A stretch of DNA of 64,000 bases from Candidatus Omnitrophota bacterium (lineage in GTDB: Bacteria > Omnitrophota > Gorgyraeia > Zapsychrales > JAKLDJ01), in assembly GCA_022703585.1 (NCBI GenBank), contig JAKLDJ010000002.1, positions 219,413 to 283,412 on the forward strand. The letters run 5' to 3'. This document shows, one piece after another, positions 1 to 64,000 of this stretch; position 1 is the first letter of the stretch, and every line of letters begins with the position of its first letter. Under the pieces are notes generated by a model, which was not told the DNA's origin, did not search any database, and saw nothing but the letters and a program-made list of their open reading frames with translations. The position numbers and the translations under genes are program-made.

Positions 1-1250
1 GCATTACGAAAACGCATCTTTTTACCGCCCTTGGCAAAGACGCTCTTTTCAAATGCCGGGAAGACACCCTTTTGTTTGGCCAGCTCCAGCGATTTTACTT
101 TGGCCTCGGTTAAAATAAAAGACATGACCCTTCCGGCCAATTCCAACGCCTCCTCGGTATCATAAGGAATGCCCAGCCGACACAAAAGCGAAGACCAACC
201 CATAACACCAAGACCGATTTTTCTGGTCAATTTGGTTTGCTTCTCAATGGCTTTTACGGGATGATTGTTGGCATCGATAACATTATCTAGAAAATGAACG
301 GCCGCTCGGGTGACGGCCTGCAGCCTATCCCAATCGATTGTGTAGCCACTCTCACTTTTGACCGCCATTCTAAGAAGATTGATAGAACCTAAATTGCAGC
401 TTTCATAAGGAAGCAAAACTTGTTCGCCGCAAGGGTTGGTGGCCTCATAAAGCCCCAGGGCCGTCGTAGGATTACACTGATTCATCTTATCAATAAAAAT
501 AAGTCCGGGCTCGCCGTTACGGTGAGCACTTTTAACGATCAAATCAAAAACTTCCTTGCTATTCGCGCGCTTAATAACTTTCTTTGTATGTGGAGAGATC
601 AGGTCATAATCTTCGCCCTTTTGAAGAGCACGCCAGAAATCGTCGGTAATCGCAATCGAGATGTTAAAGTTGCTGATCTCTTTATCTTTTTCTTTGCACG
701 TAACGAATTCCATAACATCAGGATGATCGACCCGCAAAATACCCATGTTGGCGCCGCGCCGAGTGCCCCCTTGTTTGACTGCCTGAGTCGCGCCGTCAAA
801 AACTTTCATAAAAGAAATCGGGCCCGAGGCAATGCCGCCGGTCGCCTGTACCAAACTATTTTTTTCACGAAGCCGCGAAAAAGAAAAACCCGTCCCGCCG
901 CCGGATTTATGAATAATAGCGGTTGCTTTCAGTGTTTCAAAAATGGATTCCATGGAATCTTCGATCGGCAAGACAAAGCAGGCGCTCAATTGGCCTAGGG
1001 GACGGCCGGCATTCATGAGCGTGGGCGAGTTGGGCATAAATTCCATCTCGGTCATGATGCGGTAAAAGGCCTCTTCGGTTTTCTTAACCTCGGTTTCATC
1101 AAAATTGTAACTTCGATCAACCGCAGCAATGGTCTTAGCAACGCGGCGGAACATCTCCTCTGGCGTCTCAACTACCTTGCCGTTTTCGTCCTTCTTCAGG
1201 TACCTTTTTTCGAGTACCTTTAACGCATTTTCAGAAATCTTTAGAGCCAT
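1..1250 (-). CDS. nrdJ: Class II (adenosylcobalamin-dependent) ribonucleotide reductase. The N-terminal ~416 codons are present; the 3' end runs off the window edge.
   Basis: Hand translation of the reverse complement from the ATG at 1248-1250 gives MALKISENALKVLEKRYL...LSACFVLPIEDSMESIFETLK...KSGGGTGFSFSRLR. This matches the class II RNR active-site region. A GGAGG RBS lies 8 nt upstream. The ORF track misses the gene because it is truncated at position 1. Confidence 0.85.
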   Translation of the reverse strand, partial: MALKISENALKVLEKRYLKKDENGKVVETPEEMFRRVAKTIAAVDRSYNFDETEVKKTEEAFYRIMTEMEFMPNSPTLMNAGRPLGQLSACFVLPIEDSMESIFETLKATAIIHKSGGGTGFSFSRLREKNSLVQATGGIASGPISFMKVFDGATQAVKQGGTRRGANMGILRVDHPDVMEFVTCKEKDKEISNFNISIAITDDFWRALQKGEDYDLISPHTKKVIKRANSKEVFDLIVKSAHRNGEPGLIFIDKMNQCNPTTALGLYEATNPCGEQVLLPYESCNLGSINLLRMAVKSESGYTIDWDRLQAVTRAAVHFLDNVIDANNHPVKAIEKQTKLTRKIGLGVMGWSSLLCRLGIPYDTEEALELAGRVMSFILTEAKVKSLELAKQKGVFPAFEKSVFAKGGKKMRFRN

Positions 1251-1279
1251 TATTTTTTCCTCCCCTATTTTCTGGGCTC

Positions 1280-1308
1280 ATTCTAATACCACAGGTAGTG
1301 CTTGTCAA
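1280..1308 (-). promoter_or_regulatory. Sigma70-type promoter for nrdJ (TTGACA, 17 nt spacer, TAGAAT on the minus strand).
   Basis: The reverse complement reads ttgacaagcactacctgtggtattagaat, with the -10 about 30 nt upstream of the nrdJ ATG. Confidence 0.55.
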
Positions 1309-1316
1309 TAGAATAA

Positions 1317-1332
1317 AATACAATATGTTGTG
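1317..1332. promoter_or_regulatory. NrdR-box-like near-palindrome (tacaatatgttgtg) abutting the nrdJ -35 element.
   Basis: The sequence resembles the ACACAATATATTGTGT NrdR operator consensus. Only one clear box was seen. Confidence 0.3.
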
Positions 1333-1466
1333 ATAAGCAGGATTTGCCGGTTTTTTCGTTTTTTCCGTCGATTGGTTACTCGAAGAAAACATCTTGCGGA
1401 TTACCCAGACTGGCCTGAAGTATATTAAAAACACTTTTAAAGGGCAAAAGTGATTAAAAATGAAAC

Positions 1467-2283
1467 CTACGCGCTCGCCTTTTTTCTAAAATCACCATGG
1501 CGCCGGATTGTATCGCGCTCGTTAAACGGCACCACCTCTTCCTTTTGCGGAAAATCCAGGTTTTCCTTTACATCATAGACAGAAATAACCGGTAGACGTG
1601 AAAAATAAATCTTTAACGACTCCAATTCTTTTTTAGGAAGCGGCTTGACCCCGCACGGCCTTAGCGCGGTATTAAGCTGCACCTCATCCGGATTAATTTC
1701 CCGTACTAAGCGTGCTATCTCACCGGCGTATTTCTTATTTTCTTCGACAAACATAATCTGCAAGGCCAATTTTCCGTTGTAATTTGATTTAAAATCGGCA
1801 ATTCCTTCTAAAATAGTTTTTAATTGCGTCCCCCGGACCGGCCGGTTAATCTTTCTAAAATCTTCTTCAGCGTAAGCATCGATTTTTGCCAAAACAAAAT
1901 CAGCCAACGCCAAGTCCTTCTGCACATCCCGGCGATAGATCAAGGCAGAGTTTGTGATCACGGCAATTTTTTCTTTACGGATCTTGCGGATACCTTTAAT
2001 CATCTCGCCTAAGTTCTTGGCTAGCGTGGGTTCGCCGTTTCCAGAAAATGTCAGATAGTCAATGCGCACTTTCGGTAATGCTTTTATCTCTTTGATGATT
2101 TCCTGAGTGGGGACGAAAATCTTTCTGATCCGGATTAATTTCCTGGTCGGGCCCAGCTGGCAATAAACACAGTTAAAATTGCACACCTTCTGCGCCGTCG
2201 AAATAGGGTCAATTCCTAAAGAATAACCCAGCCGCCAAGAATAGACGGGACCGTAAAGATATTCAAAATTGTTCTTAGCCATT
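1467..2283 (-). CDS. Radical SAM protein of unassigned subfamily. The ORF extends to 2363; the likely start is the ATG at 2283, giving MAKNNFEYLYGPV.
   Basis: It carries a CNFNCVYCQ (CxxxCxxC) motif and an N-terminal YGPVYSWRLGYSLGID segment. An AAGGAA RBS precedes the internal ATG. Confidence 0.75.
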
Positions 2284-2405
2284 TTAGTTTCCTTTATAAA
2301 ATTTTTAATTATCCCCCGTCTGTTTTGTCCCTGTCGTTTCGCGAGAAAGCCAGGACAAAACAAGCGCGGGGGTTGGCCACCTTTTGCCTTGCAATAAAAG
2401 GCGTC

Positions 2406-3467
2406 CTAACAAATCCGCGGCAATTGTTCACCCGTTAACATATCAACGATGCGATTTGCGCCGATTTTGCTTTTCATAGTAACAATAAAAGGAAATTCTT
2501 TTCTCACCTTGCCGATGATACTGGCATCCGTGCCCAGCGAATCCTTCTTTATAATCTTAAGCGCCCGCGCAGCATCTTTTTCTTTAACAAAGGCTACAAA
2601 GCGTCCTTCGTTAGCGACATATAACGGATCAAGCCCTAAGATTTCACACGCGCCCTGGACATCGCCGCGCACAGGAATCATATTTTCGTCAAGCTCAATA
2701 GAAACCTTGCCTTGCAGGGCAATTTCGTTTAAGGCACTCGCCAGCCCCCCGCGGGTTAAATCCCGCAGGCAGTGAATTTCAACTCCTGCCGATAAAAGCT
2801 TGCCGACTAAATGCGCTAAGGGAGCGCAATCGCTTTTAATGGTCGTTTCAAATTCCAACCCTTCGCGCACCGCCATAATCGCAATGCCGTGACGGCCGAT
2901 GTCGCCGCTTAGAATGATGCAATCACCTGGCCTGACTGATCGAGGCGACACCTTTTGGCGGTGCTCAATAATACCAACCCCGGAGGTATTAATAAAAATG
3001 CCGTCGCCCTTGCCCTTATCAACAACCTTGGTGTCCCCGGTCACAATTTGGACACCTGCCTTTTTAGCGGCACGCCCCATCGATTGCACCACCCGCCAGA
3101 GCATTTCCATCCCTAAACCTTCTTCCAAGATAAATCCGGCGCTTAAATAAAGCGGCCTGGCTCCGGACATCGCCAAATCATTAACCGTTCCGTAAACTGC
3201 CAAAGAACCAATGTCGCCCCCGGGAAAAAACAGCGGCCGCACCACGTAAGAGTCAGTGGTCATGGCAATTTTTTTCCGGCTTAAATCAAGAACGGCGGAG
3301 TCATGGCCCTCCATAAGAAAAGGGTTTTTAAACACCACCGCAAACATATTCGCAATCAAATCATGCATCAGCTTTCCGCCGCCGCCGTGTGCCATAAGGA
3401 TATTAGGATACCGGGTTATCGGTACGGGGCAGGAAAGCGAAAAATCTTTCGGGCTCTTGGCGCTCAT
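2406..3467 (-). CDS. hypE: [NiFe]-hydrogenase maturation protein HypE (AIR-synthase-like carbamoyl dehydratase).
   Basis: The 353-aa ORF has an AIR synthase-related fold signature and the diagnostic C-terminal PRIC. It overlaps hypD by 4 nt. Confidence 0.9.
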
Positions 3468-4591
3468 CTCTTTGTTGAATTTTTTCTGCTTTTTGTTTTA
3501 TTGACCTTCAAACCGCGGTAGCGGTAGTAAGCAGCACAAGCACCCTCTGATGATACCATTGTAGCACCAAGAGGATGTTCGGGTGTGCATTTTTTACCGA
3601 AGGCCGCACATTCGTAAGGTTTCTTGACGCCCTGTAAGATCAAACCGCTGATGCATTCAGGGGACTCTTGCGTTTTAATATCCCCCAGGGCAAAACGCCT
3701 TTCGGCATCAAACAGACGGTAGGGCTCGCGTAAACCTAAGCCGCTTTTCACAATCTCCCCGATGCCGCGCCACTTACGCGGGACAATTTCGAAGATTTCT
3801 TTAATCAGTTTCTGGGCCTGGCTGTTTCCCTCCTCCTTGACCGAGCGTGTATATTGATTTTCAACAACCCAGCGCCCTTCCTCGAGTTGCTTAATGCACA
3901 TAAGAATTCCCTGCAGAATATCCAGCGGCTCAAAACCCGTGACCACAACCGGCACACGGTATTTCTGTGCGATCGGATAATATTCGGTAGTGCCCATGAC
4001 CGTGCAGACATGCCCGGCCGCCAAAAATCCCTGCACGCGGTTATTTGGTGAAGAAAGAATTGCCTCCATAGCCGGCGGTACCAAGACATGCGAGACCAGA
4101 ATTGAGAAATTCTTGACACCTTCCTTGTGCGCTTGATAAACCGCCATGGCATTAGCCGGAGCTGTGGTTTCAAAGCCAACGGCAAAAAAGACAACCTGTT
4201 TTGCAGGATTGTCCTTAGCGATCTTTAAAGCATCCAAAGGCGAATAGACAATGCGAACATCTCCGCCAGAGGCCTTAACTGACAAAAGGTCTTTTTTGCT
4301 TCCCGGAACACGCAACATATCTCCGAAAGAACAGAAAATAGCCTCAGATCGTGAAGCAATTTCAATAGCTTTGTCAATAAGCTCCAGGGAAGTCACGCAA
4401 ACAGGGCATCCCGGCCCGTGCACCAACGTAATATCTTCAGGCAAAAGCTCATCAATGCCGAATTTGACAATCGCGTGCGTCTGGCCCCCGCAGATTTCCA
4501 TAATAGTCCACGGCCTTGTAATGATCCGGCGGATTTCCCGGCTCAAGCCTTCAGCTGCCTCTTTAGCGCGGTATTCGTCAAGATATTTCAT
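3464..4591 (-). CDS. hypD: Hydrogenase maturation protein HypD.
   Basis: The 375-aa ORF starts [11 protein letters not shown] and contains the GPGCPVCV and CGG/CPVC motifs typical of HypD. Confidence 0.9.
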
Positions 4592-4601
4592 AATGAATAG
4601 C

Positions 4602-4880
4602 CTAGGTTTTACCCTTGCGATTTTCCCTGGCCTGCTTGATATCGAGCTCTTTAAGCTCTTCCATTTCTTCCAAATACTTAAATACCTGCTTAGCTTCCTT
4701 TTCGTCTACCTTGCTTATAGCAAAGCCCACATGGACCATAACATAGTCACCGACTCTTATCTCTGGCACGTAGGCTAAAGACACTTCCTTAATAATGCCG
4801 TTAAATTCGACCTTGCCTTTACGGGAAAAGAGTTCACCGCCGGTCATGCTGATTACTTTTCCGGGAACAGCTAAGCACAT
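4602..4880 (-). CDS. hypC: Hydrogenase assembly chaperone HypC/HupF.
   Basis: The 92-aa protein begins MCLAVPGKV, the conserved HypC N-terminal Cys motif. Confidence 0.9.
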
Positions 4881-4884
4881 AGAC

Positions 4885-7221
4885 TTAACCTTTCAACTTA
4901 AATGAAGCCACAACCGCTTGGCCCAAGGAAATTCCCCCGTCATTTGGTGGTATCCTATTGTGCCAGAATACCTTTAGTCCCTCTTGTTTCATTCTGAAAA
5001 TAGCCTTTTCGGTCAAATATTTATTCTGAAAACAGCCTCCGCTAAGGCAAATACGGGCAGCCTTTGTCCTTTTCGCCATGCCAACAATTACTTCAGCCAG
5101 TGTATTGTGAAACTTTGCTGATATCTCCCCTGCCGGAAGCCCGCTTTTAAGGTCGCTCAGGACCTCTTTAACTATCGGCTCCCAGTCAACAACCAGGATT
5201 CCATCAAGATTTTTGTCGTTCTTGGAAACACAAAAGATATTGAAATTATAGCACTTATCAACATTCTTGCCCTCTAAAACATATTCCAATGCCATCGCAG
5301 CCTGGCCCTCAAAACTGGTTTTGTGATACAGGCCAACGATAGAGCTTACAGCGTCAAACAAACGGCCGACACTGGAAGTCACCGGTGTGTTTAAATCTTT
5401 AAGTATCATTTTGGCAATAGTCTCAAGTTCTTTCTGGGAGAAAGCTCGAACGCAAAGCAGCTCTTTCATCTCAAAAACTTTCTCGCCGAAGATCTCAAAA
5501 AGAACACCCAGAGCCGCTCGCCGCGGTTCTTTAATCGCTGCTTCATTCCCGGGCAACTTAAATGTTCGAAAGTATCCGACCCTTTTAAAGTCAGACAGCG
5601 TGGACATTAGGAACTCCCCGCCCCAAATTGTCCCATCTAATCCAAACCCGGTTCCGTCCCAGGCAACGCCCAGGACTTCATCGGCAATCCCGTTCTCACT
5701 CATGCACGAAACAATATGGGCATGGTGATGCTGTACGGCTATTGTCGAGGCTTTCTGGCCCTTAGTGTATTTGCTTGAAAGATATTCCGGATGCATGTCA
5801 CAAGCAATACCCTTGATGCGGGCATCATAAAGCGCAGGAAGGTCTTTAACGGATTGTCCAAACGCCAACAACGACTGTTTTGTCTCCAAGTCTCCTAAAT
5901 GTTGGCTGACAACAACGCTATCACCCAGGCTTAAGGCTACGGTATTTTTTAAATGCGCGCCCGCGGCTAAAATACCCGAGGCAGAATTCGAAACAGAAAC
6001 CGGCGCAGGCGCAAACCCGCGGGCGCGCCGCAAAACCATCATTCTCCCCGCCGTCAACCGCACCACCGAATCGTCCATATGTCGCGCAATCGGGCGATTA
6101 TGCACTAAAAATAAATCAGCAATACCTTTAAGCCTTTTAAGAGCTTCTTTTTCGTCAATACAGATCGGTTCATCAGAAAGATTGCCGCTGGTAGCGACAA
6201 CCGGAAAATTTAATTTTCTCATCAGCATATGATGAAGCGGCGTGTAGGCAAGCATCGCTCCAAGATAAGGATTTTCGGGCGCTACCGAAGGCGCCAGGCC
6301 CGGTTTTTGCCTAGAAACCTTGTTCAAAAGAACTATTGGCGCTTCGGACGAATTTAAGAACTCCCCCTCTTGAGGAGTAACGTGACAATGCTCCCTGATC
6401 ACTCGAAGACTTGGAAATAATAATGCTAAAGGTTTTTCTTCGCGATGTTTCCGCTGGCGCAGCCGCACGATTGCCTGATTATTACGAGCATCCACTAAAA
6501 GTTGAAAACCGCCCAAACCTTTAAGAGCAACAATCTTTCCCGCGCGGAGAGCCGCAACGGTTTTTACAAACGCCTCATGGTACGCAGCAACCCTTTTCCC
6601 TTCCCTGTTCCATAACTCAAGATGGGGCCCGCAGTCAGGGCAAGCATTAGGCTGGGCATGAAAACGGCGGCTTGACGGGTCTTTATATTCCGCCAGGCAG
6701 CGTTTGCACATTTTAAATTCTTTCATAGTGGTATTTGCCCGGTCATAGGGAATCGCTGTAATAATAGAAAATCGCGGACCACAATTGGTGCAGTTCGTAA
6801 ACGGGTAGGAATAACGGCGATTACCGGGGTCAATAATCTCATTAAGGCAATCCGGACAAGTGGCAATATCGGGTAAAATAGCCGTCGTCTTTGTCTTTAA
6901 GTCTTCACTTTCGCGGATCGTGAAATCTTTATAGTAGACAGGATTTAAAAAAGAAGTTTCGACATCCTGGATAGAGGCGTGAGCAGGTTTTTCTTTTTTA
7001 AGGCGGCTTAAGAAATCAGCCAGAGTTTCTTTCTTCCCCTCTACCTCGATGATAACGCCTTGAGCGGAATTGCTGACCCATCCTTTTAAGCCCAGGTCAT
7101 GCGCCAACCGGTAAACAAAAGGGCGAAAGCCAACCCCCTGCACTGCGCCGCGGATTAAAATGAGCAGGCGAGAAGTCTTTTCTTTTGAGGAAGAAGAAGC
7201 TGACGAAGAATATCCGGACAT
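4885..7221 (-). CDS. hypF: Carbamoyltransferase HypF (acylphosphatase, zinc-finger, YrdC and Kae1-like domains).
   Basis: The 778-aa ORF has an N-terminal acylphosphatase motif (VQGVGFRPFVYRLA), two CxxC..CxxC zinc fingers and a C-terminal Kae1/YgjD-like domain. Confidence 0.9.
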   Translation of the reverse strand: MSGYSSSASSSSKEKTSRLLILIRGAVQGVGFRPFVYRLAHDLGLKGWVSNSAQGVIIEVEGKKETLADFLSRLKKEKPAHASIQDVETSFLNPVYYKDFTIRESEDLKTKTTAILPDIATCPDCLNEIIDPGNRRYSYPFTNCTNCGPRFSIITAIPYDRANTTMKEFKMCKRCLAEYKDPSSRRFHAQPNACPDCGPHLELWNREGKRVAAYHEAFVKTVAALRAGKIVALKGLGGFQLLVDARNNQAIVRLRQRKHREEKPLALLFPSLRVIREHCHVTPQEGEFLNSSEAPIVLLNKVSRQKPGLAPSVAPENPYLGAMLAYTPLHHMLMRKLNFPVVATSGNLSDEPICIDEKEALKRLKGIADLFLVHNRPIARHMDDSVVRLTAGRMMVLRRARGFAPAPVSVSNSASGILAAGAHLKNTVALSLGDSVVVSQHLGDLETKQSLLAFGQSVKDLPALYDARIKGIACDMHPEYLSSKYTKGQKASTIAVQHHHAHIVSCMSENGIADEVLGVAWDGTGFGLDGTIWGGEFLMSTLSDFKRVGYFRTFKLPGNEAAIKEPRRAALGVLFEIFGEKVFEMKELLCVRAFSQKELETIAKMILKDLNTPVTSSVGRLFDAVSSIVGLYHKTSFEGQAAMALEYVLEGKNVDKCYNFNIFCVSKNDKNLDGILVVDWEPIVKEVLSDLKSGLPAGEISAKFHNTLAEVIVGMAKRTKAARICLSGGCFQNKYLTEKAIFRMKQEGLKVFWHNRIPPNDGGISLGQAVVASFKLKG

Positions 7222-7307
7222 GGCGATTTACTTCTTAGCGCTTCGGATTGATAGATTGCGACGGTATCTTTCCGGCGGGATTAAACTTTATTGAATTTTA
7301 TTAAACC

Positions 7308-8306
7308 TTATAAGATCTTCCCAAAACTCTGTAAAGCCTTCATATAATTGGCACGCTCAAAGGCCTCGGGATTCTCGCAAGATTTCTGGCTTATGCTCCC
7401 TTTCATCTGCTTGACCGATTCGTATTCGTTTTCTTGCATCCAGAGTTCCATGCCTTTAAGAATCTCGCCCGCGTGCCCGATACCGTTTTTCAAGAGCGTC
7501 GCACACAGCATCGTCGCATCAGCGCCGGCCATGAGCATCTTTAAAACATCCTCAGAGGTATGAATACCGCTGGTGGCGGCCAGGCTTGCCTTGACTTCTC
7601 CGTAGAGAATAGCAATCCAGCGCAAAGGTAGACGCATCTTGTTTGAAGTGCTTAAAAACAGATTCGGCACAACTGACAATGTTTCTAGGTCAATATCCGG
7701 CTGATAAAAACGGTTGAACAAAACCAAACCGTCCGCCCCGGCCGCATCCAGGCGCTTGGCCATGTTGGCTAACGCGCTAAAAAAAGGACTTATCTTAACC
7801 GCCACGGGTATCGTGACATTGGCCTTGACCGAACGAAGGATATCCAGATAACTCTGCTCAATCTTCTCTCCGGAAACATCGGGATCGGTAGCAACAAAAT
7901 AAATATTTAACTCTAGGGCGTCAGCCCCAGCCTCCTGGATGCGCTTGGCGTATTTAACCCACCCGCCGCCGGAGTGGCCGTTAAGACTGCCGATAACAGG
8001 GATTTTAACAGCCTTCTTGGCTTTCTCGATATGATTCAGATATTCCTCGGGACCTAAAATAAAATCCGAAGGCTCGGGAAAGTAGGTCAATGACTCGGCA
8101 AAACTTTCCGTTCCGTGAGTCATATGATGGTCTAATTCGTAAACCTCGCGGGTAATCTGTTCTTCGAAGAGAGAATGATGGACGACAGCCGCGATACCGG
8201 CATCTTCCATGCGCTTGATATTATCAATATTCTCCGAGAGCGGCGATGCCGAAGCCACGAGCGGATTTTTTAATTTCAACCCCATATAATTCGTCGAAAG
8301 ATCCAT
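7308..8306 (-). CDS. Dihydroorotate dehydrogenase family flavoprotein (class-1 DHOD/PreA-like TIM barrel, without a ferredoxin domain). The ORF extends to 8408; the start is more likely the internal ATG at 8306.
   Basis: Motifs [15 protein letters not shown] and PVIGSLNG are typical of the class-1 DHOD/dihydropyrimidine dehydrogenase fold. It sits immediately downstream of PFOR. Confidence 0.7.
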
Positions 8307-8323
8307 CAGGCACCTGTCTTGTA

Positions 8324-11300
8324 TTAGGTTTTTTGTTCCGTAGCCGGATTTGCTGCCGGTGTTGCCCCTGCTCCGGGCATGGCCGCTAGTCCAGAGTAAA
8401 TCCGCCAACGCTCGTTAACGTCTTTCTGGGCTAATTCCAGCAAGCGTTTGGCCTCCTCGGGCTTACTCTTGGTCAACATCTTAAAACGGTTTTCGGTATA
8501 AATATAATCCGCTAAAGGCATTTTGGGCTCGGAAGAATCAAGCTGAAGAGGATTTTTTCCCTCACGGGCTAACATCGGATTATAGCGAAACAGCGGCCAA
8601 TAGCCTGACTGGACCGCGGCCTTTTGATTTTGCATCCCTGTGGTCATATTAATACCGTGAGCGATACAATGTGAATAGGCAATAATCAACGATGGCCCCT
8701 CGTATGCCTCGGCCTCGAGAAAAGAGCGAAGCGTATGTTCGTCCCTGGCACCCATGGCCACGGCAGCAACATAAACATGGCCATAGGTCATGGCGATACG
8801 GGCCAAATCTTTCTTGGGTAACGGCTTTCCGCCTGCGGCAAATTTAGCCACCGCGGAGCGCGAGGTGGATTTAGACATCTGCCCGCCGGTATTGGAATAA
8901 ACCTCCGTATCCAAAACCAGGATATTGACGTTGCGGTCAGAAGCAATAACATGATCCAGGCCGCCAAAACCGATGTCATAGGCCCAGCCGTCACCACCGA
9001 TAATCCAAACACTCTTTTTAACCAGCATATCGGCAACGCTTAAAAGCATTTTGGCGTCCGCCGATTTAATGTCTTTCAACTTTTCCTTAAGAATTTTAAC
9101 ACGCTCTCTTTGCTCAAAGATCCCGGCCTCGGTTTTCTGGTCCGCGCTTAAGAGGGCGCTGACGAGCTCGCCACCCAGCTGAGATTCCATTTTCTTGAGT
9201 AACTCACCGGCAAACTCTTTTTGCTTGTCGATCGACAGCCGGAAACCAAAACCAAACTCCGCGCAGTCTTCAAATAGAGAATTCGACCACGCCGGCCCAC
9301 GGCCTTCGCAGTTTTTGGTGTACGGCGTCGTCGGCAAATTCCCGCCGTAAATCGAAGAACAGCCCGTAGCGTTCGCGACAACCGCGCGGTCGCCGAAAAG
9401 CTGGCTCATGAGTTTTAAGTACGGTGTTTCCCCGCAACCGGCGCAGGCCCCGGAAAATTCAAAAAGCGGCCTTAAAACCTGCATCTGCCGAATGGCGCCC
9501 GCCTTGACAAGATTTCGGTCCAAATCGGGAATATTGAAAAAGAATTTCCAGTTCTTCGATTCCTCTTCGCGTAAAGGCGGCTGTGGCCGCATGTTGATAG
9601 CTTTTAGTTTTGTGTCGGATTTATTCTTCGCAGGACAGGTATCAACGCACAACGCGCAACCGGTACAGTCTTCCGGTGAAACCTGAATAGTAAACTTCTT
9701 TCCCGCCCATTCCTTATCTTTGGCATCGACGGATTTAAACGTCGCAGGCGCTCCGGTCAAATACTTCGGGTCATACGCCTTGCCCCGGATAACCGCATGC
9801 GGACAGACTAAGCTACATTTGCCGCACTGGATACAAACCTTTTCGTCCCAAACCGGTATCTCGAGAGCGATATTACGCTTTTCCCATTGAGCGGTACCCG
9901 TCGGAAACGTCCCATCGGCCGGCATGCTTGAGACAGCCAGATCATCCCCGCGGCCGGCAATGATCTCGCCGGTAACCTTCTGGACAAACTCCGGCGCTTC
10001 TTTAACCACCGGCGGCTTTAACTCGATAGTGCTTGTGACCTTGGCCGGGACTTTGACCTCATGAAGATTAGCCAGGGTCTGGTCAACGGCATTAAAATTC
10101 ATTTTGACAATTTCGTCGCCTTTCTTACCGTAGGTTTTCTTAATCGACTTCTTTATCGCCTCGATAGCCTCATCTTTGGGCAGAATTCCGGAAATGGCAA
10201 AAAAACAGGTTTGCATAATCGTATTCATCCTGCCGCCCATGCCGGTATCTTTAGCGACTTTGTAACCGTCAATAACAAAAAATTTGAGCTTCTTTTTGAT
10301 GATCTGTTCTTGAGCAACGCGGGGCAATTTGTCCCAAACTTCATCTGCTCCAAAGGGGCTATTCAAAAGAAAAGTGCCTTTTTCGACAATGTCTTTTAAG
10401 ATGTCGTACTTCTCAAGAAAAACAAACAAGTGACATCCGATAAAGTTCGCCCGGTTGATCAGATACGTTGAGTTGATCGGCTTTGGCCCGAAACGCAAAT
10501 GCGAAACCGTGATCGAGCCGGACTTCTTCGAATCATAAACAAAGTACCCTTGTGCATAATTGGGGGTATCCTCACCGATGATCTTGATGGAGTTTTTATT
10601 AGCGCTCACCGTTCCGTCCGAGCCCAACCCGTAAAAAAGGCAGCGGACAACATCATCGGGTTCCGTGCTAAAACCGGGATCATAATCAAGGCTGGTGTGG
10701 CTTACGTCGTCATTGATACCGACGGTAAAATGATTCTTTGGTTTGGCCTTAGCCATTTCATCATACACGCCCTTGACCATCGCCGGAGTAAACTCTTTCG
10801 AGGAAAGTCCGTAACGACCGCCAATCACTTTAGGTAATTTCTTAAATCCGCCGGCCTCGCCCCCTTCAACCAGGGCATTAACAACATCCAAATAGAGCGG
10901 CTCGCCAATGCTACCGGGCTCTTTAGTGCGGTCTAAAACGGCAAGTGTCTTAACCGTCTTGGGCAAAGCGGCAATAAAATGTTTAATAGAAAAAGGCCGG
11001 TAGAGCCGCACCTTAAGCAGGCCGACCTTTTGATTCTTCTTGATCAGATAGTCAACCGTTTCCTGAGCGGCTCCGGCACCCGAACCCATCATTACAATCA
11101 CAGACTCGGCATCCGGGGCTCCGTAGTAATCAAATAACTTGTACGCGCGCCCGGTTAAGCCGGCAAACTTATCCATGGCCTTTTGGACGATCTCGGGACA
11201 GGCATCATAATAAGGATTGATCGTTTCGCGTGCCTGGAAATAAACATCAGGATTTTGTGCCGTACCGCGCATGACGGGGCGATCCGGAGTTAGGGCGCGA

Positions 11301-11914
11301 GCGCGATGCGCCGCCACCAAATCATCGTTGATCATAAAACGGATATCTTCGTCGTTGAGTTGTTCAATCTTTAAGGTCTCGTGAGAAGTCCTAAAGCCGT
11401 CAAAGAAATGCAGGAAAGGAACACGAGCCTCTAATGTCGCTGCCTGGGAAATAAGGGCAAAATCCATAACCTCCTGGACGGAGTTTGAGGATAGCAGGGC
11501 AAAACCCGTGCCTCGAACTGCCATTACATCGGCATGGTCACCAAAGATCGATAACGCATGTGCTGCTAAAGAGCGCGCCGCGATATGAAAAACCGTCGAA
11601 GTAAGCTCCCCGGCAATTTTATACATGTTGGGGATCATCAAAAGAAGCCCCTGGGATGCGGTAAAGGTGGTTGTCATAGCCCCGGTTTGAAGCGCGCCGT
11701 GAACCGCGCCCGCGGCGCCGGCCTCGCTTTGCATCTCTTGAACCAGAGGAGTCGTTCCCCAGATATTCTTTTTATCCTGGGCTGCCCATTCATCCGCCCA
11801 TTCACCCATATTAGAAGAAGGCGTAATCGGATAAATCGCAATGACTTCGTTGACCCTAAATGCTACATAAGCCGCTGCCTCATTACCATCAAGCGTTACT
11901 TTCTTTCTGTCCAT
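8324..11914 (-). CDS. nifJ: Pyruvate:ferredoxin (flavodoxin) oxidoreductase, single-polypeptide PFOR.
   Basis: The 1196-aa ORF has a TPP domain, two [4Fe-4S] CxxCxxCxxxCP motifs and an N-terminal [34 protein letters not shown], all hallmarks of NifJ/Por. Confidence 0.95.
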
Positions 11915-12014
11915 GTTGTGTGTCCCATCCTTAGGTTTTAGTTTTTGAATATTTTTCTGTAAGTTGAACCCGGATTAAGCGTGAGTGCTTCGAGGTGAAG
12001 ACAATTTTGGCGCT

Positions 12015-12040
12015 CTGGGCGGCCCGAAGGGCCGCCCCAG
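12015..12040. repeat. GC-rich perfect hairpin (ctgggcggccc gaa gggccgccccag) in the divergent PFOR/MEDS intergenic region.
   Basis: An 11-bp perfect inverted repeat. The same GGGCGGCCC/GGGCCGCCC stem recurs at 17319-17343. Confidence 0.6.
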
Positions 12041-12202
12041 GCCTGATTATCTTGCTTGAGGGAGTAATTATAACAGAAAGGCTCCATGCTGACAAGACAT
12101 AAAAAATCACCCGTCTTTAGCCTCCAGCCACCCAGCCCTCTCCAACAGCCCTAAGCTAGTTTTAGCAGCCGGTTATTTCCGCAAAATTGTAAATGATAAA
12201 AC

Positions 12203-12233
12203 TTGATAAATCTTCTTAAAAAAGGTATATAAT
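12203..12233 (+). promoter_or_regulatory. Strong sigma70 promoter (TTGATA, 17 nt spacer, TATATAAT) for the MEDS gene.
   Basis: The sequence reads cttgataaatcttcttaaaaaaggtatataatat, about 27 nt upstream of the ATG at 12260. Confidence 0.6.
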
Positions 12234-12259
12234 ATATCGGTAATAAGTTTTGGTGAATT

Positions 12260-12823
12260 ATGGTCGATCATAAACATACTTGTCTGTTCTATCGCACAAA
12301 AGACGAACTTATCGAAATCGCCGTCCCCTTCCTGCAATCCGGCCTTGCCAACCACGAATTTTGTCTTTGGACACTCCCGTCTTTGCTATCGACAGACGAA
12401 GCCGCGTCAGCGCTAAGCCAAGCTGTCGGCAGTCTTGAGCCGTACCTGGATAAAGGACAGCTGGAAATCAGCACGGCGATAGACTACTATTTGAAGTCCA
12501 GGACATTTACAGCCTATGAGATGATTGAACACTGGAGGGAAAAGGAAAAAGAGGTTGCTGCCCGCGGCTTTGCAGGAATTAGCGCCATAGGCGATGGCGG
12601 CTGGGGTGCCGAGGAGTATTGGATTAATCTTCTATTTTATGAACATGATATCGAAAGCATCATTGACAATAGCAAAATGAAAGCCATCTGCACCTATCAG
12701 CTTAACCAGTTTGATATTACCAAAATCAACGCCATCGGACGCACCCACCACGCTGCGCTGGCCAAAAGTCAGGACCAGTGGAATATCTACAGCCCGAAAG
12801 ACTTCAAAGACTTCGCAATGTAA
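12260..12823 (+). CDS. Stand-alone MEDS-domain protein (methanogen/methylotroph DcmR sensory domain).
   Basis: The N-terminal HTCLFYRTKDELIEIAVPFLQSGL matches the HxCxFY signature of MEDS domains. The protein is 187 aa with no output domain. Confidence 0.65.
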   Translation: MVDHKHTCLFYRTKDELIEIAVPFLQSGLANHEFCLWTLPSLLSTDEAASALSQAVGSLEPYLDKGQLEISTAIDYYLKSRTFTAYEMIEHWREKEKEVAARGFAGISAIGDGGWGAEEYWINLLFYEHDIESIIDNSKMKAICTYQLNQFDITKINAIGRTHHAALAKSQDQWNIYSPKDFKDFAM

Positions 12824-12906
12824 TTGTAGCAGTCATCAAAAAAGGAATAACCTCAAACTCACGTGGGGCCTATTCCCAGATTATTATCCGGTGTCTGCGG
12901 TTTGCC

Positions 12907-13149
12907 CTACTCCACGTCAAACGATACCAATTCCACCCGCCAGCCCGGGAACATAACGACTTCGATTTTAGCGCCTTCCAGCATCGTTCCTTTGGCAAGG
13001 ATAGAAAAAGTTTCCTTAAACGAGCCTTCCATCACGCCCGTGTACTGCCCGACCTTGACCACCACCTTGGTAACTTTTTTAGCCCCTTCTTTCTTGGCGT
13101 GCTCGGTAATGCCGTCAATAATAGGCTGAATCATGTGGGTTTCATGCAT
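12907..13149 (-). CDS. hypA: HypA-like hydrogenase nickel-incorporation protein. It keeps the N-terminal Ni-binding domain only; the C-terminal zinc finger is missing.
   Basis: MHETHMIQPIIDGITEHAKKEGAKKVTKVVVKVGQYTGVMEGSFKETFSILAKGTMLEGAKIEV aligns with HypA residues 1-70 (MHE motif), but the ORF stops at 80 aa with no CxxC pairs. It overlaps the protease gene by 8 nt. Confidence 0.7.
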   Translation of the reverse strand: MHETHMIQPIIDGITEHAKKEGAKKVTKVVVKVGQYTGVMEGSFKETFSILAKGTMLEGAKIEVVMFPGWRVELVSFDVE

Positions 13150-13603
13150 GGGTCAATTCTCCGATTAGTTTCTCCGCCATCTCAAGCGTCTTTTTAACAC
13201 TCTGCGTCATCTCACTCCCGATTTCAATGTCCTGCGGCTGAACACCGAACATATAAATGGCAGCCGATGTCTGCGTTTGCAGATACTCCAAGAACATCTT
13301 TGGCGAAATATCGTGCGTGGTCAAACCGCTTTTTAGAATCTCTTCCTTGCCTAAAATCTCACAGGCACCCGGCGCCATTCCCAAATGCACAGCATCTACG
13401 ATCAAAATCGTGTCCGGGTTTCCTTTAACTATTTTTCCGACAAAACTTTCAGGCGTTGTTCCCGCATCAATACAAACCGCCGGGATTTTTCCGTTGAGTC
13501 TCTGAATCAGCTCCGGGCCAAAGGCATCGTCACCGCGCAAAATATTACCCACGCCGACGATAACAATCCTGCCTTTTAAAATATCTTTAAGGGAATTCTT
13601 CAT
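13142..13603 (-). CDS. Hydrogenase maturation endopeptidase (HycI/HyaD family).
   Basis: The 153-aa ORF has the VGVGNILRGDDAFG motif of hydrogenase C-terminal processing proteases. Confidence 0.85.
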   Translation of the reverse strand: MKNSLKDILKGRIVIVGVGNILRGDDAFGPELIQRLNGKIPAVCIDAGTTPESFVGKIVKGNPDTILIVDAVHLGMAPGACEILGKEEILKSGLTTHDISPKMFLEYLQTQTSAAIYMFGVQPQDIEIGSEMTQSVKKTLEMAEKLIGELTHA

Positions 13604-13635
13604 TTCAGAAAATTATTCAGAAAAGACGGCGTTAA

Positions 13636-14256
13636 CTATTTCGTTGTCAGGGTTGTTTTTCTGCGGCACGGGGCACAAAGAATTTTGACTCTGTCGGAAC
13701 GGCCGTAATCTTTAAGGGCGGAAACAAGATTATCATCGACAATACCCAGGTTTTTAAGCCGCGACAGGTACAAGGTGGGACTGGAATAGGTCAGCTCTCC
13801 CAATCTTTCAGAAATCCATTTTAAATGGTCCTTGCAGGCAATCGGATCCCCACAGACTTCGCATAACTGCAGTTCTTTTTCAATGGTCTCAAAGGATTCC
13901 TTTTTGCGGTCAAAGAAAGAAAGTTCCCACTTGTTTGAAGTTTTAATCCCCTCGTGATTAGAAATGCACGCCGCCTCGCACTGGCCGCAAAAGATGCAGA
14001 TATCCGTATAGTGAATCATGATACGTTTGGCGCTTCCGGCGCGATCGGATAAATCCTTGTGGCTAATCGCCCCAACGGGACAAACCTCCTGGCAGGCCAA
14101 GCACCCGACGCACTTATCCTGATTAAACTCATACTGGCCCCTAAAGTTCGGATGAGGAACATGCGGCTCTTTCGGGAACTTAGCGGTATAGGGCCCTTGA
14201 AAAAGCGCTTTAACCGCCTCAATAATTTCTCTTATTTTAGGCAACTTTATTCTCAT
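13636..14256 (-). CDS. 2x[4Fe-4S] ferredoxin-like subunit of the hydrogenase (MbhN/EchF/NuoI-like).
   Basis: It has CVGCLACQEVCP and CIFCGQCEAAC motifs and is the last structural gene of the Mbh operon. Confidence 0.8.
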   Translation of the reverse strand: MRIKLPKIREIIEAVKALFQGPYTAKFPKEPHVPHPNFRGQYEFNQDKCVGCLACQEVCPVGAISHKDLSDRAGSAKRIMIHYTDICIFCGQCEAACISNHEGIKTSNKWELSFFDRKKESFETIEKELQLCEVCGDPIACKDHLKWISERLGELTYSSPTLYLSRLKNLGIVDDNLVSALKDYGRSDRVKILCAPCRRKTTLTTK

Positions 14257-14588
14257 GCTTCCCCTTCTCTATCTTCGGCATATTGATCGACAACGCTTCC
14301 CTGCCAAAGCTTTACCCCGGCCCGGTGCGCTCCGCGTGACAAGGCATGCGCTAAAACCGGAGCGGTCAAAAGCAAAAATGACATGCACAAAAGCGACTTC
14401 ATCCCCGCGGCGGTAAATCCCATCATCAGGAAAACCCCAAATAGGATACTGCAGGTGCCGGCCGTCACGCATTTGGTAGCGGCCTGCAATCGGTTATAGA
14501 TATCCGGCAGGCGGACAAGGCCCAGACAGCCCAACAGATCAAAGAAAAGACCAATGCCGATAAAAATCAAACCTAATGTACTATTCAT
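14253..14588 (-). CDS. Mrp antiporter subunit G-like membrane protein. The ORF extends to 14657; the likely start MNSTLG is at 14588.
   Basis: A small three-TM protein following the MrpE and MrpF homologs. It overlaps mrpF by 8 nt. Confidence 0.7.
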   Translation of the reverse strand: MNSTLGLIFIGIGLFFDLLGCLGLVRLPDIYNRLQAATKCVTAGTCSILFGVFLMMGFTAAGMKSLLCMSFLLLTAPVLAHALSRGAHRAGVKLWQGSVVDQYAEDREGEA

Positions 14589-14949
14589 CAAACCCTTTTC
14601 CTTCCAGATATTTTGAAAGCGCCAAAATGCTGATAAAACCCTGCAGCGCCCAGGCAATGCCGATATCGATATACCACATCCGTCCCGTGGAAATAGTTAA
14701 AATCGCGCACAAGCCCACGATCATAATTCCTAAAATATCCACCGCCACAATCCTGTCCGCTCCCGTGGGGCCCTTCCAGACCCGGTAAAGGCACAGCAGG
14801 CACGCCAGGATAATGATATACATGGCCCTGCCCATAAATTCTAAATGCGGTAAGTCCGGATAAAAGAGAAACGGCATCGGCCGCACAATAATTAAAGTAA
14901 CCACAGCCGTTAGCGCTACCGCACCGATAAACCATCTGACGATTTTCAT
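14581..14949 (-). CDS. Mrp antiporter subunit F-like (MnhF family).
   Basis: The 122-aa hydrophobic protein carries a DRIVAVD motif. Confidence 0.7.
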   Translation of the reverse strand: MKIVRWFIGAVALTAVVTLIIVRPMPFLFYPDLPHLEFMGRAMYIIILACLLCLYRVWKGPTGADRIVAVDILGIMIVGLCAILTISTGRMWYIDIGIAWALQGFISILALSKYLEGKGFDE

Positions 14950-14958
14950 AAAATATCC

Positions 14959-15456
14959 CTAGTCAAAAATCTTGGTTAATATTCTTTCAAAGCGCCCCAC
15001 CACCAATTTGGTCGCCGCTTCCATATCTTGAGTCTTCACATCGATCCAATGCACATAAAGAATACCTGCCTCACGGTCAATATCCACGACCATCGTTCCA
15101 GGGGTGAGCGTTATCGAACAGCACAAAAATGTCAAAGCCACGTCTGACTTTAGAGTCGTTTTAACCTTAACAATGCCGGGATTAATCGGCAGCCGGGGGT
15201 GTAAAACCCGGATGGCCACGTCAATGTTGGTTTTGACTAATTCCCAGAAAAATATAGGCACATAGCAAAATATAAAATACCACCAGCGGTGAGGATGGCT
15301 AAATCCCGCAGCGCCTTTGGTAAACAGATCCGCCACGATAAAATCAACGAACGCCGCCACCAAGACGCCCACGGTAATATGCTGCCAGTCCGGCGGCCAG
15401 TTTAGGACGCACCAGGTAATAAGACCGACAATGAATAAAACGATTCTTTTTGCCAT
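14959..15456 (-). CDS. Mrp antiporter subunit E-like (MnhE family).
   Basis: The 165-aa ORF has the SITLTPGT motif characteristic of MrpE. Confidence 0.75.
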   Translation of the reverse strand: MAKRIVLFIVGLITWCVLNWPPDWQHITVGVLVAAFVDFIVADLFTKGAAGFSHPHRWWYFIFCYVPIFFWELVKTNIDVAIRVLHPRLPINPGIVKVKTTLKSDVALTFLCCSITLTPGTMVVDIDREAGILYVHWIDVKTQDMEAATKLVVGRFERILTKIFD

Positions 15457-15459
15457 AGT

Positions 15460-16962
15460 CTAAATATGCTGTAAAACCGCAATAAGGTAATCCGCGCTTT
15501 CCGTCATGACGCCAACGGCCTGATTTAAGAAAACGTTTTGGATTCCCGGGATAAGTAAAAGCCCGCCGACCGAGGTTATTAAAGCCAAGGTGATCAAAGA
15601 GAATTTCATCAAAAATGGAACTTCAATAATCTTCTCTAACCCCACCCGTACATCACCCCAAAATGTACATTTCATAGCCTTTAAGAAAGCAGCCAGAGTT
15701 AAGACGCTGGCCACAATTGCCCAAACGGCAGGCCACAACTGCCCCGCCTCGACTGCCGCAAGAATAATAATCAATTTGCTCCAGAAACCTGCAAAAGGCG
15801 GAACCCCCGAAATCGACATGGTGCCGATAATGCTTGTCATGCCGGTGACGGGCATTTTTTTCATCAGCCCTCCCAATTTTTTCATGTCGCGCGTTCCGGT
15901 TGCATATTCAACGGCACCGGCACCTAAAAATAAAAGCGATTTGAATACCGAGTGGTTAAAAAGATGGAACAGGCTTCCCAGAATACTTAACGGCGTTCCG
16001 ATGCCAAAGCCTAAAATAATATAACCCATCTGGCTTATGGATGAATACGCATAAAGCCTTTTTAAATCCCATTGGCCGATCGCTAGAAACCCGCCCACCA
16101 CCATCGAGATGCAGCCTAAAACCATCAGGATCGAGGCTATCGCCGGGGTTACACCGATGACATTACCGAATATTCGAAATATGGTATAAATCCCCAGCGA
16201 TTTAATGAGAACCCCGGACAGCATCGCCGATATAGGTGCCGGAGCGCTGGGGTGCGCATCGGGAAGCCAGGCATGAAAAGGCACCAGGGCTGATTTTAGG
16301 CCAAAACCCATAACAAATAAAACACTGACCAAAAGAATGATATTGCTCGAACCCTTTTGTGCCAATACCGCGGCAATATCAGCCATATTTAAAGTGGAGG
16401 TAAAGCCGTACAGCAGGGCAATGCCCATCAGAACAAATAATGACCCCAAAGTGCTCATGAGCGCATATTTAAAAGCCGCCTCCAACTCATGGCGCTCGAC
16501 GCCAAAGGCAACCAAGGCAAAACTGGCAATGGCGGCGATTTCTAGAAACACGAATAAATTAAAAATATCCCCGGTAACAATAACCCCGTTCATCCCGCCC
16601 AACATCAGAAGAAACAGAGTAAAGAATTTCCATTTAGAAGTAAAATGCTCCATGTATTTAACCGAATAAATCGCAATCATGAGCGCGACCAGATTAACCG
16701 TTACTAACATGAACGCCGTTAGTCCGTCTAAGACCATAGCGATACCGATAGGCGGTTTCCAGGCCCCCACACTATAAACAAGAATGTGGTATTCATTAAC
16801 GAGCTTAAGCGCAAAAAGCGCCGCAATAAAAAGGCCTGCCGTAGATAAAACTCCTAGAAAGTCCGCAAGCCATTTAAGCTTTCGCCCCCCTATGGAAATC
16901 ATAAAAGCGCCGGCTAGCGGCACAATAACGAAAATAGGAATAATGTTGACGGCGGTCGTCAT
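15460..16962 (-). CDS. NuoM/MrpD-like antiporter-type membrane subunit of the hydrogenase.
   Basis: The 500-aa polytopic protein has the conserved proton-pumping-subunit segment SQMGYIILGFGIGT...FHLFNHSVFKSLLFL. Confidence 0.85.
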   Translation of the reverse strand: MTTAVNIIPIFVIVPLAGAFMISIGGRKLKWLADFLGVLSTAGLFIAALFALKLVNEYHILVYSVGAWKPPIGIAMVLDGLTAFMLVTVNLVALMIAIYSVKYMEHFTSKWKFFTLFLLMLGGMNGVIVTGDIFNLFVFLEIAAIASFALVAFGVERHELEAAFKYALMSTLGSLFVLMGIALLYGFTSTLNMADIAAVLAQKGSSNIILLVSVLFVMGFGLKSALVPFHAWLPDAHPSAPAPISAMLSGVLIKSLGIYTIFRIFGNVIGVTPAIASILMVLGCISMVVGGFLAIGQWDLKRLYAYSSISQMGYIILGFGIGTPLSILGSLFHLFNHSVFKSLLFLGAGAVEYATGTRDMKKLGGLMKKMPVTGMTSIIGTMSISGVPPFAGFWSKLIIILAAVEAGQLWPAVWAIVASVLTLAAFLKAMKCTFWGDVRVGLEKIIEVPFLMKFSLITLALITSVGGLLLIPGIQNVFLNQAVGVMTESADYLIAVLQHI

Positions 16963-17297
16963 CCTCTCAAGTCCCTTATCTTGGTGATATCGAACGTTCC
17001 GTATTTCTCGAAAATCCTCATGGCGAGCGCGATCAAAATAACGGTCGTGGCCAAGCCGATAACGATTGAGGTTAAAACAACCGCCTGCGGAAGCGCATCC
17101 ACCATATTGGTAATTTCGGCGTTAGGCGAATAGATCGGCGCACGGCCTTCTATGCGGTAGGCGATCAGGATAAAAAACAGGTTAACCGCGTACTCGGCAA
17201 TAATGACGCCAATGATAATCTTGATAATATTGCGCTTACGCAAAATCCCGTAAAGCCCTACCGAGAAAAACGAAAGGCATAATAGATAAATAGCCAT
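16959..17297 (-). CDS. MrpC/NuoK-like small membrane subunit.
   Basis: A 112-aa protein with three TM helices and gene order consistent with Mrp subunit C. Confidence 0.7.
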   Translation of the reverse strand: MAIYLLCLSFFSVGLYGILRKRNIIKIIIGVIIAEYAVNLFFILIAYRIEGRAPIYSPNAEITNMVDALPQAVVLTSIVIGLATTVILIALAMRIFEKYGTFDITKIRDLRG

Positions 17298-17318
17298 GAT
17301 TTTATTTTCCTGTTTCTC

Positions 17319-17343
17319 CGGGGCGGCCCTCCGGGCCGCCCCG
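17319..17343. repeat. Intra-operonic GC-rich perfect hairpin (cggggcggccc tcc gggccgccccg) between the mrpB-like and mrpC-like genes.
   Basis: An 11-bp stem, sharing its stem sequence with the hairpin at 12015-12040. It sits about 20 nt upstream of the mrpC-like ATG at 17297. Confidence 0.6.
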
Positions 17344-17350
17344 ACAATCC

Positions 17351-17812
17351 TTATTCCTTCTTGTTTTTTTCCGGCTCGTATTTCAATAGAACAAACGCCA
17401 CAAAAATAGCAAAAATCCCCGCGCCGACTTTAAGACTGATAGCCAGATTCAAAAGCGGTATTGTCCCGGCGCTAAACAGATGAAACGGCTCACCCTTGGC
17501 AATGAAATTTAAAAAGAAATATCCTCCGGTAAAACCTAAAAGAGCAATGCTTAATAAAATCAATGCCCCCAAATTTTCAAAAAATGACGTCACCGCTTTA
17601 GGAAGTTTGCTTAAAGCCGTATCCTTCCCGTACGCCAGCATGAGATTAATAAAAGACAAGGCAATAATGACCCCGCCGGCAAATCCTCCCCCCGGCGAAA
17701 CATGACCGTGAGAAAGAATATAAATCCCGTAAAGAAGGATAAACCCGACCGTTAATCTCGCCGTAGTCCTGACGATAACAGACATCCCTGTTTGGCGCTC
17801 TTTACTGCTCAT
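17351..17812 (-). CDS. MrpB (MnhB-domain) membrane protein, MbhF-like.
   Basis: LSHGHVSPGGGFAGG is the MnhB family signature. Confidence 0.75.
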   Translation of the reverse strand: MSSKERQTGMSVIVRTTARLTVGFILLYGIYILSHGHVSPGGGFAGGVIIALSFINLMLAYGKDTALSKLPKAVTSFFENLGALILLSIALLGFTGGYFFLNFIAKGEPFHLFSAGTIPLLNLAISLKVGAGIFAIFVAFVLLKYEPEKNKKE

Positions 17813-18353
17813 CGTTTTCCTCGATCACCTGGTTTTCTTTCTTTCTTCCGGTGCGCCGAACAATAGACATGACACCGACAACCGCCGTAAATAAAACCGT
17901 GGCCTCGCAGAGCGTATCAAAAGCCCTGTAATCAAGGATGATCGAAGCCACCACATTGGTCGCGCCGGTCTGCAGAAGGCCTTCCTTAATATACGTCGCA
18001 GATACCCTCATTAGAGGAGACCCAAACACCGGTAGATCTTTTAGGCATTTTGCCGCCACGGTCAAAAATGTCGCCACAAACGACACGACGACTATCGTAT
18101 TAAAAAACCAGCGGCCTGAAATTGAAAACGGCAAATCGGTTTTTAGCGTTGCCCGGATGAGAATAATCAGCGCTAGCGTTTCAACCACCAGCTGGGTAAT
18201 AGCCACATCCGGGGCTTTAAGAATAATAAATGTCATCGAAAGGCCCAAGCCCACCGCGCCCAAGGCCACAACCGACGACAAAAGATCCTTGGCCTCCAGC
18301 GCAATCACCGCGCCGATGATCATGAATATTAACAGTATGTATAATTCGACCAT
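17802..18353 (-). CDS. MrpA-C-terminal/MrpB-like membrane protein (fused MbhD/MbhE-like).
   Basis: It carries the APDVAITQ and ILDYRAFDTLCE motifs (DUF4040/MnhB domain). Confidence 0.7.
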   Translation of the reverse strand: MVELYILLIFMIIGAVIALEAKDLLSSVVALGAVGLGLSMTFIILKAPDVAITQLVVETLALIILIRATLKTDLPFSISGRWFFNTIVVVSFVATFLTVAAKCLKDLPVFGSPLMRVSATYIKEGLLQTGATNVVASIILDYRAFDTLCEATVLFTAVVGVMSIVRRTGRKKENQVIEENDEQ

Positions 18354-18365
18354 GTTCTTGAGGAG

Positions 18366-20015
18366 TTATTTAAACACAACATAAAAAATAGCCAGCATAC
18401 CCAAAAGACACCAGACCAGATACGTAGGAAGGACACCGTTATGCAAAAACCGCAAGGTCGCGGTAAAACCCGACGCTATCTTCCCTCCCACCTCATAAAT
18501 ATCAAATAGTTTCTTTCCGGCTAACCGATAAATAAATTTTAAAATCCCGACGTCCTGGATGGTATTATAAAATTCAACTCCCGATAACCGCATATCGGCA
18601 TTCTTTTCTAAGAACTCGCCGCCGACAAAAGACTCTGTCCGGCGCGTTTTTGCCATTCGGCCTAGAAAATAAATAATAGCGCCCAAGACGATTGCCAAGA
18701 GAATTAATGTCGTAGCAATTCCAGAATTCCACACGCCGTCAAATGCTACGCCCTCGTTTAAGCTGGGGAAGATAAACATCGTTAAAGGCACCGCATAAGC
18801 AAAAACACCGAAGATAATGCAGAAAACCGCTAGTAATACCGCCGGAAAAAGCATGGTAATGCCGACTTCTTGTTTTTTGTTACCGGCAATAGCCCTTTCG
18901 TTCGAAGGCTGACCCAAAAATATCGCGTGAACCAGTTTCATGAAACTCGCCAATGTCAAAGCACTGCCGAACATCGCCGCCATGAGCCAGACGATCCACC
19001 ATCCGCCGCCATTTTTTCCGAGCTCGATAATCCCCTGATAGATCATCCATTTCGAAGCAAACCCGTTAAAAGGCGGAACGCCCGAGATCGCCAGCGACCC
19101 GATTAAAAATGTTATAAACGTAATCGGCATGACTTTGACAAGCCCGCCCAGCTTCTCCAGGTCCGTTGTCCCGGCCTTTTTTTCCACAGCGCCGCCCGAC
19201 AAAAACAAGCAGGATTTGTAAATCGCATGGTTAAGCATATGGAATATCCCGCCGGCAATACCGAGTGGATTTCCCGTGCCGATCCCTAAAACCATATAAC
19301 CGACCTGGCTGACCGCATGGTAGCCTAAAAGCCGTTTGAGATCGTGTTGTACCAGCGCCATCATAACCGCCGCCACGATCGTAAAGCTTCCTACTCCCAT
19401 CAAAAACATATTCATGGCATCGTTCATCTGAAATATATCCAAAGAAATCCGTCCCAGGAAATAAATCCCCAGGAGCTTATCCAGCGACGCCGGTAAAAAC
19501 GCGGTCACGGGTGTCGGCGCATCCTCGGCCATATCCGGTATCCAGGTGTGAAACGGCATAGCCCCGGCTTTGGCAAATGCACCGATGGCCAATAAAAGAT
19601 ACGCGAGAATAGCAAACTTATTATCGAGCGTAATCGCCAATTCATCCATTTGAAAAGAACCGTTGATAAGCCAAATAAGGGCAACCCCCAAGAGCATGAA
19701 CGCATCTGTTCCTCCGACGATAATCAAAGATTTCCTGGCGGTAGCCGAGGTGCGTTCTTTATTTCCGAATTCAATCAAAAGATAGAGTAAAAACCCTAAA
19801 AATCCCCAAAAGACCACGAAGACAACAAGATTATTGGCAAAGATAGCGCCCAAAGAAGAAATAAGCGTGAGCGCTATATAAAGGTAGTAACGCGCTAATC
19901 CCTTTTGGCCGCGCATGAAGCCGAAAGAATAAACAGCGATTAACACCGTAAAGAACGCGGCAAATGTCCCCACGAAAGCGGAAAAATTGTCAACCTTAAA
20001 CAATTCGCCTAACAT
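18366..20015 (-). CDS. NuoL/MrpA/HyfB-like antiporter-type membrane subunit.
   Basis: The 549-aa polytopic protein has the conserved segment SQVGYMVLGIGTGNPLGIAGGIFHMLNHAIYKSCLF. Confidence 0.85.
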   Translation of the reverse strand: MLGELFKVDNFSAFVGTFAAFFTVLIAVYSFGFMRGQKGLARYYLYIALTLISSLGAIFANNLVVFVVFWGFLGFLLYLLIEFGNKERTSATARKSLIIVGGTDAFMLLGVALIWLINGSFQMDELAITLDNKFAILAYLLLAIGAFAKAGAMPFHTWIPDMAEDAPTPVTAFLPASLDKLLGIYFLGRISLDIFQMNDAMNMFLMGVGSFTIVAAVMMALVQHDLKRLLGYHAVSQVGYMVLGIGTGNPLGIAGGIFHMLNHAIYKSCLFLSGGAVEKKAGTTDLEKLGGLVKVMPITFITFLIGSLAISGVPPFNGFASKWMIYQGIIELGKNGGGWWIVWLMAAMFGSALTLASFMKLVHAIFLGQPSNERAIAGNKKQEVGITMLFPAVLLAVFCIIFGVFAYAVPLTMFIFPSLNEGVAFDGVWNSGIATTLILLAIVLGAIIYFLGRMAKTRRTESFVGGEFLEKNADMRLSGVEFYNTIQDVGILKFIYRLAGKKLFDIYEVGGKIASGFTATLRFLHNGVLPTYLVWCLLGMLAIFYVVFK

Positions 20016-21193
20016 CGGCCTAATTTCTCCCGGATTTTCTCGGTTTTTTCCTGTGACAGCTTGACTAAGCCTTCGCCATTATAAAGCATCTTTCCCTTGG
20101 TATCGCGCACGGCCATTCGCTCGGTACAGCAATAGCACGGATCAATCGCCGCTAATATAATAGCCGCATCAGAAATCGTTTCTCCCACCACCGTCGCTTT
20201 ATACGTCGGCATATTCATAAACGTAGGCGCCCGGATCTTGTGGCGCGCGGGCCGGTTAGTGCCATCGCTTAAGACATAATGAAAACTCTCTCCCCGCGGC
20301 GCCTCGTGCGTGCCGATCCCTTCTCCCGGCGGGATATCCGTTATCTGCATATCAATTTTTCCCCCGGGAAGATTTTTAAGACACTGCCTTAAAATTCTTA
20401 TGGATTCAAAAGTTTCCAGGATCCTTAAAACCACTTTATCAAATACGTCGCCGTTTTTTAGGACGATCATGTCCCATTCGACCTTATCATAGGCCTCATA
20501 TGGAGAATCTTTACGGACATCAATGGCAATGCCCGAAGAACGCGCCGTAGGGCCTAAGGCGCAATAATCAATGGCTTTTTCTTTAGTTAAAACTCCTACA
20601 TTCTTAGTCCTTGCCTGCAAAACAGGATCATCCATGACGGCTTTCTTGATCATGGTAAGCGTAGGAACAATTGAATCAAGTTTCTTTAATACAACCGGTA
20701 TATCTTCCGCTTTAATATCCCTGCGCACGCCGCCGGGCTTAAACATGGCGTAATTGTTGCGGTTGCCGGAGAGAATTTCCATTACATCTAAAATTTCTTC
20801 CCTTAGTTTCCACGCCCACATAAAAACCGTATTGTATCCCAAGAAATGGCCGGCCAAGCCCAGCCATAAAAGATGCGAATGAACCCTCTCCCCTTCAGCA
20901 ATAATAGTGCGAATGTACTGGGCGCGTAGCGGCACCTCGGCCTGGATAATATCCTCCACCGCCCTGGTGTAGGCAAACGGGTGGCTAGTTGAACAAATAC
21001 CGCAAATCCTTTCCACCGCAAACGTCGACTGGTCAAAATTCTTCATCTCGGAAATCTTTTCGATACCGCGATGGTTATAGCCGATTTGAACATCGATGTC
21101 CACAACCCTCTCGCCTTCAACCATAAGGCTAAAAAATTCAGGCTCTTCTTGTAAAGGATGATACGGGCCTATGGGAACAATTGTCTTTGCCAT
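20009..21193 (-). CDS. Group-4 [NiFe]-hydrogenase large (catalytic) subunit, NuoD-like.
   Basis: The N-terminal ligand motif ERICGICSTSH and the C-terminal DPCYCCTER are both present. About 35 aa follow the second motif as a protease-cleaved C-terminal extension. Confidence 0.9.
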   Translation of the reverse strand: MAKTIVPIGPYHPLQEEPEFFSLMVEGERVVDIDVQIGYNHRGIEKISEMKNFDQSTFAVERICGICSTSHPFAYTRAVEDIIQAEVPLRAQYIRTIIAEGERVHSHLLWLGLAGHFLGYNTVFMWAWKLREEILDVMEILSGNRNNYAMFKPGGVRRDIKAEDIPVVLKKLDSIVPTLTMIKKAVMDDPVLQARTKNVGVLTKEKAIDYCALGPTARSSGIAIDVRKDSPYEAYDKVEWDMIVLKNGDVFDKVVLRILETFESIRILRQCLKNLPGGKIDMQITDIPPGEGIGTHEAPRGESFHYVLSDGTNRPARHKIRAPTFMNMPTYKATVVGETISDAAIILAAIDPCYCCTERMAVRDTKGKMLYNGEGLVKLSQEKTEKIREKLGRC

Positions 21194-21667
21194 TTATACG
21201 CCTCTGTCTCTGATTGCGTTTTTATCCCACTCTTTGTAATCCCGCCTCAAGGGATAAACCCCCTCCGGCCAGTCCTCAGGCAAAAGTAACCTGCGCATGT
21301 CAGGATGATTCTTGAATGTAATACCCAAGACTTCAGTTGTTTCGCGTTCAATCCAGTTAGCGCCTTCAAAATAAGGGGTGAGCGAATCGATTTCCAAATT
21401 CGACTTGTCGAGTTTAATTCTGAAGGTAAATACCGCATCGATTTTATCAAATGTAAAATGATACAGCATTTCCATATGGTCCCGCACATCCACGCCCGAG
21501 GCGGTGTTAAACCGCGCCCCAAGCTCCCTAAAAACATGAAGGACAACACGCACCAGCGCTTCTTTTTTTATTTCGATGTAAATGCGTTTGGGCGACTTCT
21601 CAAAGACTCCGACAATATCTTGTTTAAATCGGTCGGTCAAATCTTTTAAAATTTCAAGTGGGGTCAT
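21194..21667 (-). CDS. NuoC-like hydrogenase subunit (30 kDa family).
   Basis: A 157-aa ORF sitting between the small and large subunits, as in Mbh/Ech/Hyc operons. Confidence 0.75.
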   Translation of the reverse strand: MTPLEILKDLTDRFKQDIVGVFEKSPKRIYIEIKKEALVRVVLHVFRELGARFNTASGVDVRDHMEMLYHFTFDKIDAVFTFRIKLDKSNLEIDSLTPYFEGANWIERETTEVLGITFKNHPDMRRLLLPEDWPEGVYPLRRDYKEWDKNAIRDRGV

Positions 21668-21684
21668 AGCGTATCAGCCTTTTT

Positions 21685-22149
21685 TTATTTCTTGCCTTCC
21701 GAAGTTGCCTTTATCTTTTCGATCAGCTTCACAATACCGGCAATCATGGCCTCCGGCCTGGGAGGGCATCCGGGAACATAAACATCGACAGGAATAACCT
21801 TATCTAAAGGAAGCGGGCAATTATAACTGTTAATATACATCCCCCGCGATAAGGAACATTCTCCCATGGCCACCACAAAACCGGGCTTAGGCATTTGTTC
21901 ATAAATTCTTTTAATGCGCGGGATACATTTACGAGTCACTGAGCCCGTTACTAATAAAACATCGGCATGTTTAATGCTGCCGACCAGCACCATCCCGAAT
22001 CTTTCAATATCATGACGGGGTGTCAGACAATCAATGATCTCAATGTCGCAGTTATTACAGCTTCCCGTCGACATGTGAAATACCCACAGCGATTTTAATA
22101 ATGCCTTTTGCTTTAGATTCATTTTATAAACCCTTAAAAGCCAGCACAA
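21685..22149 (-). CDS. Group-4 hydrogenase small subunit, NuoB-like with a proximal [4Fe-4S]. The start could be the ATG at 22149 or at 22122.
   Basis: It has the cysteine motifs GSCNNCDIE, GECS and GCPP of NuoB/HycG-type small subunits. Confidence 0.85.
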   Translation of the reverse strand: MCWLLRVYKMNLKQKALLKSLWVFHMSTGSCNNCDIEIIDCLTPRHDIERFGMVLVGSIKHADVLLVTGSVTRKCIPRIKRIYEQMPKPGFVVAMGECSLSRGMYINSYNCPLPLDKVIPVDVYVPGCPPRPEAMIAGIVKLIEKIKATSEGKK

Positions 22150-23059
22150 CCGCTAGAATCGCCAGCACCATCACCGGCCCCCAAAAAAACCGGACCGCAT
22201 GATCGATGCGCACGCGCGGGTTGGTATTTTTGATAACAATAATAAGAAACAGGATACCGATATATTTTAACAAGCTGTATAACGCATTAATTCCATCAAA
22301 TCTTAGCCCCCCGAAAAAGATAACAATCAAAAATAGCGGTAAGGTGCACAAAAGCATATTTTTCATCACTTTAAAGATAGCCAAACTCGAACCGGAATAC
22401 TCGATCAAAAGACCGCCGGAGATTTCAGTTTCCGCTTCGGCAACATCAAAGGGTACAAATCCGATTTTTGCCTGCACGCACAGAATTGCGACCACAAACG
22501 CCAACACACCCGATGCGCCACCGCCAAAAACACCGTTTTGCGCCTGAAAACTCAACAACTCGCCGAGCTTAATCGAAAAGCCGCCCTTAATAACCGGCAC
22601 AAACACCGCCAGCAAAAACGGTAATTCATAGCTTAAAATAAGTTTCATTTCCCGCGACGCGCCCAAACTTGCCAGGGGATTGCGCGAGGCAAAGCCTCCA
22701 ATCATCATGCTCATCGACGGGATTGTCAGCAGGTATAACACGACGACCAGATCGCCGATGAATGTTTTGCCAGGATTCAGAGTGTTAACCCACAAAAGCG
22801 TCGAAACCAGCGCCACACTCGCCAGGCCAAGCAAGGGCGCAGATAAAAAAGTTGCCTTGGAAACACCGAAAGGAACGAGTGTTTCCTTGCCCAATAATTT
22901 CACAATATCATAAACCGGCTGCAGCAAAGGCGGCCCCACCCGGTATTGGAGCCGGGCAGTAATTTTACGCTCAAACCAACTGGCCAGGAATCCGACTAAA
23001 GCCGTCACCACAAAACCATAAATAATTAAATAAAGAATGTCACTCATGCCTTTTTCCAT
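22124..23059 (-). CDS. NuoH/HycD/MbhM-like membrane anchor subunit.
   Basis: A 311-aa polytopic protein with NuoH family topology. It overlaps the upstream ferredoxin gene. Confidence 0.8.
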   Translation of the reverse strand: MEKGMSDILYLIIYGFVVTALVGFLASWFERKITARLQYRVGPPLLQPVYDIVKLLGKETLVPFGVSKATFLSAPLLGLASVALVSTLLWVNTLNPGKTFIGDLVVVLYLLTIPSMSMMIGGFASRNPLASLGASREMKLILSYELPFLLAVFVPVIKGGFSIKLGELLSFQAQNGVFGGGASGVLAFVVAILCVQAKIGFVPFDVAEAETEISGGLLIEYSGSSLAIFKVMKNMLLCTLPLFLIVIFFGGLRFDGINALYSLLKYIGILFLIIVIKNTNPRVRIDHAVRFFWGPVMVLAILAVVLAFKGL

Positions 23060-23622
23060 TGCCAGTGCGTCGAGTGCACGATTAAATTATCCCCGACCAG
23101 AAAAGTATTTTCATCCAACTCGATATCGGCGCTTTTTAAGCTTAGGGCCCCATGCGGACACGATGCAATACACAGCGGTTCATCTTTTTGATTCCTTCTA
23201 TCCAAACAAAAATCACACGTATGGACCAAAAGTGGAAGATTCTCGGGATAGATCGTTCCGTACGGACAGGCATGCGAACAGGATTTGCAGCTGACGCAGC
23301 GCATATTGTGCCTGATTAATAACTTTCCCTTATCTTTCTGCTGCTCCAACGCTTCACAAGGACAGGCGTTGACACAATGCGGCTCTTCGCAGCGACGGCA
23401 GACAAGATAATAGGTCGCCAGCTCGGCAACCGAGACAATGCCGTTATTTTGGGGGTGATAAAAATAGCTGCATTTGATCACGCATTCCTCACACTGGCCC
23501 GTTGAGCAGACATCCAGGTCGATGAAAAGGCGCTTATCGGAACCTTTTTGAGGCTCAGGATTCAGTTTGCTCTGATGCAGCTGTTCCGCACTATTTTTAA
23601 AATTATTTGCTTCGTTTCCCAT
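23044..23622 (-). CDS. Poly-[4Fe-4S] ferredoxin-type electron-transfer subunit (HycB/CooF-like).
   Basis: The 192-aa ORF contains four Cys clusters: CSTGQCEECVIKC, CRRCEEPHCVNACP, CVSCKSCSHACP and CDFCLDR...CIASCP. Confidence 0.75.
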   Translation of the reverse strand: MGNEANNFKNSAEQLHQSKLNPEPQKGSDKRLFIDLDVCSTGQCEECVIKCSYFYHPQNNGIVSVAELATYYLVCRRCEEPHCVNACPCEALEQQKDKGKLLIRHNMRCVSCKSCSHACPYGTIYPENLPLLVHTCDFCLDRRNQKDEPLCIASCPHGALSLKSADIELDENTFLVGDNLIVHSTHWQWKKA

Positions 23623-23645
23623 AATCCGATTTACCTAATCATTTT

Positions 23646-24467
23646 CTAATCCCAAATTTCGGGGAAATTCTTTATCTTGTCATAACGAAAAACCGGGCCG
23701 TCCTTGCAGCCGTAATAGGTCCCAATGCGGCAATGGCCGCATTTACCGATGCCACAGGACATATTCTTTTCCATCGAAAGGAAAATGTTATTTTCCTTAA
23801 AACCCATTTCCAAAAGTTTCTTGGTAGTAAATTTCATCATAATCGGCGGGCCGCAAACCACGGCAAAACCCTGCGCATAATCCATATCCACACTGTCTAA
23901 GATCGTCGGGACAACGCCCACTTTGTGATTCCAATCGCTGTCGCCCTTATCTACGGTCAGCTCAACATTTAAATCGCTGCGCTTCGTCCATTCTTCTAAT
24001 TCATTTCTATATAAAAAGTCCTTGGAGGTCTTGCAGCCACCGCGGAAGAATATCTTTTTAAATTGCCCGCTCATGTCAAAAAAAGAATACATGAGACTAC
24101 GGATCGGAGCAAATCCACATCCACCGCCAATAACCACGATCTCTCTCCCTTTAAACTCGTCTAGAGGATATCCCTGTCCAAATGGGCCACGCAGGCCCAC
24201 AATATCGCCGGGTTTTAATTCGTGTATTTTTGCGGTAACCTTGCCCACCTTCATAATCGTTACTTCAATCACATCCGCAACCGACGGCCGTGATGATGGG
24301 GTAAACGGCCCCTCGCCCACGCCGGGGACGGTCAATTCAATAAACTGGCCCGTCTTAAAAGGTATCGGCTCAACAGGCTTAAGCCGCAACGTTTTAATAT
24401 TGGGCGTCTCGGGAAAGATATCCAAGACCTGGGTTTTAATGGGCCTGTAAATATTCGCGCTAGGCAT
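23646..24467 (-). CDS. FAD/NAD(P)-binding [2Fe-2S] oxidoreductase (AsrB / sulfhydrogenase gamma / NfnA / PyrK-like).
   Basis: The 273-aa ORF has a ferredoxin-NADP reductase-like fold and a C-terminal CGIGKCGHCRIG 2Fe-2S motif. Confidence 0.8.
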   Translation of the reverse strand: MPSANIYRPIKTQVLDIFPETPNIKTLRLKPVEPIPFKTGQFIELTVPGVGEGPFTPSSRPSVADVIEVTIMKVGKVTAKIHELKPGDIVGLRGPFGQGYPLDEFKGREIVVIGGGCGFAPIRSLMYSFFDMSGQFKKIFFRGGCKTSKDFLYRNELEEWTKRSDLNVELTVDKGDSDWNHKVGVVPTILDSVDMDYAQGFAVVCGPPIMMKFTTKKLLEMGFKENNIFLSMEKNMSCGIGKCGHCRIGTYYGCKDGPVFRYDKIKNFPEIWD

Positions 24468-25494
24468 TGTTCACTAACCTTCTTAAAACTTTTCGTATAT
24501 CAATCTTCGCCGGACAAGCAGTAATACAACGGCCGCAGCCGGTGCAGGCATACACATTAGAAACTTTGGGGAAAAAGTCAAATTTCTTCTCAAAACGGTT
24601 CCGCAGCCTCATCCAAAGCTTCGGCCGGGGATTTGCCCCACCGGCAACCCGGGCAAATTCTTTGATCATGCAGGAATCCCAAATACGAAACCGCGCCATT
24701 TGTTTTTCGTCCCTTTGGTCAAACAAAAGAAAACAGTGACAGGTAGGACAAATGGTATTGCAGGCCCCGCACTCAACACAGGTCTTGGCTTCGTCGGCCC
24801 ATATTTCGGATTTATAATTACGCTCAATAATACCGCCAAAAAGTTCCTGCGAAGGAACATTATTTTTCTTAATATTCTCCTCTACCTCGAGATGGACCCG
24901 GGCTCTTTGATTTTCTTTTTCCATTAGCTGCCCTTCGCTCGCCTCCTCAAAAAGAGAGGCATTCTTTTTAACAACAGCTTCGCCCTTGCTTGATCCGACC
25001 TTAACCACAAACCCTTCTTCGATCTGGGAAAGATTAATGTCAAAATCTTCTTGAGGATACGGCTTAACACCTAAGGCGAGGCAATAGCAGGTATCAATAG
25101 CGCAGGTACAATCGGCTCCGATAATGAGATTTTCTTCGCGGTTCTTGATATAAAAAGGATCTTTAAAGCCCTGGTCTTTGAAAACAAAATCCTGAACTTT
25201 AAATCCTTTCAAGTCACAGGCCTTAACCCCTACAATCGCAAAAGGCTTGTCCGTCGCGTGGGGAATGGTGTCCTCAAAACCCTTAGCGACAATCTCCTTG
25301 GCTCGGCTAAAGAATGCCTTTAAAGGCTCGAAAGGCCGCACCTCTCCTATGACAACCTCATCCGTAGTCCCTGTATATTTCTTAAAGAAACGATGTTTAC
25401 CTTTTCTAACTGGGACATACACAGCATAATCGGCTGCAATTCCGGAAAGAAACGGCTGGAGATTGTGTTTATTTAAGAAAAGGCTTTTTTCCAT
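24460..25494 (-). CDS. FeS protein of the AsrA / sulfhydrogenase beta (HydB) family.
   Basis: The 344-aa ORF has CVECGACNTICPTC and CTGCGRCITACP clusters in its C-terminal half. It overlaps the AsrB-like gene by 8 nt. Confidence 0.75.
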   Translation of the reverse strand: MEKSLFLNKHNLQPFLSGIAADYAVYVPVRKGKHRFFKKYTGTTDEVVIGEVRPFEPLKAFFSRAKEIVAKGFEDTIPHATDKPFAIVGVKACDLKGFKVQDFVFKDQGFKDPFYIKNREENLIIGADCTCAIDTCYCLALGVKPYPQEDFDINLSQIEEGFVVKVGSSKGEAVVKKNASLFEEASEGQLMEKENQRARVHLEVEENIKKNNVPSQELFGGIIERNYKSEIWADEAKTCVECGACNTICPTCHCFLLFDQRDEKQMARFRIWDSCMIKEFARVAGGANPRPKLWMRLRNRFEKKFDFFPKVSNVYACTGCGRCITACPAKIDIRKVLRRLVNNA

Positions 25495-25496
25495 TT

Positions 25497-25880
25497 CTAG
25501 ACCTTAAAATATTTCTGGATTAAAGGCATGAGCTTCTCGTGCAGTTCGCTTTTTCCGACGTAAGCGCTGATGTCACCGCTTTTAAATACTTCCCGAAAGG
25601 TTGCCGTTTCAAACATCGTAAGGGCAATAATTTTGCAGTCAGGGAGGTACTTTTTTATTTTAGCTGCCGTATCAATACCGTTCATATTCGGCAGCCTGAT
25701 ATCCATGAGAATAATATTGGGTTTTTCCCGCAGGGCCGTGACGATCCCCAACTCGCCCGATGATGCTTCGAATATCTCAAAAGTGCTGTCTTGGGTCTTA
25801 AGATAATCCGCAACCATCTTTCGAAAGTCGTCATAATCTTCGATAAGGAGTATTCTTTTGTCTGTGCTCGCGGCTTTCAT
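25497..25880 (-). CDS. Single-domain (receiver-only, CheY-like) response regulator.
   Basis: The 127-aa ORF has the conserved segment KRILLIEDYDDF...ILMDIRLPNMNGI. Its stop codon is 2 nt from the AsrA-like start. Confidence 0.85.
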   Translation of the reverse strand: MKAASTDKRILLIEDYDDFRKMVADYLKTQDSTFEIFEASSGELGIVTALREKPNIILMDIRLPNMNGIDTAAKIKKYLPDCKIIALTMFETATFREVFKSGDISAYVGKSELHEKLMPLIQKYFKV

Positions 25881-25995
25881 GAATTTTCGGTCTCTAAAGC
25901 GGGGATGCTTATCCTTAAGCTTGGAGGTTTTATCCTATCAAATTAGAGATAAAAATCAAGAATAATCGGTTAAAATACACCCTTCAAAAAACATC

Positions 25996-28203
25996 CTAAC
26001 GGCGCCTGCGGACAACACCTACGGGAACACTCAAGCCAATCATCGTGCCCTTGCCTAATTGAGAATGAATCTTAAATTCACCTCCCAGCAACTTTGTTCT
26101 TTCTTCCATGGTTGAAAGGCCCAGGCCTTGCTGGACATTCTCTTTTTTGTTGACCGAAAAACCTTTCCCGTTATCTTTAATCGTTACCCACAACTGGTCC
26201 TTTTTTCTGTCCATCCGGATATCAACCCGAGAGGCTTGGGCATGGGTAATAACATTGGTCAAGGCCTCCTGGATAATCCGGTAAAAATTAATAACTTCGC
26301 TTTTAAAGACAAGGCGGTCTAAGCGGTCATGGCGAAATTCGATTCGTAAATCCTTGCGCTGCCTAAAATCTTCGACCATCGCCTTCATCGCCGCTGTCAG
26401 CCCTAAAATTTCCAGAGTCGTTGGGCGCAAGCCCGCCGCCAGGTGTCTTGATTTATCGATGATCAGGTCGAGTTGCCGGATAATCCTGGCATGAAACTCT
26501 TTAAGTTTCGCTTTATCAGAATCCGGAACATACATCGAAGACTGGATCATCATTTTTAAGATAGCCAGAGACTGGCCCAGGTCGTCATGAATTTCTCTGG
26601 AAATCCTGGTCCGCTCGGATTCCTGAGCGTTAATAATACGCTGCGGCAGTCCTTTAATCGCCTCTTCCATTTGTTTGCGCTCGGTAATTTCATTACGCAG
26701 CGCTACATACTGGTACGGCTTCCCGCGGTTATTCAAGAAAGGAATGATCGTCGTGTCCAGCCAGTGCAACGAACCGTCCTTGGCCTTGTTGCACATTTCG
26801 CCCTTCCACACTTTGCCGTTTGAAATTATTTTCCACATGTCCCGGAAGAATTCCGGCGGATGGACAGCAGAGTTAAGAATTTTATGATCTTCACCGAGAA
26901 GTTCCTCGCGTGAATATTTAGAAATCTCGCAAAATTTATCGTTAACGTAGGTGATCTTGCCTTCGCGATTCGTAATCGCCACAATGGAAGAAGCATCAAG
27001 GGCAAATTTGATATCCGCAAGTTCCTTGAGCGTTTTCTGTAAAGCCTCGTCCATCACTCGACGCTCGATAAACATGCCTAGCCGCTGGGCAACGGCATCA
27101 ATAAGCTTTCTTTCTTCAGCGGTAAACGGCCCCTCGGACGCGGGAGGCATCTTCTTTAAATAACATACTTCAATGGTACCCGCTTTTTTCCCATGGGCGA
27201 TAATATCGGCACGCTGTACCCAAGGCGTCACCTTGAAATTCTGAGTCTGGTAATTTGTATTTTTAACACTCAGCCGAGCCACCGCAAGATGAGGATATTG
27301 CCAGCTGGACGGTATAATAGAAACAACCTCCCGAAAAGTCTCTTCGCTATCCGGGTATTGCTGTTGACGAATTTCATCAATCCGGTACAGGCAGCTTATC
27401 TCCTTAACCCGCGCGTTCAAGTGAAGCAAAAGCCTCGCATTCTCTTCTTCAGCCTTCTTGCGGTCGGTGATGTCCAGAATAGTGCCCTGATAACCGACAA
27501 TCTGATTTTTATCACCGCGTCTGGCAACGGAAGTGATGAGCGCGTGAATGGGCGTGCCATTTTTCTTCTTTAAAGTGACTTCGTAATTCTCGACGAAATT
27601 ATCCCGCGCAATCCGCTGCATATACTTCTCTCGATGCTGCGGATCGACGTAAATATCAGTAACTTTCGTCTGCAAGAATTCTTCCTTGCTGTCAAAGCCA
27701 AACAGCTTAACCCCGGCATCATTGATATCTACCCAATGACCGTCTTTGGTAGTAATAAAAATACAATTTTGGGATGTTTCAAAGAGAATGCGATAGCGGT
27801 CTTCCTGGACCTGGGTGCGTTGGGTGATATCCCGCGTGATCCCCATGATTCCGACAATGCGCCCTTTCTCATCGCGACGGGGAAGCTTGCTGGTGGAAAC
27901 ATAGTGGCGGGAGCCGTCCGGGCGAGTAGTTTTTTCCAGAGTATCCAGCAAAGGTCTGCCGGTACGCATAACGGCAGCGTCGTCATCGGTCATCTGCCGC
28001 GCCTGCTCAAGCGGAAAGAAATCGAAGTCGGTCTTACCGGCCACCTCTTGAGGTTTTAAGCCCAGGCCTGCGGCATGGGCTTTGTTGACCATGATCAAAC
28101 GGCCTTTTTTATCTTTGAAATAAACAGCGTCGGGAATACTGTCGAAGAGTTCCTGAAGGAGATCGAACTTGGGCTTATCAGAAGGCTGGAAGATGTTTTT
28201 CAT
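25996..28203 (-). CDS. Multi-PAS sensor histidine kinase (HisKA_3 / NarX-DegS type plus HATPase_c).
   Basis: The 735-aa ORF has several PAS/PAC-like segments, the HisKA_3 motif ISREIHDDLGQSL and a C-terminal ATPase (GLGLSTMEERTKLLGGEF). Confidence 0.85.
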   Translation of the reverse strand: MKNIFQPSDKPKFDLLQELFDSIPDAVYFKDKKGRLIMVNKAHAAGLGLKPQEVAGKTDFDFFPLEQARQMTDDDAAVMRTGRPLLDTLEKTTRPDGSRHYVSTSKLPRRDEKGRIVGIMGITRDITQRTQVQEDRYRILFETSQNCIFITTKDGHWVDINDAGVKLFGFDSKEEFLQTKVTDIYVDPQHREKYMQRIARDNFVENYEVTLKKKNGTPIHALITSVARRGDKNQIVGYQGTILDITDRKKAEEENARLLLHLNARVKEISCLYRIDEIRQQQYPDSEETFREVVSIIPSSWQYPHLAVARLSVKNTNYQTQNFKVTPWVQRADIIAHGKKAGTIEVCYLKKMPPASEGPFTAEERKLIDAVAQRLGMFIERRVMDEALQKTLKELADIKFALDASSIVAITNREGKITYVNDKFCEISKYSREELLGEDHKILNSAVHPPEFFRDMWKIISNGKVWKGEMCNKAKDGSLHWLDTTIIPFLNNRGKPYQYVALRNEITERKQMEEAIKGLPQRIINAQESERTRISREIHDDLGQSLAILKMMIQSSMYVPDSDKAKLKEFHARIIRQLDLIIDKSRHLAAGLRPTTLEILGLTAAMKAMVEDFRQRKDLRIEFRHDRLDRLVFKSEVINFYRIIQEALTNVITHAQASRVDIRMDRKKDQLWVTIKDNGKGFSVNKKENVQQGLGLSTMEERTKLLGGEFKIHSQLGKGTMIGLSVPVGVVRRRR

Positions 28204-28254
28204 TCTTTAATGTGGTTTATTCTACAAATACAGAAAATCTTTTCCTCAAATATA

Positions 28255-29100
28255 TTACAGAGCTCTCAGATCCTTGATAAATCTATCCACCGCATCTTCC
28301 CAGGAAGGAATGACGATGCCGAGTTTTTTAGAAATCTTTGCGTTGGACATAAAAGACACCAGCGGCCTTTTGGCCTTGGTCGGAAAATAATCGGAAGGGA
28401 CCGGGATAACGGCATTTTGAAAACCCGATTTCTTCAGAAAACACTTTGCCCATTCATAACGCGAGGCATAGCCATTGTTGGTTAAATGATAGAGGCCTCG
28501 AAGATTTTCCTTAAGGGCCCGCATGGTGACATCGACGATATCCTTGGTATACGTCGGCACGGATACCTCATCGGCATTAATCTTAAGAATAGCGTCTTTC
28601 CTCGCCCATTGACGGACCTTGTAAAGAAAATTCTGTTTTCCTCCGCCAAAGACCCAGCTTAAGCGAAAAATAAGAAACTTATTTAAATGTCTTCGAACGG
28701 CCAACTCGCCTTGCAGCTTGCTTAAGCCATATTTATTGATTGGATGAGGCCGGTCGTTTTCGTTGTAAAAATCTCCCTTTTTACCGTCAAAAACATAATC
28801 GGTGCTGTAATGAACGAGAAGGATCTTCTGCAGCCGGCACACAAGCGCCAGATTTTCGACCGCGGAACTATTCACCCGGAAGGCTTCGGAAGATTTTCCT
28901 TCAGCATCGTCCACAAAATTGTAGGCCGCGCAGTTAAAGATAACAGCGGGTTTAAATCGGGAAACAACATCCTGAGTTTTCTTAAAATCCGTTATATCCA
29001 GTTGGGTTTCGGAAGGCGCGGCGAACTTGATTTTCTTGCTGCGGAAAAACTTTTGGAATTCTTTAGCCAATTGCCCGTTAGATCCAGTTATTAAAAACAT
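28255..29100 (-). CDS. rmlD: dTDP-4-dehydrorhamnose reductase.
   Basis: MFLITGSNGQLAKEF and the overall 281-aa sequence are typical of RmlD/RfbD. Confidence 0.85.
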   Translation of the reverse strand: MFLITGSNGQLAKEFQKFFRSKKIKFAAPSETQLDITDFKKTQDVVSRFKPAVIFNCAAYNFVDDAEGKSSEAFRVNSSAVENLALVCRLQKILLVHYSTDYVFDGKKGDFYNENDRPHPINKYGLSKLQGELAVRRHLNKFLIFRLSWVFGGGKQNFLYKVRQWARKDAILKINADEVSVPTYTKDIVDVTMRALKENLRGLYHLTNNGYASRYEWAKCFLKKSGFQNAVIPVPSDYFPTKAKRPLVSFMSNAKISKKLGIVIPSWEDAVDRFIKDLRAL

Positions 29101-29104
29101 CTCG

Positions 29105-29665
29105 TTATCTCTTATAGATAAAATTATTCTCGGCCTCGTCCAGTACGGGTAACAAAGCGTCCCGCCTAGAAAGAATCGGACGCCGTACGGGCCATTTAAT
29201 CTTTATTGCCGGGTCATCCCAACGCACGCCGCGCTCGTGCTTAGGGGCGTAGGCACTCGTGCATCCGTAGAAGATCTCAGCCCCATCGGTTAGAGTACAA
29301 AACCCATGCGCAAAACCTTCAGGGATATAAATCATCTTCTTGTTGCGCGCGGAAAGATTCAACCCCACCCATTTTCCGTAAAAAGGCGATCCCTTTCTTA
29401 AATCAACCGCCACTTCGAATATTTCTCCGGCGACTGCCCGGACAATTTTTCCCTGGGCAAAAGGGCTGATTTGATAGTGCAGGCCTCGGACGACATTCTT
29501 TCTGGACTTTGAATGATTGAGCTGTACCAACGGCTTATTGATTCCTGCCTTTTTAAAATCAGGAAGTTTGTAGGCCTCCATAAAGAATCCCCGTCCATCC
29601 GGAAACACCTGCGGCTCTATCAATAAGACATCCGGAATTTTTAACCGCGTAAAACGAAACGACAT
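29105..29665 (-). CDS. rmlC: dTDP-4-dehydrorhamnose 3,5-epimerase. The ORF extends to 29683; the likely start is MSFRF at 29665.
   Basis: It has the cupin-fold RmlC motifs (DGRGFF, VRGLHYQ). Confidence 0.85.
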   Translation of the reverse strand: MSFRFTRLKIPDVLLIEPQVFPDGRGFFMEAYKLPDFKKAGINKPLVQLNHSKSRKNVVRGLHYQISPFAQGKIVRAVAGEIFEVAVDLRKGSPFYGKWVGLNLSARNKKMIYIPEGFAHGFCTLTDGAEIFYGCTSAYAPKHERGVRWDDPAIKIKWPVRRPILSRRDALLPVLDEAENNFIYKR

Positions 29666-29708
29666 ATCTGACTCCTTCAACAAGTCCCTATTTTATTACG
29701 GGTTCTTC

Positions 29709-30149
29709 TTAGCGGGAGTGCGATTTTTCCCATGGCTCCATCAGCCCTTTAATGACCTTAAAGAGCGGATGAGGCAGAATTTTCTTGGCAGCTAAAAGGT
29801 CCCGATAGCGCTGGCAATCCCGTGTTTTTAATTTCTTCAAAAGATGCCTGAATTCGAAAGCAATCTGACCCCGCGCGACTTTAACGAGATGCGTTTTGGG
29901 CACCGCACGAGATATCTTTCGCGCGTCAAAACAATAACCTCTTTTTTCCGATTCCCTCAACACTGCCAACAGGTAAGAATCAATCGCCGGAACCGGCCGG
30001 GGACATTGCTTAAACCGATCCAGCTGTGGATGGTTTTTATAACCCTTGGTCTTGCCCGTTAAAACTTTTTTTGCTAAGAGCGCTTCTCGCCAAAGCGCGA
30101 CCAACCCCTTGGAATCAAGATACTTGGGATGAATCGACCACAGCCGCAT
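29709..30149 (-). CDS. Putative pyrimidine-dimer DNA glycosylase/AP-lyase family protein.
   Basis: The 146-aa ORF begins MRLWSIHPKYLDSKGLVALWREALLAKKVL, a conserved start seen in proteins annotated as pyrimidine dimer DNA glycosylase. The assignment is from memory, not a search. Confidence 0.45.
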   Translation of the reverse strand: MRLWSIHPKYLDSKGLVALWREALLAKKVLTGKTKGYKNHPQLDRFKQCPRPVPAIDSYLLAVLRESEKRGYCFDARKISRAVPKTHLVKVARGQIAFEFRHLLKKLKTRDCQRYRDLLAAKKILPHPLFKVIKGLMEPWEKSHSR

Positions 30150-30166
30150 AACTGTTATCTCGGATA

Positions 30167-31462
30167 TTACGAGGCCTGTTTAAGCGCCTGATCAATATCA
30201 TTGATAATGTCATCAATATGCTCAATGCCGATGGACAAACGAATAAAATCCGGCGTAACACCCGTCGCCAGCTGCTCTTCTTTTGAAAGTTGCTGGTGAG
30301 TGGTCGTCGCCGGGTGGATGGCTAAACTTTTAGCGTCGCCGATATTAGCCAAATGCGAAACAAGTTGCAGGGAATCGATAAATTTCTTTCCCGCCTCAAT
30401 CCCACCTTTGATGCCGAAACCGATAATGGCCCCCGCTCCCTTAGGTAAATATTTCTTGACCCGTTCTTTTTCCGGGCTCGCATCCAGTCCCGGATAATTA
30501 ACCCAGGCGACCTTACTGTTTTTTTCCAAATATTTGGCAACCGCAAGGGCATTTTCGGAGTGTCGCGGCATCCGAAGGTGCAGCGTCTCCAAGCCTTGCA
30601 GAAATAAAAAAGCGTTAAACGGGGAAAGAGCCGGGCCCATATCGCGAAGAAGGGTCACCCGCGCTTTTATAATATAGGCAATATTGCCCAAGGGCTTAAG
30701 CGCCTCGACAAAATCAATCCCATGATAACTGGCATCGGCACCGGCGATTAACGGAAATTTACCGTTGGTCCATTCAAATTTTCCGGAATCAACAATAACG
30801 CCGCCTAACGACGTTCCGTGGCCGCCGATAAACTTGGTAGCCGAATAGACAACGATATCCGCTCCGAAGTCAATCGGTTTTAAAAGATAGGGCGAAACGG
30901 TATTATCCAACACAAAAGGAATGCCGTTTTTGTGAGCCAGCTTGGCAATGCCTTCGAGATCAGCAACGTCTAATTTTGGGTTACCGATCGATTCGGCGTA
31001 GAAAGCCTTGGTTTTTGGGCTAACGGCTTTCTGAAAGGCATCGAGGTCGTTGGATTTGACGAACTTTACCTTAATTCCCAGACGAGGAAAGGTGTAATGA
31101 AATAAAGTGTACGTCCCGCCGTAAAGATTATCCGCAGAAACAATCTCATCCCCGGCCTGGGCAATATTTAAAAGGCCTAAGGTAATAGCGGACTGGCCGC
31201 TGGCAACGGCCAGGGCACCCGCTGCGCCGTCTAAAAGGGCCACCCTTTTTTCCAGGACATCAGTGGTAGGATTCATCAATCTCGTATAGATATTACCAAA
31301 TTCTTTTAAGGCAAATAAATTAGCGGCATGTTCGGTGTTTTTAAATTGATACGACGTCGTCTGGTAAATAGGAACCGCCCGCGAACCCGTCGTCGGATCG
31401 GCTTCTTGGCCGCCGTGAACAGCAAGTGTTTCCGCTTTTAGCTTCTTATCGATCTTCGTCAT
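30167..31462 (-). CDS. metY: O-acetylhomoserine/O-acetylserine sulfhydrylase (PLP-dependent).
   Basis: The 431-aa ORF has the Cys/Met metabolism PLP-enzyme motifs [25 protein letters not shown] and [10 protein letters not shown]. Confidence 0.85.
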
Positions 31463-31489
31463 CTAAGCCTCCGTAGTGGTGCACGTTCT

Positions 31490-31807
31490 TTATTCTGTTA
31501 AGCACAAAAGGATAGCTAAGTCTTCTTCGGCCTTTAGGGAATGCGGAGAATTGGCGGGCATATGGATAAAAACCCCGGGCGCTAAATCGATATCCTTCCC
31601 GCATAAATTAAAGGTCCCCTTGCCTCTCAACACCTGGACACACCCGTTTTTGGTGGACGTATGCGTATCAATATCGCTACCCTTGGCCAGGCACATCAAA
31701 GTATAATTATAAGTCTTGGACTTGGCCAGGACTTTGCTAAAAATCCCGCCATTGGAAAATTTCATGATCTCGTTTAGGTTTAGAGAAAATCCTTTTTCGG
31801 CCATCAC
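31490..31807 (-). CDS. Cupin-domain protein.
   Basis: A 105-aa small beta-barrel protein with His-containing cupin motifs. Confidence 0.55.
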   Translation of the reverse strand: MMAEKGFSLNLNEIMKFSNGGIFSKVLAKSKTYNYTLMCLAKGSDIDTHTSTKNGCVQVLRGKGTFNLCGKDIDLAPGVFIHMPANSPHSLKAEEDLAILLCLTE

Positions 31808-31920
31808 AAAACCTCTTTCGGAAAAAACTTTTAGAATAATATTATAATAGAAAATTTGGCTTAGAGTAAGTTATTTTGCGGTGAGTTACAGGAGGATGGG
31901 GCTTAAAAAGTACAGGTAAT

Positions 31921-32400
31921 TTAATAAGTTTTTTTGCCTTTTTGCCTCGACCAGAAACGAAAAAGCTCCAGGTTTTCTTTGTAGAGAAAACCTTTTTCCA
32001 GCTTCACCGGGCTCCTTCCCGACTGTTTCATTTTCTGACAGGAAATAGTCAGCTCGTGAAAACCGAAATGTTTCGCGTCCTTAATCGCCGCCCCGTAGAC
32101 AACCTTTGAAATCCGCGCCCAGTGACAGGCGCTAAAACACATCGGGCACGGCTCGCAGGTCGAATAAATAACACAACCCCGTAAATCGATTGTTTTAAGC
32201 GTCCGGCAGGCCCGGCGGATAGCCGTTATTTCAGCGTGAGCGGTAATATCGGTAGTTTTCCAGACAATATTGTGCGCAAGGGCAACGACTTTCCCTTTTT
32301 TAACAACGCAGGCGCCGAAAGGCGTCTGGCCTTTTTTGACACCCTGATGGGCCTTTTTGATGGCAAGATCCATATAGTATTCGGCGGTTTTGGGTTTCAT
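31921..32400 (-). CDS. CDA-fold nucleoside/nucleotide deaminase (TadA/guanine deaminase-like).
   Basis: It has the HAEITAI and CEPCPMC zinc-binding motifs. Confidence 0.8.
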   Translation of the reverse strand: MKPKTAEYYMDLAIKKAHQGVKKGQTPFGACVVKKGKVVALAHNIVWKTTDITAHAEITAIRRACRTLKTIDLRGCVIYSTCEPCPMCFSACHWARISKVVYGAAIKDAKHFGFHELTISCQKMKQSGRSPVKLEKGFLYKENLELFRFWSRQKGKKTY

Positions 32401-32435
32401 GGGATTTTTATGAGAGCAGTTGTGTTATAGCAATC

Positions 32436-32464
32436 GGGCGCCCCCGCCTTTGGCGGGGGCGCCC
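32436..32464. terminator. GC-rich perfect hairpin (gggcgcccccgcc tttg gcgggggcgccc) between the convergent ends of two minus-strand genes.
   Basis: A 12-13 bp perfect stem with a T-tract (GGTTTT) on the plus-strand side only. Confidence 0.5.
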
Positions 32465-32505
32465 GGTTTTGATCACTTATATTTAACGATTATTCCTTCC
32501 AATCG

Positions 32506-33171
32506 TTATTTCTTAAAGAAATCATGCAGGACTCTGGCAGCAATATCTCTCCCGCCCAAACCAAATGCCAGCGCTAAGGCAAGGCAAATAGCCGCAAAGA
32601 AGATATTAAACGCCGTTCCCACTAGAAGCGCCGCAATTCCCAGTTCGCTTAAAGAAATAACAATAGTGAAAATCACAATCGCCCAGCGGGTTAAACCGAC
32701 CAGGAGGTCTGCCCGCGGTATTTTGGCATTATTCGCGGTCGCAGCAACGATTCCGGCAATCAGGTTGGCCAAGAACATGCCGATGACCAGCACAAACAAA
32801 GCCGAAATCACGCGCGGGATATAGCTTGTCAATTGCTCAAGGAGCTGAGAAGCAACGGTAAGGCCGATAGCATTAACCGCCATCACCAGCACCATGATCA
32901 TGACTAGCCAGTACACTAAACCGGCCACCATTTCATTGGCAGTTGTACTAATGCCGCCTTGTTTCAGGACATTGCTGATACCGGCCTTGTCAGCGATGCT
33001 GTTGAATTTAATCGCATCCATCAGCTTCTGAGTAAGTTTGGCGAGAGTTTTGGCAATAATCCAACCCACAATAAGAATAACCAAAACACCAAACAGCACA
33101 GGGATAAAACCGGCAATCATTGTAAGCATCTTTCGAAGCGGATCGATAATTAATAGATCCCAACTTGTCAT
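32506..33171 (-). CDS. Integral membrane protein with a conserved TM-helix repeat (MscS-associated TM_helix family).
   Basis: The 221-aa ORF has repeated hydrophobic helices. Confidence 0.55.
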   Translation of the reverse strand: MTSWDLLIIDPLRKMLTMIAGFIPVLFGVLVILIVGWIIAKTLAKLTQKLMDAIKFNSIADKAGISNVLKQGGISTTANEMVAGLVYWLVMIMVLVMAVNAIGLTVASQLLEQLTSYIPRVISALFVLVIGMFLANLIAGIVAATANNAKIPRADLLVGLTRWAIVIFTIVISLSELGIAALLVGTAFNIFFAAICLALALAFGLGGRDIAARVLHDFFKK

Positions 33172-33354
33172 ATGCCCCTCCTCCTTTTGTTAGGTTAGGA
33201 AACTTTAGGCGTTCCTTTGCCTTAACCCATATTATAAGACTTTCCCGTCGCCCTCAAAGTAAAAAATAAAGAATTTAGCGACTTTGGCGCTGGAGAGAAA
33301 TTTAACGAGATAACCCGCAAAACCCTGTTTTACCCTTTAAAGAAGATGTTTCTT

Positions 33355-35469
33355 TTAGAGCACAATCCTTGCATCGACCGCGTAACTGCCGTCTTTGCTG
33401 GTCATAAGAGGATTAATATCGATTTCTTTAACCAAGGGTGCGAGTTTCTGGATAGCGCACAACGTTTGAATAATGGAAGGTTTATTGGCGGTAAGGCCCC
33501 GGAAGCCTTCTAATATCTTCCGGCCCTTGATATCATTGATAAGCCGTTCGGCCTCGACTTTACCGAAAGGAACAATGCGAAAAGAAACGTCTTTTAAGAC
33601 TTCCACAAAAACCCCGCCCAAGCCAAACATAACCACGGGGCCAAATTGGGGGTCATGGTTTAACCCGACGATACACTCAATGCCTTTAACCATTTGAATC
33701 AGGTTAATCCCCAGGATATTGGCTTTGGGTGCTGCCGCTTTAACCTGCTGCATCATTAAATTGAACTTTGTCCTTAATTCCTCGTCATTACGGATATTAA
33801 GAATAACCCCGCCTACATCCGTCTTGTGGACAATATCAACCGAAGCGATCTTGATCGCCAGAGGATACATGTCTTTTGCCTGGCGCACGGCGTCTTCAGC
33901 GGTTGTGGCAAAACCCCACTTGGGCGTAGGGACACCGCAAAGCTCCAAGACCTTGCGAGCCTCGTGTTCCATGAGGATGTTGCGGTTTTCTTTCTTTACC
34001 TTCTCAATCAAATCAACCGCCTCTTTAGGGGCACAAGCAGTTTCGGGATTATCTTTTACACGGCAAGAAATATCTTTCCAGGTATGTAAAACCTTAAGTG
34101 CCGAAACAGCCTGAGTAACCGAGGTAAACGCAGGGATATGGTGTTCGTTAAGATAATAAATAGCGTCGCGGGTCTTTTCGCCCCCTACCATTGCCACAAC
34201 GATGGGTTTGTTCCTGCCCACGGCTTCATATTCCTCCTGGATAGCCTTAGCAATATCCAAGGCATTGGTAATAACGGTTTCACAGTAAAGAATGATACCG
34301 GCGTTAATCTTATCTTCGCGCAGCACGATATTAACCGCCTGTTTATAATTGGCGGCCTTGGCCTGGCCGGTAATATCCACGGGATTTTTGGTACTGCCAA
34401 AGTCCGGCATGGTTACCCTGAATTTCTCCTCCAGCCATTTGGGGTCATCCAAGATCTTGATATCCGCAGTCTCGCATTCGTCGGTCGTGCGTACCCCGAT
34501 ACCGCCACCGTTGGTAATAATGACCGTTTCTTCGCCTTTAGGCGCGGGGAGCGAAAGGCTCCGCGACCAACCGAAGGCCTCGGTAAAAGTTTTAGCCCTT
34601 AGAATCCCTAATTGCTTAAAAGCCGCATCATAAATCTTATCCGCCCCGGCCAAAGAGCCGGTATGAGACACGGCTGCTTTAGCTCCGCGCTGGGAACAGC
34701 CTACTTTAAGGACTACGACGGGCTTCTTCACTTGCGTTTGCATAAACTTGCGGCCCTGCTTGATGCCTTCCATGTAAATTAAAATAACCTCGACGTTGCC
34801 GTCCTGGTTAAAATATTCAATCAATTCTTTTTCTTCGATATCTGCTTTGTTACCTACGCTAACCAGTGAGGCCAGGCCGATTTTTTCCATCGTCGTCCAA
34901 CCCATGAGGGCAATTCCTAAAGCACCGCTTTGAGAGACAAATGCGATTTTTCCGGGCAAGATATCGCGGGGGCCAAAACTGGCGTTGAGTTTGCTGGGGG
35001 TATAAATAATTCCGAAAATATTGGGGCCGATCAACGCCATATTGGCTTTGTCGGCGACGTTTTTAAGCTTTAACTCTTCATCCTTTTTGCCGACTTCGGC
35101 AAAACCGGACGTAATAACCGCTACACTCTTGACATTCTTGGCGGCACATTCTTCCATGGCCGATAAAACATGCGCGGTGGGAATAGCAATAATGGCCAAA
35201 TCAACGCTATCCGGAACCTCGCCAATCGTAGGGTAAGTTTTTAATCCCAGCACCTGGTTTTCGTGACGATTAATCGGAAAGACATTCCCCTCAAAACCGC
35301 CGCCGATAATATTTTTTAGGATCTGGTGGCCGATTTTCTCCGGATTGGTCGAGGCACCGATAATAGCAACGCTTTTGGGCTTAAAAATCGCGCCTAGATC
35401 TTTTGTATTTTTTCCGCAAGAATCCGAATCCTGATTTTGGTTAAGGGGCGATACCGGAGGGCACGACAT
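33355..35469 (-). CDS. ADP-forming acetyl-CoA synthetase (fused alpha-beta ACD; CoA-binding, succinyl-CoA synthetase-like and ATP-grasp domains).
   Basis: The 704-aa ORF has the N-terminal KSVAIIGASTNPEKIGHQILKNI CoA-binding motif and a C-terminal ATP-grasp. Confidence 0.85.
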   Translation of the reverse strand: MSCPPVSPLNQNQDSDSCGKNTKDLGAIFKPKSVAIIGASTNPEKIGHQILKNIIGGGFEGNVFPINRHENQVLGLKTYPTIGEVPDSVDLAIIAIPTAHVLSAMEECAAKNVKSVAVITSGFAEVGKKDEELKLKNVADKANMALIGPNIFGIIYTPSKLNASFGPRDILPGKIAFVSQSGALGIALMGWTTMEKIGLASLVSVGNKADIEEKELIEYFNQDGNVEVILIYMEGIKQGRKFMQTQVKKPVVVLKVGCSQRGAKAAVSHTGSLAGADKIYDAAFKQLGILRAKTFTEAFGWSRSLSLPAPKGEETVIITNGGGIGVRTTDECETADIKILDDPKWLEEKFRVTMPDFGSTKNPVDITGQAKAANYKQAVNIVLREDKINAGIILYCETVITNALDIAKAIQEEYEAVGRNKPIVVAMVGGEKTRDAIYYLNEHHIPAFTSVTQAVSALKVLHTWKDISCRVKDNPETACAPKEAVDLIEKVKKENRNILMEHEARKVLELCGVPTPKWGFATTAEDAVRQAKDMYPLAIKIASVDIVHKTDVGGVILNIRNDEELRTKFNLMMQQVKAAAPKANILGINLIQMVKGIECIVGLNHDPQFGPVVMFGLGGVFVEVLKDVSFRIVPFGKVEAERLINDIKGRKILEGFRGLTANKPSIIQTLCAIQKLAPLVKEIDINPLMTSKDGSYAVDARIVL

Positions 35470-35591
35470 GATTTTACCTTTCTATGATTAGAAATAAATG
35501 AATAACAGATCTTAATAACGATACAATTATAGTTTTATAAGGCATTCTGTCAAGAGGGATTGAGCGGCCGCGCAAAAACCTCGCCTTAGCG

Positions 35592-36062
35592 TTAAAGCTC
35601 GCCGATATCTTCATTCCATAATGCAGGATTATGGGTAATAAATTCGTCCATCATGACCTTGCATTCATCCAGGTCAAGGTCAATAATTTTAATGCCGTGG
35701 CTTTCCATAAATTTTTTCGCGCCCGGAAAGGTCTTTGATTCTCCGGCAACAACCTTCTTGATCCCAAACTGCACCGCGGCTCCGGCACAAAAATAGCAGG
35801 GCATCAGCGTCGAATACAAGGTCGTTCCCTTATAACTCCCCACCCTTCCGGCATTGGTCAGGCAATCCGTTTCGGCGTGCATCACCGGGTTGTTATCCTG
35901 TACGCGTTTATTGTGGCCCCGGCCGATGATCTTATTGTCTTTAACTAGGACCGAACCGATAGGAATACCGCCCTCCTTAAGGCCCGCCTGGGCCTCGGCA
36001 ATAGCGGCGCTCATGAATTCATCAATACCTTGCGGATCTTTTTGAGGGGACTTCTTTTCCAT
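35592..36062 (-). CDS. CDA-fold deaminase (cytosine/nucleoside deaminase family).
   Basis: It has HAETDCL and PCYFCAGA zinc-ligand motifs. Confidence 0.8.
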   Translation of the reverse strand: MEKKSPQKDPQGIDEFMSAAIAEAQAGLKEGGIPIGSVLVKDNKIIGRGHNKRVQDNNPVMHAETDCLTNAGRVGSYKGTTLYSTLMPCYFCAGAAVQFGIKKVVAGESKTFPGAKKFMESHGIKIIDLDLDECKVMMDEFITHNPALWNEDIGEL

Positions 36063-36064
36063 TT

Positions 36065-37084
36065 TTACCGGTAAAACATCATTTTGCTTTCGGTGAATTT
36101 CACAATCTGCTCCATCATCAAAACTGTTTCTACCGGATAAATCCCTGCCGCGGTTTCTCCCGAGAGCATTATAAAATCCGTGCCGTCTAAAATCGCATTG
36201 GCGACATCGGTTACTTCCGCGCGAGTAGGGCGCGCATGATACGTCATGCTTTCCAGCATTTGGGTAGCAGTAATACTTAATTTCTTATTCTGGTTACAAC
36301 GCACAATAATATCCTTCTGGATAAAGGGGATCTGATAGATCGGCATCGACACGCCCAGATCGCCCCGGGCAACTAAAATACCGTCGCAGGCCGCAATGAT
36401 CTCATCAAGATTGCCCACCCCTTCTTTGTTTTCAATCTTGGCGACAATCTTACAATCCGGCAGAAAGGGCTTGACCATCTTATAGACCAGCAAAATATCC
36501 CTCTGGTTGCGGACAAACGACTGGGCGATATAATCAACCTTATTCTTTATCCCAAAAATAATGTCCTTATTATCCTTCTCGGTCAAAATATTGGCTTTGA
36601 GCTTTAGGTCGGGAATATTGACGCCTTTTCGCGATTTTAAGATTCCGCCGTGCACGATTTTCAGCTTGATCCTTTTACCCTGACAACCGACGATCTTTAA
36701 AGCCAGCATGCCGTCATCGATAAACACATGCATCCCCTTCCTGAAACCACCCATGTCGACGTTCGACTCTAAGGGGATATGCCTTTTCCCGTTGCCGGCA
36801 TCAGCAGACATGGAAATTTCTTCGCCTTCTTTAAGCTCAACGGGATGTTTAAGGTGCCCCACCCTCATACGGTAACCTTCCAGGTCCTGAAGGATCTTGA
36901 TATTCCGTTTAAATTTCTTATTAATATTTCTGATATTGTCAATGGTCATCTGGTGCTGGGCTTCATCGCCGTGAGAGAAATTTAACCGCGCCACATCCAT
37001 GCCGGCTTTGGCCATTGCCAGGATAGTCTTAGGATTCAGGCTCGCCGGCCCGAGGGTGCAAATAATCTCCGTGTGAGGTGACAT
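36065..37084 (-). CDS. pyk: Pyruvate kinase, a short form with A and B domains only and no C-terminal regulatory domain.
   Basis: ICTLGPAS, ARLNFSHG, MLESM, PTRAEVTDVANA and SGETA motifs are present. The ORF ends at 339 aa. Confidence 0.85.
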   Translation of the reverse strand: MSPHTEIICTLGPASLNPKTILAMAKAGMDVARLNFSHGDEAQHQMTIDNIRNINKKFKRNIKILQDLEGYRMRVGHLKHPVELKEGEEISMSADAGNGKRHIPLESNVDMGGFRKGMHVFIDDGMLALKIVGCQGKRIKLKIVHGGILKSRKGVNIPDLKLKANILTEKDNKDIIFGIKNKVDYIAQSFVRNQRDILLVYKMVKPFLPDCKIVAKIENKEGVGNLDEIIAACDGILVARGDLGVSMPIYQIPFIQKDIIVRCNQNKKLSITATQMLESMTYHARPTRAEVTDVANAILDGTDFIMLSGETAAGIYPVETVLMMEQIVKFTESKMMFYR

Positions 37085-37107
37085 AAAAAGGCTCCTTAAG
37101 GTTCCGC

Positions 37108-37428
37108 TTACTCTTCCGGGGAAGTTTCTGTACCTGCGCCAAAACCGCCCTTTAAACCGCTTAACAATTTCGACAATGTGCCCATGAATATGAGCGTAAT
37201 GATAACGAAGAAAATGCCGACGACAACAACAGCAATATTCTGAAACTGCTTTTTCTTCTTTTTCTCCTGGGCCTCAAATATCAAGACCGCCAGCTCTTCT
37301 TCGCGGATTTCTCCGTTCGGCTCCTTAACCTGGGCAATATTGATGTTAAAAGAACGGGCAAGATCAACGAGGGCCTTGTGCCGCTCGGTTTTATCCGGAA
37401 TGGCTAATAATTCATCGAGGGTATTCAT
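37108..37428 (-). CDS. Hypothetical small membrane protein with a Lys-rich linker.
   Basis: A 106-aa ORF with one predicted TM helix. No recognisable family. Confidence 0.4.
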   Translation of the reverse strand: MNTLDELLAIPDKTERHKALVDLARSFNINIAQVKEPNGEIREEELAVLIFEAQEKKKKKQFQNIAVVVVGIFFVIITLIFMGTLSKLLSGLKGGFGAGTETSPEE

Positions 37429-37433
37429 GATTC

Positions 37434-37805
37434 TTATGAAATATACTTTTTTATCTTGGAAAGCAATTCATCCGCATCAAAAGGCTTTAAGACATAATCG
37501 TTGGCCCCGTAGAATCCATGGACTTCATGGATAAAATCTTTTTCGATAGATTTTGCCGTAAAAACAATGATCGGAATATGTTTAATGCTGTCGTCGGAGC
37601 GCACCTCATCACAAATCTGGTAACCGTCTTTGTACGGCATCATAATATCCAAAAGGATTAGATCAGGGCGCATCTTTTTAATCGTATCCATGGCCTCTTT
37701 TGGCGAATTGAGCACCGTTACTTTGTAACCGGCATGCTCAAGCCTCGCCCTGGTAATCTGGGCGATATCGACTTCGTCGTCGATTAAAAGTATTTCTTTA
37801 GCCAA
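37434..37805 (-). CDS. Single-domain response regulator (receiver).
   Basis: It has the conserved segment EILLIDDEVD...ILLDIMMPYKDG. Confidence 0.85.
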   Translation of the reverse strand: MAKEILLIDDEVDIAQITRARLEHAGYKVTVLNSPKEAMDTIKKMRPDLILLDIMMPYKDGYQICDEVRSDDSIKHIPIIVFTAKSIEKDFIHEVHGFYGANDYVLKPFDADELLSKIKKYIS

Positions 37806-37831
37806 AATCGCTGACTCCCTTTATAAGAAAA

Positions 37832-38635
37832 CTATTTCTTTCCTTGTCCGCTCTCAAGATAACGGCTTATGTCTTTTATAAACGTCGATTCATTAAACCG
37901 CCCCAGATAAAGATTGGCGCCCGCACTCATACAGCCAGACTTGGCCGCATCAATCGCTAACGCCTTCTCCCGCACCGAGGCACTGCCTAAATCCGCCGCG
38001 ATAAAATAATTATAAACAATGACGGGCTTGTGCTCCGACTGCGGCAAGCGGCGCAACACCTTAATGACCTCCTGGGCAGACATGTCGTTCATCTGAACAT
38101 CCATCACAATAACATCGGGTAAAAATTGGACAACCTTGCTGATCACTTCAGGGCCGGTTAAGGTAAAATCGGTTTGGCAGCCCACCCGCTTAAGTTGTAA
38201 CGCTATTTCCTCGACAACCGCCTTGGTGGAACCGGCGACGAGGATTTTCTTTTCACTTCTTACTTGGGGAGCATCGAGAGATAGGAGGCTTTCGACTTTG
38301 GCAAGAAGTTCATGGCTTTCAAAAGGCTTGGGGATAAAATCGTCAACTCCCGCGACCTTAAAAGTGTCTTCCATCAAGCCGCGGGCCGTCAAGACAATAA
38401 CGGGGATCTGCGCAGTAATCAAATTCTTCTTAAGTTCCTTATATAAGGTAAAACCATCCATAACCGGCATGAGGACATCGGTAATGATAAGATCCACGAC
38501 CTCTGTTTTTAACTTATCCAAAGCCTCCTGCCCGTTGATGGCCGTTGTCACCTCATACCCCTTCGCCTCCAACCTGAATCGAATAACCGAAAGAATATCG
38601 GCCTCGTCATCGACAACAAGAATCTTTTTTGCCAT
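37832..38635 (-). CDS. Response regulator with an N-terminal receiver and a second, degenerate receiver-like domain.
   Basis: The first half has KILVVDDEADIL...IITDVLMPVMDG. The second half, VIVMDVQMNDMSAQE, is receiver-like. Confidence 0.8.
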   Translation of the reverse strand: MAKKILVVDDEADILSVIRFRLEAKGYEVTTAINGQEALDKLKTEVVDLIITDVLMPVMDGFTLYKELKKNLITAQIPVIVLTARGLMEDTFKVAGVDDFIPKPFESHELLAKVESLLSLDAPQVRSEKKILVAGSTKAVVEEIALQLKRVGCQTDFTLTGPEVISKVVQFLPDVIVMDVQMNDMSAQEVIKVLRRLPQSEHKPVIVYNYFIAADLGSASVREKALAIDAAKSGCMSAGANLYLGRFNESTFIKDISRYLESGQGKK

Positions 38636-38844
38636 ATCCGTTAACCCCTAAACTTGGCTATTTTAAACGACCCTCAATCTTTTTACGTGTTCTCTCCTTA
38701 AAACAAATACAAGTAGCAGAAAATCATCCATATTTGCCGGGACTAAACAGGAAAGGTTTCCGGCCTAAAGACAATAGTATTTTAGTCTCGAGGGTTAGGG
38801 TAAGCAAGACAAAAACTTAAAACCAGCCCCCTCGATCGGAAGAA

Positions 38845-39774
38845 TCAGAAAAGGCGAACGTTTATGTTTTTTTCCGTTTGCGCCGGAGATTCTTGGGGAT
38901 TTGATCTTCGCAAACCAAGGGCCCTGGCCAAGGCATCCTCGGAATCCCGCTTCTCCCCTAACTCGCCGTAAGACAATCCCAGATATTGCAAAACATCCGC
39001 CTGCCTCGGATTAATTCTTAAGGATTCCAAAAGAAAATAAACGGCTTGTCTGTATTCCTTCAATTGGTAAGCCGCAAAACCGGCATAGTAGTAGAAAAAG
39101 TCCTTGCTGTCGGGAACCGACTTGGTCGCATACAAAGCCAGATTGAGCATTTTCTGATAATCCTGCAACTTCTGATAGCTAAGCATCAATAGCCGGTAGC
39201 AACCTTCATAACCTTCCTTAATCCCGACGGCAATTGATCCATCCAAAACTTTAGCCTCCTTCATAAGCTGCCAGTAAATAAATGACGCATACAAAGATTT
39301 GGCCGTAACATCCGGAGGAATGGAAAGTGCCTGTTCCAGCGAATCAGCCGCCTTTGAATAAAACCCTTTTTTAAAATAGATCACGCCGAGATTATACTGC
39401 GGCCACAGACAGCCAGGATCCAGCACCACCGCCTTTTCATAAAAGGAAATCGCCTTTTCCTCATCGCCATAATAGTAGCAACAAAATCCCAACACGGCGA
39501 GGATATCGGCTCCGCTCCCGGCATATTCATTGACCTTTTCATAGAATTCAATGTAAGGCTCCAATATTTCAGGACGGGCTGACTCCTGCCCCTGAGAAAT
39601 CTTTACCAATTTTACCAACGGAGGTTTTAGATAGTCGAGCCGATCAGCTCTGAAATTTCTTTTGCTGATGATACTGGCAGTGCACAAAAAGGCAATAAGG
39701 TAAAGCACACCCACCCGCCTACTTAAGGAAATAATCCTTCCGGTCAGATCTTTGACTTCCAATCGTTGCCTCAT
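38845..39774 (-). CDS. TPR-repeat protein with an N-terminal TM/signal anchor.
   Basis: The 309-aa ORF has repeated TPR-like A/Y/L patterns. Confidence 0.65.
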   Translation of the reverse strand: MRQRLEVKDLTGRIISLSRRVGVLYLIAFLCTASIISKRNFRADRLDYLKPPLVKLVKISQGQESARPEILEPYIEFYEKVNEYAGSGADILAVLGFCCYYYGDEEKAISFYEKAVVLDPGCLWPQYNLGVIYFKKGFYSKAADSLEQALSIPPDVTAKSLYASFIYWQLMKEAKVLDGSIAVGIKEGYEGCYRLLMLSYQKLQDYQKMLNLALYATKSVPDSKDFFYYYAGFAAYQLKEYRQAVYFLLESLRINPRQADVLQYLGLSYGELGEKRDSEDALARALGLRRSNPQESPAQTEKNINVRLF

Positions 39775-41990
39775 TACGATTCCTTGGTTTTCATAAGCAG
39801 TTGGCTGCCGAAGAAATTCTTAAAACCCATCCATATCAAAATAATAAAAACCAGGATAAAAACACCGGCCAGGAAATAATTAACAGCATACTGCCACCAC
39901 ATTCCAAAACGCAACACAACGACACTCTCGCCCGCCGGTACCCACAACCCCTTAAAGGCATAATTCGCCCGCCATAATTTTGTTTCCTTGCCGTTAACAA
40001 ACGCCCTCCAGCCTTCGTAAAAACTGTCGTTATAGACTAGGAATTTCTTTGAATCAAAATGAGTCCTAATTTTTATAGAATTAGCGTCAAAATGCAGGAC
40101 CTTAAAATTTGGCTCGTTGCCAGAAACGGTTTCCGCCAACAGCGGCAGCTCGCCGGAACTTTTTGAATCACCCCTGCCCTCCGCTTTGTAACCGCCGGAT
40201 ACAAAGGCGGCATTTTCTATTTTAACCAGCATCTGTTCAAGGCGCTTAAAATCAAAATCGGCATCTTCCATAGGCAAGACACGGTCATAAATAATGAATT
40301 TATGACAAACATATTCCTTGAGAACATTTTGATTAACGCTTTCGCTTAAGAAATACCCCCGTGTCGTTCCCCGGTAGATATTTTTCCCCCCTTCTTTCTT
40401 GGCCTCAACGCCCGAGGAATCACGCATAAAAGCAATACTTTTGTCGACGTCAGATTCTTCTTCTATTTTTGGCCGGCTGAAGGAAAAATGGGTATTAAAA
40501 ATAAACCTGCCCTGTGAAGACGTATCTGCCGGTTGTTCGTCATCAACATTCACTTTTGAAAATATTTCAATCGGCTGCAGGACCGTGACTGCAAATAGAA
40601 TGAAAGCCCAAACCCACGGCCGCAACGGTCTTTTACTTATGCAATAGAAACAAAAAGAAAAAAAGCTAAGAAAAACAGTAAGGTAGGCTGCGCTGACAGT
40701 ATTTTTTTGCCAGTAAAGAATAGCGGCAAACACTAGGTGCATAAAGAACAGAAATCCTAAAAGCGGATATTTCTTTAGCCCCGCCCCCGATAAGCGACCC
40801 ATAAACAAACGAAAGTTCTCGGCGCAGAATAAAACAAAGACCGGGACAAGAACCATCCAGGCAAAGAAATGTAAGTTCCTAAAATATTTGAAATAGACAA
40901 CGTGCTCGTAGAGAAACTTGTGCACGCCCGTCAGATTGCCCAGAATAATTAAAAGGACACAAAAACCGGCAGAAAAAATCACCATTAATTTCTTGCTGAG
41001 GAAATTCCCTATAGAAATCCACAGCAAAAGATAAGAAAAGATCGGAACGTAGAAAAGATTGATTTCTTTTCTACGGATACCGCCGAGCAAATGTTCAAGG
41101 TCAATCCACCCGCCGACACCGCTGGCAGCAATAGCCTTTAAGGCAACCGCTCCCGCAGGCTGACCCACAGGGTGCCCGGAGGCATAATATTCTCCCGCGG
41201 TCGTCGATTGGTACCATAAAAATCCCGGGACAAAAGCGAGAACCGCCAGAAGAAAACATGACCCGGCAAAGACTTTGTGGGATTTAAAGAAAACAAGGCA
41301 TTGACCAAGAAAGGAAACCGCATCCCGGAAGAAAAAAACGCCCAGACAAATCGTCAGAATCAAGAATATCGTCAGAAAATAAAAAGGGACATAGGTGATC
41401 GCAATCAGCATCACCGAGAACGTCATACCTAAAAAGAAAAGCTTGTTACGCTCCTGGGCAAAGGCGAACAGAAAATAAAAAAACCACACGGTAGGGACAA
41501 AAAGCAGAATAACAATAGGGCTGGAGAAAAGGATCCTCCCTAAGATGGAGAATGCCAACAAGACAAAGGCCAAGTAGGCCGCCATTTTATCGCGGGTCAA
41601 GCGTTTGACCAGCAAGTAAAAACCGGCCAACCCTAAAAAGTAATAGGCGACCATAAAGATAAAATAGGACAGCGTTACCGACAGGCCTAATGATTTTAAA
41701 AGAGGGATAGCATAAAAAAACGGGTTAAATTCCCCGATAGTCCGTAAATGCAGCAGATTCGGCCTGCCCCAGGCAAAAAAAGGATTCCACATCGGGTAAA
41801 CACCGTGAACAATATTGTGAATATAAAAATTGATATACTGATAGGCATTCCATGCGTCACGGTTAAGCATGGCCTGGTCATAAAGAAAGGCGCGGAAAAG
41901 ATAGACCCATAGAATGACCGGAGGGAAAAACAAAAAGAAGTTTTTAATAAAAACATTACCTCTGCTCTCTTTTTTCAACACACTGAACAT
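39774..41990 (-). CDS. Large polytopic membrane protein, GT-C-like (YfhO/ArnT-like) putative glycosyltransferase.
   Basis: A 738-aa protein with at least 12 TM helices and a soluble C-terminal domain of about 250 aa. Confidence 0.5.
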   Translation of the reverse strand: MFSVLKKESRGNVFIKNFFLFFPPVILWVYLFRAFLYDQAMLNRDAWNAYQYINFYIHNIVHGVYPMWNPFFAWGRPNLLHLRTIGEFNPFFYAIPLLKSLGLSVTLSYFIFMVAYYFLGLAGFYLLVKRLTRDKMAAYLAFVLLAFSILGRILFSSPIVILLFVPTVWFFYFLFAFAQERNKLFFLGMTFSVMLIAITYVPFYFLTIFLILTICLGVFFFRDAVSFLGQCLVFFKSHKVFAGSCFLLAVLAFVPGFLWYQSTTAGEYYASGHPVGQPAGAVALKAIAASGVGGWIDLEHLLGGIRRKEINLFYVPIFSYLLLWISIGNFLSKKLMVIFSAGFCVLLIILGNLTGVHKFLYEHVVYFKYFRNLHFFAWMVLVPVFVLFCAENFRLFMGRLSGAGLKKYPLLGFLFFMHLVFAAILYWQKNTVSAAYLTVFLSFFSFCFYCISKRPLRPWVWAFILFAVTVLQPIEIFSKVNVDDEQPADTSSQGRFIFNTHFSFSRPKIEEESDVDKSIAFMRDSSGVEAKKEGGKNIYRGTTRGYFLSESVNQNVLKEYVCHKFIIYDRVLPMEDADFDFKRLEQMLVKIENAAFVSGGYKAEGRGDSKSSGELPLLAETVSGNEPNFKVLHFDANSIKIRTHFDSKKFLVYNDSFYEGWRAFVNGKETKLWRANYAFKGLWVPAGESVVVLRFGMWWQYAVNYFLAGVFILVFIILIWMGFKNFFGSQLLMKTKES

Positions 41991-42022
41991 TTTCTAACTA
42001 TCTCCGATAAAAAAAGAAATTT

Positions 42023-42823
42023 TCAAGACCCGTAACATTTTAGAGCGTAAGCCACTTCTTCTTCCAGAGAAGACCCCTTCAAAAGAAATTCCAAAGAAAG
42101 CCAACCCTTATAATTGATTTGCCGTAACGCCTGCGCAAAACTTAAATGATCCACGCCCTTGTAGCCCGGCGCGCATAAATGGGGATCATTGATATGCATA
42201 TGCCCGAGGATATCCGCATGCCTTACAATCATGTCCGGACAAGATTCCTTATTCATGGTCATGCTGCCCGTGTCTAAAAGCAATTTAAAATGAGGATGAT
42301 TGACCAATTGGACTAGCCTGGCCCCCTCGTCGGCAGTATTAACAAAATCACAATCGTACTCGCCTGACAGCGGTTCGATACAAATCGAGATCCCCGCTTC
42401 TTTACATTCCTGGGCTATTTTATAGAAGAATGTAGCGGCAGAAGAAAGCGCCTCGTCAAAAGACAGGTTTCCTTTTTTGCGGTTCTTTCCCGCCCCGAAT
42501 ACCAGAATCGTCCCGCCGATGCCATTGCATAATTCAATCAAGTTTTTGATGTGCCATTCCAGCATTTCCCGGGTCGACGAACCGCCAAAAAGCTGCAATT
42601 CCGGATGATTGTAGACTAAGGACTGAAAGCCGATGGCCGTGATCCCGCGGTCAGCCAGAATCTTCTTAACATCCTCTCTCTCCTTCTTGGGGACCCGGGG
42701 GGAATTCTTCCAGAGCAGCGTGGGGGCAATTTCGATTCCCTTAATCGGCAAAGGCTTAATAATATCCAGCGCCTTTAAAAAAGAATGCCCCCCAAGGGCG
42801 ATGTTAGAGATTCCTATATTCAT
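42023..42823 (-). CDS. Sugar phosphate isomerase/epimerase (xylose-isomerase-like TIM barrel).
   Basis: A 266-aa protein of the AP endonuclease 2 / TIM-barrel family with metal ligands (HMHINDPH). Confidence 0.7.
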   Translation of the reverse strand: MNIGISNIALGGHSFLKALDIIKPLPIKGIEIAPTLLWKNSPRVPKKEREDVKKILADRGITAIGFQSLVYNHPELQLFGGSSTREMLEWHIKNLIELCNGIGGTILVFGAGKNRKKGNLSFDEALSSAATFFYKIAQECKEAGISICIEPLSGEYDCDFVNTADEGARLVQLVNHPHFKLLLDTGSMTMNKESCPDMIVRHADILGHMHINDPHLCAPGYKGVDHLSFAQALRQINYKGWLSLEFLLKGSSLEEEVAYALKCYGS

Positions 42824-42857
42824 AAAGGTCGCAGGGTGAGAAAATCTTTGGGACTGT

Positions 42858-43808
42858 TTAGTTACAGCGTAAAATGTTTTTTATGTTTCTTTTGCGATGA
42901 AGTCTTTCTTCCTGGTGGCGCGCAAAAAAGTTGTCGGCAATTCTTTTAAAGATCGCCAGTTCAAGGCCGATGAATATCATGACTACCCCGATCGTCATAT
43001 AGGAGTGCCGAAATGCAGTTTCTTGGATACCAAAAATCAAGAACGCCATAAAAACAAAAGCAACACCCGCACTGAGAAGCAGTAACCCCATCATCCCCAG
43101 GTAATACGCCCTCTCGCGGCTAAAGGTCACGGAAAAGAAAACGATAATGAGATCATCAATAGCCCTTTGAAGCCTTCCTAAGAAATTATATTTTGAAATA
43201 CCGCGAAAACGGGGCCGGTGCACAACCGGAATCTCGGTTACCCTAAAACCGTTACGATGAGCAAAGGCTGCGGCAAAACGGTACAAGTCACCGTAAAGCG
43301 CCAGATATTGGATAACATTCATCCGGAAACACTTTAAGCCCGAAAAATAATCTTCAAATTTTAAACCTGTAATCAAACGCATAAGCCAATTAAAAAGCCG
43401 CGAGGTAAGAATCGTCCGTTTTTCATCTTGGCGATTCACACGCTTACCCGAGACCACATCAAACCCCTCATCCATTTTCTTAACCAGCTTCGGGACATCC
43501 TCGGGATCATGCTGTAAATCACTATCAATCACAACAACGTATTGCCCCTTGACCAGTTCAAATCCCTGTTCCAGGGCAAGGGCCTTGCCCATTTTCTTAA
43601 AGAAATTAATCACGGTAATATTGCTGTTGTTGCGCTGAATTTCTTCCAGGACTTTCTCGCTATCGTCGGTAGAGCCGTCATTGACGAAAACAATCTGAAA
43701 ACTCCGCCCAAATTCAGAAAGCGCCTTATTGAGCCTCTGAAACAAAGGCATTAAATTGCCTTCCTCGTTATGAGCCGGAATAACCACGGAAATATCATAT
43801 TCTTTCAT
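42858..43808 (-). CDS. Family-2 glycosyltransferase, polyprenyl-phosphate sugar transferase type (ArnC/GtrB/DPM1-like) with C-terminal TM helices.
   Basis: VVIPAHNEE...VNDGSTDDS and a DSD DxD motif, followed by two C-terminal TM segments. Confidence 0.8.
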   Translation of the reverse strand: MKEYDISVVIPAHNEEGNLMPLFQRLNKALSEFGRSFQIVFVNDGSTDDSEKVLEEIQRNNSNITVINFFKKMGKALALEQGFELVKGQYVVVIDSDLQHDPEDVPKLVKKMDEGFDVVSGKRVNRQDEKRTILTSRLFNWLMRLITGLKFEDYFSGLKCFRMNVIQYLALYGDLYRFAAAFAHRNGFRVTEIPVVHRPRFRGISKYNFLGRLQRAIDDLIIVFFSVTFSRERAYYLGMMGLLLLSAGVAFVFMAFLIFGIQETAFRHSYMTIGVVMIFIGLELAIFKRIADNFFARHQEERLHRKRNIKNILRCN

Positions 43809-43879
43809 GGAGCCCCCTTAGATTTTTTCAAATATGTCTTTACGCTACATTTATTATTGTAAGAAATATGCCAATAAAC

Positions 43880-45235
43880 TCAAACGAAAAGTTTCTTTAG
43901 AAAACCAATCATGCGCCGTAGCGAGAATAATTTTATCGCCTTTAACGGCGAGCGCAAATAGTACGCCAGGTAAAAATTGGCCTGATAACGGACAAGTTGT
44001 TCCTGTGTAAAATTGGGGTGGCCCAACGCCGTGCCTGCCTGCTTGCCATAAGCCGTCCAATCGCCGGTTTTAAGGCTAAAGCCGTTTTGATTCTTGCGCG
44101 CCATCTCGTAAATCTGCGTCCCCGGAAACGGCGTTAAAATCGCAAAGTTAACGCTAGAGCAATACCGTCGCATCTTGAGGGCAAACTTCTTTGTCTTTAA
44201 AAGGCTCTCCTTGGTCTCAAATGGAAGCCCAAGAATAAAATTAAGCTCAATATTCGTTATGCCGACTTCTTTGCAGATTTTTAGCACCTTTTCGGCCATC
44301 TCCGGCGTGGTCCCTTTGCCGCACAATTCCAGGATTTTAGGATCCGCGGATTCTATCCCCAAGCTTAGCTCGTCACAGCCGCTTTCTTTCATCGCCCTGA
44401 CCAAATCTTCGTCGATGGTGTTAACCCGGGTGCTGGCAATCCAGCGGATATTTAATTTTTCTTTAATAAACCTCTGGCAAAATTCCATCGCATGCGGCTT
44501 TGACAGCGGAAACGTTCCGGCCTTAAGATCAAACCTTTTAAAACCGTAGTTGTCCATGCCATAGCGGATCTCTTCGATAATCCTTTGAGGGCTTTTATAG
44601 CGGACATCCCGACCCAGCGTTCGAAAACAAAAAACACATTCAAAGGGACAACCCCGCAAGGGCTCAACCGGAACGACAGAATACTTTTTTAAGTCATATA
44701 AATCCCACGCCGGAAAAGGCAATGTGTTTAAATCCTCAAAATCCTTGCGCGGCGGATTAACAGAAATATCTCCCTCGGCGCTTCTGTAGGCGAGGCCGTT
44801 GATATCTTTAAGGGCTTTGCCTTGAACAATGCTCCGAAGGGTCGACTCCCCTTCGCCTACGCACACAATATCAAACGACGGAAATTGCTTGAGGGTCTCA
44901 TGGGGAAGGGCGGTCACATGTTGTCCGCCGACGATGGTAACGATATGCGGGTTATTTTTCTTAACCTCTTCCGCTATCTTGGCGGCATCAATAATTTCTT
45001 CCGTATATGCCGGAAGAGCCAGGTATCCGGGGTTGGTTTTACGAATCTCCTCGACTAACTGTTCCAGCGTCATTTTTTCCGCTTGAGGATCAAGAATAGA
45101 AACGTCCAGGCCTTCCTTCCGCAGGACCGCGGCAAGGATAGCGATTCCGGCCCGTAAATGCGGTTCGGTATGCTGAACATAATCTTTCCGCTGGGAAATA
45201 AAAGCGCTGTTAAGCAGGACGAATTTTCCAGGCAT
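43880..45235 (-). CDS. B12-binding radical SAM enzyme (class B rSAM). The ORF extends to 45271; the likely start is MPGKFVLLN at 45235.
   Basis: It has an N-terminal cobalamin-binding Rossmann domain and a CPFECVFC radical SAM motif. Confidence 0.8.
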   Translation of the reverse strand: MPGKFVLLNSAFISQRKDYVQHTEPHLRAGIAILAAVLRKEGLDVSILDPQAEKMTLEQLVEEIRKTNPGYLALPAYTEEIIDAAKIAEEVKKNNPHIVTIVGGQHVTALPHETLKQFPSFDIVCVGEGESTLRSIVQGKALKDINGLAYRSAEGDISVNPPRKDFEDLNTLPFPAWDLYDLKKYSVVPVEPLRGCPFECVFCFRTLGRDVRYKSPQRIIEEIRYGMDNYGFKRFDLKAGTFPLSKPHAMEFCQRFIKEKLNIRWIASTRVNTIDEDLVRAMKESGCDELSLGIESADPKILELCGKGTTPEMAEKVLKICKEVGITNIELNFILGLPFETKESLLKTKKFALKMRRYCSSVNFAILTPFPGTQIYEMARKNQNGFSLKTGDWTAYGKQAGTALGHPNFTQEQLVRYQANFYLAYYLRSPLKAIKLFSLRRMIGFLKKLFV

Positions 45236-45248
45236 GGTATTGCACCGG

Positions 45249-45968
45249 CTAAGTTTTTTCGTAAACACCAAAAATGGTTATTCCAAAGGGAATCGGGAAA
45301 TTATTTCTGATAAAAAACGTTTCCAATCGGCAAACCGCGTAAAGGATCGCGTTGATAAAACGCGGCAACGGAGCGTAGACAAGCCGCGACCCTTTTTTGT
45401 TAAATAATTTTGCGCCGGCAATCGGCAGAAAAAGAAAGAACATCCAGTATCCCAGCCGACGGCATTGCATAACCGAAAGAATATTCTTAACTAGTCCCTT
45501 GCTATAGCGCCTCACATGGCCGTAAAACCGGTCGTGGGCACTATACAGCCAAGGCAAAGCCGGAACCGTAAACAAAAAAATCCCGCCGGGTTTTAAGACA
45601 CGGCGGATTTCCCGTACCGCCAGAGCATGATCTTCGATGTATTCTAAAACATCGAATGCCGTAACAATATCAAAGTATCCGTCGGGATAATCGATCGCAC
45701 AGGCGCTCGACACCTTTTTCTCGTAACAGGCATTTGGGCTTAAGGACTCAACGGCCTTCGCCTCGCTATCGATCGCAAAAACTTTTCCATAAGTCTGCAT
45801 TAACGCCAGATCATCACCCGTGCCTACGCCGATGTTTAATATTTTCCGTTGGGCGGGAATATCCTCTTTCCCGGATACCCGATCGAACAGTATCCGTATC
45901 AGATCCAGCTTACTCTTATACCAGAAATAATCTTTCGAGAGGCCGGCGGCCGGGGCGCGTAAGTCCAT
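45249..45968 (-). CDS. Class I SAM-dependent methyltransferase.
   Basis: ILNIGVGTGDD (motif I) is present in a 239-aa ORF. Confidence 0.75.
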   Translation of the reverse strand: MDLRAPAAGLSKDYFWYKSKLDLIRILFDRVSGKEDIPAQRKILNIGVGTGDDLALMQTYGKVFAIDSEAKAVESLSPNACYEKKVSSACAIDYPDGYFDIVTAFDVLEYIEDHALAVREIRRVLKPGGIFLFTVPALPWLYSAHDRFYGHVRRYSKGLVKNILSVMQCRRLGYWMFFLFLPIAGAKLFNKKGSRLVYAPLPRFINAILYAVCRLETFFIRNNFPIPFGITIFGVYEKT

Positions 45969-45993
45969 AATCTTTCCCTGGGAGAAATTTTCC

Positions 45994-47112
45994 TTAAAAA
46001 GCCTTTTTCAAAGTACCGGTAATATACGCGATTTGAGATGATGTCATTTCAGGATATACAGGTAACGATAAAATCTTTTCGCTGGCGGATTCGGTCTCCG
46101 GAAATGCGCCTTTTGAATAACCCAATTGGGCGTATCCCTTTTGAAGATAAAACGGAATAGGATAATGGATTCCTGCTTGAATACCGTTTTTGGATAAAAA
46201 TTCGATTACCTTTGATCGGCGATCAACCTGGACAACAAACAGATGAAAAACATGGGTCTCGGGATTTACAATGTCGGGGAGCTTAAGAATGCCTTTCTTT
46301 TCCAGCGGTTTTAACTCTTGAGAATATTTCTTTGCGATCTCCCAGCGCTTAAGATTCCACTGATCCAGATATTTGAGCTTAACGTTTAAAACTGCGGCCT
46401 GGATACTGTCGAGCCTGGAGTTTATTCCCCGTTGGGGGTATTCATATTTCTTTTCGGAACCGAAATTGCGCATGCTGCGGATTTTCTTTGCCAACTTTTC
46501 CGAGGAAGCCGACATCGCCCCGCCGTCGCCGTAAGCCCCCAAATTCTTCCCGGGATAAAAACTGAAACATCCGAATTGCCCAAAAGTGCCGACGCGTTTC
46601 TTTTTCCAGCGCGCTCCCGCGGCCTGGGCAACGTCTTCGACGATAAAAAGCGAATGCTTTTGGGCAATTTTTGCAATAACATCCATATTACAAGCACGCC
46701 CGTACAAATGAACGGGACAAATCGCTTTAGTGCGGGACGTAATCGCGGATTCGATTTTCTTTAAATCAATTAAATACGTTTCCGGGTCCATATCGACTAA
46801 GACCGGACGCGCGCCCGTCTCCATAACCCCGACCGCCGTTGCCACAAAGGTATTAGCCGGAATGATCACCTCGTCATTGACTCCTAATCCCAGGGCAGCA
46901 AAGGCTAAATGAAGCGCGTCGGTCGCATTCGCAACGCCAACAACGTAATCGGCCTCCAGAAATTCCGCAAAAGACCGCTCAAACTCTTCCACCTGCGGCC
47001 CCAAAATAAAAGAAGCCGAGGCGCAAACCTCGGCAATATTTTTATCAATCTCTTTCTTAAGTTTTTGATACTGAATCTTAAGATCCACCAAGGGAATATT
47101 CATTTCAAGCAA
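45994..47112 (-). CDS. DegT/DnrJ/EryC1/StrS-family PLP-dependent sugar aminotransferase.
   Basis: The 372-aa ORF matches the family along its length. From memory it resembles ArnB and WecE. Confidence 0.85.
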   Translation of the reverse strand: MLEMNIPLVDLKIQYQKLKKEIDKNIAEVCASASFILGPQVEEFERSFAEFLEADYVVGVANATDALHLAFAALGLGVNDEVIIPANTFVATAVGVMETGARPVLVDMDPETYLIDLKKIESAITSRTKAICPVHLYGRACNMDVIAKIAQKHSLFIVEDVAQAAGARWKKKRVGTFGQFGCFSFYPGKNLGAYGDGGAMSASSEKLAKKIRSMRNFGSEKKYEYPQRGINSRLDSIQAAVLNVKLKYLDQWNLKRWEIAKKYSQELKPLEKKGILKLPDIVNPETHVFHLFVVQVDRRSKVIEFLSKNGIQAGIHYPIPFYLQKGYAQLGYSKGAFPETESASEKILSLPVYPEMTSSQIAYITGTLKKAF

Positions 47113-47114
47113 CC

Positions 47115-48284
47115 TCAGATAGGTAGGTCATGAGCTGCATTATAAGCACTATTAATTTCCAGCGCCAATCGGTTACAGCGGGCATGGGCCTTAAAACAAC
47201 GGTCACAATTGAAATCCGACCCTTGAGAACTAATAAGCAGCCGCTCAAATTCTTTGCGGTTATCCGGAATGGCCCCTAACTTACCGAATAGAAATGACGG
47301 CGTAGCAATACTCGAGCAGCGATACATGTTGCCGTCAGCAGCCAGTGTCGTCTGGTAATACGTGTAGACGCAATGCCTGTAATTCATCCGGTCGACGTCT
47401 TGATTGAAAGGCGGAAAGTAAAAAATGTAAGGTTTATCGTCGGGGCTATGAGAGTAAAACTTCTTTAGGCGCTGTTCATAAACAAGATTCTGCGGGATTT
47501 CCACTTTTTGTTTATAGTCGCGCACCCGGGCAAACGGTTTTCCGTATTGGTCGTAAGGAATGGAAAAACGCAGGGAATCAACCCCCAACTCTTTGGCGAT
47601 TCTTACCATGCGCGCAATTTCCTCCTCGGAAGAATTAACCGAATTCATCAAATAACAGATCCTGACCGCCGGCCGCTGAGGATTCTTCTTTTGAAGAGCA
47701 CACGCCATCGCGATCCCTTCGATGATCGTGTCGAAGTGATTGACTTTAAGATTCTTCGTCTTCATGTGGCTTTCGGGCGTTCCGGCATCGAGACTGACCG
47801 AAAGATAATCTTTCTTATCCATCAGCATAAAAAGTTCGGTCAGAAAGCCTTTTTCCTCTTCGAGATTCTTAAGCCGTGAGCCGTTGGTATGGATACCAAA
47901 ACTTACTTTAAGTCTTTTTGTCACCCGAAGAAAATCCATCAGGTAAGGATTTAAAAGCGGTTCCGTATAGGCACCTCCGAAGATATGGTACTCGCACTTG
48001 GCGGGGCCGATATCTTCCAAAAGCCTTAAAACCTTTGGTTCGTCCATCCCTAAGGGGCGTTTAAGAAGCCCTCCCTGGCAATAATAACAGTCAAAATCAC
48101 ACGGACGTTTGTGGTCACCGGGCAGGTGGATCTCAAGCTGACGGGGATAGACGACCTTACCGGCAAAGACCTTGCTAAAGTCTCCGCCCAAGAAGTCTTT
48201 AAGGATCTTGAGGTAATCGTAATTGTCAGGCCGCTGGGGCAAGCCGTCGATTAAAGGTAAGGCAACGGATTCTTCGGAAGCCAT
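47115..48284 (-). CDS. Radical SAM protein, possibly with a C-terminal SPASM/twitch-like Cys cluster.
   Basis: It has a CDFDCYYCQG motif and C-terminal CDRCFKAHARC. A good RBS (AAAAAAGGAAGATATG) precedes the start. Confidence 0.75.
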   Translation of the reverse strand: MASEESVALPLIDGLPQRPDNYDYLKILKDFLGGDFSKVFAGKVVYPRQLEIHLPGDHKRPCDFDCYYCQGGLLKRPLGMDEPKVLRLLEDIGPAKCEYHIFGGAYTEPLLNPYLMDFLRVTKRLKVSFGIHTNGSRLKNLEEEKGFLTELFMLMDKKDYLSVSLDAGTPESHMKTKNLKVNHFDTIIEGIAMACALQKKNPQRPAVRICYLMNSVNSSEEEIARMVRIAKELGVDSLRFSIPYDQYGKPFARVRDYKQKVEIPQNLVYEQRLKKFYSHSPDDKPYIFYFPPFNQDVDRMNYRHCVYTYYQTTLAADGNMYRCSSIATPSFLFGKLGAIPDNRKEFERLLISSQGSDFNCDRCFKAHARCNRLALEINSAYNAAHDLPI

Positions 48285-48369
48285 ATCTTCCTTTTTTGGC
48301 CAGGATAACAGTTTCTTCCTGAGTGATCTCTCCCAGCCATATTATTAAATTTATTTAAAATAGTAGGGT

Positions 48370-48398
48370 ATTTTAACTCGGAAAATCCCCAACGACAA
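48370..48398 (-). promoter_or_regulatory. Putative sigma70 promoter (TTGTCG, 17 nt spacer, TAAAAT) for the rSAM/DegT/MTase/GT2 operon.
   Basis: The reverse complement reads ttgtcgttggggattttccgagttaaaat, about 85 nt upstream of the 48284 start. Confidence 0.4.
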
Positions 48399-48433
48399 GA
48401 TAAAAAATAGCTTCAATAGGATTTTGGGGAAAA

Positions 48434-48467
48434 GGGCGGCAGGATTGCTTTGGCAATCCTGCCGCCC
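48434..48467 (-). terminator. Rho-independent terminator of hcp.
   Basis: A 15-bp perfect stem (gggcggcaggattgc tttg gcaatcctgccgccc) followed on the minus strand by TTTTCCCCAAAAT. Confidence 0.7.
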
Positions 48468-48506
48468 TTCCCACCTTTTATTATACTAATATTAATTTAA
48501 ATACTA

Positions 48507-48731
48507 CTTTTTATTATCAGTCTTCGTATTCGTAAGCTCTCCGCGGCTGGTGTTGATGAATAGCATCTGTTGCTTCATCTGGGCAATAGCCTCTTTACCA
48601 ATCACAAGATAAGTCCCTGGCATCACTGAAATACGCAACCCGACGATCTCGTTTTGGATAAGATCCTCCATGCCGATCTTCTTAAAAACCTTAGGATCTA
48701 CCGTCCTGCCAAGGCCTCTCTCAAATCTTCG
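48507..48731 (-). pseudogene. Remnant of a D-isomer-specific 2-hydroxyacid dehydrogenase gene (NAD-binding-domain fragment).
   Basis: The minus-strand frame reads ...DPKVFKKIGMEDLIQNEIVGLRISVMPGTYLVIGKEAIAQMKQQMLFINTSRGELTNTKTDNKK*. It contains the family's LIxKExxxxMKxxxxLINTxRG signature, lacks both its N- and C-terminal parts, and overlaps the hcp stop codon. Confidence 0.55.
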
Positions 48732-50368
48732 TCAACCGTAGAAATCGGTTTGATATTAAATTTCTCGACAAGGATCTTTAGCACGTTCGGTGATACAAAA
48801 GCCGGCAGAGACGGACCAAGCCGTATATTCTTGATGCCTAAATAAAGCAGCGTCAGAAGAATGCAGACCGCCTTTTGTTCATACCAGGAAAGAATAAACG
48901 ACAACGGCAATTCATTGACACTGCATTTAAACGCACCGGCCAAGGCCGAAGCGATTTTAATCGCCGAATAAGCATCATTGCACTGGCCACAATCCAGCAG
49001 CCTGGGCAAGCCGCCGATCGCACCAAAATCCAAACGGTTAAATCTGAATTTTCCGCAGGCTAAAGTCAGAATGATGCAATTCTTGGGAACTTTCTGAGCA
49101 AATTCCGTAAAATAATTTCTCCCCGGCTTTGCCCCATCGCAACCGCCGATCAAGAAAAATCGCTTGACCGCACCCGCCTTAACCGCCTCGATCACCTTAT
49201 CGGCAACACCCAAAACCGCCTGGTGGCCGAATCCGACGAGAATCGATTTCTCAATTCTGTCTTCTTTAAAGCCTCCCAAGTTTCTGGCCTTGGTGATAAT
49301 TTTACTGAAATCCTTCTTTCCGTTTTTCAGCTCGATATGCCCGACACCAGGCCAGGCAACCAGGCCGGTCGTAAATATCCTGTCCTTGTACGAAGCCACG
49401 GGCTCTTGAATGCAATTGGTCGTCATCAGCACAACCGCCGGTATCCCATCAAATTCTTTCTTTTGATTCTGCCAGGCAGTGCCAAAGTGCCCGACGAGAT
49501 TCTTGTATTTATTAAGCTCGGGATAACCGTGCGCAGGCAACATCTCCCCGTGCGTATAAATATTTACTCCCGCATCTTTTGTCTGCTCTAAAAGTTGCTT
49601 CAAGTCATCCAGGTCATGCCCTGAAACAATAATCGCCGGACCTTTTTTTGTTCCCAAAAGGACTTTGGTGGGAACCGGGTTTCCGAAATGTTTTGTATGC
49701 GCCGTATCCAATATTTCCAGGCATTTTAAATTAACTTTCCCGAATTCCATGATAAGGCTTAAGTAAGCATCGGCTGTTAGAGTATCATCGACCAAGGAAG
49801 CCATCCCTTTATAAAAGAAGGCATTAACCTCCTCGTCTTCTACGCCTAAGACAGCAGCATGGTCGGCATAGGCTGCCATCCCCTTCATCCCGTAGAGAAG
49901 TATTTCTCTGAGGCTCCGGATATCCTCATTAATATTAACGTCAGAGAACAAGCCAACTGCCAAACCCTGACCGAGCAGATTATCTAAAGAATCAGCCGGC
50001 TTAAACTCGGCAGCCTTAGGCAGCTTATCGGAGAAATCGTTGCCGTTTTTATTCTTATAGGCCTTTAAAAACGAGTTCTTGAGATTTTCTCTAACCGTAT
50101 AAGACTTCCTGATCATTCCTGCAATACGTTCGGGGTCAAAATTAACATTGGTGACAGTAGTAAACAATCCCTCAATCAAGAATAAATCCGCCTTTTTCTC
50201 TTTAACCCCTAAATCCCGCGCCATCTTGCCAAAAAAGGCAATGCCCTTCAAACCATGAAGCAGCAGGTCCTGCAAAATAGCCGTATTGGAATCTTTTCCG
50301 CATACCCCTTTTACCGTACACCCTTGCCCTTTGGCAGTTTGTTCACATTGCCGGCACATCATTTCCAT
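48698..50368 (-). CDS. hcp: Hybrid-cluster protein (hydroxylamine reductase).
   Basis: The N-terminal MCRQCEQTAKGQGCTVKGVCGK Cys cluster and the 556-aa length match Hcp. Confidence 0.9.
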   Translation of the reverse strand: MEMMCRQCEQTAKGQGCTVKGVCGKDSNTAILQDLLLHGLKGIAFFGKMARDLGVKEKKADLFLIEGLFTTVTNVNFDPERIAGMIRKSYTVRENLKNSFLKAYKNKNGNDFSDKLPKAAEFKPADSLDNLLGQGLAVGLFSDVNINEDIRSLREILLYGMKGMAAYADHAAVLGVEDEEVNAFFYKGMASLVDDTLTADAYLSLIMEFGKVNLKCLEILDTAHTKHFGNPVPTKVLLGTKKGPAIIVSGHDLDDLKQLLEQTKDAGVNIYTHGEMLPAHGYPELNKYKNLVGHFGTAWQNQKKEFDGIPAVVLMTTNCIQEPVASYKDRIFTTGLVAWPGVGHIELKNGKKDFSKIITKARNLGGFKEDRIEKSILVGFGHQAVLGVADKVIEAVKAGAVKRFFLIGGCDGAKPGRNYFTEFAQKVPKNCIILTLACGKFRFNRLDFGAIGGLPRLLDCGQCNDAYSAIKIASALAGAFKCSVNELPLSFILSWYEQKAVCILLTLLYLGIKNIRLGPSLPAFVSPNVLKILVEKFNIKPISTVDEDLREALAGR

Positions 50369-50383
50369 GTCAATCTCCTTAGT

Positions 50384-50794
50384 TTATTTTCTTGTATTGG
50401 CCGATAGACTCTTAAGCGTAACCGCCCCTAATCTTTCCAAAGCATAATTTTCAATCTTTTTCAGCTCTCCCCTCAAAGGACAGCAAGACTTCTGGGAGCA
50501 GGGTTCTTTAAGGAATACGCATTCACTGACACAGACATCCCCCTGAAAAACTTTTATGATATCCAAGAGCAATATGTCCTGAGCAGGCCGGGCAAGAATA
50601 AACCCCCCTTGATTTCCTTTGGCCGAATCTAAAATCCCGCTCTTTTGCAAAAGCTGGAGTATCTTTCTTAAAAAAGCCCTGGGGATACCCAATTTCTCCT
50701 CGAGATACACGGTTGAAACCATTTTCTCTTTTGATTGCGCGATCTCTCTTAAGGCCCTGACCGCATAATCCGTATCCCTGGTAATCAGCTTCAT
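50384..50794 (-). CDS. Rrf2-family transcriptional regulator (NsrR/IscR-like), probably FeS-binding.
   Basis: It has an N-terminal wHTH (MKLITRDTDYAVRALREIA) and three clustered Cys (CSQKSCCPL). Confidence 0.8.
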   Translation of the reverse strand: MKLITRDTDYAVRALREIAQSKEKMVSTVYLEEKLGIPRAFLRKILQLLQKSGILDSAKGNQGGFILARPAQDILLLDIIKVFQGDVCVSECVFLKEPCSQKSCCPLRGELKKIENYALERLGAVTLKSLSANTRK

Positions 50795-50801
50795 GTCCTA
50801 A

Positions 50802-50828
50802 TGATACTATATAGGTATCATTTGTCAA
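50802..50828 (-). promoter_or_regulatory. Palindromic operator candidate (TGATAC-N7-GTATCA) overlapping the Rrf2 promoter (TTGACA, about 16 nt spacer, TATCAT).
   Basis: tgatactatataggtatca sits 8 nt upstream of the rrf2 ATG, with a TTGACA immediately upstream on the minus strand. Confidence 0.45.
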
Positions 50829-50872
50829 GAAAAAAATAATCAAATAAATATATTAAAATCACGCAGAAAAAC

Positions 50873-51550
50873 CTAAACGCCTCTGAAGAATTTTCGGTAA
50901 TACAAGTACACGGTAAGATTTAAAGAAAGCATCGCGTAGGAATAAAAGAAATCCTCCAGGGGTATCGTTAAGACTCTCACCCCCCATACTGCGGCAGGAT
51001 TGTAGACAACAACCGGCAGGGCCGTCAGGATATAATTAACAATCAAAAAGGGCACGTAGCCCGCGAGTATAAAAAGCCAATACCGCGAAGAGTTCAACAG
51101 CCCCGGAAGAAACCAAAGAGTTAACAACATGGCTGCTCCGCAAAACATAAGGACCGTAAAAGTGTATGCCCTTTCCTGATTAAAGAAAGCAAGGGCAAGA
51201 AATCCCATCGCCCATACCAAAAATACAGCCCTTGGAATTCTGAAACCGCCTTCCTTAATATAAAGCGCGATAACCTCATAAATAAAAATACAACTAAACG
51301 GCACCACCACAAAAAACAGCACCTCTTCAAGCGGAAGCCCGAAAAAGTTCATACCCAGCACATACCGGGCATTAAAACCCCAATCTCCCCGCGCAGTCGC
51401 CATAACATCCCAGACAATAAAAACCGTCCCCACCGATAGAATCGATAAGAATAATTCCGGAAAACGCCTATAATATCCAATTTTCTTTTTAAAGCTGAAA
51501 AGAAAAGGAAAAATAATAACCAAAAAATCAATCCACAAGTAAGTGCTCAT
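50873..51550 (-). CDS. Lycopene cyclase domain protein (fused CrtYcd-type).
   Basis: The 225-aa polytopic protein has two PLEE-containing repeats, characteristic of heterodimeric-type lycopene cyclases. Confidence 0.7.
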   Translation of the reverse strand: MSTYLWIDFLVIIFPFLFSFKKKIGYYRRFPELFLSILSVGTVFIVWDVMATARGDWGFNARYVLGMNFFGLPLEEVLFFVVVPFSCIFIYEVIALYIKEGGFRIPRAVFLVWAMGFLALAFFNQERAYTFTVLMFCGAAMLLTLWFLPGLLNSSRYWLFILAGYVPFLIVNYILTALPVVVYNPAAVWGVRVLTIPLEDFFYSYAMLSLNLTVYLYYRKFFRGV

Positions 51551-52134
51551 TTTTCCAATAATTCCTTCCGGAGATTGCCCAGAGAACTTCGCTGCTGTTT
51601 TGTTAGCTTTCCGTTTCTTAGCAAAAATTCAATCATTTCTAACTGGGTCTTTAGATCAACTCTTGCATAATCTTTACGAACCAGTGACAAATAAAGAGCA
51701 TTTACATCCTGAAGCCGTTTCTCTCCCACCCCAAAAAAAGGCGGCAGATGAGACAGGGTTGCGAACCGGACAAAACGTACTTCTAAGTCATCAGGATCTT
51801 TGTCGACGGCTTTATCGAGTAATTTTAAAGCCAGAGAAAGGCCGCTTACTTTTTGGGCAGGATTGAAAGAAAATTTGGCTTCAAGCCCTTTGGTCGCTCC
51901 GTAATAGGAAAGCACAATCGCCGGATACTCCTCGGAATCAGCAGGTAATCTAGTCTCGATTAATTTTAGGAGCGCTTTTGTATTTTTTTTACCCTTCTGA
52001 GCCTCCCGAAACTCTTTGCGAAGATATTCCCTGGTTATCGCTACGGATTCCGCTTCGAGTGCTTCTAAGTCCGCCGTCCAACAGGCTATAATAATCGAGA
52101 AAAGAGCAATAAAGAAATAGCGGGAATTTCGCAT
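51547..52134 (-). CDS. Hypothetical secreted protein embedded in the carotenoid operon.
   Basis: The 195-aa ORF has an N-terminal signal peptide (MRNSRYFFIALFSIIIACWTA). Both ends overlap neighbouring genes by 4 nt. Confidence 0.5.
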   Translation of the reverse strand: MRNSRYFFIALFSIIIACWTADLEALEAESVAITREYLRKEFREAQKGKKNTKALLKLIETRLPADSEEYPAIVLSYYGATKGLEAKFSFNPAQKVSGLSLALKLLDKAVDKDPDDLEVRFVRFATLSHLPPFFGVGEKRLQDVNALYLSLVRKDYARVDLKTQLEMIEFLLRNGKLTKQQRSSLGNLRKELLEK

Positions 52135-52137
52135 AAT

Positions 52138-52992
52138 CTAAAACCTGCTACCGAAGAACGTAACAATAAAATAGGCTCTTATTAAAAGCAGTAATTTATG
52201 AAAATCACAAATGCGGACTCGTTTTGATAATAAAAACGCAGCATCAAGATTCTTAATTTTTCTAAAGAGCGCGTTGTAATAAAGATATACCGAATATACC
52301 GCCAGGACATAGCTCCTGGGAATCTTTCTTATGCCGTCCAGCGCTACTTTAAATTCCTCCTCAACCTCGGCCTCCATTCGTTTCTTGGCCGCCTCGTTAA
52401 TATCTTCCTTATTCCTGATTCCCGGTAGATAAATCCGCCCGCGCGCCTCCAGGTCGTTTTTTATATCACGCAAAAAGTTGACCTTTTGAAAAGCCGACCC
52501 CAATTTCCTGGCAGGAACAACCAGCTCCTTAAATAACGGTTCATTCCCGGCGCAAAAAACCTTCAGGCACATGAGCCCGATAACTTCCGCGGAGCCATAA
52601 ACATACCTGTCATAAGAATTCTTATCATGGAATTTAAGCGTCAGGTCCATTTCCATGCTGGCAAGAAATGCGTCAATATACTCGCCATCGATCTTATATT
52701 TCTTAACCACATCCTGAAAGACCTCCAAAACCGGATTAGTCGAAACGCCAGCGCGAATAGCCCCATTAACATCTTTCTTGAATTGCTCCAACAAAATCTT
52801 TTTATCGCAACTTTGAAACGTATCCACAATCTCATCCGCCACGCGAACAAATCCGTATATACCGTAGATGGCATCCTGCGCCTCTTTGGGGAAAACCTTG
52901 ATCCCCAAACTAAAAGAAGTGCTGTAACGGTTCGTCATCAGCCGGCTGACCTCGTAACAGGTCTTAAGATAAAGATCCATGGTCATGGACAA
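52138..52992 (-). CDS. crtB: Phytoene/squalene (4,4'-diapophytoene) synthase.
   Basis: The 284-aa ORF has the YCYxVAGTVG-like region (IYGIYGFVRVADEIVD) and the trans-IPP head-to-head synthase fold. Confidence 0.8.
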   Translation of the reverse strand: MSMTMDLYLKTCYEVSRLMTNRYSTSFSLGIKVFPKEAQDAIYGIYGFVRVADEIVDTFQSCDKKILLEQFKKDVNGAIRAGVSTNPVLEVFQDVVKKYKIDGEYIDAFLASMEMDLTLKFHDKNSYDRYVYGSAEVIGLMCLKVFCAGNEPLFKELVVPARKLGSAFQKVNFLRDIKNDLEARGRIYLPGIRNKEDINEAAKKRMEAEVEEEFKVALDGIRKIPRSYVLAVYSVYLYYNALFRKIKNLDAAFLLSKRVRICDFHKLLLLIRAYFIVTFFGSRF

Positions 52993-54445
52993 TCCTCTCT
53001 AAAACAAGTTTGGAGCCGACAATCACCATCGGCAGTCCGGTTCCCGGCACGGTCGAGGCGCCGACGTAATAAAAGTTTTTTAACTTCTCGTCTTTGTTGG
53101 AGGGCCTTAGGTATCCGATTTGGGTCATTCCGTGGCAAAGGCCTAATCCCGATCCCCGATAGAGATTAAACATTATTCCCCAGTCTTGGGGTGTTAAAAT
53201 CTTCTTGACTAATGTATTTTTTGCGACATCGAAACCAATCCTTTTCGACAAATCACCAACGATATTATCCGCTAAATCTTCCTTGTCGAACCAATCTTTC
53301 TTAAAACGCAGATCCGGCACCGGACAAAGAATCAAAATACTCTCGCAACCCTCCGGGGCATATTCGGGATAAGCCTTTGTCGCCACATTAACATAATAAT
53401 ACGGCCTTTGCGGCGCCATCGCGGAAACAAAAACATTTTTGGCATACCCCTTAAAATTGCTCCCCAGGAAATAATTGTGTTGCATCGCATTATCGATTTT
53501 CCCCTTAACGCCTAAGTAAATCGTAAAAGGCGCCAGGCTCCATTGCATTTTATCCAGGCGCTTTTGACTGAACGCCGGTCTTTGTAAAACTTCTCCGCGA
53601 AAAGATGCCGCGTCGGCATTCGAGATAAAGATATCCGCCGGCCAGCGGCGGCCGGTTTGATCTTCCAGCTCGACGGCATTATTGTCTCTTATGTGAACCT
53701 TCTTTACCTCTGATTCAAAAACAAAATCAACGCCCTTGCTTTTGAGAGTATTAACCAGCGCCTCGACAATCCTATACATTCCCCCTTGCACCCCCCAATA
53801 ACCGTTGTGGCGGAATTCGACATAATTTAGAAGGGAATAAATCGCCGGTGTTCGAAAGGGTGTAGCCCCCAAAAAGAAAGAAACTAAAGAAAAGATGACC
53901 CGTAGCTCCTGGGACGAGAAATTTCTTTCGACCTCTTGCCACATATTCCTGAAAAGATACGGCAGATGTTTAACCGGAACGCTGGCAAGTTTGCCGAGAT
54001 AATCCAGGGGCCCGTAAAAATTAGTTTTGATCACCTTGGTGTCGGTGTCATGAAAAAGCTGCTGGCCCTTGCGTAGATATCTTTCAACCTTCCGCGCGAC
54101 ATCCGGCTCGATATCGGCAAACTCTTTTTCCAGTTTGAAAAGGTCTTTGTGAATTTTGTATGGCCTGCTGCGGCCTTCAAAAAATACCTGATATAGCGGA
54201 TCAAGCTCTCGAAGACCGATGGGATTGGCGATACCGCAACTTTTAAAAAGCTCCTCCAGCTCATAGCTCATACTCATAAATGACGGGCCGATATCGAATT
54301 TAAACCCGTCCAAGACAAGCTGGTTGAGCCGGCCGCCGGGGGTTTTATTCTTTTCTAAAACCGTAACCTTGCACCCCATTGCCGAAAGCCTTAGGGCTGT
54401 CGCCAGGCCACCCAAACCCGAACCGATGATAACAACCTTTTTCAT
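52964..54445 (-). CDS. crtI: Phytoene (or diapophytoene) desaturase, FAD-dependent.
   Basis: It has the N-terminal VVIIGSGLGGLATALRLSAMG dinucleotide-binding motif. The 493-aa ORF matches the CrtI/CrtN family along its length. Confidence 0.8.
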   Translation of the reverse strand: MKKVVIIGSGLGGLATALRLSAMGCKVTVLEKNKTPGGRLNQLVLDGFKFDIGPSFMSMSYELEELFKSCGIANPIGLRELDPLYQVFFEGRSRPYKIHKDLFKLEKEFADIEPDVARKVERYLRKGQQLFHDTDTKVIKTNFYGPLDYLGKLASVPVKHLPYLFRNMWQEVERNFSSQELRVIFSLVSFFLGATPFRTPAIYSLLNYVEFRHNGYWGVQGGMYRIVEALVNTLKSKGVDFVFESEVKKVHIRDNNAVELEDQTGRRWPADIFISNADAASFRGEVLQRPAFSQKRLDKMQWSLAPFTIYLGVKGKIDNAMQHNYFLGSNFKGYAKNVFVSAMAPQRPYYYVNVATKAYPEYAPEGCESILILCPVPDLRFKKDWFDKEDLADNIVGDLSKRIGFDVAKNTLVKKILTPQDWGIMFNLYRGSGLGLCHGMTQIGYLRPSNKDEKLKNFYYVGASTVPGTGLPMVIVGSKLVLERIVHDHGSLS

Positions 54446-54470
54446 GGGCCTTCTTTAAAAGAGTTCTTGG

Positions 54471-54734
54471 CTATCGAACTTTCTGCGGACTGCACAGATG
54501 CGCCGCTGAAACGGCGGTGCGTCCGCAGCTATTACAGATATAGGAAAGTTCTCTGATCTTGTCGTTACACAAATGCCTCTGATCGGCGATTAATGACCCG
54601 CACCAATCGCATTGTGCATCACCGCGCATAATGGGCACGCACAGATGGCCGTCTTTAGTTGTTGTCTGGCGACAGGTGGGGCAATGGTGAGAAGTTTTTT
54701 TGGCAGATTTCTTTACTTTTTTTGCTTTAACCAT
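54471..54734 (-). CDS. Small Lys-tailed Cys/His-rich protein with three tandem CxxC-x9-HLC repeats (putative tri-zinc-knuckle protein).
   Basis: The 87-aa ORF is MVKAKKVKKSAKKTS followed by HHCPTCRQTTTKDGHLC, QCDWCGSLIADQRHLC and ICNSCGRTAVSAAHLC. It overlaps the downstream methyltransferase by 8 nt. Confidence 0.55.
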   Translation of the reverse strand: MVKAKKVKKSAKKTSHHCPTCRQTTTKDGHLCVPIMRGDAQCDWCGSLIADQRHLCNDKIRELSYICNSCGRTAVSAAHLCSPQKVR

Positions 54735-55461
54735 TACGGCTCTCCTTATGTTTTATGGAATTTATTTTCTGAATCAAGAACAAGGCTGGTCTTTTGTCGA
54801 GTGAGATTTCTATCCGCCGCCACTCATTGACGGTGGCGGTTTTGATCCATTGAGTGGGAGCAGTTAAATCACAGGCAACACAAAGCAAGGTCGCCGCCTC
54901 ACAACTGGCGAGAACATCTTTTAGGAGATTATCATTGCGGTAAGGCGCCTCCATAAAGATCTGCGTCTGATTCTCCTGGGCAGAGCGCCGTTCTAAATCT
55001 TTAATCTTTTTGATTCGTAGATTTTTTTCTTTCGGCAGGTACCCGTTAAAAGCAAAATTTTGCCCATTTAACCCCGATGCCATGAGCGCAAGGGTAATTG
55101 ACGACGGGCCGACCAGAGGGATAAGTTCCATGCCATGTTTGTGCGCCAGCAAAACCAAATCCGCGCCTGGGTCGGCAACGCAGGGACAACCGCTTTCGGA
55201 AATAATCCCTGCATTCTTATCTGCGATCGTCTTGATGTATTTTTGAATCTCGGCGGCAGGGGTGTGTTCGTTGAGCAAAAGAAATGTGCAGTCGGCAGCG
55301 GAGAACTGCGGATTTATTCGTTTTAAGAAAACTCTTGCCGGTTTTTCTTCCTCGACAATAAAAAGGCGGATAGACTCGATTGTCCGCGCAATATACTGCG
55401 ACACAACCGAGAAATTCTCTTCGGCAATGACATTAGGAATAAGATACAGTTTTCCCGGCAT
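54727..55461 (-). CDS. Tetrapyrrole-methylase-fold SAM-dependent methyltransferase, RsmI-like (16S rRNA 2'-O-methyltransferase family).
   Basis: GKLYLIPNVIAEE matches the GxLYxVxTPIGN region of RsmI. The ORF is 244 aa. Confidence 0.6.
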   Translation of the reverse strand: MPGKLYLIPNVIAEENFSVVSQYIARTIESIRLFIVEEEKPARVFLKRINPQFSAADCTFLLLNEHTPAAEIQKYIKTIADKNAGIISESGCPCVADPGADLVLLAHKHGMELIPLVGPSSITLALMASGLNGQNFAFNGYLPKEKNLRIKKIKDLERRSAQENQTQIFMEAPYRNDNLLKDVLASCEAATLLCVACDLTAPTQWIKTATVNEWRRIEISLDKRPALFLIQKINSIKHKESRNG

Positions 55462-55470
55462 AAAAAAACC

Positions 55471-56316
55471 CTATGATGACTTTTCCCCTCTTATGCTGAT
55501 CGTCACATTGTTAAAGGGAATTTTCTTTCCCGAATCGGCAATGGCCTGCTCGATTAAGCCTACGAGACCGAAACAGCACGGAACCTCCATGTGGGCGTAA
55601 GTGACAGATTTAATCGTATTATTCTTAATAATCTCCGAGAGCCTCTCTTCATAAATACTCATATCGTCCAGCTTTGGGCATCCGACTAATAAAACTTTAC
55701 CTTGCAATAGGTCTTGATGAAAATCCGCATAGGCAAAGGGTACACAGTCTGCCGCAATCAACAAATCGCAGTTTTCCAAATACGGTGCATGAGGCGGAAC
55801 CAACATGATCTGAACCGGCCATTGACGAAGCTGCGATTCGCCCTTGGGTTGGGCCGATTTTTCTTTGCCCGACGCTTTGGAGCCTTCACGAAGATCCATC
55901 ATCCGCGAACCCGGACAGCCGGAAGGCACCGCCTTAGTAGCAGCACAAGAGGAAGATTTTTCAAGAGGATTCATAATACCTTTTCGGGCAAGATAATCCG
56001 TCGCTTCTTTAAGGTATTCAGTCTCATTATGCTCTTTGAGATGTTCGAGATGCGCCCTGACAACATTAGGGCCTTGTTTGACAATATTAATGATGACTTT
56101 CTCCTCGTCATATTTCTCCGCTTCCCGCTCTTCGATGGTGATCGCACCTTCGGGACAATGACCGATACAGGCGCCTAATCCGTCACAAAATAGATCGCTG
56201 ATAAGTCGCGCCTTGCCGTCAATGATCTGTAAAGCCCCTTCCGGACAATTGGGAATACATAGGCCGCAACCGGTACATTTCTCTTCGTTGATATTAATAA
56301 TTTTTCGTTTAGACAT
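55471..56316 (-). CDS. 4Fe-4S dicluster domain protein with a C-terminal Cys-containing domain of unknown function. The ORF extends to 56547; the likely start is MSKRKI at 56316.
   Basis: The N-terminus has CTGCGLCIPNCP and CDGLGACIGHCP motifs. The C-terminal part has SGCPGS, CPKLDD and VPCCFG motifs. Confidence 0.6.
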   Translation of the reverse strand: MSKRKIININEEKCTGCGLCIPNCPEGALQIIDGKARLISDLFCDGLGACIGHCPEGAITIEEREAEKYDEEKVIINIVKQGPNVVRAHLEHLKEHNETEYLKEATDYLARKGIMNPLEKSSSCAATKAVPSGCPGSRMMDLREGSKASGKEKSAQPKGESQLRQWPVQIMLVPPHAPYLENCDLLIAADCVPFAYADFHQDLLQGKVLLVGCPKLDDMSIYEERLSEIIKNNTIKSVTYAHMEVPCCFGLVGLIEQAIADSGKKIPFNNVTISIRGEKSS

Positions 56317-56336
56317 GAGTCCTCGATGAGCTTGAA

Positions 56337-56374
56337 GGGCGAACCGCCGTTTCTTAAGAAACGGCGGTTCGCCC
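56337..56374. terminator. Perfect 19-bp palindromic hairpin (gggcgaaccgccgtttctt/aagaaacggcggttcgccc) between rbr and the ferredoxin-domain gene.
   Basis: A T-tract (CCTGTTTTTC) follows on the plus-strand side. On the minus strand it sits 19 nt after the rbr stop. Confidence 0.55.
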
Positions 56375-56392
56375 CCTGTTTTTCTAAAACCT

Positions 56393-56971
56393 TTAATAAT
56401 TCTCCGCCAGCATTTCAAAATGCGCTTGGGGATGCCTGCAGGCCGGACAAACGGTGGGAGCGGTTGCACCTTCAACAACATAACCGCAATTGGCACAATG
56501 CCATTTAACCGGTTTATCTTTCTTGAAAACCTTGGCCTCGGCAACATTCTTAATCAATGCCCGATAGCGCTCTTCATGAAATTTCTCCACCTTGGCGATT
56601 TGCGCAAACGTATTAGCCACTTCGGGAAAACCTTCCTCCTTGGCCACTTTGGAAAAATCTTGATAGAGCATCGTCCATTCCATATTCTCGCCGGCAGCAG
56701 CCGCCTCCAGATTGCTTTTTGTGTCGGCTATTTTACCCGCCGGATAGCTGGCGGTAATTTCCGCCTCTCCACCTTCTAAATGGTTAAAGAACATCTTGGC
56801 ATGCTCTTTTTCATTTTCGGCAGTCTCGGTAAAGATATTCGATATCTGCACAAACCCTTCCTTTTTAGCCACGCTGGCAAAATAGGTGTAGCGGTTACGC
56901 GCCTGCGATTCGCCGGCAAACGCCGCTAAAAGATTTTTCTCCGTTTGTGTTCCTTTAATCGACTTTCCCAT
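56393..56971 (-). CDS. rbr: Rubrerythrin (diiron four-helix-bundle domain plus C-terminal rubredoxin-like domain).
   Basis: The 192-aa ORF has ExxH diiron motifs and a C-terminal CANCGY...CPACRHP. Confidence 0.9.
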
Positions 56972-57009
56972 TTTCTTTCTCCTTATTTAATCAGTGTTTA
57001 AGAAAATAT

Positions 57010-58203
57010 CTAACCGGCCTTAACTATCTTGGCAAATTCCTTTCCGTATTCATAACACCGCTTAAGCTCATTCTCATCCGGAACATACTGTACAGACAAA
57101 CCCGGTTGCGCCAAGGTAATCCCCGCTTCCTTAACGATCTCTTCGATAGCCTTAACCGCCCCGCCGGCCCAACCATAGGAACCGAAGGCGCAAGCGACTC
57201 TATTTCTCGGCTTTAATCCTTTTAAGAAAGCCAAAAATCCTCCGATAATCGTCAGCATATCGTTATCGTGGGTCGAAGAACCAAACAAATACCCCTTGGC
57301 GTCGAGCATCTGAGTAATGATTTCGGTGCGATCAGTTACTGCCACGTCATAAAGCTTTACTTCCAGCCCGGCATCGGTTAATCCCTGGCTCATCTTATAC
57401 GCCATTTTCTCGGTAGCACCCCACATGGTTTCATAGGCAATAACGACCTTGGGCTTGGTTTTGTTCTGGGACCAGCCGGTGTAAGCATCAATGGCTTTTT
57501 TGATATCGCGGCGCCAGATAATACCGTGGCTGGGCGCGATCATCTTAATAGGAAGCCCCGACGTTTTAATCTCTTCCAGCTTCCTGGCGATAACAGAGCT
57601 TAGAGGCCAAAGAATATTCGCATAATACTTTGCGTCTTCTTCCATCAGAACGGCCGGATCAGTTTCATCATCAAACCTCTCGGAAGTAGCATAATGCTGA
57701 CCAAAGGCATCGTTAGGCATCAAGAGCTGTTCTTCCGGGCAATAAGTAAACATGCTGTCCGGCCAATGGATCATGGCCGCTTCGATAAACTGAAGCGTCC
57801 TTTTGCCTAAATTGATTTTATCGCCGGTTTTCACAACTTGAAAATCCCAATTGCCGTAATAATGTTTTTGCAAGCCCTCCTTGCATTTTTGCGTGCCGAA
57901 CATTTTTGCCTTGGGGCACAGCTTAAGAAGTTCGGGATAAGCGCCGGAATGATCGGTTTCAACGTGATTGGCGACGATATAATCGATCTTTCCCGGGTCA
58001 ACCACCTGGCGGATATTTTCAATCAATTCTTTGGCAAACGACGCATGCACCGCGTCCACCAACGTAATCTTATCGTCGACGATAAGATACGAATTATACG
58101 TCGTCCCCCTCTTGGTGGTATAGGTATGCCCGTGAAAATGGCGCATATTCCAATCAATGGCGCCGACCCAATAGATATTTGATAGTATTTTTACGGCAGA
58201 CAT
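57010..58203 (-). CDS. Flavodiiron protein (FprA / rubredoxin:oxygen oxidoreductase / NO reductase type).
   Basis: The 397-aa ORF has a metallo-beta-lactamase-like domain (HVETDHSG) and a C-terminal flavodoxin domain. Confidence 0.9.
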   Translation of the reverse strand: MSAVKILSNIYWVGAIDWNMRHFHGHTYTTKRGTTYNSYLIVDDKITLVDAVHASFAKELIENIRQVVDPGKIDYIVANHVETDHSGAYPELLKLCPKAKMFGTQKCKEGLQKHYYGNWDFQVVKTGDKINLGKRTLQFIEAAMIHWPDSMFTYCPEEQLLMPNDAFGQHYATSERFDDETDPAVLMEEDAKYYANILWPLSSVIARKLEEIKTSGLPIKMIAPSHGIIWRRDIKKAIDAYTGWSQNKTKPKVVIAYETMWGATEKMAYKMSQGLTDAGLEVKLYDVAVTDRTEIITQMLDAKGYLFGSSTHDNDMLTIIGGFLAFLKGLKPRNRVACAFGSYGWAGGAVKAIEEIVKEAGITLAQPGLSVQYVPDENELKRCYEYGKEFAKIVKAG

Positions 58204-58225
58204 AATAAGCCCCTTTCCTTAAACC

Positions 58226-58927
58226 TTAATAGCCCTGGAACTGTTCGGAAACAATGTTTATCCCCGGAACCAAAAGCTCTTCAGATAAAATCCTTCTCAT
58301 CGCCGTTACCATCGCCGGCGGCCCGCAGACATAAAATTTTCTCTCTATAAAATCAGGAATACTGTCTTTAATTATCTGGCCGGTAATAAATCCTACTTTA
58401 CAGGAAAATTTATCGCACGGCTCCATCAATACATGCAAAACCCTAAGATTCCCGCACTGATTTTGCATTTGGTCCAGTTCATCTTTAAAGGCAATCTCAT
58501 GAATATTCTTATTACCGTAAAATAAGACCATGTCGTTTTTAATGTTCTTATCAACCGCGTATTTAAAGATGCTGCGGATAGGGGCAATACCGATACCGCC
58601 GGAAAGAAACGCGATTCTGGGCGCTTTTTCGTCTAGGATAAATTTGCCGAAAGGATACTGTATTTTTACGGAATCGCCCGGCTTTAGATGATTAAGCGTC
58701 CGGGAAAATTCGCTGTCGGTAATTTTCTTGGTAAATTCAATATAGCCTTTTTCCGTCGGCGAACTGGAAATCGATAAATATTTCTTTATCTCTTTATCAG
58801 TTTTAACTGTCACGGAAAGAAACTGGCCGGCTTGAAAATCAGCCGTGGCACCCACATCCACGCGAAAGCTCTTGACACTGGGAGTTCTTTGAATAACTTC
58901 CTTTATCGTTCCTTCTGATTCCGGCAT
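58226..58927 (-). CDS. FNR-like FAD/NAD(P)H oxidoreductase (PyrK/siderophore-reductase fold), candidate NAD(P)H:rubredoxin reductase.
   Basis: A 233-aa protein with a flavin-binding beta barrel and an NAD-binding domain (IAFLSGGIGIAPI). Confidence 0.7.
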   Translation of the reverse strand: MPESEGTIKEVIQRTPSVKSFRVDVGATADFQAGQFLSVTVKTDKEIKKYLSISSSPTEKGYIEFTKKITDSEFSRTLNHLKPGDSVKIQYPFGKFILDEKAPRIAFLSGGIGIAPIRSIFKYAVDKNIKNDMVLFYGNKNIHEIAFKDELDQMQNQCGNLRVLHVLMEPCDKFSCKVGFITGQIIKDSIPDFIERKFYVCGPPAMVTAMRRILSEELLVPGINIVSEQFQGY

Positions 58928-58955
58928 TGCTTTCCTTTATGATCTGATGGAGAAA

Positions 58956-59117
58956 TTAGGCTTTTTTTTCGAACATGTCCTTGCCCACGCCGCATTCCGG
59001 ACACACCCAAGTATCGGGCAAGTCTTCGAATTTCGTTCCCGCAGGAATACCGTTTTCCGGATCGCCTACGGCAGGGTCATAAATGTAGCTACAAACCGTG
59101 CATTGATATTTATTCAT
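58956..59117 (-). CDS. rub: Rubredoxin, 53 aa, below the ORF-track size cutoff.
   Basis: Hand translation gives [53 protein letters not shown], with two CxxC pairs and a canonical rubredoxin fold. A strong AAAAGGAGG RBS lies 7 nt upstream. Confidence 0.85.
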
Positions 59118-59265
59118 CCTTTACCTCCTTTTAAAGAGGAATTATTATTGTTAGGCTAAATACAACCCTACTTCCCTACCAAAATTCCTACCAATTGTAA
59201 TACGTTATTGTAAAATTGTCTACAAATTCATCCGCCAGGCCTGTCGTATCTGTTTCTCGCGTCCC

Positions 59266-59294
59266 TTGCAAATATTCCATCCTTCGACTATAAT
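59266..59294 (+). promoter_or_regulatory. Near-consensus sigma70 promoter (TTGCAA, 17 nt spacer, TATAAT) for ssrA.
   Basis: The sequence reads ttgcaaatattccatccttcgactataat, 16 nt upstream of the mature tmRNA 5' end. Confidence 0.6.
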
Positions 59295-59310
59295 TTATCC
59301 AGAACTTCAT

Positions 59311-59707
59311 GGGGGTGATAGGCCTCGACTTGAGTTTGACGCTGTAAGGATGGCGTGCCGGGGAAGCTTGGTCGGCCCCGTTAAAAATCCAAGCAAAACT
59401 AAACGCAAACGATCAAACGTTAGCGGAAGCCAATGAAATCGTGAATAACGTTTTCATGGGCGAAACAGTCCTCGCTTAAATTAAGTGAGGCCCTCTTGTA
59501 AGCTTCGCCTGCGGGTTTATAAAGAGGACGACAGCAGGCTGGTCCCGCTGATTGCTTTTGTTAACGGGACGAGACCTTAAAAGCTGGCCCTTTTTGTATT
59601 TTGTTTGTTGAAGCCAAAAAGGGCGAGATTTAAAAGACAAACTACGCACGTAGAGGTCTTTACGGAGTAACCCAAGGACGCGAGTTCGATTCTCGCCACC
59701 TCCACCA
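59311..59707 (+). ncRNA. ssrA: tmRNA (SsrA).
   Basis: The 5' end is GGGGGUGAUAGGCCUCGAC and the 3' end is GGACGCGAGUUCGAUUCUCGCCACCUCCACCA, a tRNA-Ala-like acceptor/T-arm with encoded CCA. An internal tag frame at 59405-59479 starts GCAAACGAU (A N D ...) and ends ...VLA-UAA. Confidence 0.9.
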
Positions 59708-59725
59708 GGCTTCGTCAAAGTGCTT

Positions 59726-59773
59726 TCGCCTTTGACTTCGCCTGGCTTCGCCGGAAGTCAAGGGCGAAAGCAA
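59726..59773. other. Stem-loop immediately 3' of ssrA (ctttcgcctttgacttc ... gaagtcaagggcgaaag).
   Basis: The inverted repeat matches at 16 of 17 positions. An outer inverted repeat also pairs the tmRNA 3' terminus (ccaccaggctt, 59700-59710) with aagcctggtgg (59791-59801). Confidence 0.5.
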
Positions 59774-59850
59774 TCCAAAAAAGCCTGGTGGTTACCCTGC
59801 GAAGCCAAACACGATAAGTATTTGGCGAAGCAGGGTCCACTATTTGAGAG

Positions 59851-60096
59851 ATGCACTACGTATACATTCTGATTAGTAAAGTGGACCCTTCCAAATATTA
59901 TGTCGGGATCACACAAAATATCAAAAAAAGACTCGCCGAACATAACGAAAACCCTTCTTGCAGTTATACTACAAAATATAAACCTTGGAATTTAACTACC
60001 CTCATTTCTTTCAGCGATAAAAGAAAGGCAACTAATTTTTAGATTTATCTCAAAGCGCATTCCGGCAAAACTTTTTTAAAAAAACACCTTATCTAG
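59851..60096 (+). pseudogene. GIY-YIG (UPF0213-type) nuclease-domain gene interrupted by an in-frame TAG at 60040-60042.
   Basis: MHYVYILISKVDPSKYYVGITQNIKKRLAEHN...DKRKATNF*IYLKAHSGKTFLKKHLI*. The family is normally about 85-100 aa, and the reading frame continues cleanly through the TAG. Confidence 0.6.
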
Positions 60097-60149
60097 TAAT
60101 TCCCTGCAACACCCCAAGAAAACCCATCCACAGGATGGGCTTTACGTTT

Positions 60150-60195
60150 GGTGGCCCTCGGCCGTCCCTTATTCCGGAAAAGGCCGAGGGCCACC
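60150..60195. other. 14-bp perfect inverted repeat (ggtggccctcggcc ... ggccgagggccacc) with an 18-nt loop.
   Basis: It lies between the GIY-YIG remnant and the pilin gene. No U-tract follows on either strand. Confidence 0.5.
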
Positions 60196-60348
60196 ACTCC
60201 TAAGAAGCACAAGACCACCCGCCTGCACATTTTCCGATTCTCTAAGAATCTTTTAACTAAATATGTTACAATGTTTTTATAGTTAGCAGCGTCTACCAAG
60301 AACTTAAAAGTTGTATAAAGTTTTATAAAAATATAGAGATAAAGATTT

Positions 60349-60804
60349 ATGAAAAACAAAGGTTTTACGCTCATAGAAATTCTGGTTATTGCGTCAATAA
60401 TAGCTGTGTTAGCAACTATCGCCCTTGTTAGCTTACTTCGTATGTTTATAGCATTTAACGAGGCCAGTGCCCGAAACACGATAAGAACAATTGCTTCCGC
60501 CTGCGAACAATATGCCTCATTCCACGGCGGAGAATATCCGTCATATGAAGGTCAATTAATCAGCCCGCACGATAGGCCCCCTTATATTAGCGAAGCCTTT
60601 GATCGCAAGGTAAAACACGGATATACCATTTATGAATTCTTCCTGAACCCGAGCGTGTATCACCTTAAAGCTAGGCCTGTACGCCGTGGCGTAACGGGCA
60701 ATAATTGCTTTTACATGTACTCGGATCAGGGTCTGGTTTTAGTCTCCAAACCGGTACAGACGTCAGGAGAATGCCCCCGCTACGATCCCCCTGCTTATCC
60801 TTAA
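60349..60804 (+). CDS. Type IV pilin / pseudopilin with a prepilin-peptidase N-terminal methylation motif.
   Basis: MKNKG|FTLIEILVIASIIAVLATIAL shows a G-1/F+1/E+5 class III signal, and a C-terminal Cys pair (CFYMY...GECP) is present. The upstream region is AT-rich. Confidence 0.85.
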   Translation: MKNKGFTLIEILVIASIIAVLATIALVSLLRMFIAFNEASARNTIRTIASACEQYASFHGGEYPSYEGQLISPHDRPPYISEAFDRKVKHGYTIYEFFLNPSVYHLKARPVRRGVTGNNCFYMYSDQGLVLVSKPVQTSGECPRYDPPAYP

Positions 60805-60887
60805 TTAAGAAAATTTAGCTAAAATAAAGTCGGCGAGCACTTTAACAAAACAAAGTGCCGGACGAAGCGGCAGCCACGAGGCATTGG

Positions 60888-62441
60888 TTACTGCAGTTTA
60901 TCGTTTCGGATATAATACTTTTGTTTCCCGATATATCTCGGCGCATAGTTTTCCTTAAAGAATTCAGCAAGTTGTTTGTAATCCGCAGCTGTGATCAACT
61001 CTTTTTGAAATAGATCCAAAAGGAAATCTTGATTGCGATAACGGCAGGTGACAACTGCCGGCCGGGTTGTTATTATTTTGTCCGCAATCCCGGTGCGCAG
61101 GGCATCATTCTTGAGTGCTGAAAAATCATCGATAAAATCGTATTGCCAGACAGAATAAAGTCTCGTCGTGTCATGAGCAAAAATCGGATGCCTAGGCAAG
61201 AAAGCCAGGCAGGTATCTTCCCCGCAATAATCCATAAGACGAGAAAATGTTTTTCTATCAGTAAGGTAAATGGAGCTATTGCCGCTTAATAAGTCTGCTG
61301 CGGACGAGGATAAGAAAATAGCGGCAACTACTCCGAAAATAGCGGAGCGCTTGGCCAGAGATAAAGTTTTTTCAAATACACCCAAAAGGGGGCAACCGCA
61401 TCCGATGATGGCACAAATAAAGAACCAAAAACCAAGATAATATTCTCCGCTAACATCGGTCGTCGTAGTTAAAGAGCTTGCGGTGCTCAGGCAGAAAGCT
61501 ATAAACAGCAACGTGCTCGATGCCCATAATTTTCCAAAACGGCTGAAAATACTATACGCCCCCCACCCCCCCAGTGCCAAAACTTCCAAGGGAAACATAA
61601 CTTTAAAAACAACTATTTGCGAATTAAAACCGAACATCCAGAATAAATAATCTTTAAGGATCCCATGACTGACTAAATAAGATAATAAAGGCAGGCAACC
61701 TATGGCAAGGCCAAGAAAATACAAGACCAGTTTCAACGGACGTTTTTTCTTTTCTCCTAAGAATACGGCAATAACCGGCAAGAAAACCAGTAAATATTGC
61801 TTAGGAACAAACGAGGCCGCTAACGAAAATGCTATTCCCGCAAAAAAACTAGGCAGGACCCTTTTGCCGGAAATCTCAAATGAGAGGCGTACGACCGCAA
61901 GCAGAAAGAAAATCATAAATATATCCGGACGGAGCAGCAAGTACTGGGCTGTTGAAGCAACGCTCGAAAGCACCAAAAGATAAATGGATAACTCGGCTTT
62001 TTCTTTCCAGGCCTGCCGGGCAATCTGCCAGCCAAGGAGAATATTGATGGCAAACATGAAGCCGGAAACAATACGCAGAATATCAAACATGACTCCGGAC
62101 GACTTCAACCATGAAACAAACGGAGCTATTAAAACTGACAAGAAAGGAGAATGATGTTCGAAGAAATCTTTGTAGGGAGTCAACCCTTGCGAAACAAGCC
62201 AGCCAAGATGAAGATGCCCTGATTCCACATGAGAAGCACCCATAAAAATCCCCAAGAATACTAAGAATACCGTATTTAAAACAACAAGCGGCCAGAAGCT
62301 AACCGTTAATTTCTTCCCAAAACGCGAATAAGCCCAAAGCCCGCTTATGATGGCGATGAGCAGAAAAATTAATACCTCCATGGGCCGATAGAATCTAACG
62401 AAAGAATCAATCATCGCGCTTTCTTTTTGGCAGCATAACAA
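60888..62441 (-). CDS. Polytopic membrane protein, GT-C-like putative glycosyltransferase (ArnT/PMT_2-like), paralog 1.
   Basis: A 517-aa protein with about 11 TM helices in the N-terminal two-thirds and a soluble C-terminal domain ending YYIRNDKLQ. It is about 50% identical to the next gene. Confidence 0.5.
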   Translation of the reverse strand: MLCCQKESAMIDSFVRFYRPMEVLIFLLIAIISGLWAYSRFGKKLTVSFWPLVVLNTVFLVFLGIFMGASHVESGHLHLGWLVSQGLTPYKDFFEHHSPFLSVLIAPFVSWLKSSGVMFDILRIVSGFMFAINILLGWQIARQAWKEKAELSIYLLVLSSVASTAQYLLLRPDIFMIFFLLAVVRLSFEISGKRVLPSFFAGIAFSLAASFVPKQYLLVFLPVIAVFLGEKKKRPLKLVLYFLGLAIGCLPLLSYLVSHGILKDYLFWMFGFNSQIVVFKVMFPLEVLALGGWGAYSIFSRFGKLWASSTLLFIAFCLSTASSLTTTTDVSGEYYLGFWFFICAIIGCGCPLLGVFEKTLSLAKRSAIFGVVAAIFLSSSAADLLSGNSSIYLTDRKTFSRLMDYCGEDTCLAFLPRHPIFAHDTTRLYSVWQYDFIDDFSALKNDALRTGIADKIITTRPAVVTCRYRNQDFLLDLFQKELITAADYKQLAEFFKENYAPRYIGKQKYYIRNDKLQ

Positions 62442-62474
62442 ACAACAACGCCTTGGATTTAGTTTCCATATACA

Positions 62475-63974
62475 TTATTTTAACTTATCGTTACGGATAT
62501 AGTATTTCTCTTGCCCAATGCGCTTTCGCGTATAATTTTCTTTGAAGAACAAAACAAGCTCCTTATAATCAGCCGCTGAAATCAACTTTTTCTGGAACAA
62601 GTCCAGGACAAAATCTTTCTTACGAAAAGAACAGACAACAACCGCAGGCCGAGAGGCCATGATTTCCTTTAAAACCCCCTGGCGCATGGCATCCTGTTTT
62701 AGGGGAGAGAAACGCGTAATATAGTGATACTGCCAGTCTGAATACAGCCGCGTGGCATCGTATGTAAACACCGGATGAAGAGGCAAGAAAACCAAACAAT
62801 GATCGTTCTTGCAATATTTCATCAGTTCCACCACGGCTCTTTTATCTTGCGGAAAATTCTTATCGCAAAATTCCCCCACATACATTATGCCGGGAATTAA
62901 CAAAAGGCTAAAAAAGACGCCGATAATAACCGCCCGCCTTACCCGGGAAGAGACTCTTTCGAACACCTCCGGGATAGGGCATCCGCTTGCAATAATCGCA
63001 CAGAGAAAAAGCCAAAAAGCGAGATAATGCCCCCAGCTTACGGCAATCGTACTCGTTAAGGAACTGAGCGTACTTAAGCAGAAGGCTACGATCAAAAGCA
63101 GGGTTTTTGTTCTGCGTGATTCACGAAAGCTCTTTAAAAGGCGGTATGCTCCCCACCCCGCAAACATCCCTATCATAAAAGGAAAGAACACTCGGAAGAC
63201 AATAATCTCCTTATTAAATTCAAATACCCAGAAAACAAAATCCTGGAAAATACCGTGGCTCATCAGATAGGATAGTAGCGGCAGACTGCCCACTGCGAGC
63301 CCGAGAAAATAGGCAGCCAGTTTCCCGGTACGCATTCTTTTTTCCCCCAAGAAAACAGCAATCAGGGGCAGGAAAAACAAGAAATACTGTTTCGTCATAA
63401 AAGAGGCAGCCAAAGAAAATGCTATTCCCGCGAGGAAGCTGGGCAAGACTCTTTTGCCGGGAATCTCCATCGATATCAATATCACCGCCAATAGAAAGAA
63501 CGTCATGAAGATATCCGGCCGTAACCAAAGATATTCAGCTCCAATAGCGGCGCTGGAGAGCACCAAAAGATATACAGCAAGCCTGGCCTTGTCTTGCCAG
63601 GCTTTCCTGGCAATCTGCCAACCGAGATAGGCATTTAATAAGAATACCAGCCCCGAAATAATACGAATGATATCAAAAATCACCGGCGACGGCTCAAACG
63701 ACTTGACCAGAGGAATCAGCATTATCCATAAAAATGGCGATTGATGCATCCAGAAATCGTTGTAAGGGACAAATCCCCGCGACATAAGCCATGCCGCATG
63801 AAGATGTTCTGTTCCGTCGTGATCTATCTGCGATACGGCAGCCCAGACCCCAAGCAATATGAAATTTGCAACAATCACCGGCACGATGCTGACTGTCAAA
63901 TTCCTTCTTAAGCGTTGGTATGCCCAAAAAGTGATTGTTGTAACCATCGATAGAAAAATAAGAAGATTGATCAA
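62475..63974 (-). CDS. Polytopic membrane protein, GT-C-like putative glycosyltransferase, paralog 2 (tandem duplicate).
   Basis: The 499-aa ORF shares its architecture with paralog 1: both have a conserved FDI(L/I)RI(V/I)SG block and a C-terminal YYIRNDKLK tail. Confidence 0.5.
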   Translation of the reverse strand: MINLLIFLSMVTTITFWAYQRLRRNLTVSIVPVIVANFILLGVWAAVSQIDHDGTEHLHAAWLMSRGFVPYNDFWMHQSPFLWIMLIPLVKSFEPSPVIFDIIRIISGLVFLLNAYLGWQIARKAWQDKARLAVYLLVLSSAAIGAEYLWLRPDIFMTFFLLAVILISMEIPGKRVLPSFLAGIAFSLAASFMTKQYFLFFLPLIAVFLGEKRMRTGKLAAYFLGLAVGSLPLLSYLMSHGIFQDFVFWVFEFNKEIIVFRVFFPFMIGMFAGWGAYRLLKSFRESRRTKTLLLIVAFCLSTLSSLTSTIAVSWGHYLAFWLFLCAIIASGCPIPEVFERVSSRVRRAVIIGVFFSLLLIPGIMYVGEFCDKNFPQDKRAVVELMKYCKNDHCLVFLPLHPVFTYDATRLYSDWQYHYITRFSPLKQDAMRQGVLKEIMASRPAVVVCSFRKKDFVLDLFQKKLISAADYKELVLFFKENYTRKRIGQEKYYIRNDKLK

Positions 63975-64000
63975 TGTGTCAAAACGTACAACGAGATTAA

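Follow-up and report, generated by a model that had tools for sequence, protein, structure and literature searches.

A Hun-family membrane-bound [NiFe] hydrogenase operon with a probable NAD(P)H-binding flavoprotein module in an Omnitrophota bacterium

Gene content of the locus

The stretch of DNA analyzed here (64 kb, the window) contains 16 tightly packed minus-strand genes that fill positions 13636 to 25494 (Table 1). They run from an AsrA/HydB-like gene through AsrB/HydG-like, CooF-like, NuoH, NuoB, and NuoC genes and the [NiFe] large subunit to eight Mrp/Mbh membrane subunits and a NuoI-like subunit. A hycI gene and a truncated hypA lie on the 3′ side, and a receiver-only response regulator and a multi-PAS HisKA_3 kinase lie on the 5′ side. 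All 20 minus-strand genes that a preliminary description had placed between 12907 and 28203 are present and belong to the families it gave (Pfam, NCBIfam), including the 14 genes from 13636 to 23622 assigned to the hydrogenase. The 16 genes are a genuine operon for what is predicted to be a membrane-bound, ion-pumping [NiFe] hydrogenase with a flavoprotein module, and this module probably binds NAD(P)H.

Table 1. Features of the hydrogenase locus and nearby maturation genes (window positions)
Gene	Positions	Strand	Product	Length (aa)	Domain or profile matches
	25996..28203	-	Sensor histidine kinase, several PAS-family domains	735	HisKA_3, HATPase_c (Pfam)
	25497..25880	-	Receiver-only response regulator, NarL-like receiver, no output domain	127	Response_reg only (Pfam); best NCBIfam match, NarL receiver part
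hunA	24460..25494	-	AsrA/sulfhydrogenase-beta-like multi-[4Fe-4S] protein	344	Fer4_22 (Pfam)
hunB	23646..24467	-	AsrB/sulfhydrogenase-gamma-like flavoprotein; FAD, NAD(P), [2Fe-2S] sites	273	FAD_binding_6, NAD_binding_1, DHODB_Fe-S_bind (Pfam)
hunC	23044..23622	-	CooF/HycB-like poly-ferredoxin, four Cys clusters	192	Fer4_11 (Pfam); DmsB/HydN/HybA-type (NCBIfam)
hunD	22124..23059	-	NuoH/MbhM-like membrane subunit	311	PF00146, 1.2e-60
hunE	21685..22122	-	NuoB-like hydrogenase small subunit	145 (from ATG)	PF01058; NuoB family over NCBIfam cut-off
hunF	21194..21667	-	NuoC-like subunit	157	PF00329
hunG	20009..21193	-	[NiFe] hydrogenase large subunit	394	PF00346, PF00374
hunH	18366..20015	-	NuoL/MbhH/MrpA-like antiporter subunit	549	Proton_antipo_M, Proton_antipo_N
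hunI	17802..18353	-	MbhD/MbhE-like subunit	183	PF13244, PF20501
hunJ	17351..17812	-	MnhB/MrpB-like subunit	153	PF04039
hunK	16959..17297	-	MrpC/NuoK-like subunit	112	PF00420
hunL	15460..16962	-	MrpD/NuoM-N-like antiporter subunit	500	Proton_antipo_M, 2e-71
hunM	14959..15456	-	MrpE-like subunit	165	PF01899
hunN	14581..14949	-	MrpF-like subunit	122	PF04066
hunO	14253..14588	-	MrpG-like subunit	111 (from ATG)	PF03334
hunP	13636..14256	-	NuoI/HycF-like 2x[4Fe-4S] subunit, Cys-rich C-terminal extension	206	Fer4_7; HycF/NuoI-type (NCBIfam)
hycI	13142..13603	-	HycI-type hydrogenase maturation endopeptidase	153	PF01750; TIGR00072, 108.7 bits (cut-off 47.45)
hypA (truncated)	12907..13149	-	HypA fragment	80	HypA profile positions 1-68 of 112 only
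hypF	4885..7221	-	HypF		Pfam
hypC	4602..4880	-	HypC, N-terminus MCLAVPG		Pfam
hypD	3464..4591	-	HypD		Pfam
hypE	2406..3467	-	HypE		Pfam

Two start codons in the table differ from those of the listed open reading frames. The hunE start is most likely the ATG at 22122, not the listed TTG at 22149, because homologues are 140 to 143 aa long and begin 1 nt past the preceding gene. The most likely hunO start is the ATG at 14588, which overlaps the MrpF-like gene by 8 nt; the frame was listed from a TTG at 14657, and one homologue (locus L002) is 111 aa long.

The large subunit carries the nickel-iron ligand motifs RICGICSTSH (L1) and DPCYCCTER (L2), the latter kept in 55 of 59 sequences, and matches MbhL (2.6e-86), HycE (6.5e-81), and MbsL (3.3e-48) in the PDB. 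Its C-terminal tail extends 35 residues past an Arg that aligns with the HycE cleavage site (CTDR|M). With these ligands intact, a cleavable tail, and a cognate HycI encoded next to the operon, the earlier assignment to a complete Mrp-linked group-4 [NiFe] hydrogenase is borne out. The hypA fragment keeps the N-terminal MHE nickel site and lacks the zinc-finger half, no continuation of which appeared in a three-frame translation, and hypF, hypC, hypD, and hypE lie ~6 kb downstream of the operon. Together with the HunG tail, HycI and these hyp genes argue for a hydrogenase that would be matured and active.

Conservation of the operon and its flavoprotein module

The arrangement had been taken to be new, but it was already noted by Carnevali 2019, Méheust 2020, and Bird 2019, and was named Hun, a supercomplex of 16 subunits, from genomes of uncultured bacteria (Glass et al. 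2021). The present locus agrees with that description, including the CGIC/CYCC nickel-iron motif given there as diagnostic, and is an additional member of the family. Others have put Hun in HydDB group 4g and treated it as a clade of its own, marked by a CGIC/CYCC active site.

Across GTDB species genomes, 80 independent loci were long enough to show gene order, and practically all of them keep the order hunA-B-C-D-E-F-G-(Mrp), even where HunA identity is as low as 40%, which puts the arrangement far beyond chance. The set covers at least 10 phylum labels and includes the cultured Desulfosarcina variabilis. An overlap between hunA and hunB is seen in 68 of 79 loci (median, -8 nt) and measures 8 nt here, and the AsrAB/HydBG-like pair thus belongs to the operon, as had been claimed. 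In an Atribacteria metatranscriptome, the hydrogenase was co-transcribed with the adjacent oxidoreductase (Bird 2019). The 8-nt overlaps reported for both genes of the pair hold for hunA/hunB and not for hunB/hunC, which are separated by a 23-nt gap; hunC and hunD overlap by 16 nt (and in 54/71 loci).

Profile searches with the pair returned AsrA/AsrB and the sulfhydrogenase beta and gamma subunits as best NCBIfam names, all below equivalog cut-offs (for HunA, ShyB 197, HydB 162, and AsrA 132 bits; for HunB, TIGR02911 at 240.6 bits against a cut-off of 288.6). Both proteins align full-length, with cysteine ligands in register, to the beta and gamma subunits of NADPH-dependent sulfhydrogenase I (9nez_B, E=3.7e-42; 9nez_C, E=2.2e-54). 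The NADPH-binding gamma subunit of the Pyrococcus furiosus enzyme, aligned end to end, is the closest solved homologue of HunB. Sixteen cysteines are invariant in the HunA alignment. In 74 HunB sequences, the PFTPSS motif of the FAD site is invariant, and near-invariance extends to GGGxGxAPxR, CGPPxMM, and, at the [2Fe-2S] site, the CG-GKCGHC core; these patterns are kept in every motif variant listed. This conservation indicates that HunB would not simply pass electrons along but would function as a nucleotide-binding flavoprotein.

Genes upstream of the operon

The receiver-only regulator ends 2 nt from the hunA ATG, as read directly at the junction, and the kinase lies a further 115 nt upstream, both spacings as originally reported. 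The weight placed on an embedded regulator as a feature of the operon was misplaced, as the only other locus with the pair in front of hunA is that of the closest relative, L084 (56 nt between regulator and hunA); the remaining 83 loci gave no match. Kinase and regulator are lineage specific, and the kinase is outside the conserved operon; phospho-control at the protein level is pure conjecture.

In relatives, the slot that the pair takes here is occupied by rex, which in 17 loci immediately precedes the operon and shares its strand (264 bits, over NCBIfam cut-offs). A Rex-operator-like palindrome is present 1 to 51 nt upstream in 15 of these 17 (background, 1.4%). Rex is an NADH sensor, but it also controls ferredoxin-dependent hydrogenases of other bacteria, and the link is therefore only suggestive. 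In 15 divergent Omnitrophota loci, the upstream gene encodes a NIL-domain ferredoxin.

Electron donor and proposed mechanism

We favor, at a probability of roughly 55%, a Hun complex of 16 subunits in which the Mrp-linked, membrane-bound hydrogenase would be linked to NAD(P)(H) through HunB and coupled to ion movement. In the assembly that we infer from gene content and motifs, synteny and coupling, and the Rex association in relatives, HunB (FAD, [2Fe-2S]) would exchange hydride with NAD(P)(H), and electrons would travel to the Ni-Fe site of HunG by way, in turn, of the Fe-S clusters in HunA, in the four-cluster HunC (the proposed connector joining HunAB to the hydrogenase core), in HunP, and in HunE. 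The reaction NAD(P)H + H+ <-> NAD(P)+ + H2 would be coupled to transmembrane H+/Na+ movement via HunD and the Mrp-like subunits HunH to HunO. Because H2 formation from NAD(P)H is endergonic at standard conditions (E0′ of -320 versus -414 mV), the complex would probably operate in either of two modes. In one, the ion gradient would be spent on turning a surplus of NAD(P)H into H2, with low H2 pressure or extra ferredoxin input as an aid; in the other, the direction would be opposite and Hun would act as an energy-conserving H2:NAD(P)+ oxidoreductase. Two points speak against the NAD(P)H reading: under most conditions, H2 evolution driven by NAD(P)H is incompatible with simultaneous ion pumping, and a full Mrp module more naturally suits a low-potential donor such as ferredoxin.

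Mbh needs no flavoprotein to take electrons from ferredoxin, which weighs against a donor scheme that has been published for Hun. There, ferredoxin and not NAD(P)H is the donor, HunABC wire its electrons to the Ni-Fe site, and H2 evolution powers the export of H+/Na+, as it does in Pyrococcus Mbh (Glass et al. 2021), so that the NAD(P) site of HunB would be vestigial or regulatory. This possible but doubtful alternative gains from ion-pumping energetics that suit ferredoxin and from the HydDB annotation of group 4g as putatively ferredoxin-coupled. A pyruvate:ferredoxin oxidoreductase gene ~1 kb past the hypA end of the operon and the NIL-ferredoxin gene 5′ of hunA in 15 loci are likewise a hint of ferredoxin involvement. 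Near-invariant FAD and NAD(P) motifs in many phyla are nevertheless unexpected in a vestigial site, and the premise that AsrAB takes electrons from ferredoxin is at odds with the nature of AsrB, a flavoprotein of the NAD(P)H type (Pfam NAD_binding_1). The HunB motifs and its NADPH-binding homologue, with rex and its operator in relatives, support an NAD(P)H link over ferredoxin alone and make the earlier reading of the pair as an NAD(P)H-interacting module plausible.

Both donors could also meet in one complex, ferredoxin entering at HunP/HunC and its electrons being split between protons and NAD(P)+ via HunAB, or ferredoxin and NAD(P)H being co-oxidized for H2; the complex would then combine the role of Mbh with that of an Rnf- or Mbx-like ferredoxin:NAD(P)+ oxidoreductase. 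The complex does have both a ferredoxin-type entry like that of Mbh and FHL and a pyridine-nucleotide module, and such a junction would make the energetics compatible with Rex control and with the conservation of the NAD(P) site. Ferredoxin or NADH was suggested as donor by Bird 2019. We consider this junction unlikely, since two-donor use is without direct evidence, the operon encodes no NfnB- or HydB/HydABC-type bifurcating flavin site or subunit, and the HunB FAD is of the non-bifurcating PyrK/NfnA/HydG type. The electron confurcation raised in the preliminary description likewise finds no specific support.

That HunAB serve sulfur chemistry, reducing sulfite or polysulfide as a module of AsrABC or sulfhydrogenase type set beside the hydrogenase for that reason or by chance, is very improbable, even though the best profile names point that way and reduction of sulfur compounds was mentioned as possible by Bird 2019. 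Scores stay under every equivalog cut-off. A nearby asrC had been named as a sign against the hydrogenase link, and no AsrC (NIR_SIR) occurs among open reading frames of at least 150 aa in the 64 kb or between hunB and hunC in any of the 80 syntenic loci (largest gap, 440 nt). Chance adjacency is excluded by the strict synteny and by stop and start codons that overlap those of the group-4 genes.

Gene content of the operon and the Hun family

The region between 12907 and 28203 holds 20 consecutive minus-strand genes, and Pfam and NCBIfam searches confirmed each of the gene families that the preliminary description had named there (see the table). The junctions were read directly: the regulator stop codon lies 2 nt before the hunA ATG and the kinase lies 115 nt further upstream, as first described. 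The 8-nt overlaps ascribed to the AsrAB-like pair are limited to hunA/hunB, hunB and hunC being 23 nt apart. The NuoB-like subunit probably starts at an internal ATG at 22122 and MrpG at another at 14588. The large subunit carries the motifs RICGICSTSH and DPCYCCTER, and its C-terminal tail aligns with the HycE processing site. At the end of the operon, the HypA homologue keeps its N-terminal MHE nickel-binding start and lacks the zinc-finger (CxxC...CxxC) half, and no continuation was found in any frame. A scan of 11800-28600 for sigma-70 promoters and intrinsic terminators gave counts close to the shuffled expectation, with no informative site at the operon boundaries.

Features of the window that are discussed in the text
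Feature	Description	Position	Strand	Basis
Kinase	several PAS-family domains, HisKA_3 and HATPase_c; 735 aa	25996-28203	-	Pfam
Response regulator	receiver only; 127 aa	25497-25880	-	Pfam/NCBIfam
hunA	AsrA/sulfhydrogenase-beta-like Fe-S protein	24460-25494	-	Pfam/NCBIfam
hunB	AsrB/sulfhydrogenase-gamma-like; FAD, NAD(P) and [2Fe-2S] sites	23646-24467	-	Pfam/NCBIfam
hunC-hunF	CooF/HycB-like poly-ferredoxin, then NuoH-, NuoB- and NuoC-like subunits		-	Pfam/NCBIfam
hunG	[NiFe] large subunit; 394 aa		-	Pfam/NCBIfam
hunH-hunO	NuoL/MbhH-like, MbhD/E, MnhB, MrpC, MrpD, MrpE, MrpF, MrpG		-	Pfam/NCBIfam
hunP	NuoI/HycF-like 2x[4Fe-4S] subunit		-	Pfam/NCBIfam
hycI	HycI endopeptidase, after hunP		-	Pfam/NCBIfam
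hypA fragment	HypA homologue; 80 aa	12907-13149	-	Pfam/NCBIfam
MEDS-domain gene	DcmR-type sensory protein	12260-12823	+	
Oxidoreductase genes	1196-aa single-chain pyruvate:ferredoxin oxidoreductase and 366-aa DHO_dh-like (dihydroorotate-dehydrogenase-like) protein	7308-11914	-	
Double receiver gene	two receiver domains, no recognised output domain; 267 aa	37832-38635	-	
Stress-type genes	hybrid-cluster protein (Prismane), rubrerythrin, flavodiiron-type protein (ODP and flavodoxin), FNR-like FAD/NAD reductase	48698-50368 and 55471-58927	-	
Carotenoid-type genes	lycopene cyclase domain, phytoene/squalene synthase, amine-oxidase-type desaturase	50873-54445	-	

The preliminary description knew of no such arrangement, but it had been described before. 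An "enigmatic" group-4 hydrogenase akin to enzymes of Zixibacteria and Omnitrophica appears in Carnevali et al. (2019), with Mrp subunits and an "oxidoreductase module" made up of cooF, asrA, and asrB. Méheust et al. (2020) found a "Mbh-Mrp-oxidoreductase type" of unknown function in Elusimicrobia, and Bird et al. (2019) an Atribacteria version that was co-transcribed in sediment. The name Hun for the 16-subunit operon is due to Glass et al. (2021), who found it in Atribacteria and Firmicutes methane-hydrate MAGs, listed Omnitrophica and cultured Kosmotoga as carriers, assigned HunG to HydDB group 4g, yet distant from other 4g enzymes, and regarded the CGIC and CYCC motifs as diagnostic (CYCC in place of CxxC in L2). 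The literature also places Hun in Elusimicrobia and Bacteroidetes. Our literature searches for Kosmotoga or Atribacter turned up no functional or expression data on Hun beyond Glass et al. (2021) and Bird et al. (2019), and we found no later functional study; the Staphylothermus genome paper, consulted for a similar module, was irrelevant.

The window has the 16 hun genes in the order of Glass et al. (2021) at 13636-25494 on the minus strand (we infer the letters A to P by gene order from their text), with CGIC in L1, CYCC in L2, a Mrp module, a terminal NuoI-like subunit, and an AsrAB-like pair with asrC missing from the operon, as is typical of Hun. DPCYCCTER is kept in 55 of 59 family sequences. 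Judged by gene content and motifs, the locus is a further member of the named Hun family, agreeing with it in each feature tested. It differs in the kinase and receiver genes before hunA, a place that rex or a NIL-ferredoxin gene takes in many relatives, and, unlike some published MAGs (Carnevali et al. 2019; Glass et al. 2021), it has no molybdopterin protein between hunB and hunC; otherwise it is an ordinary member. As a whole, then, the initial observation is confirmed, while its interpretation is supported only in part.

Conservation of the HunA/HunB module

The closest relatives of HunA (65-72% identity) and of the large subunit (80-83%) come overwhelmingly from Candidatus Omnitrophota genomes, making this phylum the most likely source of the window. 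Scanning one genome per GTDB species with the HunA alignment gave at least 541 relatives, of which the best 80 loci were retained and compared with the 20 window proteins in a tblastn matrix. The AsrAB-ferredoxin-Mbh synteny that the preliminary description had suggested looking for in other genomes is there: among these best 80 of at least 541, essentially every sufficiently long locus has the order beta, gamma, CooF, NuoH, NuoB, NuoC, large subunit, and then Mrp, and the order persists down to 40% HunA identity. The carriers among these 80 are labeled Omnitrophota, Elusimicrobia, Atribacterota, Spirochaetota, Nitrospirota, Sumerlaeota, Hydrogenedentota, Fermentibacteria, Clostridia, and Desulfobacterota, together with several MAGs labeled Planctomycetia; the single cultured one is Desulfosarcina variabilis str. 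Montpellier, with its locus around 6.09-6.11 Mb of NZ_CP159846.1.

HunA, HunB, and HunC are three extra conserved subunits that are translationally coupled to the hydrogenase core, with hunA and hunB overlapping in 68 of 79 loci (median -8 nt) and hunC and hunD in 54 of 71. The overlaps and the conserved order therefore make the AsrAB-like pair an integral, co-inherited part of the hun operon. No gene is inserted between hunB and hunC in the best 80 of at least 541 loci, the largest gap being 440 nt. Fusions of HunA, HunB, or HunC, which would prove physical association with the core, were sought across the loci and not found; the sole apparent read-throughs lie within the core (NuoH-NuoB in two loci, and NuoC-large subunit and large subunit-MbhH in one each). 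Chance adjacency of hunAB to the hydrogenase was considered and is ruled out by the synteny and overlap statistics.

Some relatives depart from the common layout. In the Spirochaetota loci L023, L026, L036, L037, and L053, and in L044, the Mrp module stands upstream of hunA in divergent orientation, and the genes next to the large subunit on its downstream side are those of the NuoI-like subunit and HycI; L044 also has NuoH moved behind HycI. In L001 (Omnitrophota CP070780.1, 1-12198), the genes after rex-hunABCDEFG are unrelated (B12/radical SAM, glycosyltransferase) and no Mrp or NuoI-like genes adjoin, so that the complex may be split or minimal there. L022 and L070 have a second group-4 hydrogenase cluster, of Ech-like type, immediately before hunA (large subunit 45% identical in L022), and L027 has a second, distant beta/gamma pair upstream (27% and 40%). 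L014 and L017 carry an additional gamma-like gene (27-29%), and an Elusimicrobia fen MAG (L012, 98-9865, plus strand) has a single 3255-aa open reading frame that ends 136 nt before hunA.

From end to end, HunA matches the beta subunit of Pyrococcus furiosus sulfhydrogenase I (group 3b, 9NEZ; E=3.7e-42) and HunB its gamma subunit (E=2.2e-54). Aligned residue by residue with 9nez_B, HunA has its Fe-S cysteines in the matching positions, and these cysteines are conserved across the family; against 9nez_C, the FAD segment, glycine-rich NAD(P) loop, CGPPxM, and [2Fe-2S] cysteines of HunB match in the same way. Across 74 HunB family sequences, PFTPSS is invariant, and GGGxGxAPxR, CGPPxMM, and the [2Fe-2S] cysteine patterns are kept in all listed motif variants. 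Because these FAD, NAD(P), and [2Fe-2S] motifs are so conserved over many phyla, they argue for a working pyridine-nucleotide flavoprotein. As to a preference for NADH or NADPH, the basic residue of the HunB FRGGC(K/R) segment aligns with an Arg of P. furiosus HydG and may resemble the GCR motif of NADPH-dependent diflavin reductases.

The pair does match the AsrA/AsrB and HydB/HydG models, as the preliminary description had it, but every score falls below the equivalog cut-off. HunA scored 196.9 against 690 for ShyB, 162.4 against 750 for HydB, and 132.3 against 323.15 for AsrA (TIGR02910); HunB scored 186.8 against 650 for HydG, 175.8 against 600 for ShyC, and, as its best NCBIfam match, 240.6 bits against 288.6 for AsrB (TIGR02911). 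The window large subunit reached only 29-42 bits with the ShyA/HydA models. Scores so far below the cut-offs therefore mark HunAB as a separate branch of the superfamily and not a sulfhydrogenase or sulfite-reductase subunit. The surroundings differ as well: the HunAB partner is a membrane group-4 core with NuoB/C/D/H-like neighbors, reached through a CooF-like protein, and not the soluble group-3 delta/alpha dimer of sulfhydrogenase I.

Electron donor and coupling

The closest solved large subunit is that of P. furiosus Mbh (group 4d, 6CFW; 6cfw_L, E=2.6e-86, 293 bits, a ranking by best PDB match), and the two systems share a Mrp-like sodium/proton module, a NuoB/C/D/H/I-like core, and an H2-evolving, ion-translocating design. 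Mbh differs in having 14 subunits, direct ferredoxin input, DPCLSCTDR as its L2 motif, another gene order, and no CooF-like or flavoprotein subunits, whereas the window operon adds HunA, HunB, and HunC. HycE of E. coli FHL (7Z0S) is second closest (6.5e-81, 275 bits). FHL and Thermococcus Mfh and Mch (group 4a/4b) have the same C-terminal cleavage context and HycI protease and follow the same logic, a HycB/CooF-like poly-ferredoxin linking a soluble substrate-oxidizing module to the core. Their partner is a molybdopterin formate dehydrogenase or CODH; in the window it is the FAD/NAD(P)-binding AsrAB/HydBG-like pair, and only hunB and hunA stand upstream of hunC. Complex I likewise joins a pyridine-nucleotide dehydrogenase module through an Fe-S chain to a NuoB/C/D/H/I core with antiporter-like subunits, but the Hun input module is unrelated to NuoEFG and the terminal site is an intact Ni-Fe center, not a quinone pocket.

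Electrons would run from FAD through the [2Fe-2S] cluster, the HunA clusters, four HunC clusters, two HunP clusters, and the HunE cluster to the Ni-Fe site; on the model of FHL and CO-linked enzymes, the CooF/HycB-like HunC would be the link between the soluble substrate module and the NuoI-like subunit. Making H2 from NAD(P)H is uphill under standard conditions and near equilibrium at ~10 Pa H2, which means that a complex evolving H2 from NAD(P)H cannot export ions at the same time. It is possible that the complex spends an ion gradient on disposing of NAD(P)H as H2, that it runs as an energy-conserving H2:NAD(P)+ oxidoreductase, or that it takes ferredoxin as well.

We rank first the reading of Hun as an NAD(P)(H)-coupled, ion-linked hydrogenase, at a probability of roughly 0.55. 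Published models treat group-4g/Hun enzymes as ferredoxin-driven H2 producers: Glass et al. (2021) proposed ferredoxin as the donor, and Williams et al. (2021) annotated those of Omnitrophota as Mrp-linked members of group 4g that evolve H2 and depend on ferredoxin. That ferredoxin is the only donor ranks second and seems rather unlikely; the NIL-domain ferredoxin gene upstream of hunA in 15 loci keeps ferredoxin in play, but the nucleotide-binding motifs of HunB are conserved family-wide. A dual-donor or partitioning enzyme, ranked third, would accommodate both and is improbable; electron confurcation, an option in the preliminary description, carries low weight, as no bifurcating-flavin subunit is encoded.

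The suggestion that HunAB serve sulfur chemistry draws on Salmonella AsrABC, which has the same two-protein electron input of an Fe-S protein and a FAD/NAD/[2Fe-2S] protein. We rank it last and consider it highly improbable, with HunAB below both the AsrA and AsrB cut-offs and no siroheme AsrC in the window or in the syntenic loci (best 80 of at least 541). A nearby asrC had been named at the outset as a sign that the AsrAB-like genes serve an unrelated sulfite reductase; no NIR_SIR domain occurs in window open reading frames of at least 150 aa over 64 kb, which removes that objection.

A wider form of the NAD(P)(H)-coupled reading is tentative. Hun might be a Na+/H+-translocating NAD(P)H:H+ / H2:NAD(P)+ oxidoreductase, a respiratory coupling site not characterized before, in which a sulfhydrogenase-type module takes the role of NuoEFG; it would be widespread in Omnitrophota, Atribacterota, Elusimicrobiota, Spirochaetota, and some Desulfobacterota, with a PAS kinase and single-domain receiver having replaced Rex in the window lineage. 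If this is true, fermenters could draw on the ion gradient to dispose of NAD(P)H as H2, and hydrogenotrophs could conserve energy from H2-dependent NAD(P)+ reduction. The locus draws attention to the electron donor of group-4g/Hun hydrogenases, a matter that concerns hundreds of uncultured anaerobe species dominating subsurface and sediment communities (at least 541 relatives in the scan of GTDB species). Should the NAD(P)H link prove real, metabolic reconstructions of Omnitrophota, Atribacterota, and other groups would have to be revised, and the evolutionary series from Mbh to complex I would gain a new combination of modules. What our analysis adds is the family-wide conservation of the nucleotide-binding motifs, the association with rex and Rex operators in relatives, and a cultured carrier, D. 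variabilis, which together with Kosmotoga makes the donor question testable.

Regulatory genes and surroundings

We took a census of which gene immediately precedes hunA, covering 70 loci; Rex-type proteins turned up in 15 by Pfam and 17 by tblastn, above the NCBIfam Rex cut-offs, on the same strand as hun and mostly within ~55 nt of hunA. For 15 of these 17 loci (L001, L004, L005, L010, L011, L013-L015, L017, L019, L021, L028, L052, L054, and L071), rex is preceded at a distance of 1-51 nt by the palindrome TTGTGAA-N4-TTCACAA (at most 3 mismatches), against a background of 1.4% per 220-bp window; in L010 the site is at 9338-9355. With rex and its predicted operator so placed, many relatives would therefore express hun under an NADH/NAD+ sensor, which fits an enzyme that relieves pyridine-nucleotide over-reduction. 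We found no mention of this association in the Hun literature that we consulted. A gene for a 135-aa ferredoxin with a NIL domain and 2x[4Fe-4S] precedes hunA in 15 loci of a divergent Omnitrophota clade (L055, L057, L061, L064, L065, L067, L068, L073, L075, L078, L081, and others), and in L052 and L054 such a gene precedes rex-hunA.

The window itself has no rex gene, and its four operator matches, all at 3 mismatches against 3.8 expected, include none near the operon start, leaving the operon with neither mark of a Rex regulon. Its kinase/regulator pair recurs in no relative but the closest, L084 (90% identity in beta; regulator-hunA gap 56 nt); matches to the two beside hunA were absent from the other 83 loci, and Response_reg is absent from the recurrent upstream families of the 70-locus census. 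The 115-nt kinase-regulator spacer contains no inverted repeats. The simplest reading is that the pair represents a lineage-specific replacement of the regulatory input. The target of the single-domain receiver may be the enzyme or, through a partner, transcription, or the receiver may serve as a phosphate sink. Elsewhere in the window, the double receiver protein is another response regulator with no recognised output domain.

Past the downstream end of the operon come the convergent MEDS-domain gene, facing the hun/hycI/hypA end and among very few on the plus strand, then the pyruvate:ferredoxin oxidoreductase and dihydroorotate-dehydrogenase-like genes, and then hypF, hypC, hypD, and hypE. 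Together with hycI, these downstream genes support a matured, presumably active hydrogenase. The pyruvate:ferredoxin oxidoreductase places a ferredoxin-reducing enzyme inside the hydrogenase gene neighborhood. Further away are genes of oxidative/nitrosative-stress type and, in this apparently anaerobic Omnitrophota genome, genes of carotenoid type. Over the entire window (1-64000), nearly all open reading frames of at least 150 aa are on the minus strand and the GC skew is negative in each 2-kb bin, which is consistent with a single replichore and a strong gene-strand bias.

Follow-up and report, generated by a model that had tools for sequence, protein, structure and literature searches.

The window, i.e. 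the whole 64-kb stretch of Omnitrophota DNA that was analysed, carries an operon for a membrane-bound [NiFe] hydrogenase, followed on the same strand by the hycI protease gene and by a short hypA gene (Table 1). The hypA product is MHETHMIQPIIDGITEHAKKEGAKKVTKVVVKVGQYTGVMEGSFKETFSILAKGTMLEGAKIEVVMFPGWRVELVSFDVE* (80 residues, beginning MHETHMIQ and ending SFDVE). It matches the Pfam HypA family (PF01155) over profile positions 1–68 of 112, with E=2.6e-15 and 56.8 bits against a cut-off of 28.9, and its sequence is matched to residues 1–65 of Thermococcus kodakarensis HypA (3A43) and to residues 1–55 of Helicobacter pylori HypA. The N-terminus contains the MHE nickel motif (MHETH). These matches bear out the first-pass annotation of the gene, made from the sequence alone, as a HypA homologue with an MHE N-terminus. 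The protein stays short of the TIGR00100 equivalog cut-off (61.3 vs 88.1 bits), as it does of the cut-offs of all remaining HypA equivalog models of NCBIfam. The zinc site formed by two CxxC pairs is missing, and the protein has no cysteines at all.

Six-frame translation of the 83-nt spacer between the hypA stop codon and the MEDS gene showed no CxxC pairs, in agreement with the first-pass annotation, and neither an intrinsic terminator nor significant RNA structure (z=0.36) was found in this spacer. Searches of the 64-kb window by regular expression and tblastn revealed no second hypA and no hypB; an ‘MHE’ at 29256–29264 was rejected, as it lies in an ORF of seven codons.

Table 1. Positions of the hydrogenase maturation genes and their neighbours in the window, and of full-length hypA genes at three related loci
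Feature	Location	Strand	Basis or remark
hypF, hypC, hypD, hypE, no hypB	2406–7221	(-)	Pfam scan
DHO_dh-like gene	7308–8408	(-)	between hypA and hypFCDE
Single-chain pyruvate:ferredoxin oxidoreductase (PFOR), 1196 aa	8324–11914	(-)	between hypA and hypFCDE
MEDS-domain gene, convergent with hypA	12260–12823	(+)	between hypA and hypFCDE
Spacer, hypA stop to convergent MEDS gene	12824–12906 (83 nt)		no hidden zinc-finger coding sequence
Zinc-less hypA	12907–13149	(-)	80 aa, MHETH N-terminus, no Cys, C-terminal strand GWRVELVSFDVE kept
hycI/hypA overlap, 8 nt ATGCATGA	13142–13149	(-)	hycI TGA stop inside first hypA codons
HycI-type hydrogenase maturation endopeptidase, 153 aa	13142–13603	(-)	Pfam HycI E=1.9e-17; TIGR00072 E=2.4e-31
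Mbh/Mrp-type membrane-bound [NiFe] hydrogenase operon, 13 genes	13636–23059	(-)	ORFs; Pfam of identical locus L001
Hydrogenase large subunit, 394 aa	20009–21193	(-)	Pfam NiFeSe_Hases, Complex1_49kDa; motif scan
Full-length zinc HypA, last gene of Ech-like operon	L037 10968–11303	(-)	
Full-length zinc HypA, last gene of Ech-like operon	L055 18186–18527	(-)	
Full-length zinc HypA, last gene of Ech-like operon	L051 2178–2519	(-)	

The hydrogenase operon and its surroundings

The Mbh-type [NiFe] hydrogenase is the presumed client of the short HypA. Its large subunit carries both NiFe-ligand motifs, RICGICSTSH (residue 62) and DPCYCCTER (residue 351), the latter followed by a 35-residue C-terminal extension. 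In other [NiFe] hydrogenases the large-subunit extension is cleaved by maturation endopeptidases (PMC12134894). The sequence GGAG is present 10–13 nt upstream of the hypA start. An identical 8-nt overlap between hycI and hypA is found in 48 related loci, and an SD-like motif is upstream of the gene in 75 of 85; as judged from sequence, the overlap suggests translational coupling.

Gene order is highly uniform in the relatives. The large subunit, the ferredoxin subunit (Fer4), HycI and short hypA are found in this order in 81 of 85 loci, and HycI is upstream of short hypA in 82. A complete hypF-C-D-E set lies directly downstream on the same strand in 38 loci, and at least hypF does so in about nine more. 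In the window, the MEDS, PFOR and DHO_dh-like genes separate hypA from the hypFCDE cluster. The first-pass annotation described hypA as the last gene of the hydrogenase operon; this is correct for the present genome, but it is a local property, since three genes intervene here and in the 38 related loci hypFCDE follows directly. The intervening block looks like a lineage-specific insertion or rearrangement, and it sets the ferredoxin-reducing PFOR beside a hydrogenase that is presumably ferredoxin-dependent.

Several other genes in these neighbourhoods should be pointed out. Immediately 5′ of the Mbh genes, and on the same strand, are three Cys-rich ORFs (23044–25494, (-)); the first encodes 192 aa and has a Fer4_11 Pfam match in L001, and the other two encode 273 aa and 344 aa. 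They may belong to the Mbh operon. Beyond them are a response regulator and a PAS/histidine kinase (25497–28203), and at the other end a radical SAM ORF of 298 aa (1467–2363) comes after hypE. In loci L002 and L003 a 433-aa protein (10280–11581) is encoded directly 3′ of short hypA. It has both HupF_HypC and Radical_SAM Pfam matches and is apparently a HypC–radical SAM fusion; a Rex-like regulator and then a radical SAM/BATS protein come next.

HypF also varies in size. The HypF of the window (4885–7221) is full length, with 778 aa. Where hypF directly follows short hypA in Omnitrophota, the protein is approximately 353 aa in 43 of 46 loci (e.g. L004 10251–11312, L006, L007, L012 and L020). 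These short proteins correspond to residues 417–772 of the window's HypF, i.e. to the Kae1-like domain alone, and are devoid of the acylphosphatase domain, the two zinc fingers and the YrdC domain. A short HypF, a zinc-less HypA and a missing hypB together suggest a minimised Hyp set in the Omnitrophota lineage.

Zinc ribbon and predicted fold

In recent accounts HypA is a two-domain protein whose zinc site is conserved and stabilizes the structure (PMC13202556, PMC12134894). A 2026 study describes this site as essential if HypA is to interact with its partners (PMC13202556), and a work on H. pylori reports that hydrogenase activity depends on the residues of the zinc site and that mutations in them abolish HypA function (PMC5557546). 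When 15 short and 16 full-length HypAs were aligned with MAFFT, the short proteins showed a single gap, of 33–37 columns, which lies exactly over the CxxC...CxxC region. Residues 69–80 (GWRVELVSFDVE) are matched to the C-terminal strand that full-length HypA has beyond the zinc site; the consensus is G-x-R/E-V/L-x-V-x-S-F-D/E-V-E in the short form vs S-G-x-E-L-x-I-x-x-I-E-V-E in the full-length form.

The AlphaFold2 model of the short HypA, built on 39 family members, has a pLDDT of 95.7 and a pTM of 0.82. Its secondary structure consists of helices at residues 4–20 and 41–52 and strands at 26–34, 61–67 and 72–79, of which the last two form a hairpin. With this predicted model as query, Foldseek returned HypA structures only, determined by crystallography or NMR. 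Of these, 3a43_B from T. kodakarensis ranks first (TMq 0.89, rmsd 1.9 Å, 113 alignment columns), and the H. pylori structures 2KDX and 6G81 match with TMq 0.81–0.83. The 113 columns indicate that the alignment to 3a43_B spans the site of the target's zinc domain. In the short protein a four-residue turn (FPGW) takes the place of the zinc ribbon.

In canonical HypA the last β-hairpin carries the zinc ribbon as an insert within its turn. On the alignment and the model, the short HypA is the product of an internal excision of this ribbon of approximately 35 residues, and not of a C-terminal truncation. With the last 12 residues placed on the C-terminal strand, the ribbon would have been cut from the hairpin turn, leaving a predicted nickel-domain fold (helix-strand-helix-strand-strand) that is complete. 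The first-pass annotation had the 80-aa ORF terminating before the zinc site. The absence of the CxxC pairs stands; a simple stop at that point does not, as residues 69–80 are the strand that normally comes after the site.

The short protein thus shares with the HypA/HybF family (PF01155) the N-terminal MHE, the nickel-domain fold made from the N-terminal ∼68 residues and the C-terminal strand, and the encoding of the gene together with hydrogenase and hyp genes. It differs from the family in lacking the two-CxxC ribbon (∼33–37 alignment columns, with the FPGW turn instead), in having an additional invariant His5, in having no linked hypB, and in its score relative to the TIGR00100 cut-off.

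Conservation, paralogues and other zinc-less lineages

Homologues of the short form are numerous in related organisms. A search of 5.8 billion proteins gave 206 matches; among the best 120 clusters, at least 110 are exactly 80 aa in length, with 63–100% identity to the short HypA, and almost all of those whose source is named are labelled Omnitrophota or Omnitrophica. Examination of related genomes, proposed in the first-pass annotation as a check, was also productive: a scan of GTDB species genomes located 80 loci, mostly in Omnitrophota and including six complete chromosomes, and every copy is 80–84 aa long. The carriers of the short form are uncultured organisms throughout.

Fourteen positions are invariant in 39 diverse members (M1, H2, E3, H5, P9, G13, H17, E21, G22, G34, F48, S76, F77 and D78), and MHE is kept in nearly all of the 80+ genomic copies. 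From 78 coding sequences, the median pN is 0.196 vs a pS of 0.83, with synonymous sites saturated; dN/dS is ∼0.13 in the 18 least-diverged pairs and 0.09 across all finite pairs. By these sequence comparisons the short HypA is conserved and under purifying selection. Of the two possibilities raised in the first-pass annotation, a pseudogene or a minimal HypA variant, the second is supported by the conservation, the selection and the retained fold.

A few members depart from this pattern. P0123, P0126 and P0128 (80–81 aa) are close to the Omnitrophota short HypA and have no MHE; their N-termini are MYKVD, MSDTA and MSDHL, and the rest of the fold sequence is retained, including the C-terminal SFD. 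They could be non-nickel-binding derivatives or have mis-called starts. Because such members exist, nickel binding is perhaps not universal in the short-HypA family.

Some relatives have two HypA proteins. Loci L037, L051 and L055 have the short form on the Mbh operon, and a second hydrogenase operon, of the Ech-like group-4 type, encodes a zinc HypA of 111–113 aa. The Ech-like large subunit (359 aa) lacks a C-terminal extension, ending in DPCISCAER, and its operon contains no gene for a protease. Since the full-length zinc HypA is on the second hydrogenase operon, the short form is a dedicated, hydrogenase-specific paralogue. The presence of two paralogues in one genome, on separate hydrogenase operons, is similar to the situation of HybF and HypA in Escherichia coli. 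E. coli HybF retains the zinc site; unlike the E. coli pair, the Omnitrophota paralogues differ in domain architecture and not in sequence alone. HypA paralogues are known to confer hydrogenase specificity (2025 review, PMC12134894).

Zinc-less HypA is not confined to Omnitrophota. When a profile was run against 1.84 billion representatives, 1735 matches were obtained. Among the best 150 of these, 55 are of 76–90 aa and most are Cys-poor with the same architecture; these Cys-poor short forms are far more divergent than the Omnitrophota clade. When the first 66 residues are compared, 16 of 51 short forms have a full-length protein as nearest neighbour (e.g. P0180 and P0173, at 58% identity). 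This interleaving of short and full-length forms suggests that the zinc module was lost repeatedly, although 66 columns give an indication and not a phylogeny.

One of the other lineages is the P0155 clade, consisting of 80-aa proteins assigned to Spirochaetota by their NCBI names. Its AlphaFold2 model has the same fold (pLDDT 94.9; TMq 0.92 to 3a43_B), and the gene opens a canonical operon of hypA-hypB-hypF-hypC-hypD-hypE. This Spirochaetota-type hyp operon is found in L086 (10001–15545) and L087, where HypB is a 214-aa protein with a cobW match, and it runs divergently from the genes of a bidirectional hydrogenase of the Hox type, whose subunits include HoxH and NuoE/F-like proteins. Further contexts of zinc-less hypA are HycI-Rex-hypA and hypA-hypF-hypC.

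The databases already name these short proteins HypA; the zinc-less architecture, as seen in their sequences, is apparently undescribed. A full-text literature search found no published description of a zinc-less HypA, with coverage that was incomplete, such that an earlier mention is possible; ‘HypA-like’ matches in the literature were rejected, as they concern an isoprene reductase operon. P0218 and P0238 are Cys-free proteins of 81–84 aa that some sources annotate as ‘Zn finger protein HypA/HybF involved in hydrogenase expression’. The zinc-finger label is carried over from the family name and is contradicted by the sequences themselves.

Nickel delivery and the question of HypB

The short HypA is quite likely a functional, zinc-less HypA paralogue from which the zinc ribbon has been excised and which is dedicated to the upstream Mbh-type [NiFe] hydrogenase. 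Ni(II) would be bound at the N-terminus by the Met1 amine, His2 and Glu3, probably with the assistance of His5, to form an MHExH site. The protein would then dock on the immature large subunit and donate Ni once the Fe(CN)2CO group has been installed, after which the co-translated HycI would remove the 35-residue C-terminal extension. The order of nickel insertion by HypA followed by C-terminal cleavage is that described in the 2025 review (PMC12134894).

His5 is invariant in the Omnitrophota clade (39 members). It is present in 13 of 26 short vs 9 of 71 full-length representatives (Fisher p=0.0003, a statistic that ignores phylogeny). Position 5 belongs to the opening turn of helix 1 and is three residues past His2; an MHExH chelate is therefore plausible. 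In T. kodakarensis, HypA in complex with its HypB employs His98, a residue close to the zinc domain. Hypothetically, His5 makes up for the contribution that comes from the zinc-domain side in canonical HypA. The need for the zinc site in H. pylori (PMC5557546), together with its role in partner interaction (PMC13202556), means that a zinc-less protein might work differently.

This raises the question of whether a HypB takes part. The probe used was the E. coli HypB sequence. Its validity is shown by a score of 624 bits against the HypB equivalog model and by its matches to the HypB proteins of L086 and L087 (E=1e-55). With this probe, no HypB was found in the 64-kb window or in the 1.29 Mb flanking 84 Omnitrophota short-hypA loci. 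The first-pass annotation had pointed to the absence of HypB from the hypFCDE cluster; the Pfam scan confirms it, and the probe extends it to the window. None of the Omnitrophota loci examined has a hypB linked to short hypA, and a full-length Omnitrophota HypA (P0308) has no adjoining hypB either. One Omnitrophota KO profile (Seymour et al., 2023) has, among the entries listed, K04651 and K04653–K04656 and not K04652. On the basis of the window and the flanking regions, the evidence leans towards HypB being absent from Omnitrophota short-hypA genomes.

A known system close to the present one is that of T. kodakarensis, in which HypA serves an Mbh-type hydrogenase and which is not known to have a GTPase-type HypB. 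Its HypA in complex with the Mrp/MinD-type ATPase HypB (5AUN, 5AUP) is a structural match at TMq 0.74. Unlike that system, the window has no Mrp/MinD-type ATPase gene by a KGGxGK[ST] scan, and T. kodakarensis HypA keeps its zinc domain. A MinD-like ATPase was also considered as a conserved partner and was rejected: MinD-like genes are present at only 6 of 84 related loci, and those of L004, the sole one of the six with Pfam calls, carry ferredoxin domains (MinD plus ferredoxin) and are 5–6 kb distant.

In a canonical HypA–HypB cycle, only the zinc module would be missing, and a GTPase HypB would be encoded elsewhere in the genome. This is possible but rather doubtful. The source genome is seen over 64 kb only, and the zinc-less HypA of Spirochaetota heads a complete hypA-hypB-hypF-C-D-E operon, which shows that loss of the zinc site is compatible with a HypB partner. 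However, the validated probe was negative in the window and in the 1.29 Mb around the 84 Omnitrophota loci, the usual order in the relatives is hypA-hypF-C-D-E with no slot for hypB, the full-length Omnitrophota HypA is likewise without a nearby hypB, and K04652 is missing among the listed entries of the one KO profile.

It is improbable that the protein delivers no nickel and acts instead as a docking or holding factor by which the large subunit stays open to HypC or to the HycI protease. Its tight coupling to hycI through the 8-nt overlap would fit such a role, as would the loss of MHE in a few family members and the absence of both the zinc domain and a linked HypB. Yet none of the 39 aligned members deviates at M1, H2 or E3, and nearly all 80+ genomic copies keep these residues, which is hard to explain without metal binding, and the enrichment of His5 beside the site points to a metal site that was strengthened and not abandoned.

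A recently truncated pseudogene, as entertained in the first-pass annotation, or a gene in which a frameshift introduced by sequencing or assembly conceals a zinc finger, is what 80 aa vs ∼113 aa, the absence of Cys and a score under the TIGR00100 cut-off at first resemble, but it is highly improbable and ruled out by the comparative data, given the identical architecture in at least 110 clusters (63–100% identity) and 80 species genomes from independent assemblies, a dN/dS of ∼0.1, the fixed operon position, no CxxC in any downstream frame, a C-terminal strand still in frame and a confident fold prediction.

With the short HypA taken as a nickel-delivering paralogue, a broader scheme can be tentatively put forward, which as a whole has less than an even chance of being right: maturation of the Omnitrophota Mbh hydrogenase would use a zinc-less HypA with a self-sufficient MHExH nickel site, co-translated with HycI, and no HypB NTPase. 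This stripped-down nickel branch may be accompanied in most relatives by the HypF that is reduced to its Kae1-like domain.

Annotation pipelines could gain from these findings, as the TIGR00100 equivalog model misses zinc-less HypAs. The 80-residue Cys-free protein offers a model for nickel binding and large-subunit docking, and two questions become testable: the purpose of the zinc domain and the need for HypB. A zinc site that has been described as universal is perhaps dispensable. If the nickel domain can by itself be a complete HypA, as a large class that is naturally zinc-less and under selection would show, the role of the zinc module would narrow to an accessory one, e.g. in regulation, in the sensing of pH or nickel, or in some of the partner contacts. 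If the HypB-free and zinc-free branch proves to be true, neither the zinc domain nor nucleotide-driven nickel loading would be intrinsic to [NiFe] hydrogenase maturation.

Follow-up and report, generated by a model that had tools for sequence, protein, structure and literature searches.

A candidate eight-gene cassette with two radical SAM enzymes for tailoring an envelope amino sugar in an uncultured Omnitrophota bacterium

In the 64,000-nucleotide stretch of Omnitrophota DNA analysed here (the window), an ORF check places eight genes on the minus strand from 48284 to 38845, each where the first-pass annotation had put it (Table 1). Coordinates and public gene starts (47103 for DegT and 45235 for the B12 enzyme) give intergenic gaps, in 5' to 3' order, of 11, 25, 13, 71, 34, 32 and -1 bp. 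The largest of these separates the B12 enzyme from the GT2, and the last reflects a 1-bp overlap of the TPR start with the GT-C stop. On either side the cassette is set off by longer gaps, 413 bp upstream and 209 bp downstream. All eight genes recur in identical order on another metagenomic contig (L027), with 26-69% amino-acid identity and with flanking genes unrelated to those in the window; the full order is also seen in L032, modified by a gene exchange described below. Since the genes share one strand, are separated by no more than 71 bp and recur in L027 between unrelated flanks, they may be read as one unit. The long upstream gap contains one sigma-70-like match on the minus strand (48398-48370), such matches being no more numerous there than in shuffled sequence; we infer that this gap is likely the promoter region of the cassette.

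Table 1. Genes and other features of the cassette, in the order of transcription
Feature	Coordinates	Strand	Supporting evidence
Candidate promoter region	48285..48697	.	413-bp intergenic, upstream of rSAM1; sole long 5' gap
rSAM1	47115..48284	-	Radical_SAM PF04055, 51 bits; CxxxCxxC at C62/C66/C69
DegT/DnrJ/EryC1 PLP sugar aminotransferase	45994..47103 (ORF to 47112)	-	PF01041 397 bits
Class I SAM-dependent methyltransferase	45249..45968	-	Methyltransf_11 67 bits
B12-binding (class B) radical SAM enzyme	43880..45235 (ORF to 45271)	-	PF02310 85 bits and PF04055 92 bits
GT2 polyprenyl-phosphate glycosyltransferase, ArnC/GtrB/PgfS type	42858..43808	-	Glycos_transf_2 PF00535 114 bits
Xylose-isomerase-like TIM barrel	42023..42823	-	AP_endonuc_2 PF01261 96 bits
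GT-C-fold membrane glycosyltransferase, distant YfhO relative	39774..41990	-	Many TM segments; YfhO PF09586 23.3 bits, cutoff 28.5
Membrane-anchored TPR protein	38845..39774	-	TPR_2 69 bits; hydrophobic N-terminal anchor 14-32

The lead enzyme, rSAM1, had been credited with a SPASM-like cysteine tail. Four C-terminal cysteines (C305, C323, C363 and C370) are indeed invariant, and the family alignment, built from 30 homologues from many phyla, has 74 invariant columns; the SPASM assignment itself found no Pfam match in the tail, and the SPASM-family NCBIfam scores were weak and below cutoff (ScmF 22.6 bits against 400, StsB 20.3 against 625, spiro-SPASM 16.1 against 250). The enzyme probably carries one auxiliary Fe-S cluster. 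No NCBIfam model approaches its cutoff, a PDB sequence search with rSAM1 gave no matches and a search of the PDB with the family profile gave marginal ones only, to AbmM and BlsE. Foldseek comparison of the AF2 model (pLDDT 86.6) ranked DesII (8hzv; E 4e-13, TM 0.62, 15% identity) and BlsE (7vob) best, a fold match to DesII that is moderate, while at the sequence level no solved enzyme is significantly similar. The family is rare, with a patchy distribution (23 loci in 185,579 species genomes), and in all cellular loci with annotated neighbours, in every sampled phylum, those neighbours are glycan-biosynthesis genes. It is widespread in sugar clusters and uncharacterised, no description of it having been found in the curated family libraries or literature searched. 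Given these neighbourhoods and the structural matches to DesII and BlsE, we propose that rSAM1 acts on sugars. Deamination by DesII comes after a first aminotransferase step and the cassette has one aminotransferase only, making the analogy inexact. DesII abstracts the C3' hydrogen and forms TDP-3-keto sugars via deamination or dehydrogenation, and partly dehydrates TDP-fucose (PMC11434129).

A feature missed by the first-pass annotation is the usual partner of rSAM1: a Gfo/Idh/MocA oxidoreductase lies immediately 3' of it in 81 of 90 other loci. In the window, as in L027, that slot is occupied by DegT, and no Gfo homologue was found in the window; the locus is thus a rare variant that lacks the Gfo oxidoreductase and has an aminotransferase next after rSAM1. 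Two sister cassettes, L032 and L006, orthologous in other respects (65-69% identity to the window in rSAM1, 61-62% in the B12 enzyme and 44-58% in the GT2), have Gfo and a flippase-like LPG_synthase_TM protein in place of DegT and the methyltransferase; no flippase candidate is present in the variant studied here. Because DegT and the methyltransferase fill the slot of Gfo and the flippase-like protein, the exchange suggests that the rSAM1 product is a keto, possibly deoxy-keto, sugar, aminated in the window and reduced in Gfo loci. Gfo/Idh/MocA enzymes are also able to serve as the oxidising partner (WbpB/GnnA-type), so that the swap is no strict proof of ketone formation by rSAM1. AprD4, a radical SAM dehydratase that works with the reductase AprD3, provides a precedent (PMC5461906).

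The aminotransferase had been described as ArnB-like, a likeness not supported by comparison with solved structures. Its PDB scores were 371 bits for 7b0d, 330 for QdtB, 321 for 2oga (DesV) and 265 for WbpE, against about 170 for ArnB, and NtdA was also among the matches; the protein is thus nearer to the C3-aminotransferases QdtB, DesV and WbpE than to ArnB. Such kinship fits a DesII-type 3-keto product. The class I methyltransferase, for which no NCBIfam model came near its cutoff, is proposed to carry out N- or O-methylation of the sugar. Copies with 54-55% identity adjoin DegT in L027 and L035; relatives at 30-33% identity directly upstream of rSAM1 in three Gfo-type loci (L014, L100 and L110) argue against a strictly N-methylating role.

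The B12-binding enzyme gave HpnJ as its best NCBIfam model (202 bits, cutoff 578, the match spanning nearly the full length), then ApyD (179) and BchE (172), all far below cutoff. C-methylation, put forward at first pass, is not indicated, the best families, HpnJ and BchE, being non-methylases. The closest solved relative found by PDB search is AprD4 (6fd2, E 6e-24), which, with DesII and BlsE nearest to rSAM1, bears out the suggested likeness to aminoglycoside and deoxysugar tailoring. In L027, L032 and L006 an orthologue with 60-62% identity immediately precedes the GT2. The enzyme is an optional accessory of the module, with rearrangement, dehydration or C-methylation as candidate chemistries.

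The assignment of the GT2 to the ArnC/GtrB type, with C-terminal TM helices, was upheld: ArnC structures scored 135-139 bits (9hwj 139, over residues 6-285) and GtrB sll0501 120 bits, NCBIfam gave ArnC 148 and PgfS 126 bits, each below cutoff, and two helices are predicted at residues 243-261 and 269-287. The TIM barrel scores 85 bits against IolO and 60 against psicose 3-epimerase, again below NCBIfam cutoffs, and in the PDB matches TM0416 (E 1.5e-15), in an alignment covering the IEPL, LDT, GHxH and downstream conserved-Glu (LSLEF in the window) segments, which we take to be an E-D-H-E metal site. It is a relative of metal-dependent keto-sugar epimerases and isomerases.

The large membrane protein had been assigned to the position of ArnT or YfhO; it has a GT-C fold and is a distant relative of YfhO, not ArnT. 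YfhO is matched at E<1e-3 by 23 of its 31 homologues. The top Foldseek matches of its AF2 model (pLDDT 82.9) are all GT-C enzymes (STT3, EmbB/C, AglB, ALG12 and DPY19), at TM scores of only about 0.3. D45, between model helices H33-36 and H44-61, is nearly invariant, and the last TM helix is separated from the TM bundle by a beta-rich C-terminal domain. We propose that the enzyme moves sugar from polyprenyl phosphate to an extracytoplasmic acceptor. The TPR protein is its predicted partner, being fused to GT-C in some homologues: residues 14-306 align with 777-1074 of one GT-C-TPR fusion (P0145; 33% identity, E 1e-52), P0139 provides a second such alignment, and the gene lies downstream of GT-C in L027, L032, L006 and L004. 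The ArnC/GtrB matches and paired helices of the GT2, the GT-C fold and the fusions together argue for a lipid-carrier leg. The 'Arn-like' label thus holds for the GT2 and for a GT-C enzyme in the transfer position; it is not supported for the aminotransferase, and no equivalents of ArnA, ArnD or ArnE/F were found in the cassette by Pfam and NCBIfam searches.

On balance we think it probable that the eight genes form a single operon-like cassette which delivers a tailored amino sugar to the cell envelope via a lipid carrier. All steps that follow are read from genes and models. rSAM1 would take hydrogen from an activated hexose, most likely nucleotide-linked, to give a keto sugar by dehydrogenation or, as in DesII and AprD4, a deoxy-keto sugar by elimination of a neighbouring group. 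The TIM barrel would epimerise or isomerise beside the keto group, and DegT would convert the ketone to an amine where, in most related loci, Gfo/Idh/MocA would reduce it. The methyltransferase would N- or O-methylate the sugar and the B12 enzyme add one radical modification. The GT2 would then load the finished sugar on polyprenyl phosphate at the inner membrane face and, after flipping, the GT-C enzyme and its anchored TPR partner would pass it to an acceptor outside the cytoplasm, putatively a surface polysaccharide or protein. The rmlC and rmlD genes, suggested earlier as the source of the scaffold, are real (28255-29683); some 9 kb and a set of unrelated genes separate them from the cassette, and they do not accompany it in L027.

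Tailoring might instead take place on the lipid. The GT2 would begin by loading a common sugar, GlcNAc or Glc for example, on polyprenyl phosphate, and both radical SAM enzymes, DegT, the methyltransferase and the TIM barrel would then remodel it at the membrane; a ring contraction by the B12 enzyme, giving a carbocyclic pseudo-sugar, is even conceivable. Precedents at the lipid level are ArnD, acting on Und-P-Ara4FN, and HpnK and HpnJ, acting on hopanoid-linked glucosamine. The lipid-linked amino sugar bacteriohopanetetrol glucosamine is the proposed substrate of HpnJ, which would contract its ring (PMC9204698). This order of events, which we consider unlikely, would suit the HpnJ match, the adjacency of the B12 enzyme, GT2 and TIM barrel genes in the window, L027, L032 and L006, and the lack of nucleotide-sugar activation genes, neither a nucleotidyltransferase nor a 4,6-dehydratase being found in the cassette by Pfam and NCBIfam searches. 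However, the HpnJ score is far under its cutoff, no TM helix is predicted in any of the tailoring enzymes, the methyltransferase included, and every one of the solved enzymes nearest to DegT works on NDP-sugars or sugar phosphates. Furthermore, rSAM1-Gfo also occurs beside Wzx flippases and GT2/GT4 genes, in a cluster (L007) where tblastn finds no ArnC-like GT2, which indicates a soluble nucleotide-sugar substrate and hence action at the nucleotide-sugar level.

Marginally less probable still is that rSAM1 forms no ketone, being rather an epimerase or a former or breaker of C-C bonds, with redox left to Gfo in other loci and to another enzyme here, and the swap coincidental. An epimerase (EpeE) and a decarboxylase (BlsE) are indeed among its Foldseek neighbours, as are MoaA and viperin. 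Gfo/Idh/MocA proteins are known as sugar 3-dehydrogenases paired with DegT aminotransferases (WbpB/WbpE, GnnA/GnnB, NtdC/NtdA), and WbpE and NtdA, whose partners are of this type, are among the DegT matches. Yet DegT has no dehydrogenase partner here other than rSAM1, and the cassette is intact in L027; since DegT needs a source of ketone, rSAM1 is the only redox-capable candidate besides the B12 enzyme.

We regard as very improbable a division into two unrelated modules, an aminocyclitol- or aminoglycoside-like one (48284-43880) and an ordinary GtrB/YfhO-type glycosylation one (43808-38845). The boundary would coincide with the largest internal gap, the top PDB match of DegT bears the name 'glutamine-scyllo-inositol transaminase', and the TIM barrel resembles Iol enzymes. 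Against this, rSAM1 is co-located with an ArnC-like GT2 in 35 of 62 loci and with both the GT2 and the TIM barrel in 21 of 62, the three co-occurring across phyla even without DegT, methyltransferase or B12 enzyme; L027 preserves the full gene order, as does L032 apart from the Gfo exchange; and searches of Pfam, NCBIfam and neighbouring genes found neither an inositol synthase nor a 2-deoxy-scyllo-inosose synthase. Genomic context effectively rules out that these are housekeeping radical SAM enzymes of tRNA or cofactor maturation lying by chance near glycosylation genes: automatic annotations do label homologues 'wyosine synthetase' or 'MoaA/NifB/PqqE family' (rSAM1) and 'BchE' or 'YgiQ' (B12 enzyme), but every NCBIfam housekeeping model scores far under its cutoff, and the patchy distribution of the family, its glycan neighbourhoods and the L027 cassette agree with the co-conserved glycan-modification unit originally proposed.

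The single-cassette reading, with tailoring ahead of the lipid carrier, is accordingly the one we prefer. Most likely, this uncultured member of the Omnitrophota would use it to build an unusual amino sugar with the help of two radical enzymes and to carry that sugar, on a lipid, to the cell surface.

The eight cassette genes are all encoded on the minus strand, and their Pfam and NCBIfam domains agree with the gene content that the first-pass annotation had listed for 38845-48284 (see table). If the public gene calls are used, successive genes are separated by 11, 25, 13, 71, 34, 32 and -1 bp, and the flanking gaps measure 413 bp and 209 bp. For the B12-binding radical SAM protein (hereafter the B12 enzyme) the long open reading frame has a TTG start and the public call begins 12 codons later. 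The neighbours are unrelated in both directions: a hybrid-cluster protein (Hcp) and an Rrf2 regulator upstream, two response regulators and pyruvate kinase downstream. Consensus scans were uninformative regarding transcript boundaries, yielding 18 promoter-like matches against 15.8 ± 3.9 in shuffled sequence and 22 terminator-like matches against 14.6 ± 3.8, the latter about two standard deviations above.

Coordinates of the cassette genes, of the carotenoid-like set upstream of it and of the LPG_synthase_TM genes at sister loci
Feature	Position	Strand	Remark	Assigned by
rSAM1, radical SAM protein	47115-48284	minus		Pfam, NCBIfam
DegT/DnrJ/EryC1 aminotransferase	45994-47112	minus	public gene call starts 47103	Pfam, NCBIfam
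Class I methyltransferase	45249-45968	minus		Pfam, NCBIfam
B12-binding radical SAM protein	43880-45271	minus	public gene call starts 45235	Pfam, NCBIfam
GT2 glycosyltransferase	42858-43808	minus		Pfam, NCBIfam
AP_endonuc_2 TIM barrel	42023-42823	minus		Pfam, NCBIfam
GT-C	39774-41990	minus	738-residue multi-span membrane protein, weak YfhO match	Pfam, NCBIfam
TPR protein	38845-39774	minus		Pfam, NCBIfam
Phytoene-desaturase-like amine oxidase	52964-54445	minus		
Squalene/phytoene synthase	52138-52992	minus		
Unannotated 195-aa protein	51547-52134	minus		
Lycopene-cyclase-domain protein	50873-51550	minus		
LPG_synthase_TM (PF03706), L005	12191-13183		between Gfo and B12 enzyme or GT2	
LPG_synthase_TM (PF03706), L006	12082-13065		between Gfo and B12 enzyme or GT2	
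LPG_synthase_TM (PF03706), L032	11257-12231		between Gfo and B12 enzyme or GT2	

The integrity of the cassette is best seen in a metagenomic contig, L027, which carries all eight genes in identical order, with identities to the window proteins of 69% for the lead radical SAM protein (rSAM1), 62% for DegT, 54% for the methyltransferase, 61% for the B12 enzyme, 61% for GT2, 44% for the TIM barrel, 38% for GT-C and 26% for the TPR protein. Its flanks are unlike those of the window, with HypF/C/D/E and IlvD on one side and MetH on the other, so that the co-conservation on which the first-pass annotation had staked its cluster holds despite a changed setting. This co-conservation, together with gene context and NCBIfam scores, rules out a housekeeping role for the two radical SAM genes. 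Neither the carotenoid-like genes upstream nor the response regulators downstream are conserved beside the L027 cassette, and a link of either to it was rejected. The earlier suggestion that rmlC and rmlD supply a 6-deoxyhexose scaffold found no support either: the two genes are separated from the cassette by 9 kb that encode pyruvate kinase, deaminases, an ADP-forming acyl-CoA synthetase and others, and neither is present on either side of its L027 orthologue. A dTDP-sugar might still reach the cassette from unlinked genes.

Several other features of the window were recorded. The carotenoid-like set, on the minus strand at 50873-54445 just upstream of the Hcp and Rrf2 genes, is unexpected for an anaerobic Omnitrophota genome. 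Subunits of a membrane-bound group-4-type [NiFe] hydrogenase/Mrp-like complex (Complex1 49, 30 and 20 kDa, NADHdh, MbhD/E, MnhE and Proton_antipo_M) are encoded at 14959-25494 and 2406-7221, close to maturation genes for HypD, HypE and HypF and to the gene of a large pyruvate:ferredoxin oxidoreductase (8324-11914); the Hyp genes directly upstream of the L027 cassette suggest rearranged synteny. A second radical SAM protein of 298 aa (1467-2363, minus strand), adjoining a HypE-like gene, is unrelated to rSAM1, with only about 21% identity over 216 residues. Two adjacent open reading frames with TTG starts at 60888-62441 and 62475-63974, of 517 and 499 aa, have no Pfam match at E<1e-5. Finally, AT skew is 0.16-0.25 at 14001-20000 and 40001-42000 and near zero elsewhere; the high stretches coincide with minus-strand genes for multi-span membrane proteins (hydrogenase/antiporter subunits and GT-C), and the skew likely arises from a codon composition rich in Phe, Leu and Ile.

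The sequence of rSAM1 matches the general radical SAM model alone in Pfam, while NCBIfam gave no model near its cutoff and no DesII model among the matches. In an alignment of 30 sequences from across phyla, with identities to the window protein of 51% or more, 74 columns are invariant, among them the CxxxCxxC cysteines (C62, C66 and C69) and four C-terminal cysteines (C305, C323, C363 and C370). The latter would suffice for one auxiliary cluster, although not, to judge from their sequence, one of the canonical SPASM kind. There is no SPASM match in Pfam, and the weak NCBIfam matches to SPASM families (ScmF 22.6 bits against a cutoff of 400, StsB 20.3 against 625 and spiro-SPASM 16.1 against 250) all fall on the radical SAM core, residues 47-242, rather than on the cysteine tail. 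Searched singly against solved structures, the rSAM1 and GT-C sequences gave no matches; the rSAM1 family profile reached AbmM (E 0.013) and BlsE (E 0.022) marginally.

The AlphaFold model of rSAM1, built on the family alignment and confident (pLDDT 86.6), finds DesII (8hzv; E 4e-13, TM 0.62) as its best Foldseek match, followed by BlsE (7vob; E 3.6e-12), with SuiB, MoaA, viperin, anSME, EpeE and SpeY below these in the ranking; the lower-ranked SPASM and twitch enzymes are SuiB, anSME, SpeY and PqqE. The substrates of DesII and BlsE are nucleotide- or nucleoside-linked sugars. At all loci examined for context, the neighbours of rSAM1 are glycan genes. Modelled fold and context thus support a resemblance to DesII in the sense that rSAM1 may work like it, rather than membership of the same family.

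The rSAM1 family is rare and patchy, with 23 loci among 185,579 species genomes, distributed over Omnitrophota, Dehalococcoidia and other Chloroflexota, Pelagibacteraceae, Elusimicrobia, WOR-3, Dependentiae, Nitrospinaceae, Acidobacteria, Parcubacteria and one Bathyarchaeia archaeon. A metagenome scan confirmed 286 relatives among matched stretches, from which 80 loci were retrieved. A further 16 loci (L112-L127) lie on IMG/VR contigs classified as viral, and in 14 of these a Gfo/Idh/MocA homologue falls within the fetched stretch, mostly immediately or within a few kb downstream. Phage that remodel the surface glycans of their hosts could account for these contigs, as could prophage or host DNA that was misclassified; for pelagimyophage, host-recognition clusters containing radical SAM cassettes have been mentioned (PMC7029224).

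The neighbourhood of rSAM1 was assessed through a census in which the eight window proteins and the sister-locus proteins were compared with all fetched loci by tblastn, a recurring neighbour being named by Pfam. Among 90 loci besides the window in which 900 bp or more of sequence follow rSAM1, the gene immediately downstream encodes a Gfo/Idh/MocA oxidoreductase in 81, and DegT takes this place in L027 only. The census class with neither contains eight loci, five of which (L017, L023, L024, L041 and L082) have Gfo slightly farther off. Where at least 3 kb was available downstream (62 loci), an ArnC-like GT2 is present in 35, the TIM barrel in 21 and a B12-radical SAM gene in seven. An asparagine-synthase-like gene, found in 16 of the 62, is typical of marine contigs, whose arrangement is the same as that in two Pelagibacteraceae genomes (L003 and L010). 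The census therefore shows an ancestral core of rSAM1 and Gfo, usually with GT2 and often with the TIM barrel.

Beyond this core the settings vary. The rSAM1-Gfo pair adjoins a Wzx-type flippase and GT2 genes in a Parcubacteria genome (L002); a Wzx flippase, a different GT2, a methyltransferase and a GT4 in a Dehalococcoidia genome (L007); and, in a WOR-3 genome (L013), is followed by a Methyltransf_24 gene. Since the pair occurs in clusters of the Wzx type and of the GtrB type alike, the simplest reading would be that it acts on a nucleotide sugar. A third variant of the cassette, at 259-6712 of L035, has DegT and methyltransferase genes with 64% and 55% identity and adjoins a Wzm/Wzt ABC exporter. 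At that locus a protein of 707 aa, which has an F5/8 type C domain at its C terminus, takes the position of GT-C.

The exchange of the genes that follow rSAM1 is informative about the chemistry. In the window and L027 the order is rSAM1, DegT, methyltransferase, B12 enzyme, GT2, TIM barrel, GT-C and TPR, while in the sister cassette L032 it is rSAM1, Gfo/Idh/MocA, LPG_synthase_TM, B12 enzyme, GT2, TIM barrel, GT-C and TPR; a second sister, L006, has the gene set of L032 but with GT-C and TPR upstream. Genes common to both versions are 30-69% identical, and the window contains no Gfo homologue. That the position straight after rSAM1 is held by an NAD(P) oxidoreductase in one version and by a PLP aminotransferase in the other predicts that both use a keto sugar made by rSAM1.

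The aminotransferase is in keeping with this prediction. DegT matches PF01041 above cutoff (396.6 bits, residues 18-368 of 372), and among solved structures it scores 330 bits with QdtB, 321 with 2oga (which we take to be DesV) and 265 with WbpE, compared to about 170 with the C4 enzyme ArnB. By these scores DegT is nearest to C3-aminating enzymes, which fits the 3-keto products of DesII-type chemistry. DesII takes the C3' hydrogen of a TDP-sugar to give TDP-3-keto sugars, by deamination or, with TDP-quinovose, by dehydrogenation, and TDP-fucose is partly dehydrated (PMC11434129). Other precedents include AprD4 and AprD3, an established deoxygenation pair of radical SAM dehydratase and nicotinamide-dependent reductase (PMC5461906), and BtrN, a radical SAM enzyme that has an auxiliary cluster, dehydrogenates an alcohol and so feeds a transamination (PMC2996862). 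In the scheme we propose, rSAM1 would make a keto sugar by dehydrogenation or dehydration, and this would be aminated by DegT in the window and L027 or reduced by Gfo/Idh/MocA in the sister cassettes. Of the two routes, elimination to a deoxy-keto sugar is mildly favoured, because plain oxidation followed by reduction is not obviously in need of a radical enzyme.

Further tailoring may be supplied by three more enzymes. The TIM barrel matches PF01261 above cutoff (95.6 bits), although no NCBIfam equivalog model reaches its cutoff, and its alignments to TM0416 and to 3-epimerases of D-psicose and D-tagatose run through the segments of the Glu-Asp-His-Glu metal site, namely IEPL, LDT, GHxH and, downstream of these, one with a conserved Glu (LSLEF in the window). 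It could plausibly epimerise or isomerise beside the keto group. For the methyltransferase there was no informative subfamily match in NCBIfam and no specific match to sugar N,N-dimethyltransferases; C-terminal transmembrane helices, considered for this protein, were not borne out by a hydropathy scan. Because its relatives (30-33% identity) also occur at Gfo-type loci (L014, L100 and L110), N-methylation of the new amine is possible and not required.

The B12 enzyme has the two domains of a class B radical SAM enzyme, PF02310 (85 bits, residues 41-148) and PF04055 (92 bits, residues 203-364), and the class named in the first-pass annotation stands. Its suggested C-methylation fared less well. 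HpnJ (202 bits, cutoff 578) and BchE (172 bits), neither of them a methylase, give the best NCBIfam matches, while all methylase models fall far below their cutoffs (for example PhpK 98 against 600, HpnR 95 against 650 and KedN5 86 against 700). Among solved relatives the AprD4 dehydratase is closest (E 6e-24), with TokK at E 5e-7; against the AprD4-family NCBIfam model, the score is 93 bits for a cutoff of 500. Besides methylases, the cobalamin radical SAM group comprises enzymes that contract or form rings (PMC9204698). The comparisons neither support nor exclude C-methylation. Homologues in Hydrogenedentes and Patescibacteria also lie in glycan clusters.

The lipid-carrier leg of the scheme begins with GT2, which matches PF00535 (114 bits) and was correctly described at first pass as ArnC/GtrB-like: similarity is full-length and two C-terminal transmembrane helices are predicted, at 243-261 and 269-287. 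It scores 135-139 bits with ArnC structures (9hwj 139, residues 6-285) and 120 bits with GtrB sll0501 (residues 5-301), remaining under cutoff with the equivalog models (ArnC NF007986 148 against 529; PgfS 126). Its sequence assigns it to the predicted polyprenyl-phosphate glycosyltransferases of the GtrB/ArnC/DPMS type.

The large membrane protein that follows the TIM barrel is, judged from its AF2 model (738 residues, pLDDT 82.9), a predicted member of the GT-C superfamily. The model's only significant structural neighbours are GT-C enzymes, namely STT3 (E 1e-4), EmbB/C, AglB, ALG12 and DPY19, with low TM values of about 0.3, and a nearly invariant acidic residue, D45, lies between the first model helices, H33-36 and H44-61. 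The YfhO model PF09586 is matched by the C-terminal part only, at 23.3 bits against a gathering score of 28.5; 23 of 31 homologues match it at E<1e-3 (best 2.3e-8), and some are named YfhO family at NCBI. No ArnT or PMT-type match was found for the protein in Pfam or NCBIfam. Where the source names them, the homologues are mostly labelled Omnitrophota or Omnitrophica.

Three Omnitrophota GT-C homologues of 1049-1137 aa (P0139, P0143 and P0145) carry a C-terminal TPR extension. Since residues 14-306 of the cassette TPR protein align with the extension of P0145 (33% identity, E 1e-52), and also with that of P0139, the TPR protein appears to be a dedicated partner of GT-C. In the fusion, two transmembrane helices separate the C-terminal domain of GT-C from the TPR domain, which would probably put the latter outside the cytoplasm, as in the TPR-bearing GT-C protein mannosyltransferases that this architecture recalls. 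The Wzm/Wzt neighbours at L035 hint at a surface polysaccharide as acceptor, the TPR domain at a protein or scaffold. Neither GtrA (PF04138) nor any other small membrane protein is encoded in the cassette; the LPG_synthase_TM protein of the Gfo-type sisters may be the flippase that the window variant lacks.

Among the known systems closest to the cassette are those combining a polyprenyl-phosphate GT2 with a YfhO-related GT-C, namely GtrA/GtrB/GtrC of O-antigen, CsbB/GtcA/YfhO of teichoic acids and PgfS/PgfM of streptococci. Unlike the three-component Gtr/YfhO systems, it has no GtrA/GtcA-type flippase; its operon encodes the TIM barrel and four tailoring enzymes, of which two are radical SAM proteins, so that the donor is not a common UDP-hexose; and its GT-C has a dedicated TPR partner. 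The Arn-like pathway of the first-pass annotation survives in its overall logic, with an aminotransferase, GT2 loading on undecaprenyl phosphate and GT-C transfer as in the modification of lipid A through Und-P-L-Ara4N, and in ArnC being the closest solved relative of GT2. However, scores for the ArnB and ArnC models stay below cutoff (ArnB PRK11658 223 bits against 631), DegT is nearer to C3-aminotransferases than to ArnB, and GT-C is YfhO-like rather than ArnT; the formyltransferase/decarboxylase, deformylase and EamA-type flippase (ArnA, ArnD and ArnE/F) are absent among the eight products and their neighbours. The cassette works like a carrier-lipid modification of the Arn or Gtr type, and is not an Arn system.

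Likenesses are also found in antibiotic and hopanoid pathways. As in the TDP-desosamine pathway, a protein with a predicted DesII-like fold is followed by a DesV-like aminotransferase and a SAM methyltransferase; DesV aminates the 3-keto sugar of DesII, and DesVI performs the methyltransferase step. Unlike that pathway, rSAM1 has no sequence relationship to DesII and has its four invariant C-terminal cysteines, the cassette includes neither a DesI-type first aminotransferase nor a 4,6-dehydratase, and its product would go to a lipid carrier, not a macrolide. Through its near-universal association with an oxidoreductase of the NAD(P) type, rSAM1 shares the two-enzyme logic of AprD4 and AprD3 in the C3' deoxygenation of apramycin, but rSAM1 is unrelated to AprD4 by sequence and the window has the aminotransferase in place of the reductase. 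The hopanoid cyclitol ether enzymes HpnI, HpnK and HpnJ likewise include a cobalamin-type radical SAM enzyme that works on an amino sugar beside a glycosyltransferase, HpnJ being a non-methylase for which ring contraction of lipid-linked glucosamine has been proposed (PMC9204698). Unlike there, the B12 enzyme scores far below the HpnJ cutoff and no hopanoid genes are linked to the cassette.

The cassette is therefore best described as a glycosylation module of the GtrB/YfhO type, whose donor sugar would be made by radical chemistry in the style of deoxysugar antibiotics, all within one operon. We consider it rather probable that the eight genes together tailor an amino sugar, load it on a lipid carrier and transfer it to the envelope, and hold any single chemical step of this scheme with less confidence. 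More tentative, and on balance unlikely to be right in every part, is the joint reading in which rSAM1 represents a new and widespread family of nucleotide-sugar radical SAM enzymes leading to keto or deoxy-keto surface sugars, the sugar here being 3-aminated, methylated and remodelled by an HpnJ/AprD4-like B12 enzyme, which might introduce a C-branch or contract the ring while the sugar is on the lipid carrier. The family ranges over Omnitrophota, SAR11/Pelagibacteraceae, Chloroflexota, the candidate phyla radiation, WOR-3, Nitrospinaceae, Bathyarchaeia and contigs classified as viral. The literature searched, of incomplete coverage, yielded no published description of the module or of the rSAM1 family.

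If true, this reading would reveal an unrecognised radical route to keto and deoxy-keto surface sugars and an envelope sugar of undescribed type. Surface glycans decide recognition by phage, predator and host, and the biology of both Omnitrophota and SAR11 is known almost wholly from genomes. The module ties GtrB/YfhO-type glycosylation to a radical SAM chemistry of sugars whose other examples, such as DesII and AprD4, come from antibiotic biosynthesis. With rSAM1 characterised, a strongly conserved family without a curated model would gain a function; this would also account for the recurrent rSAM1-Gfo pair in the surface-glycan islands of marine SAR11 and on viral-classified contigs, and it could yield new deoxy or amino sugars together with an oxygen-independent route to them.
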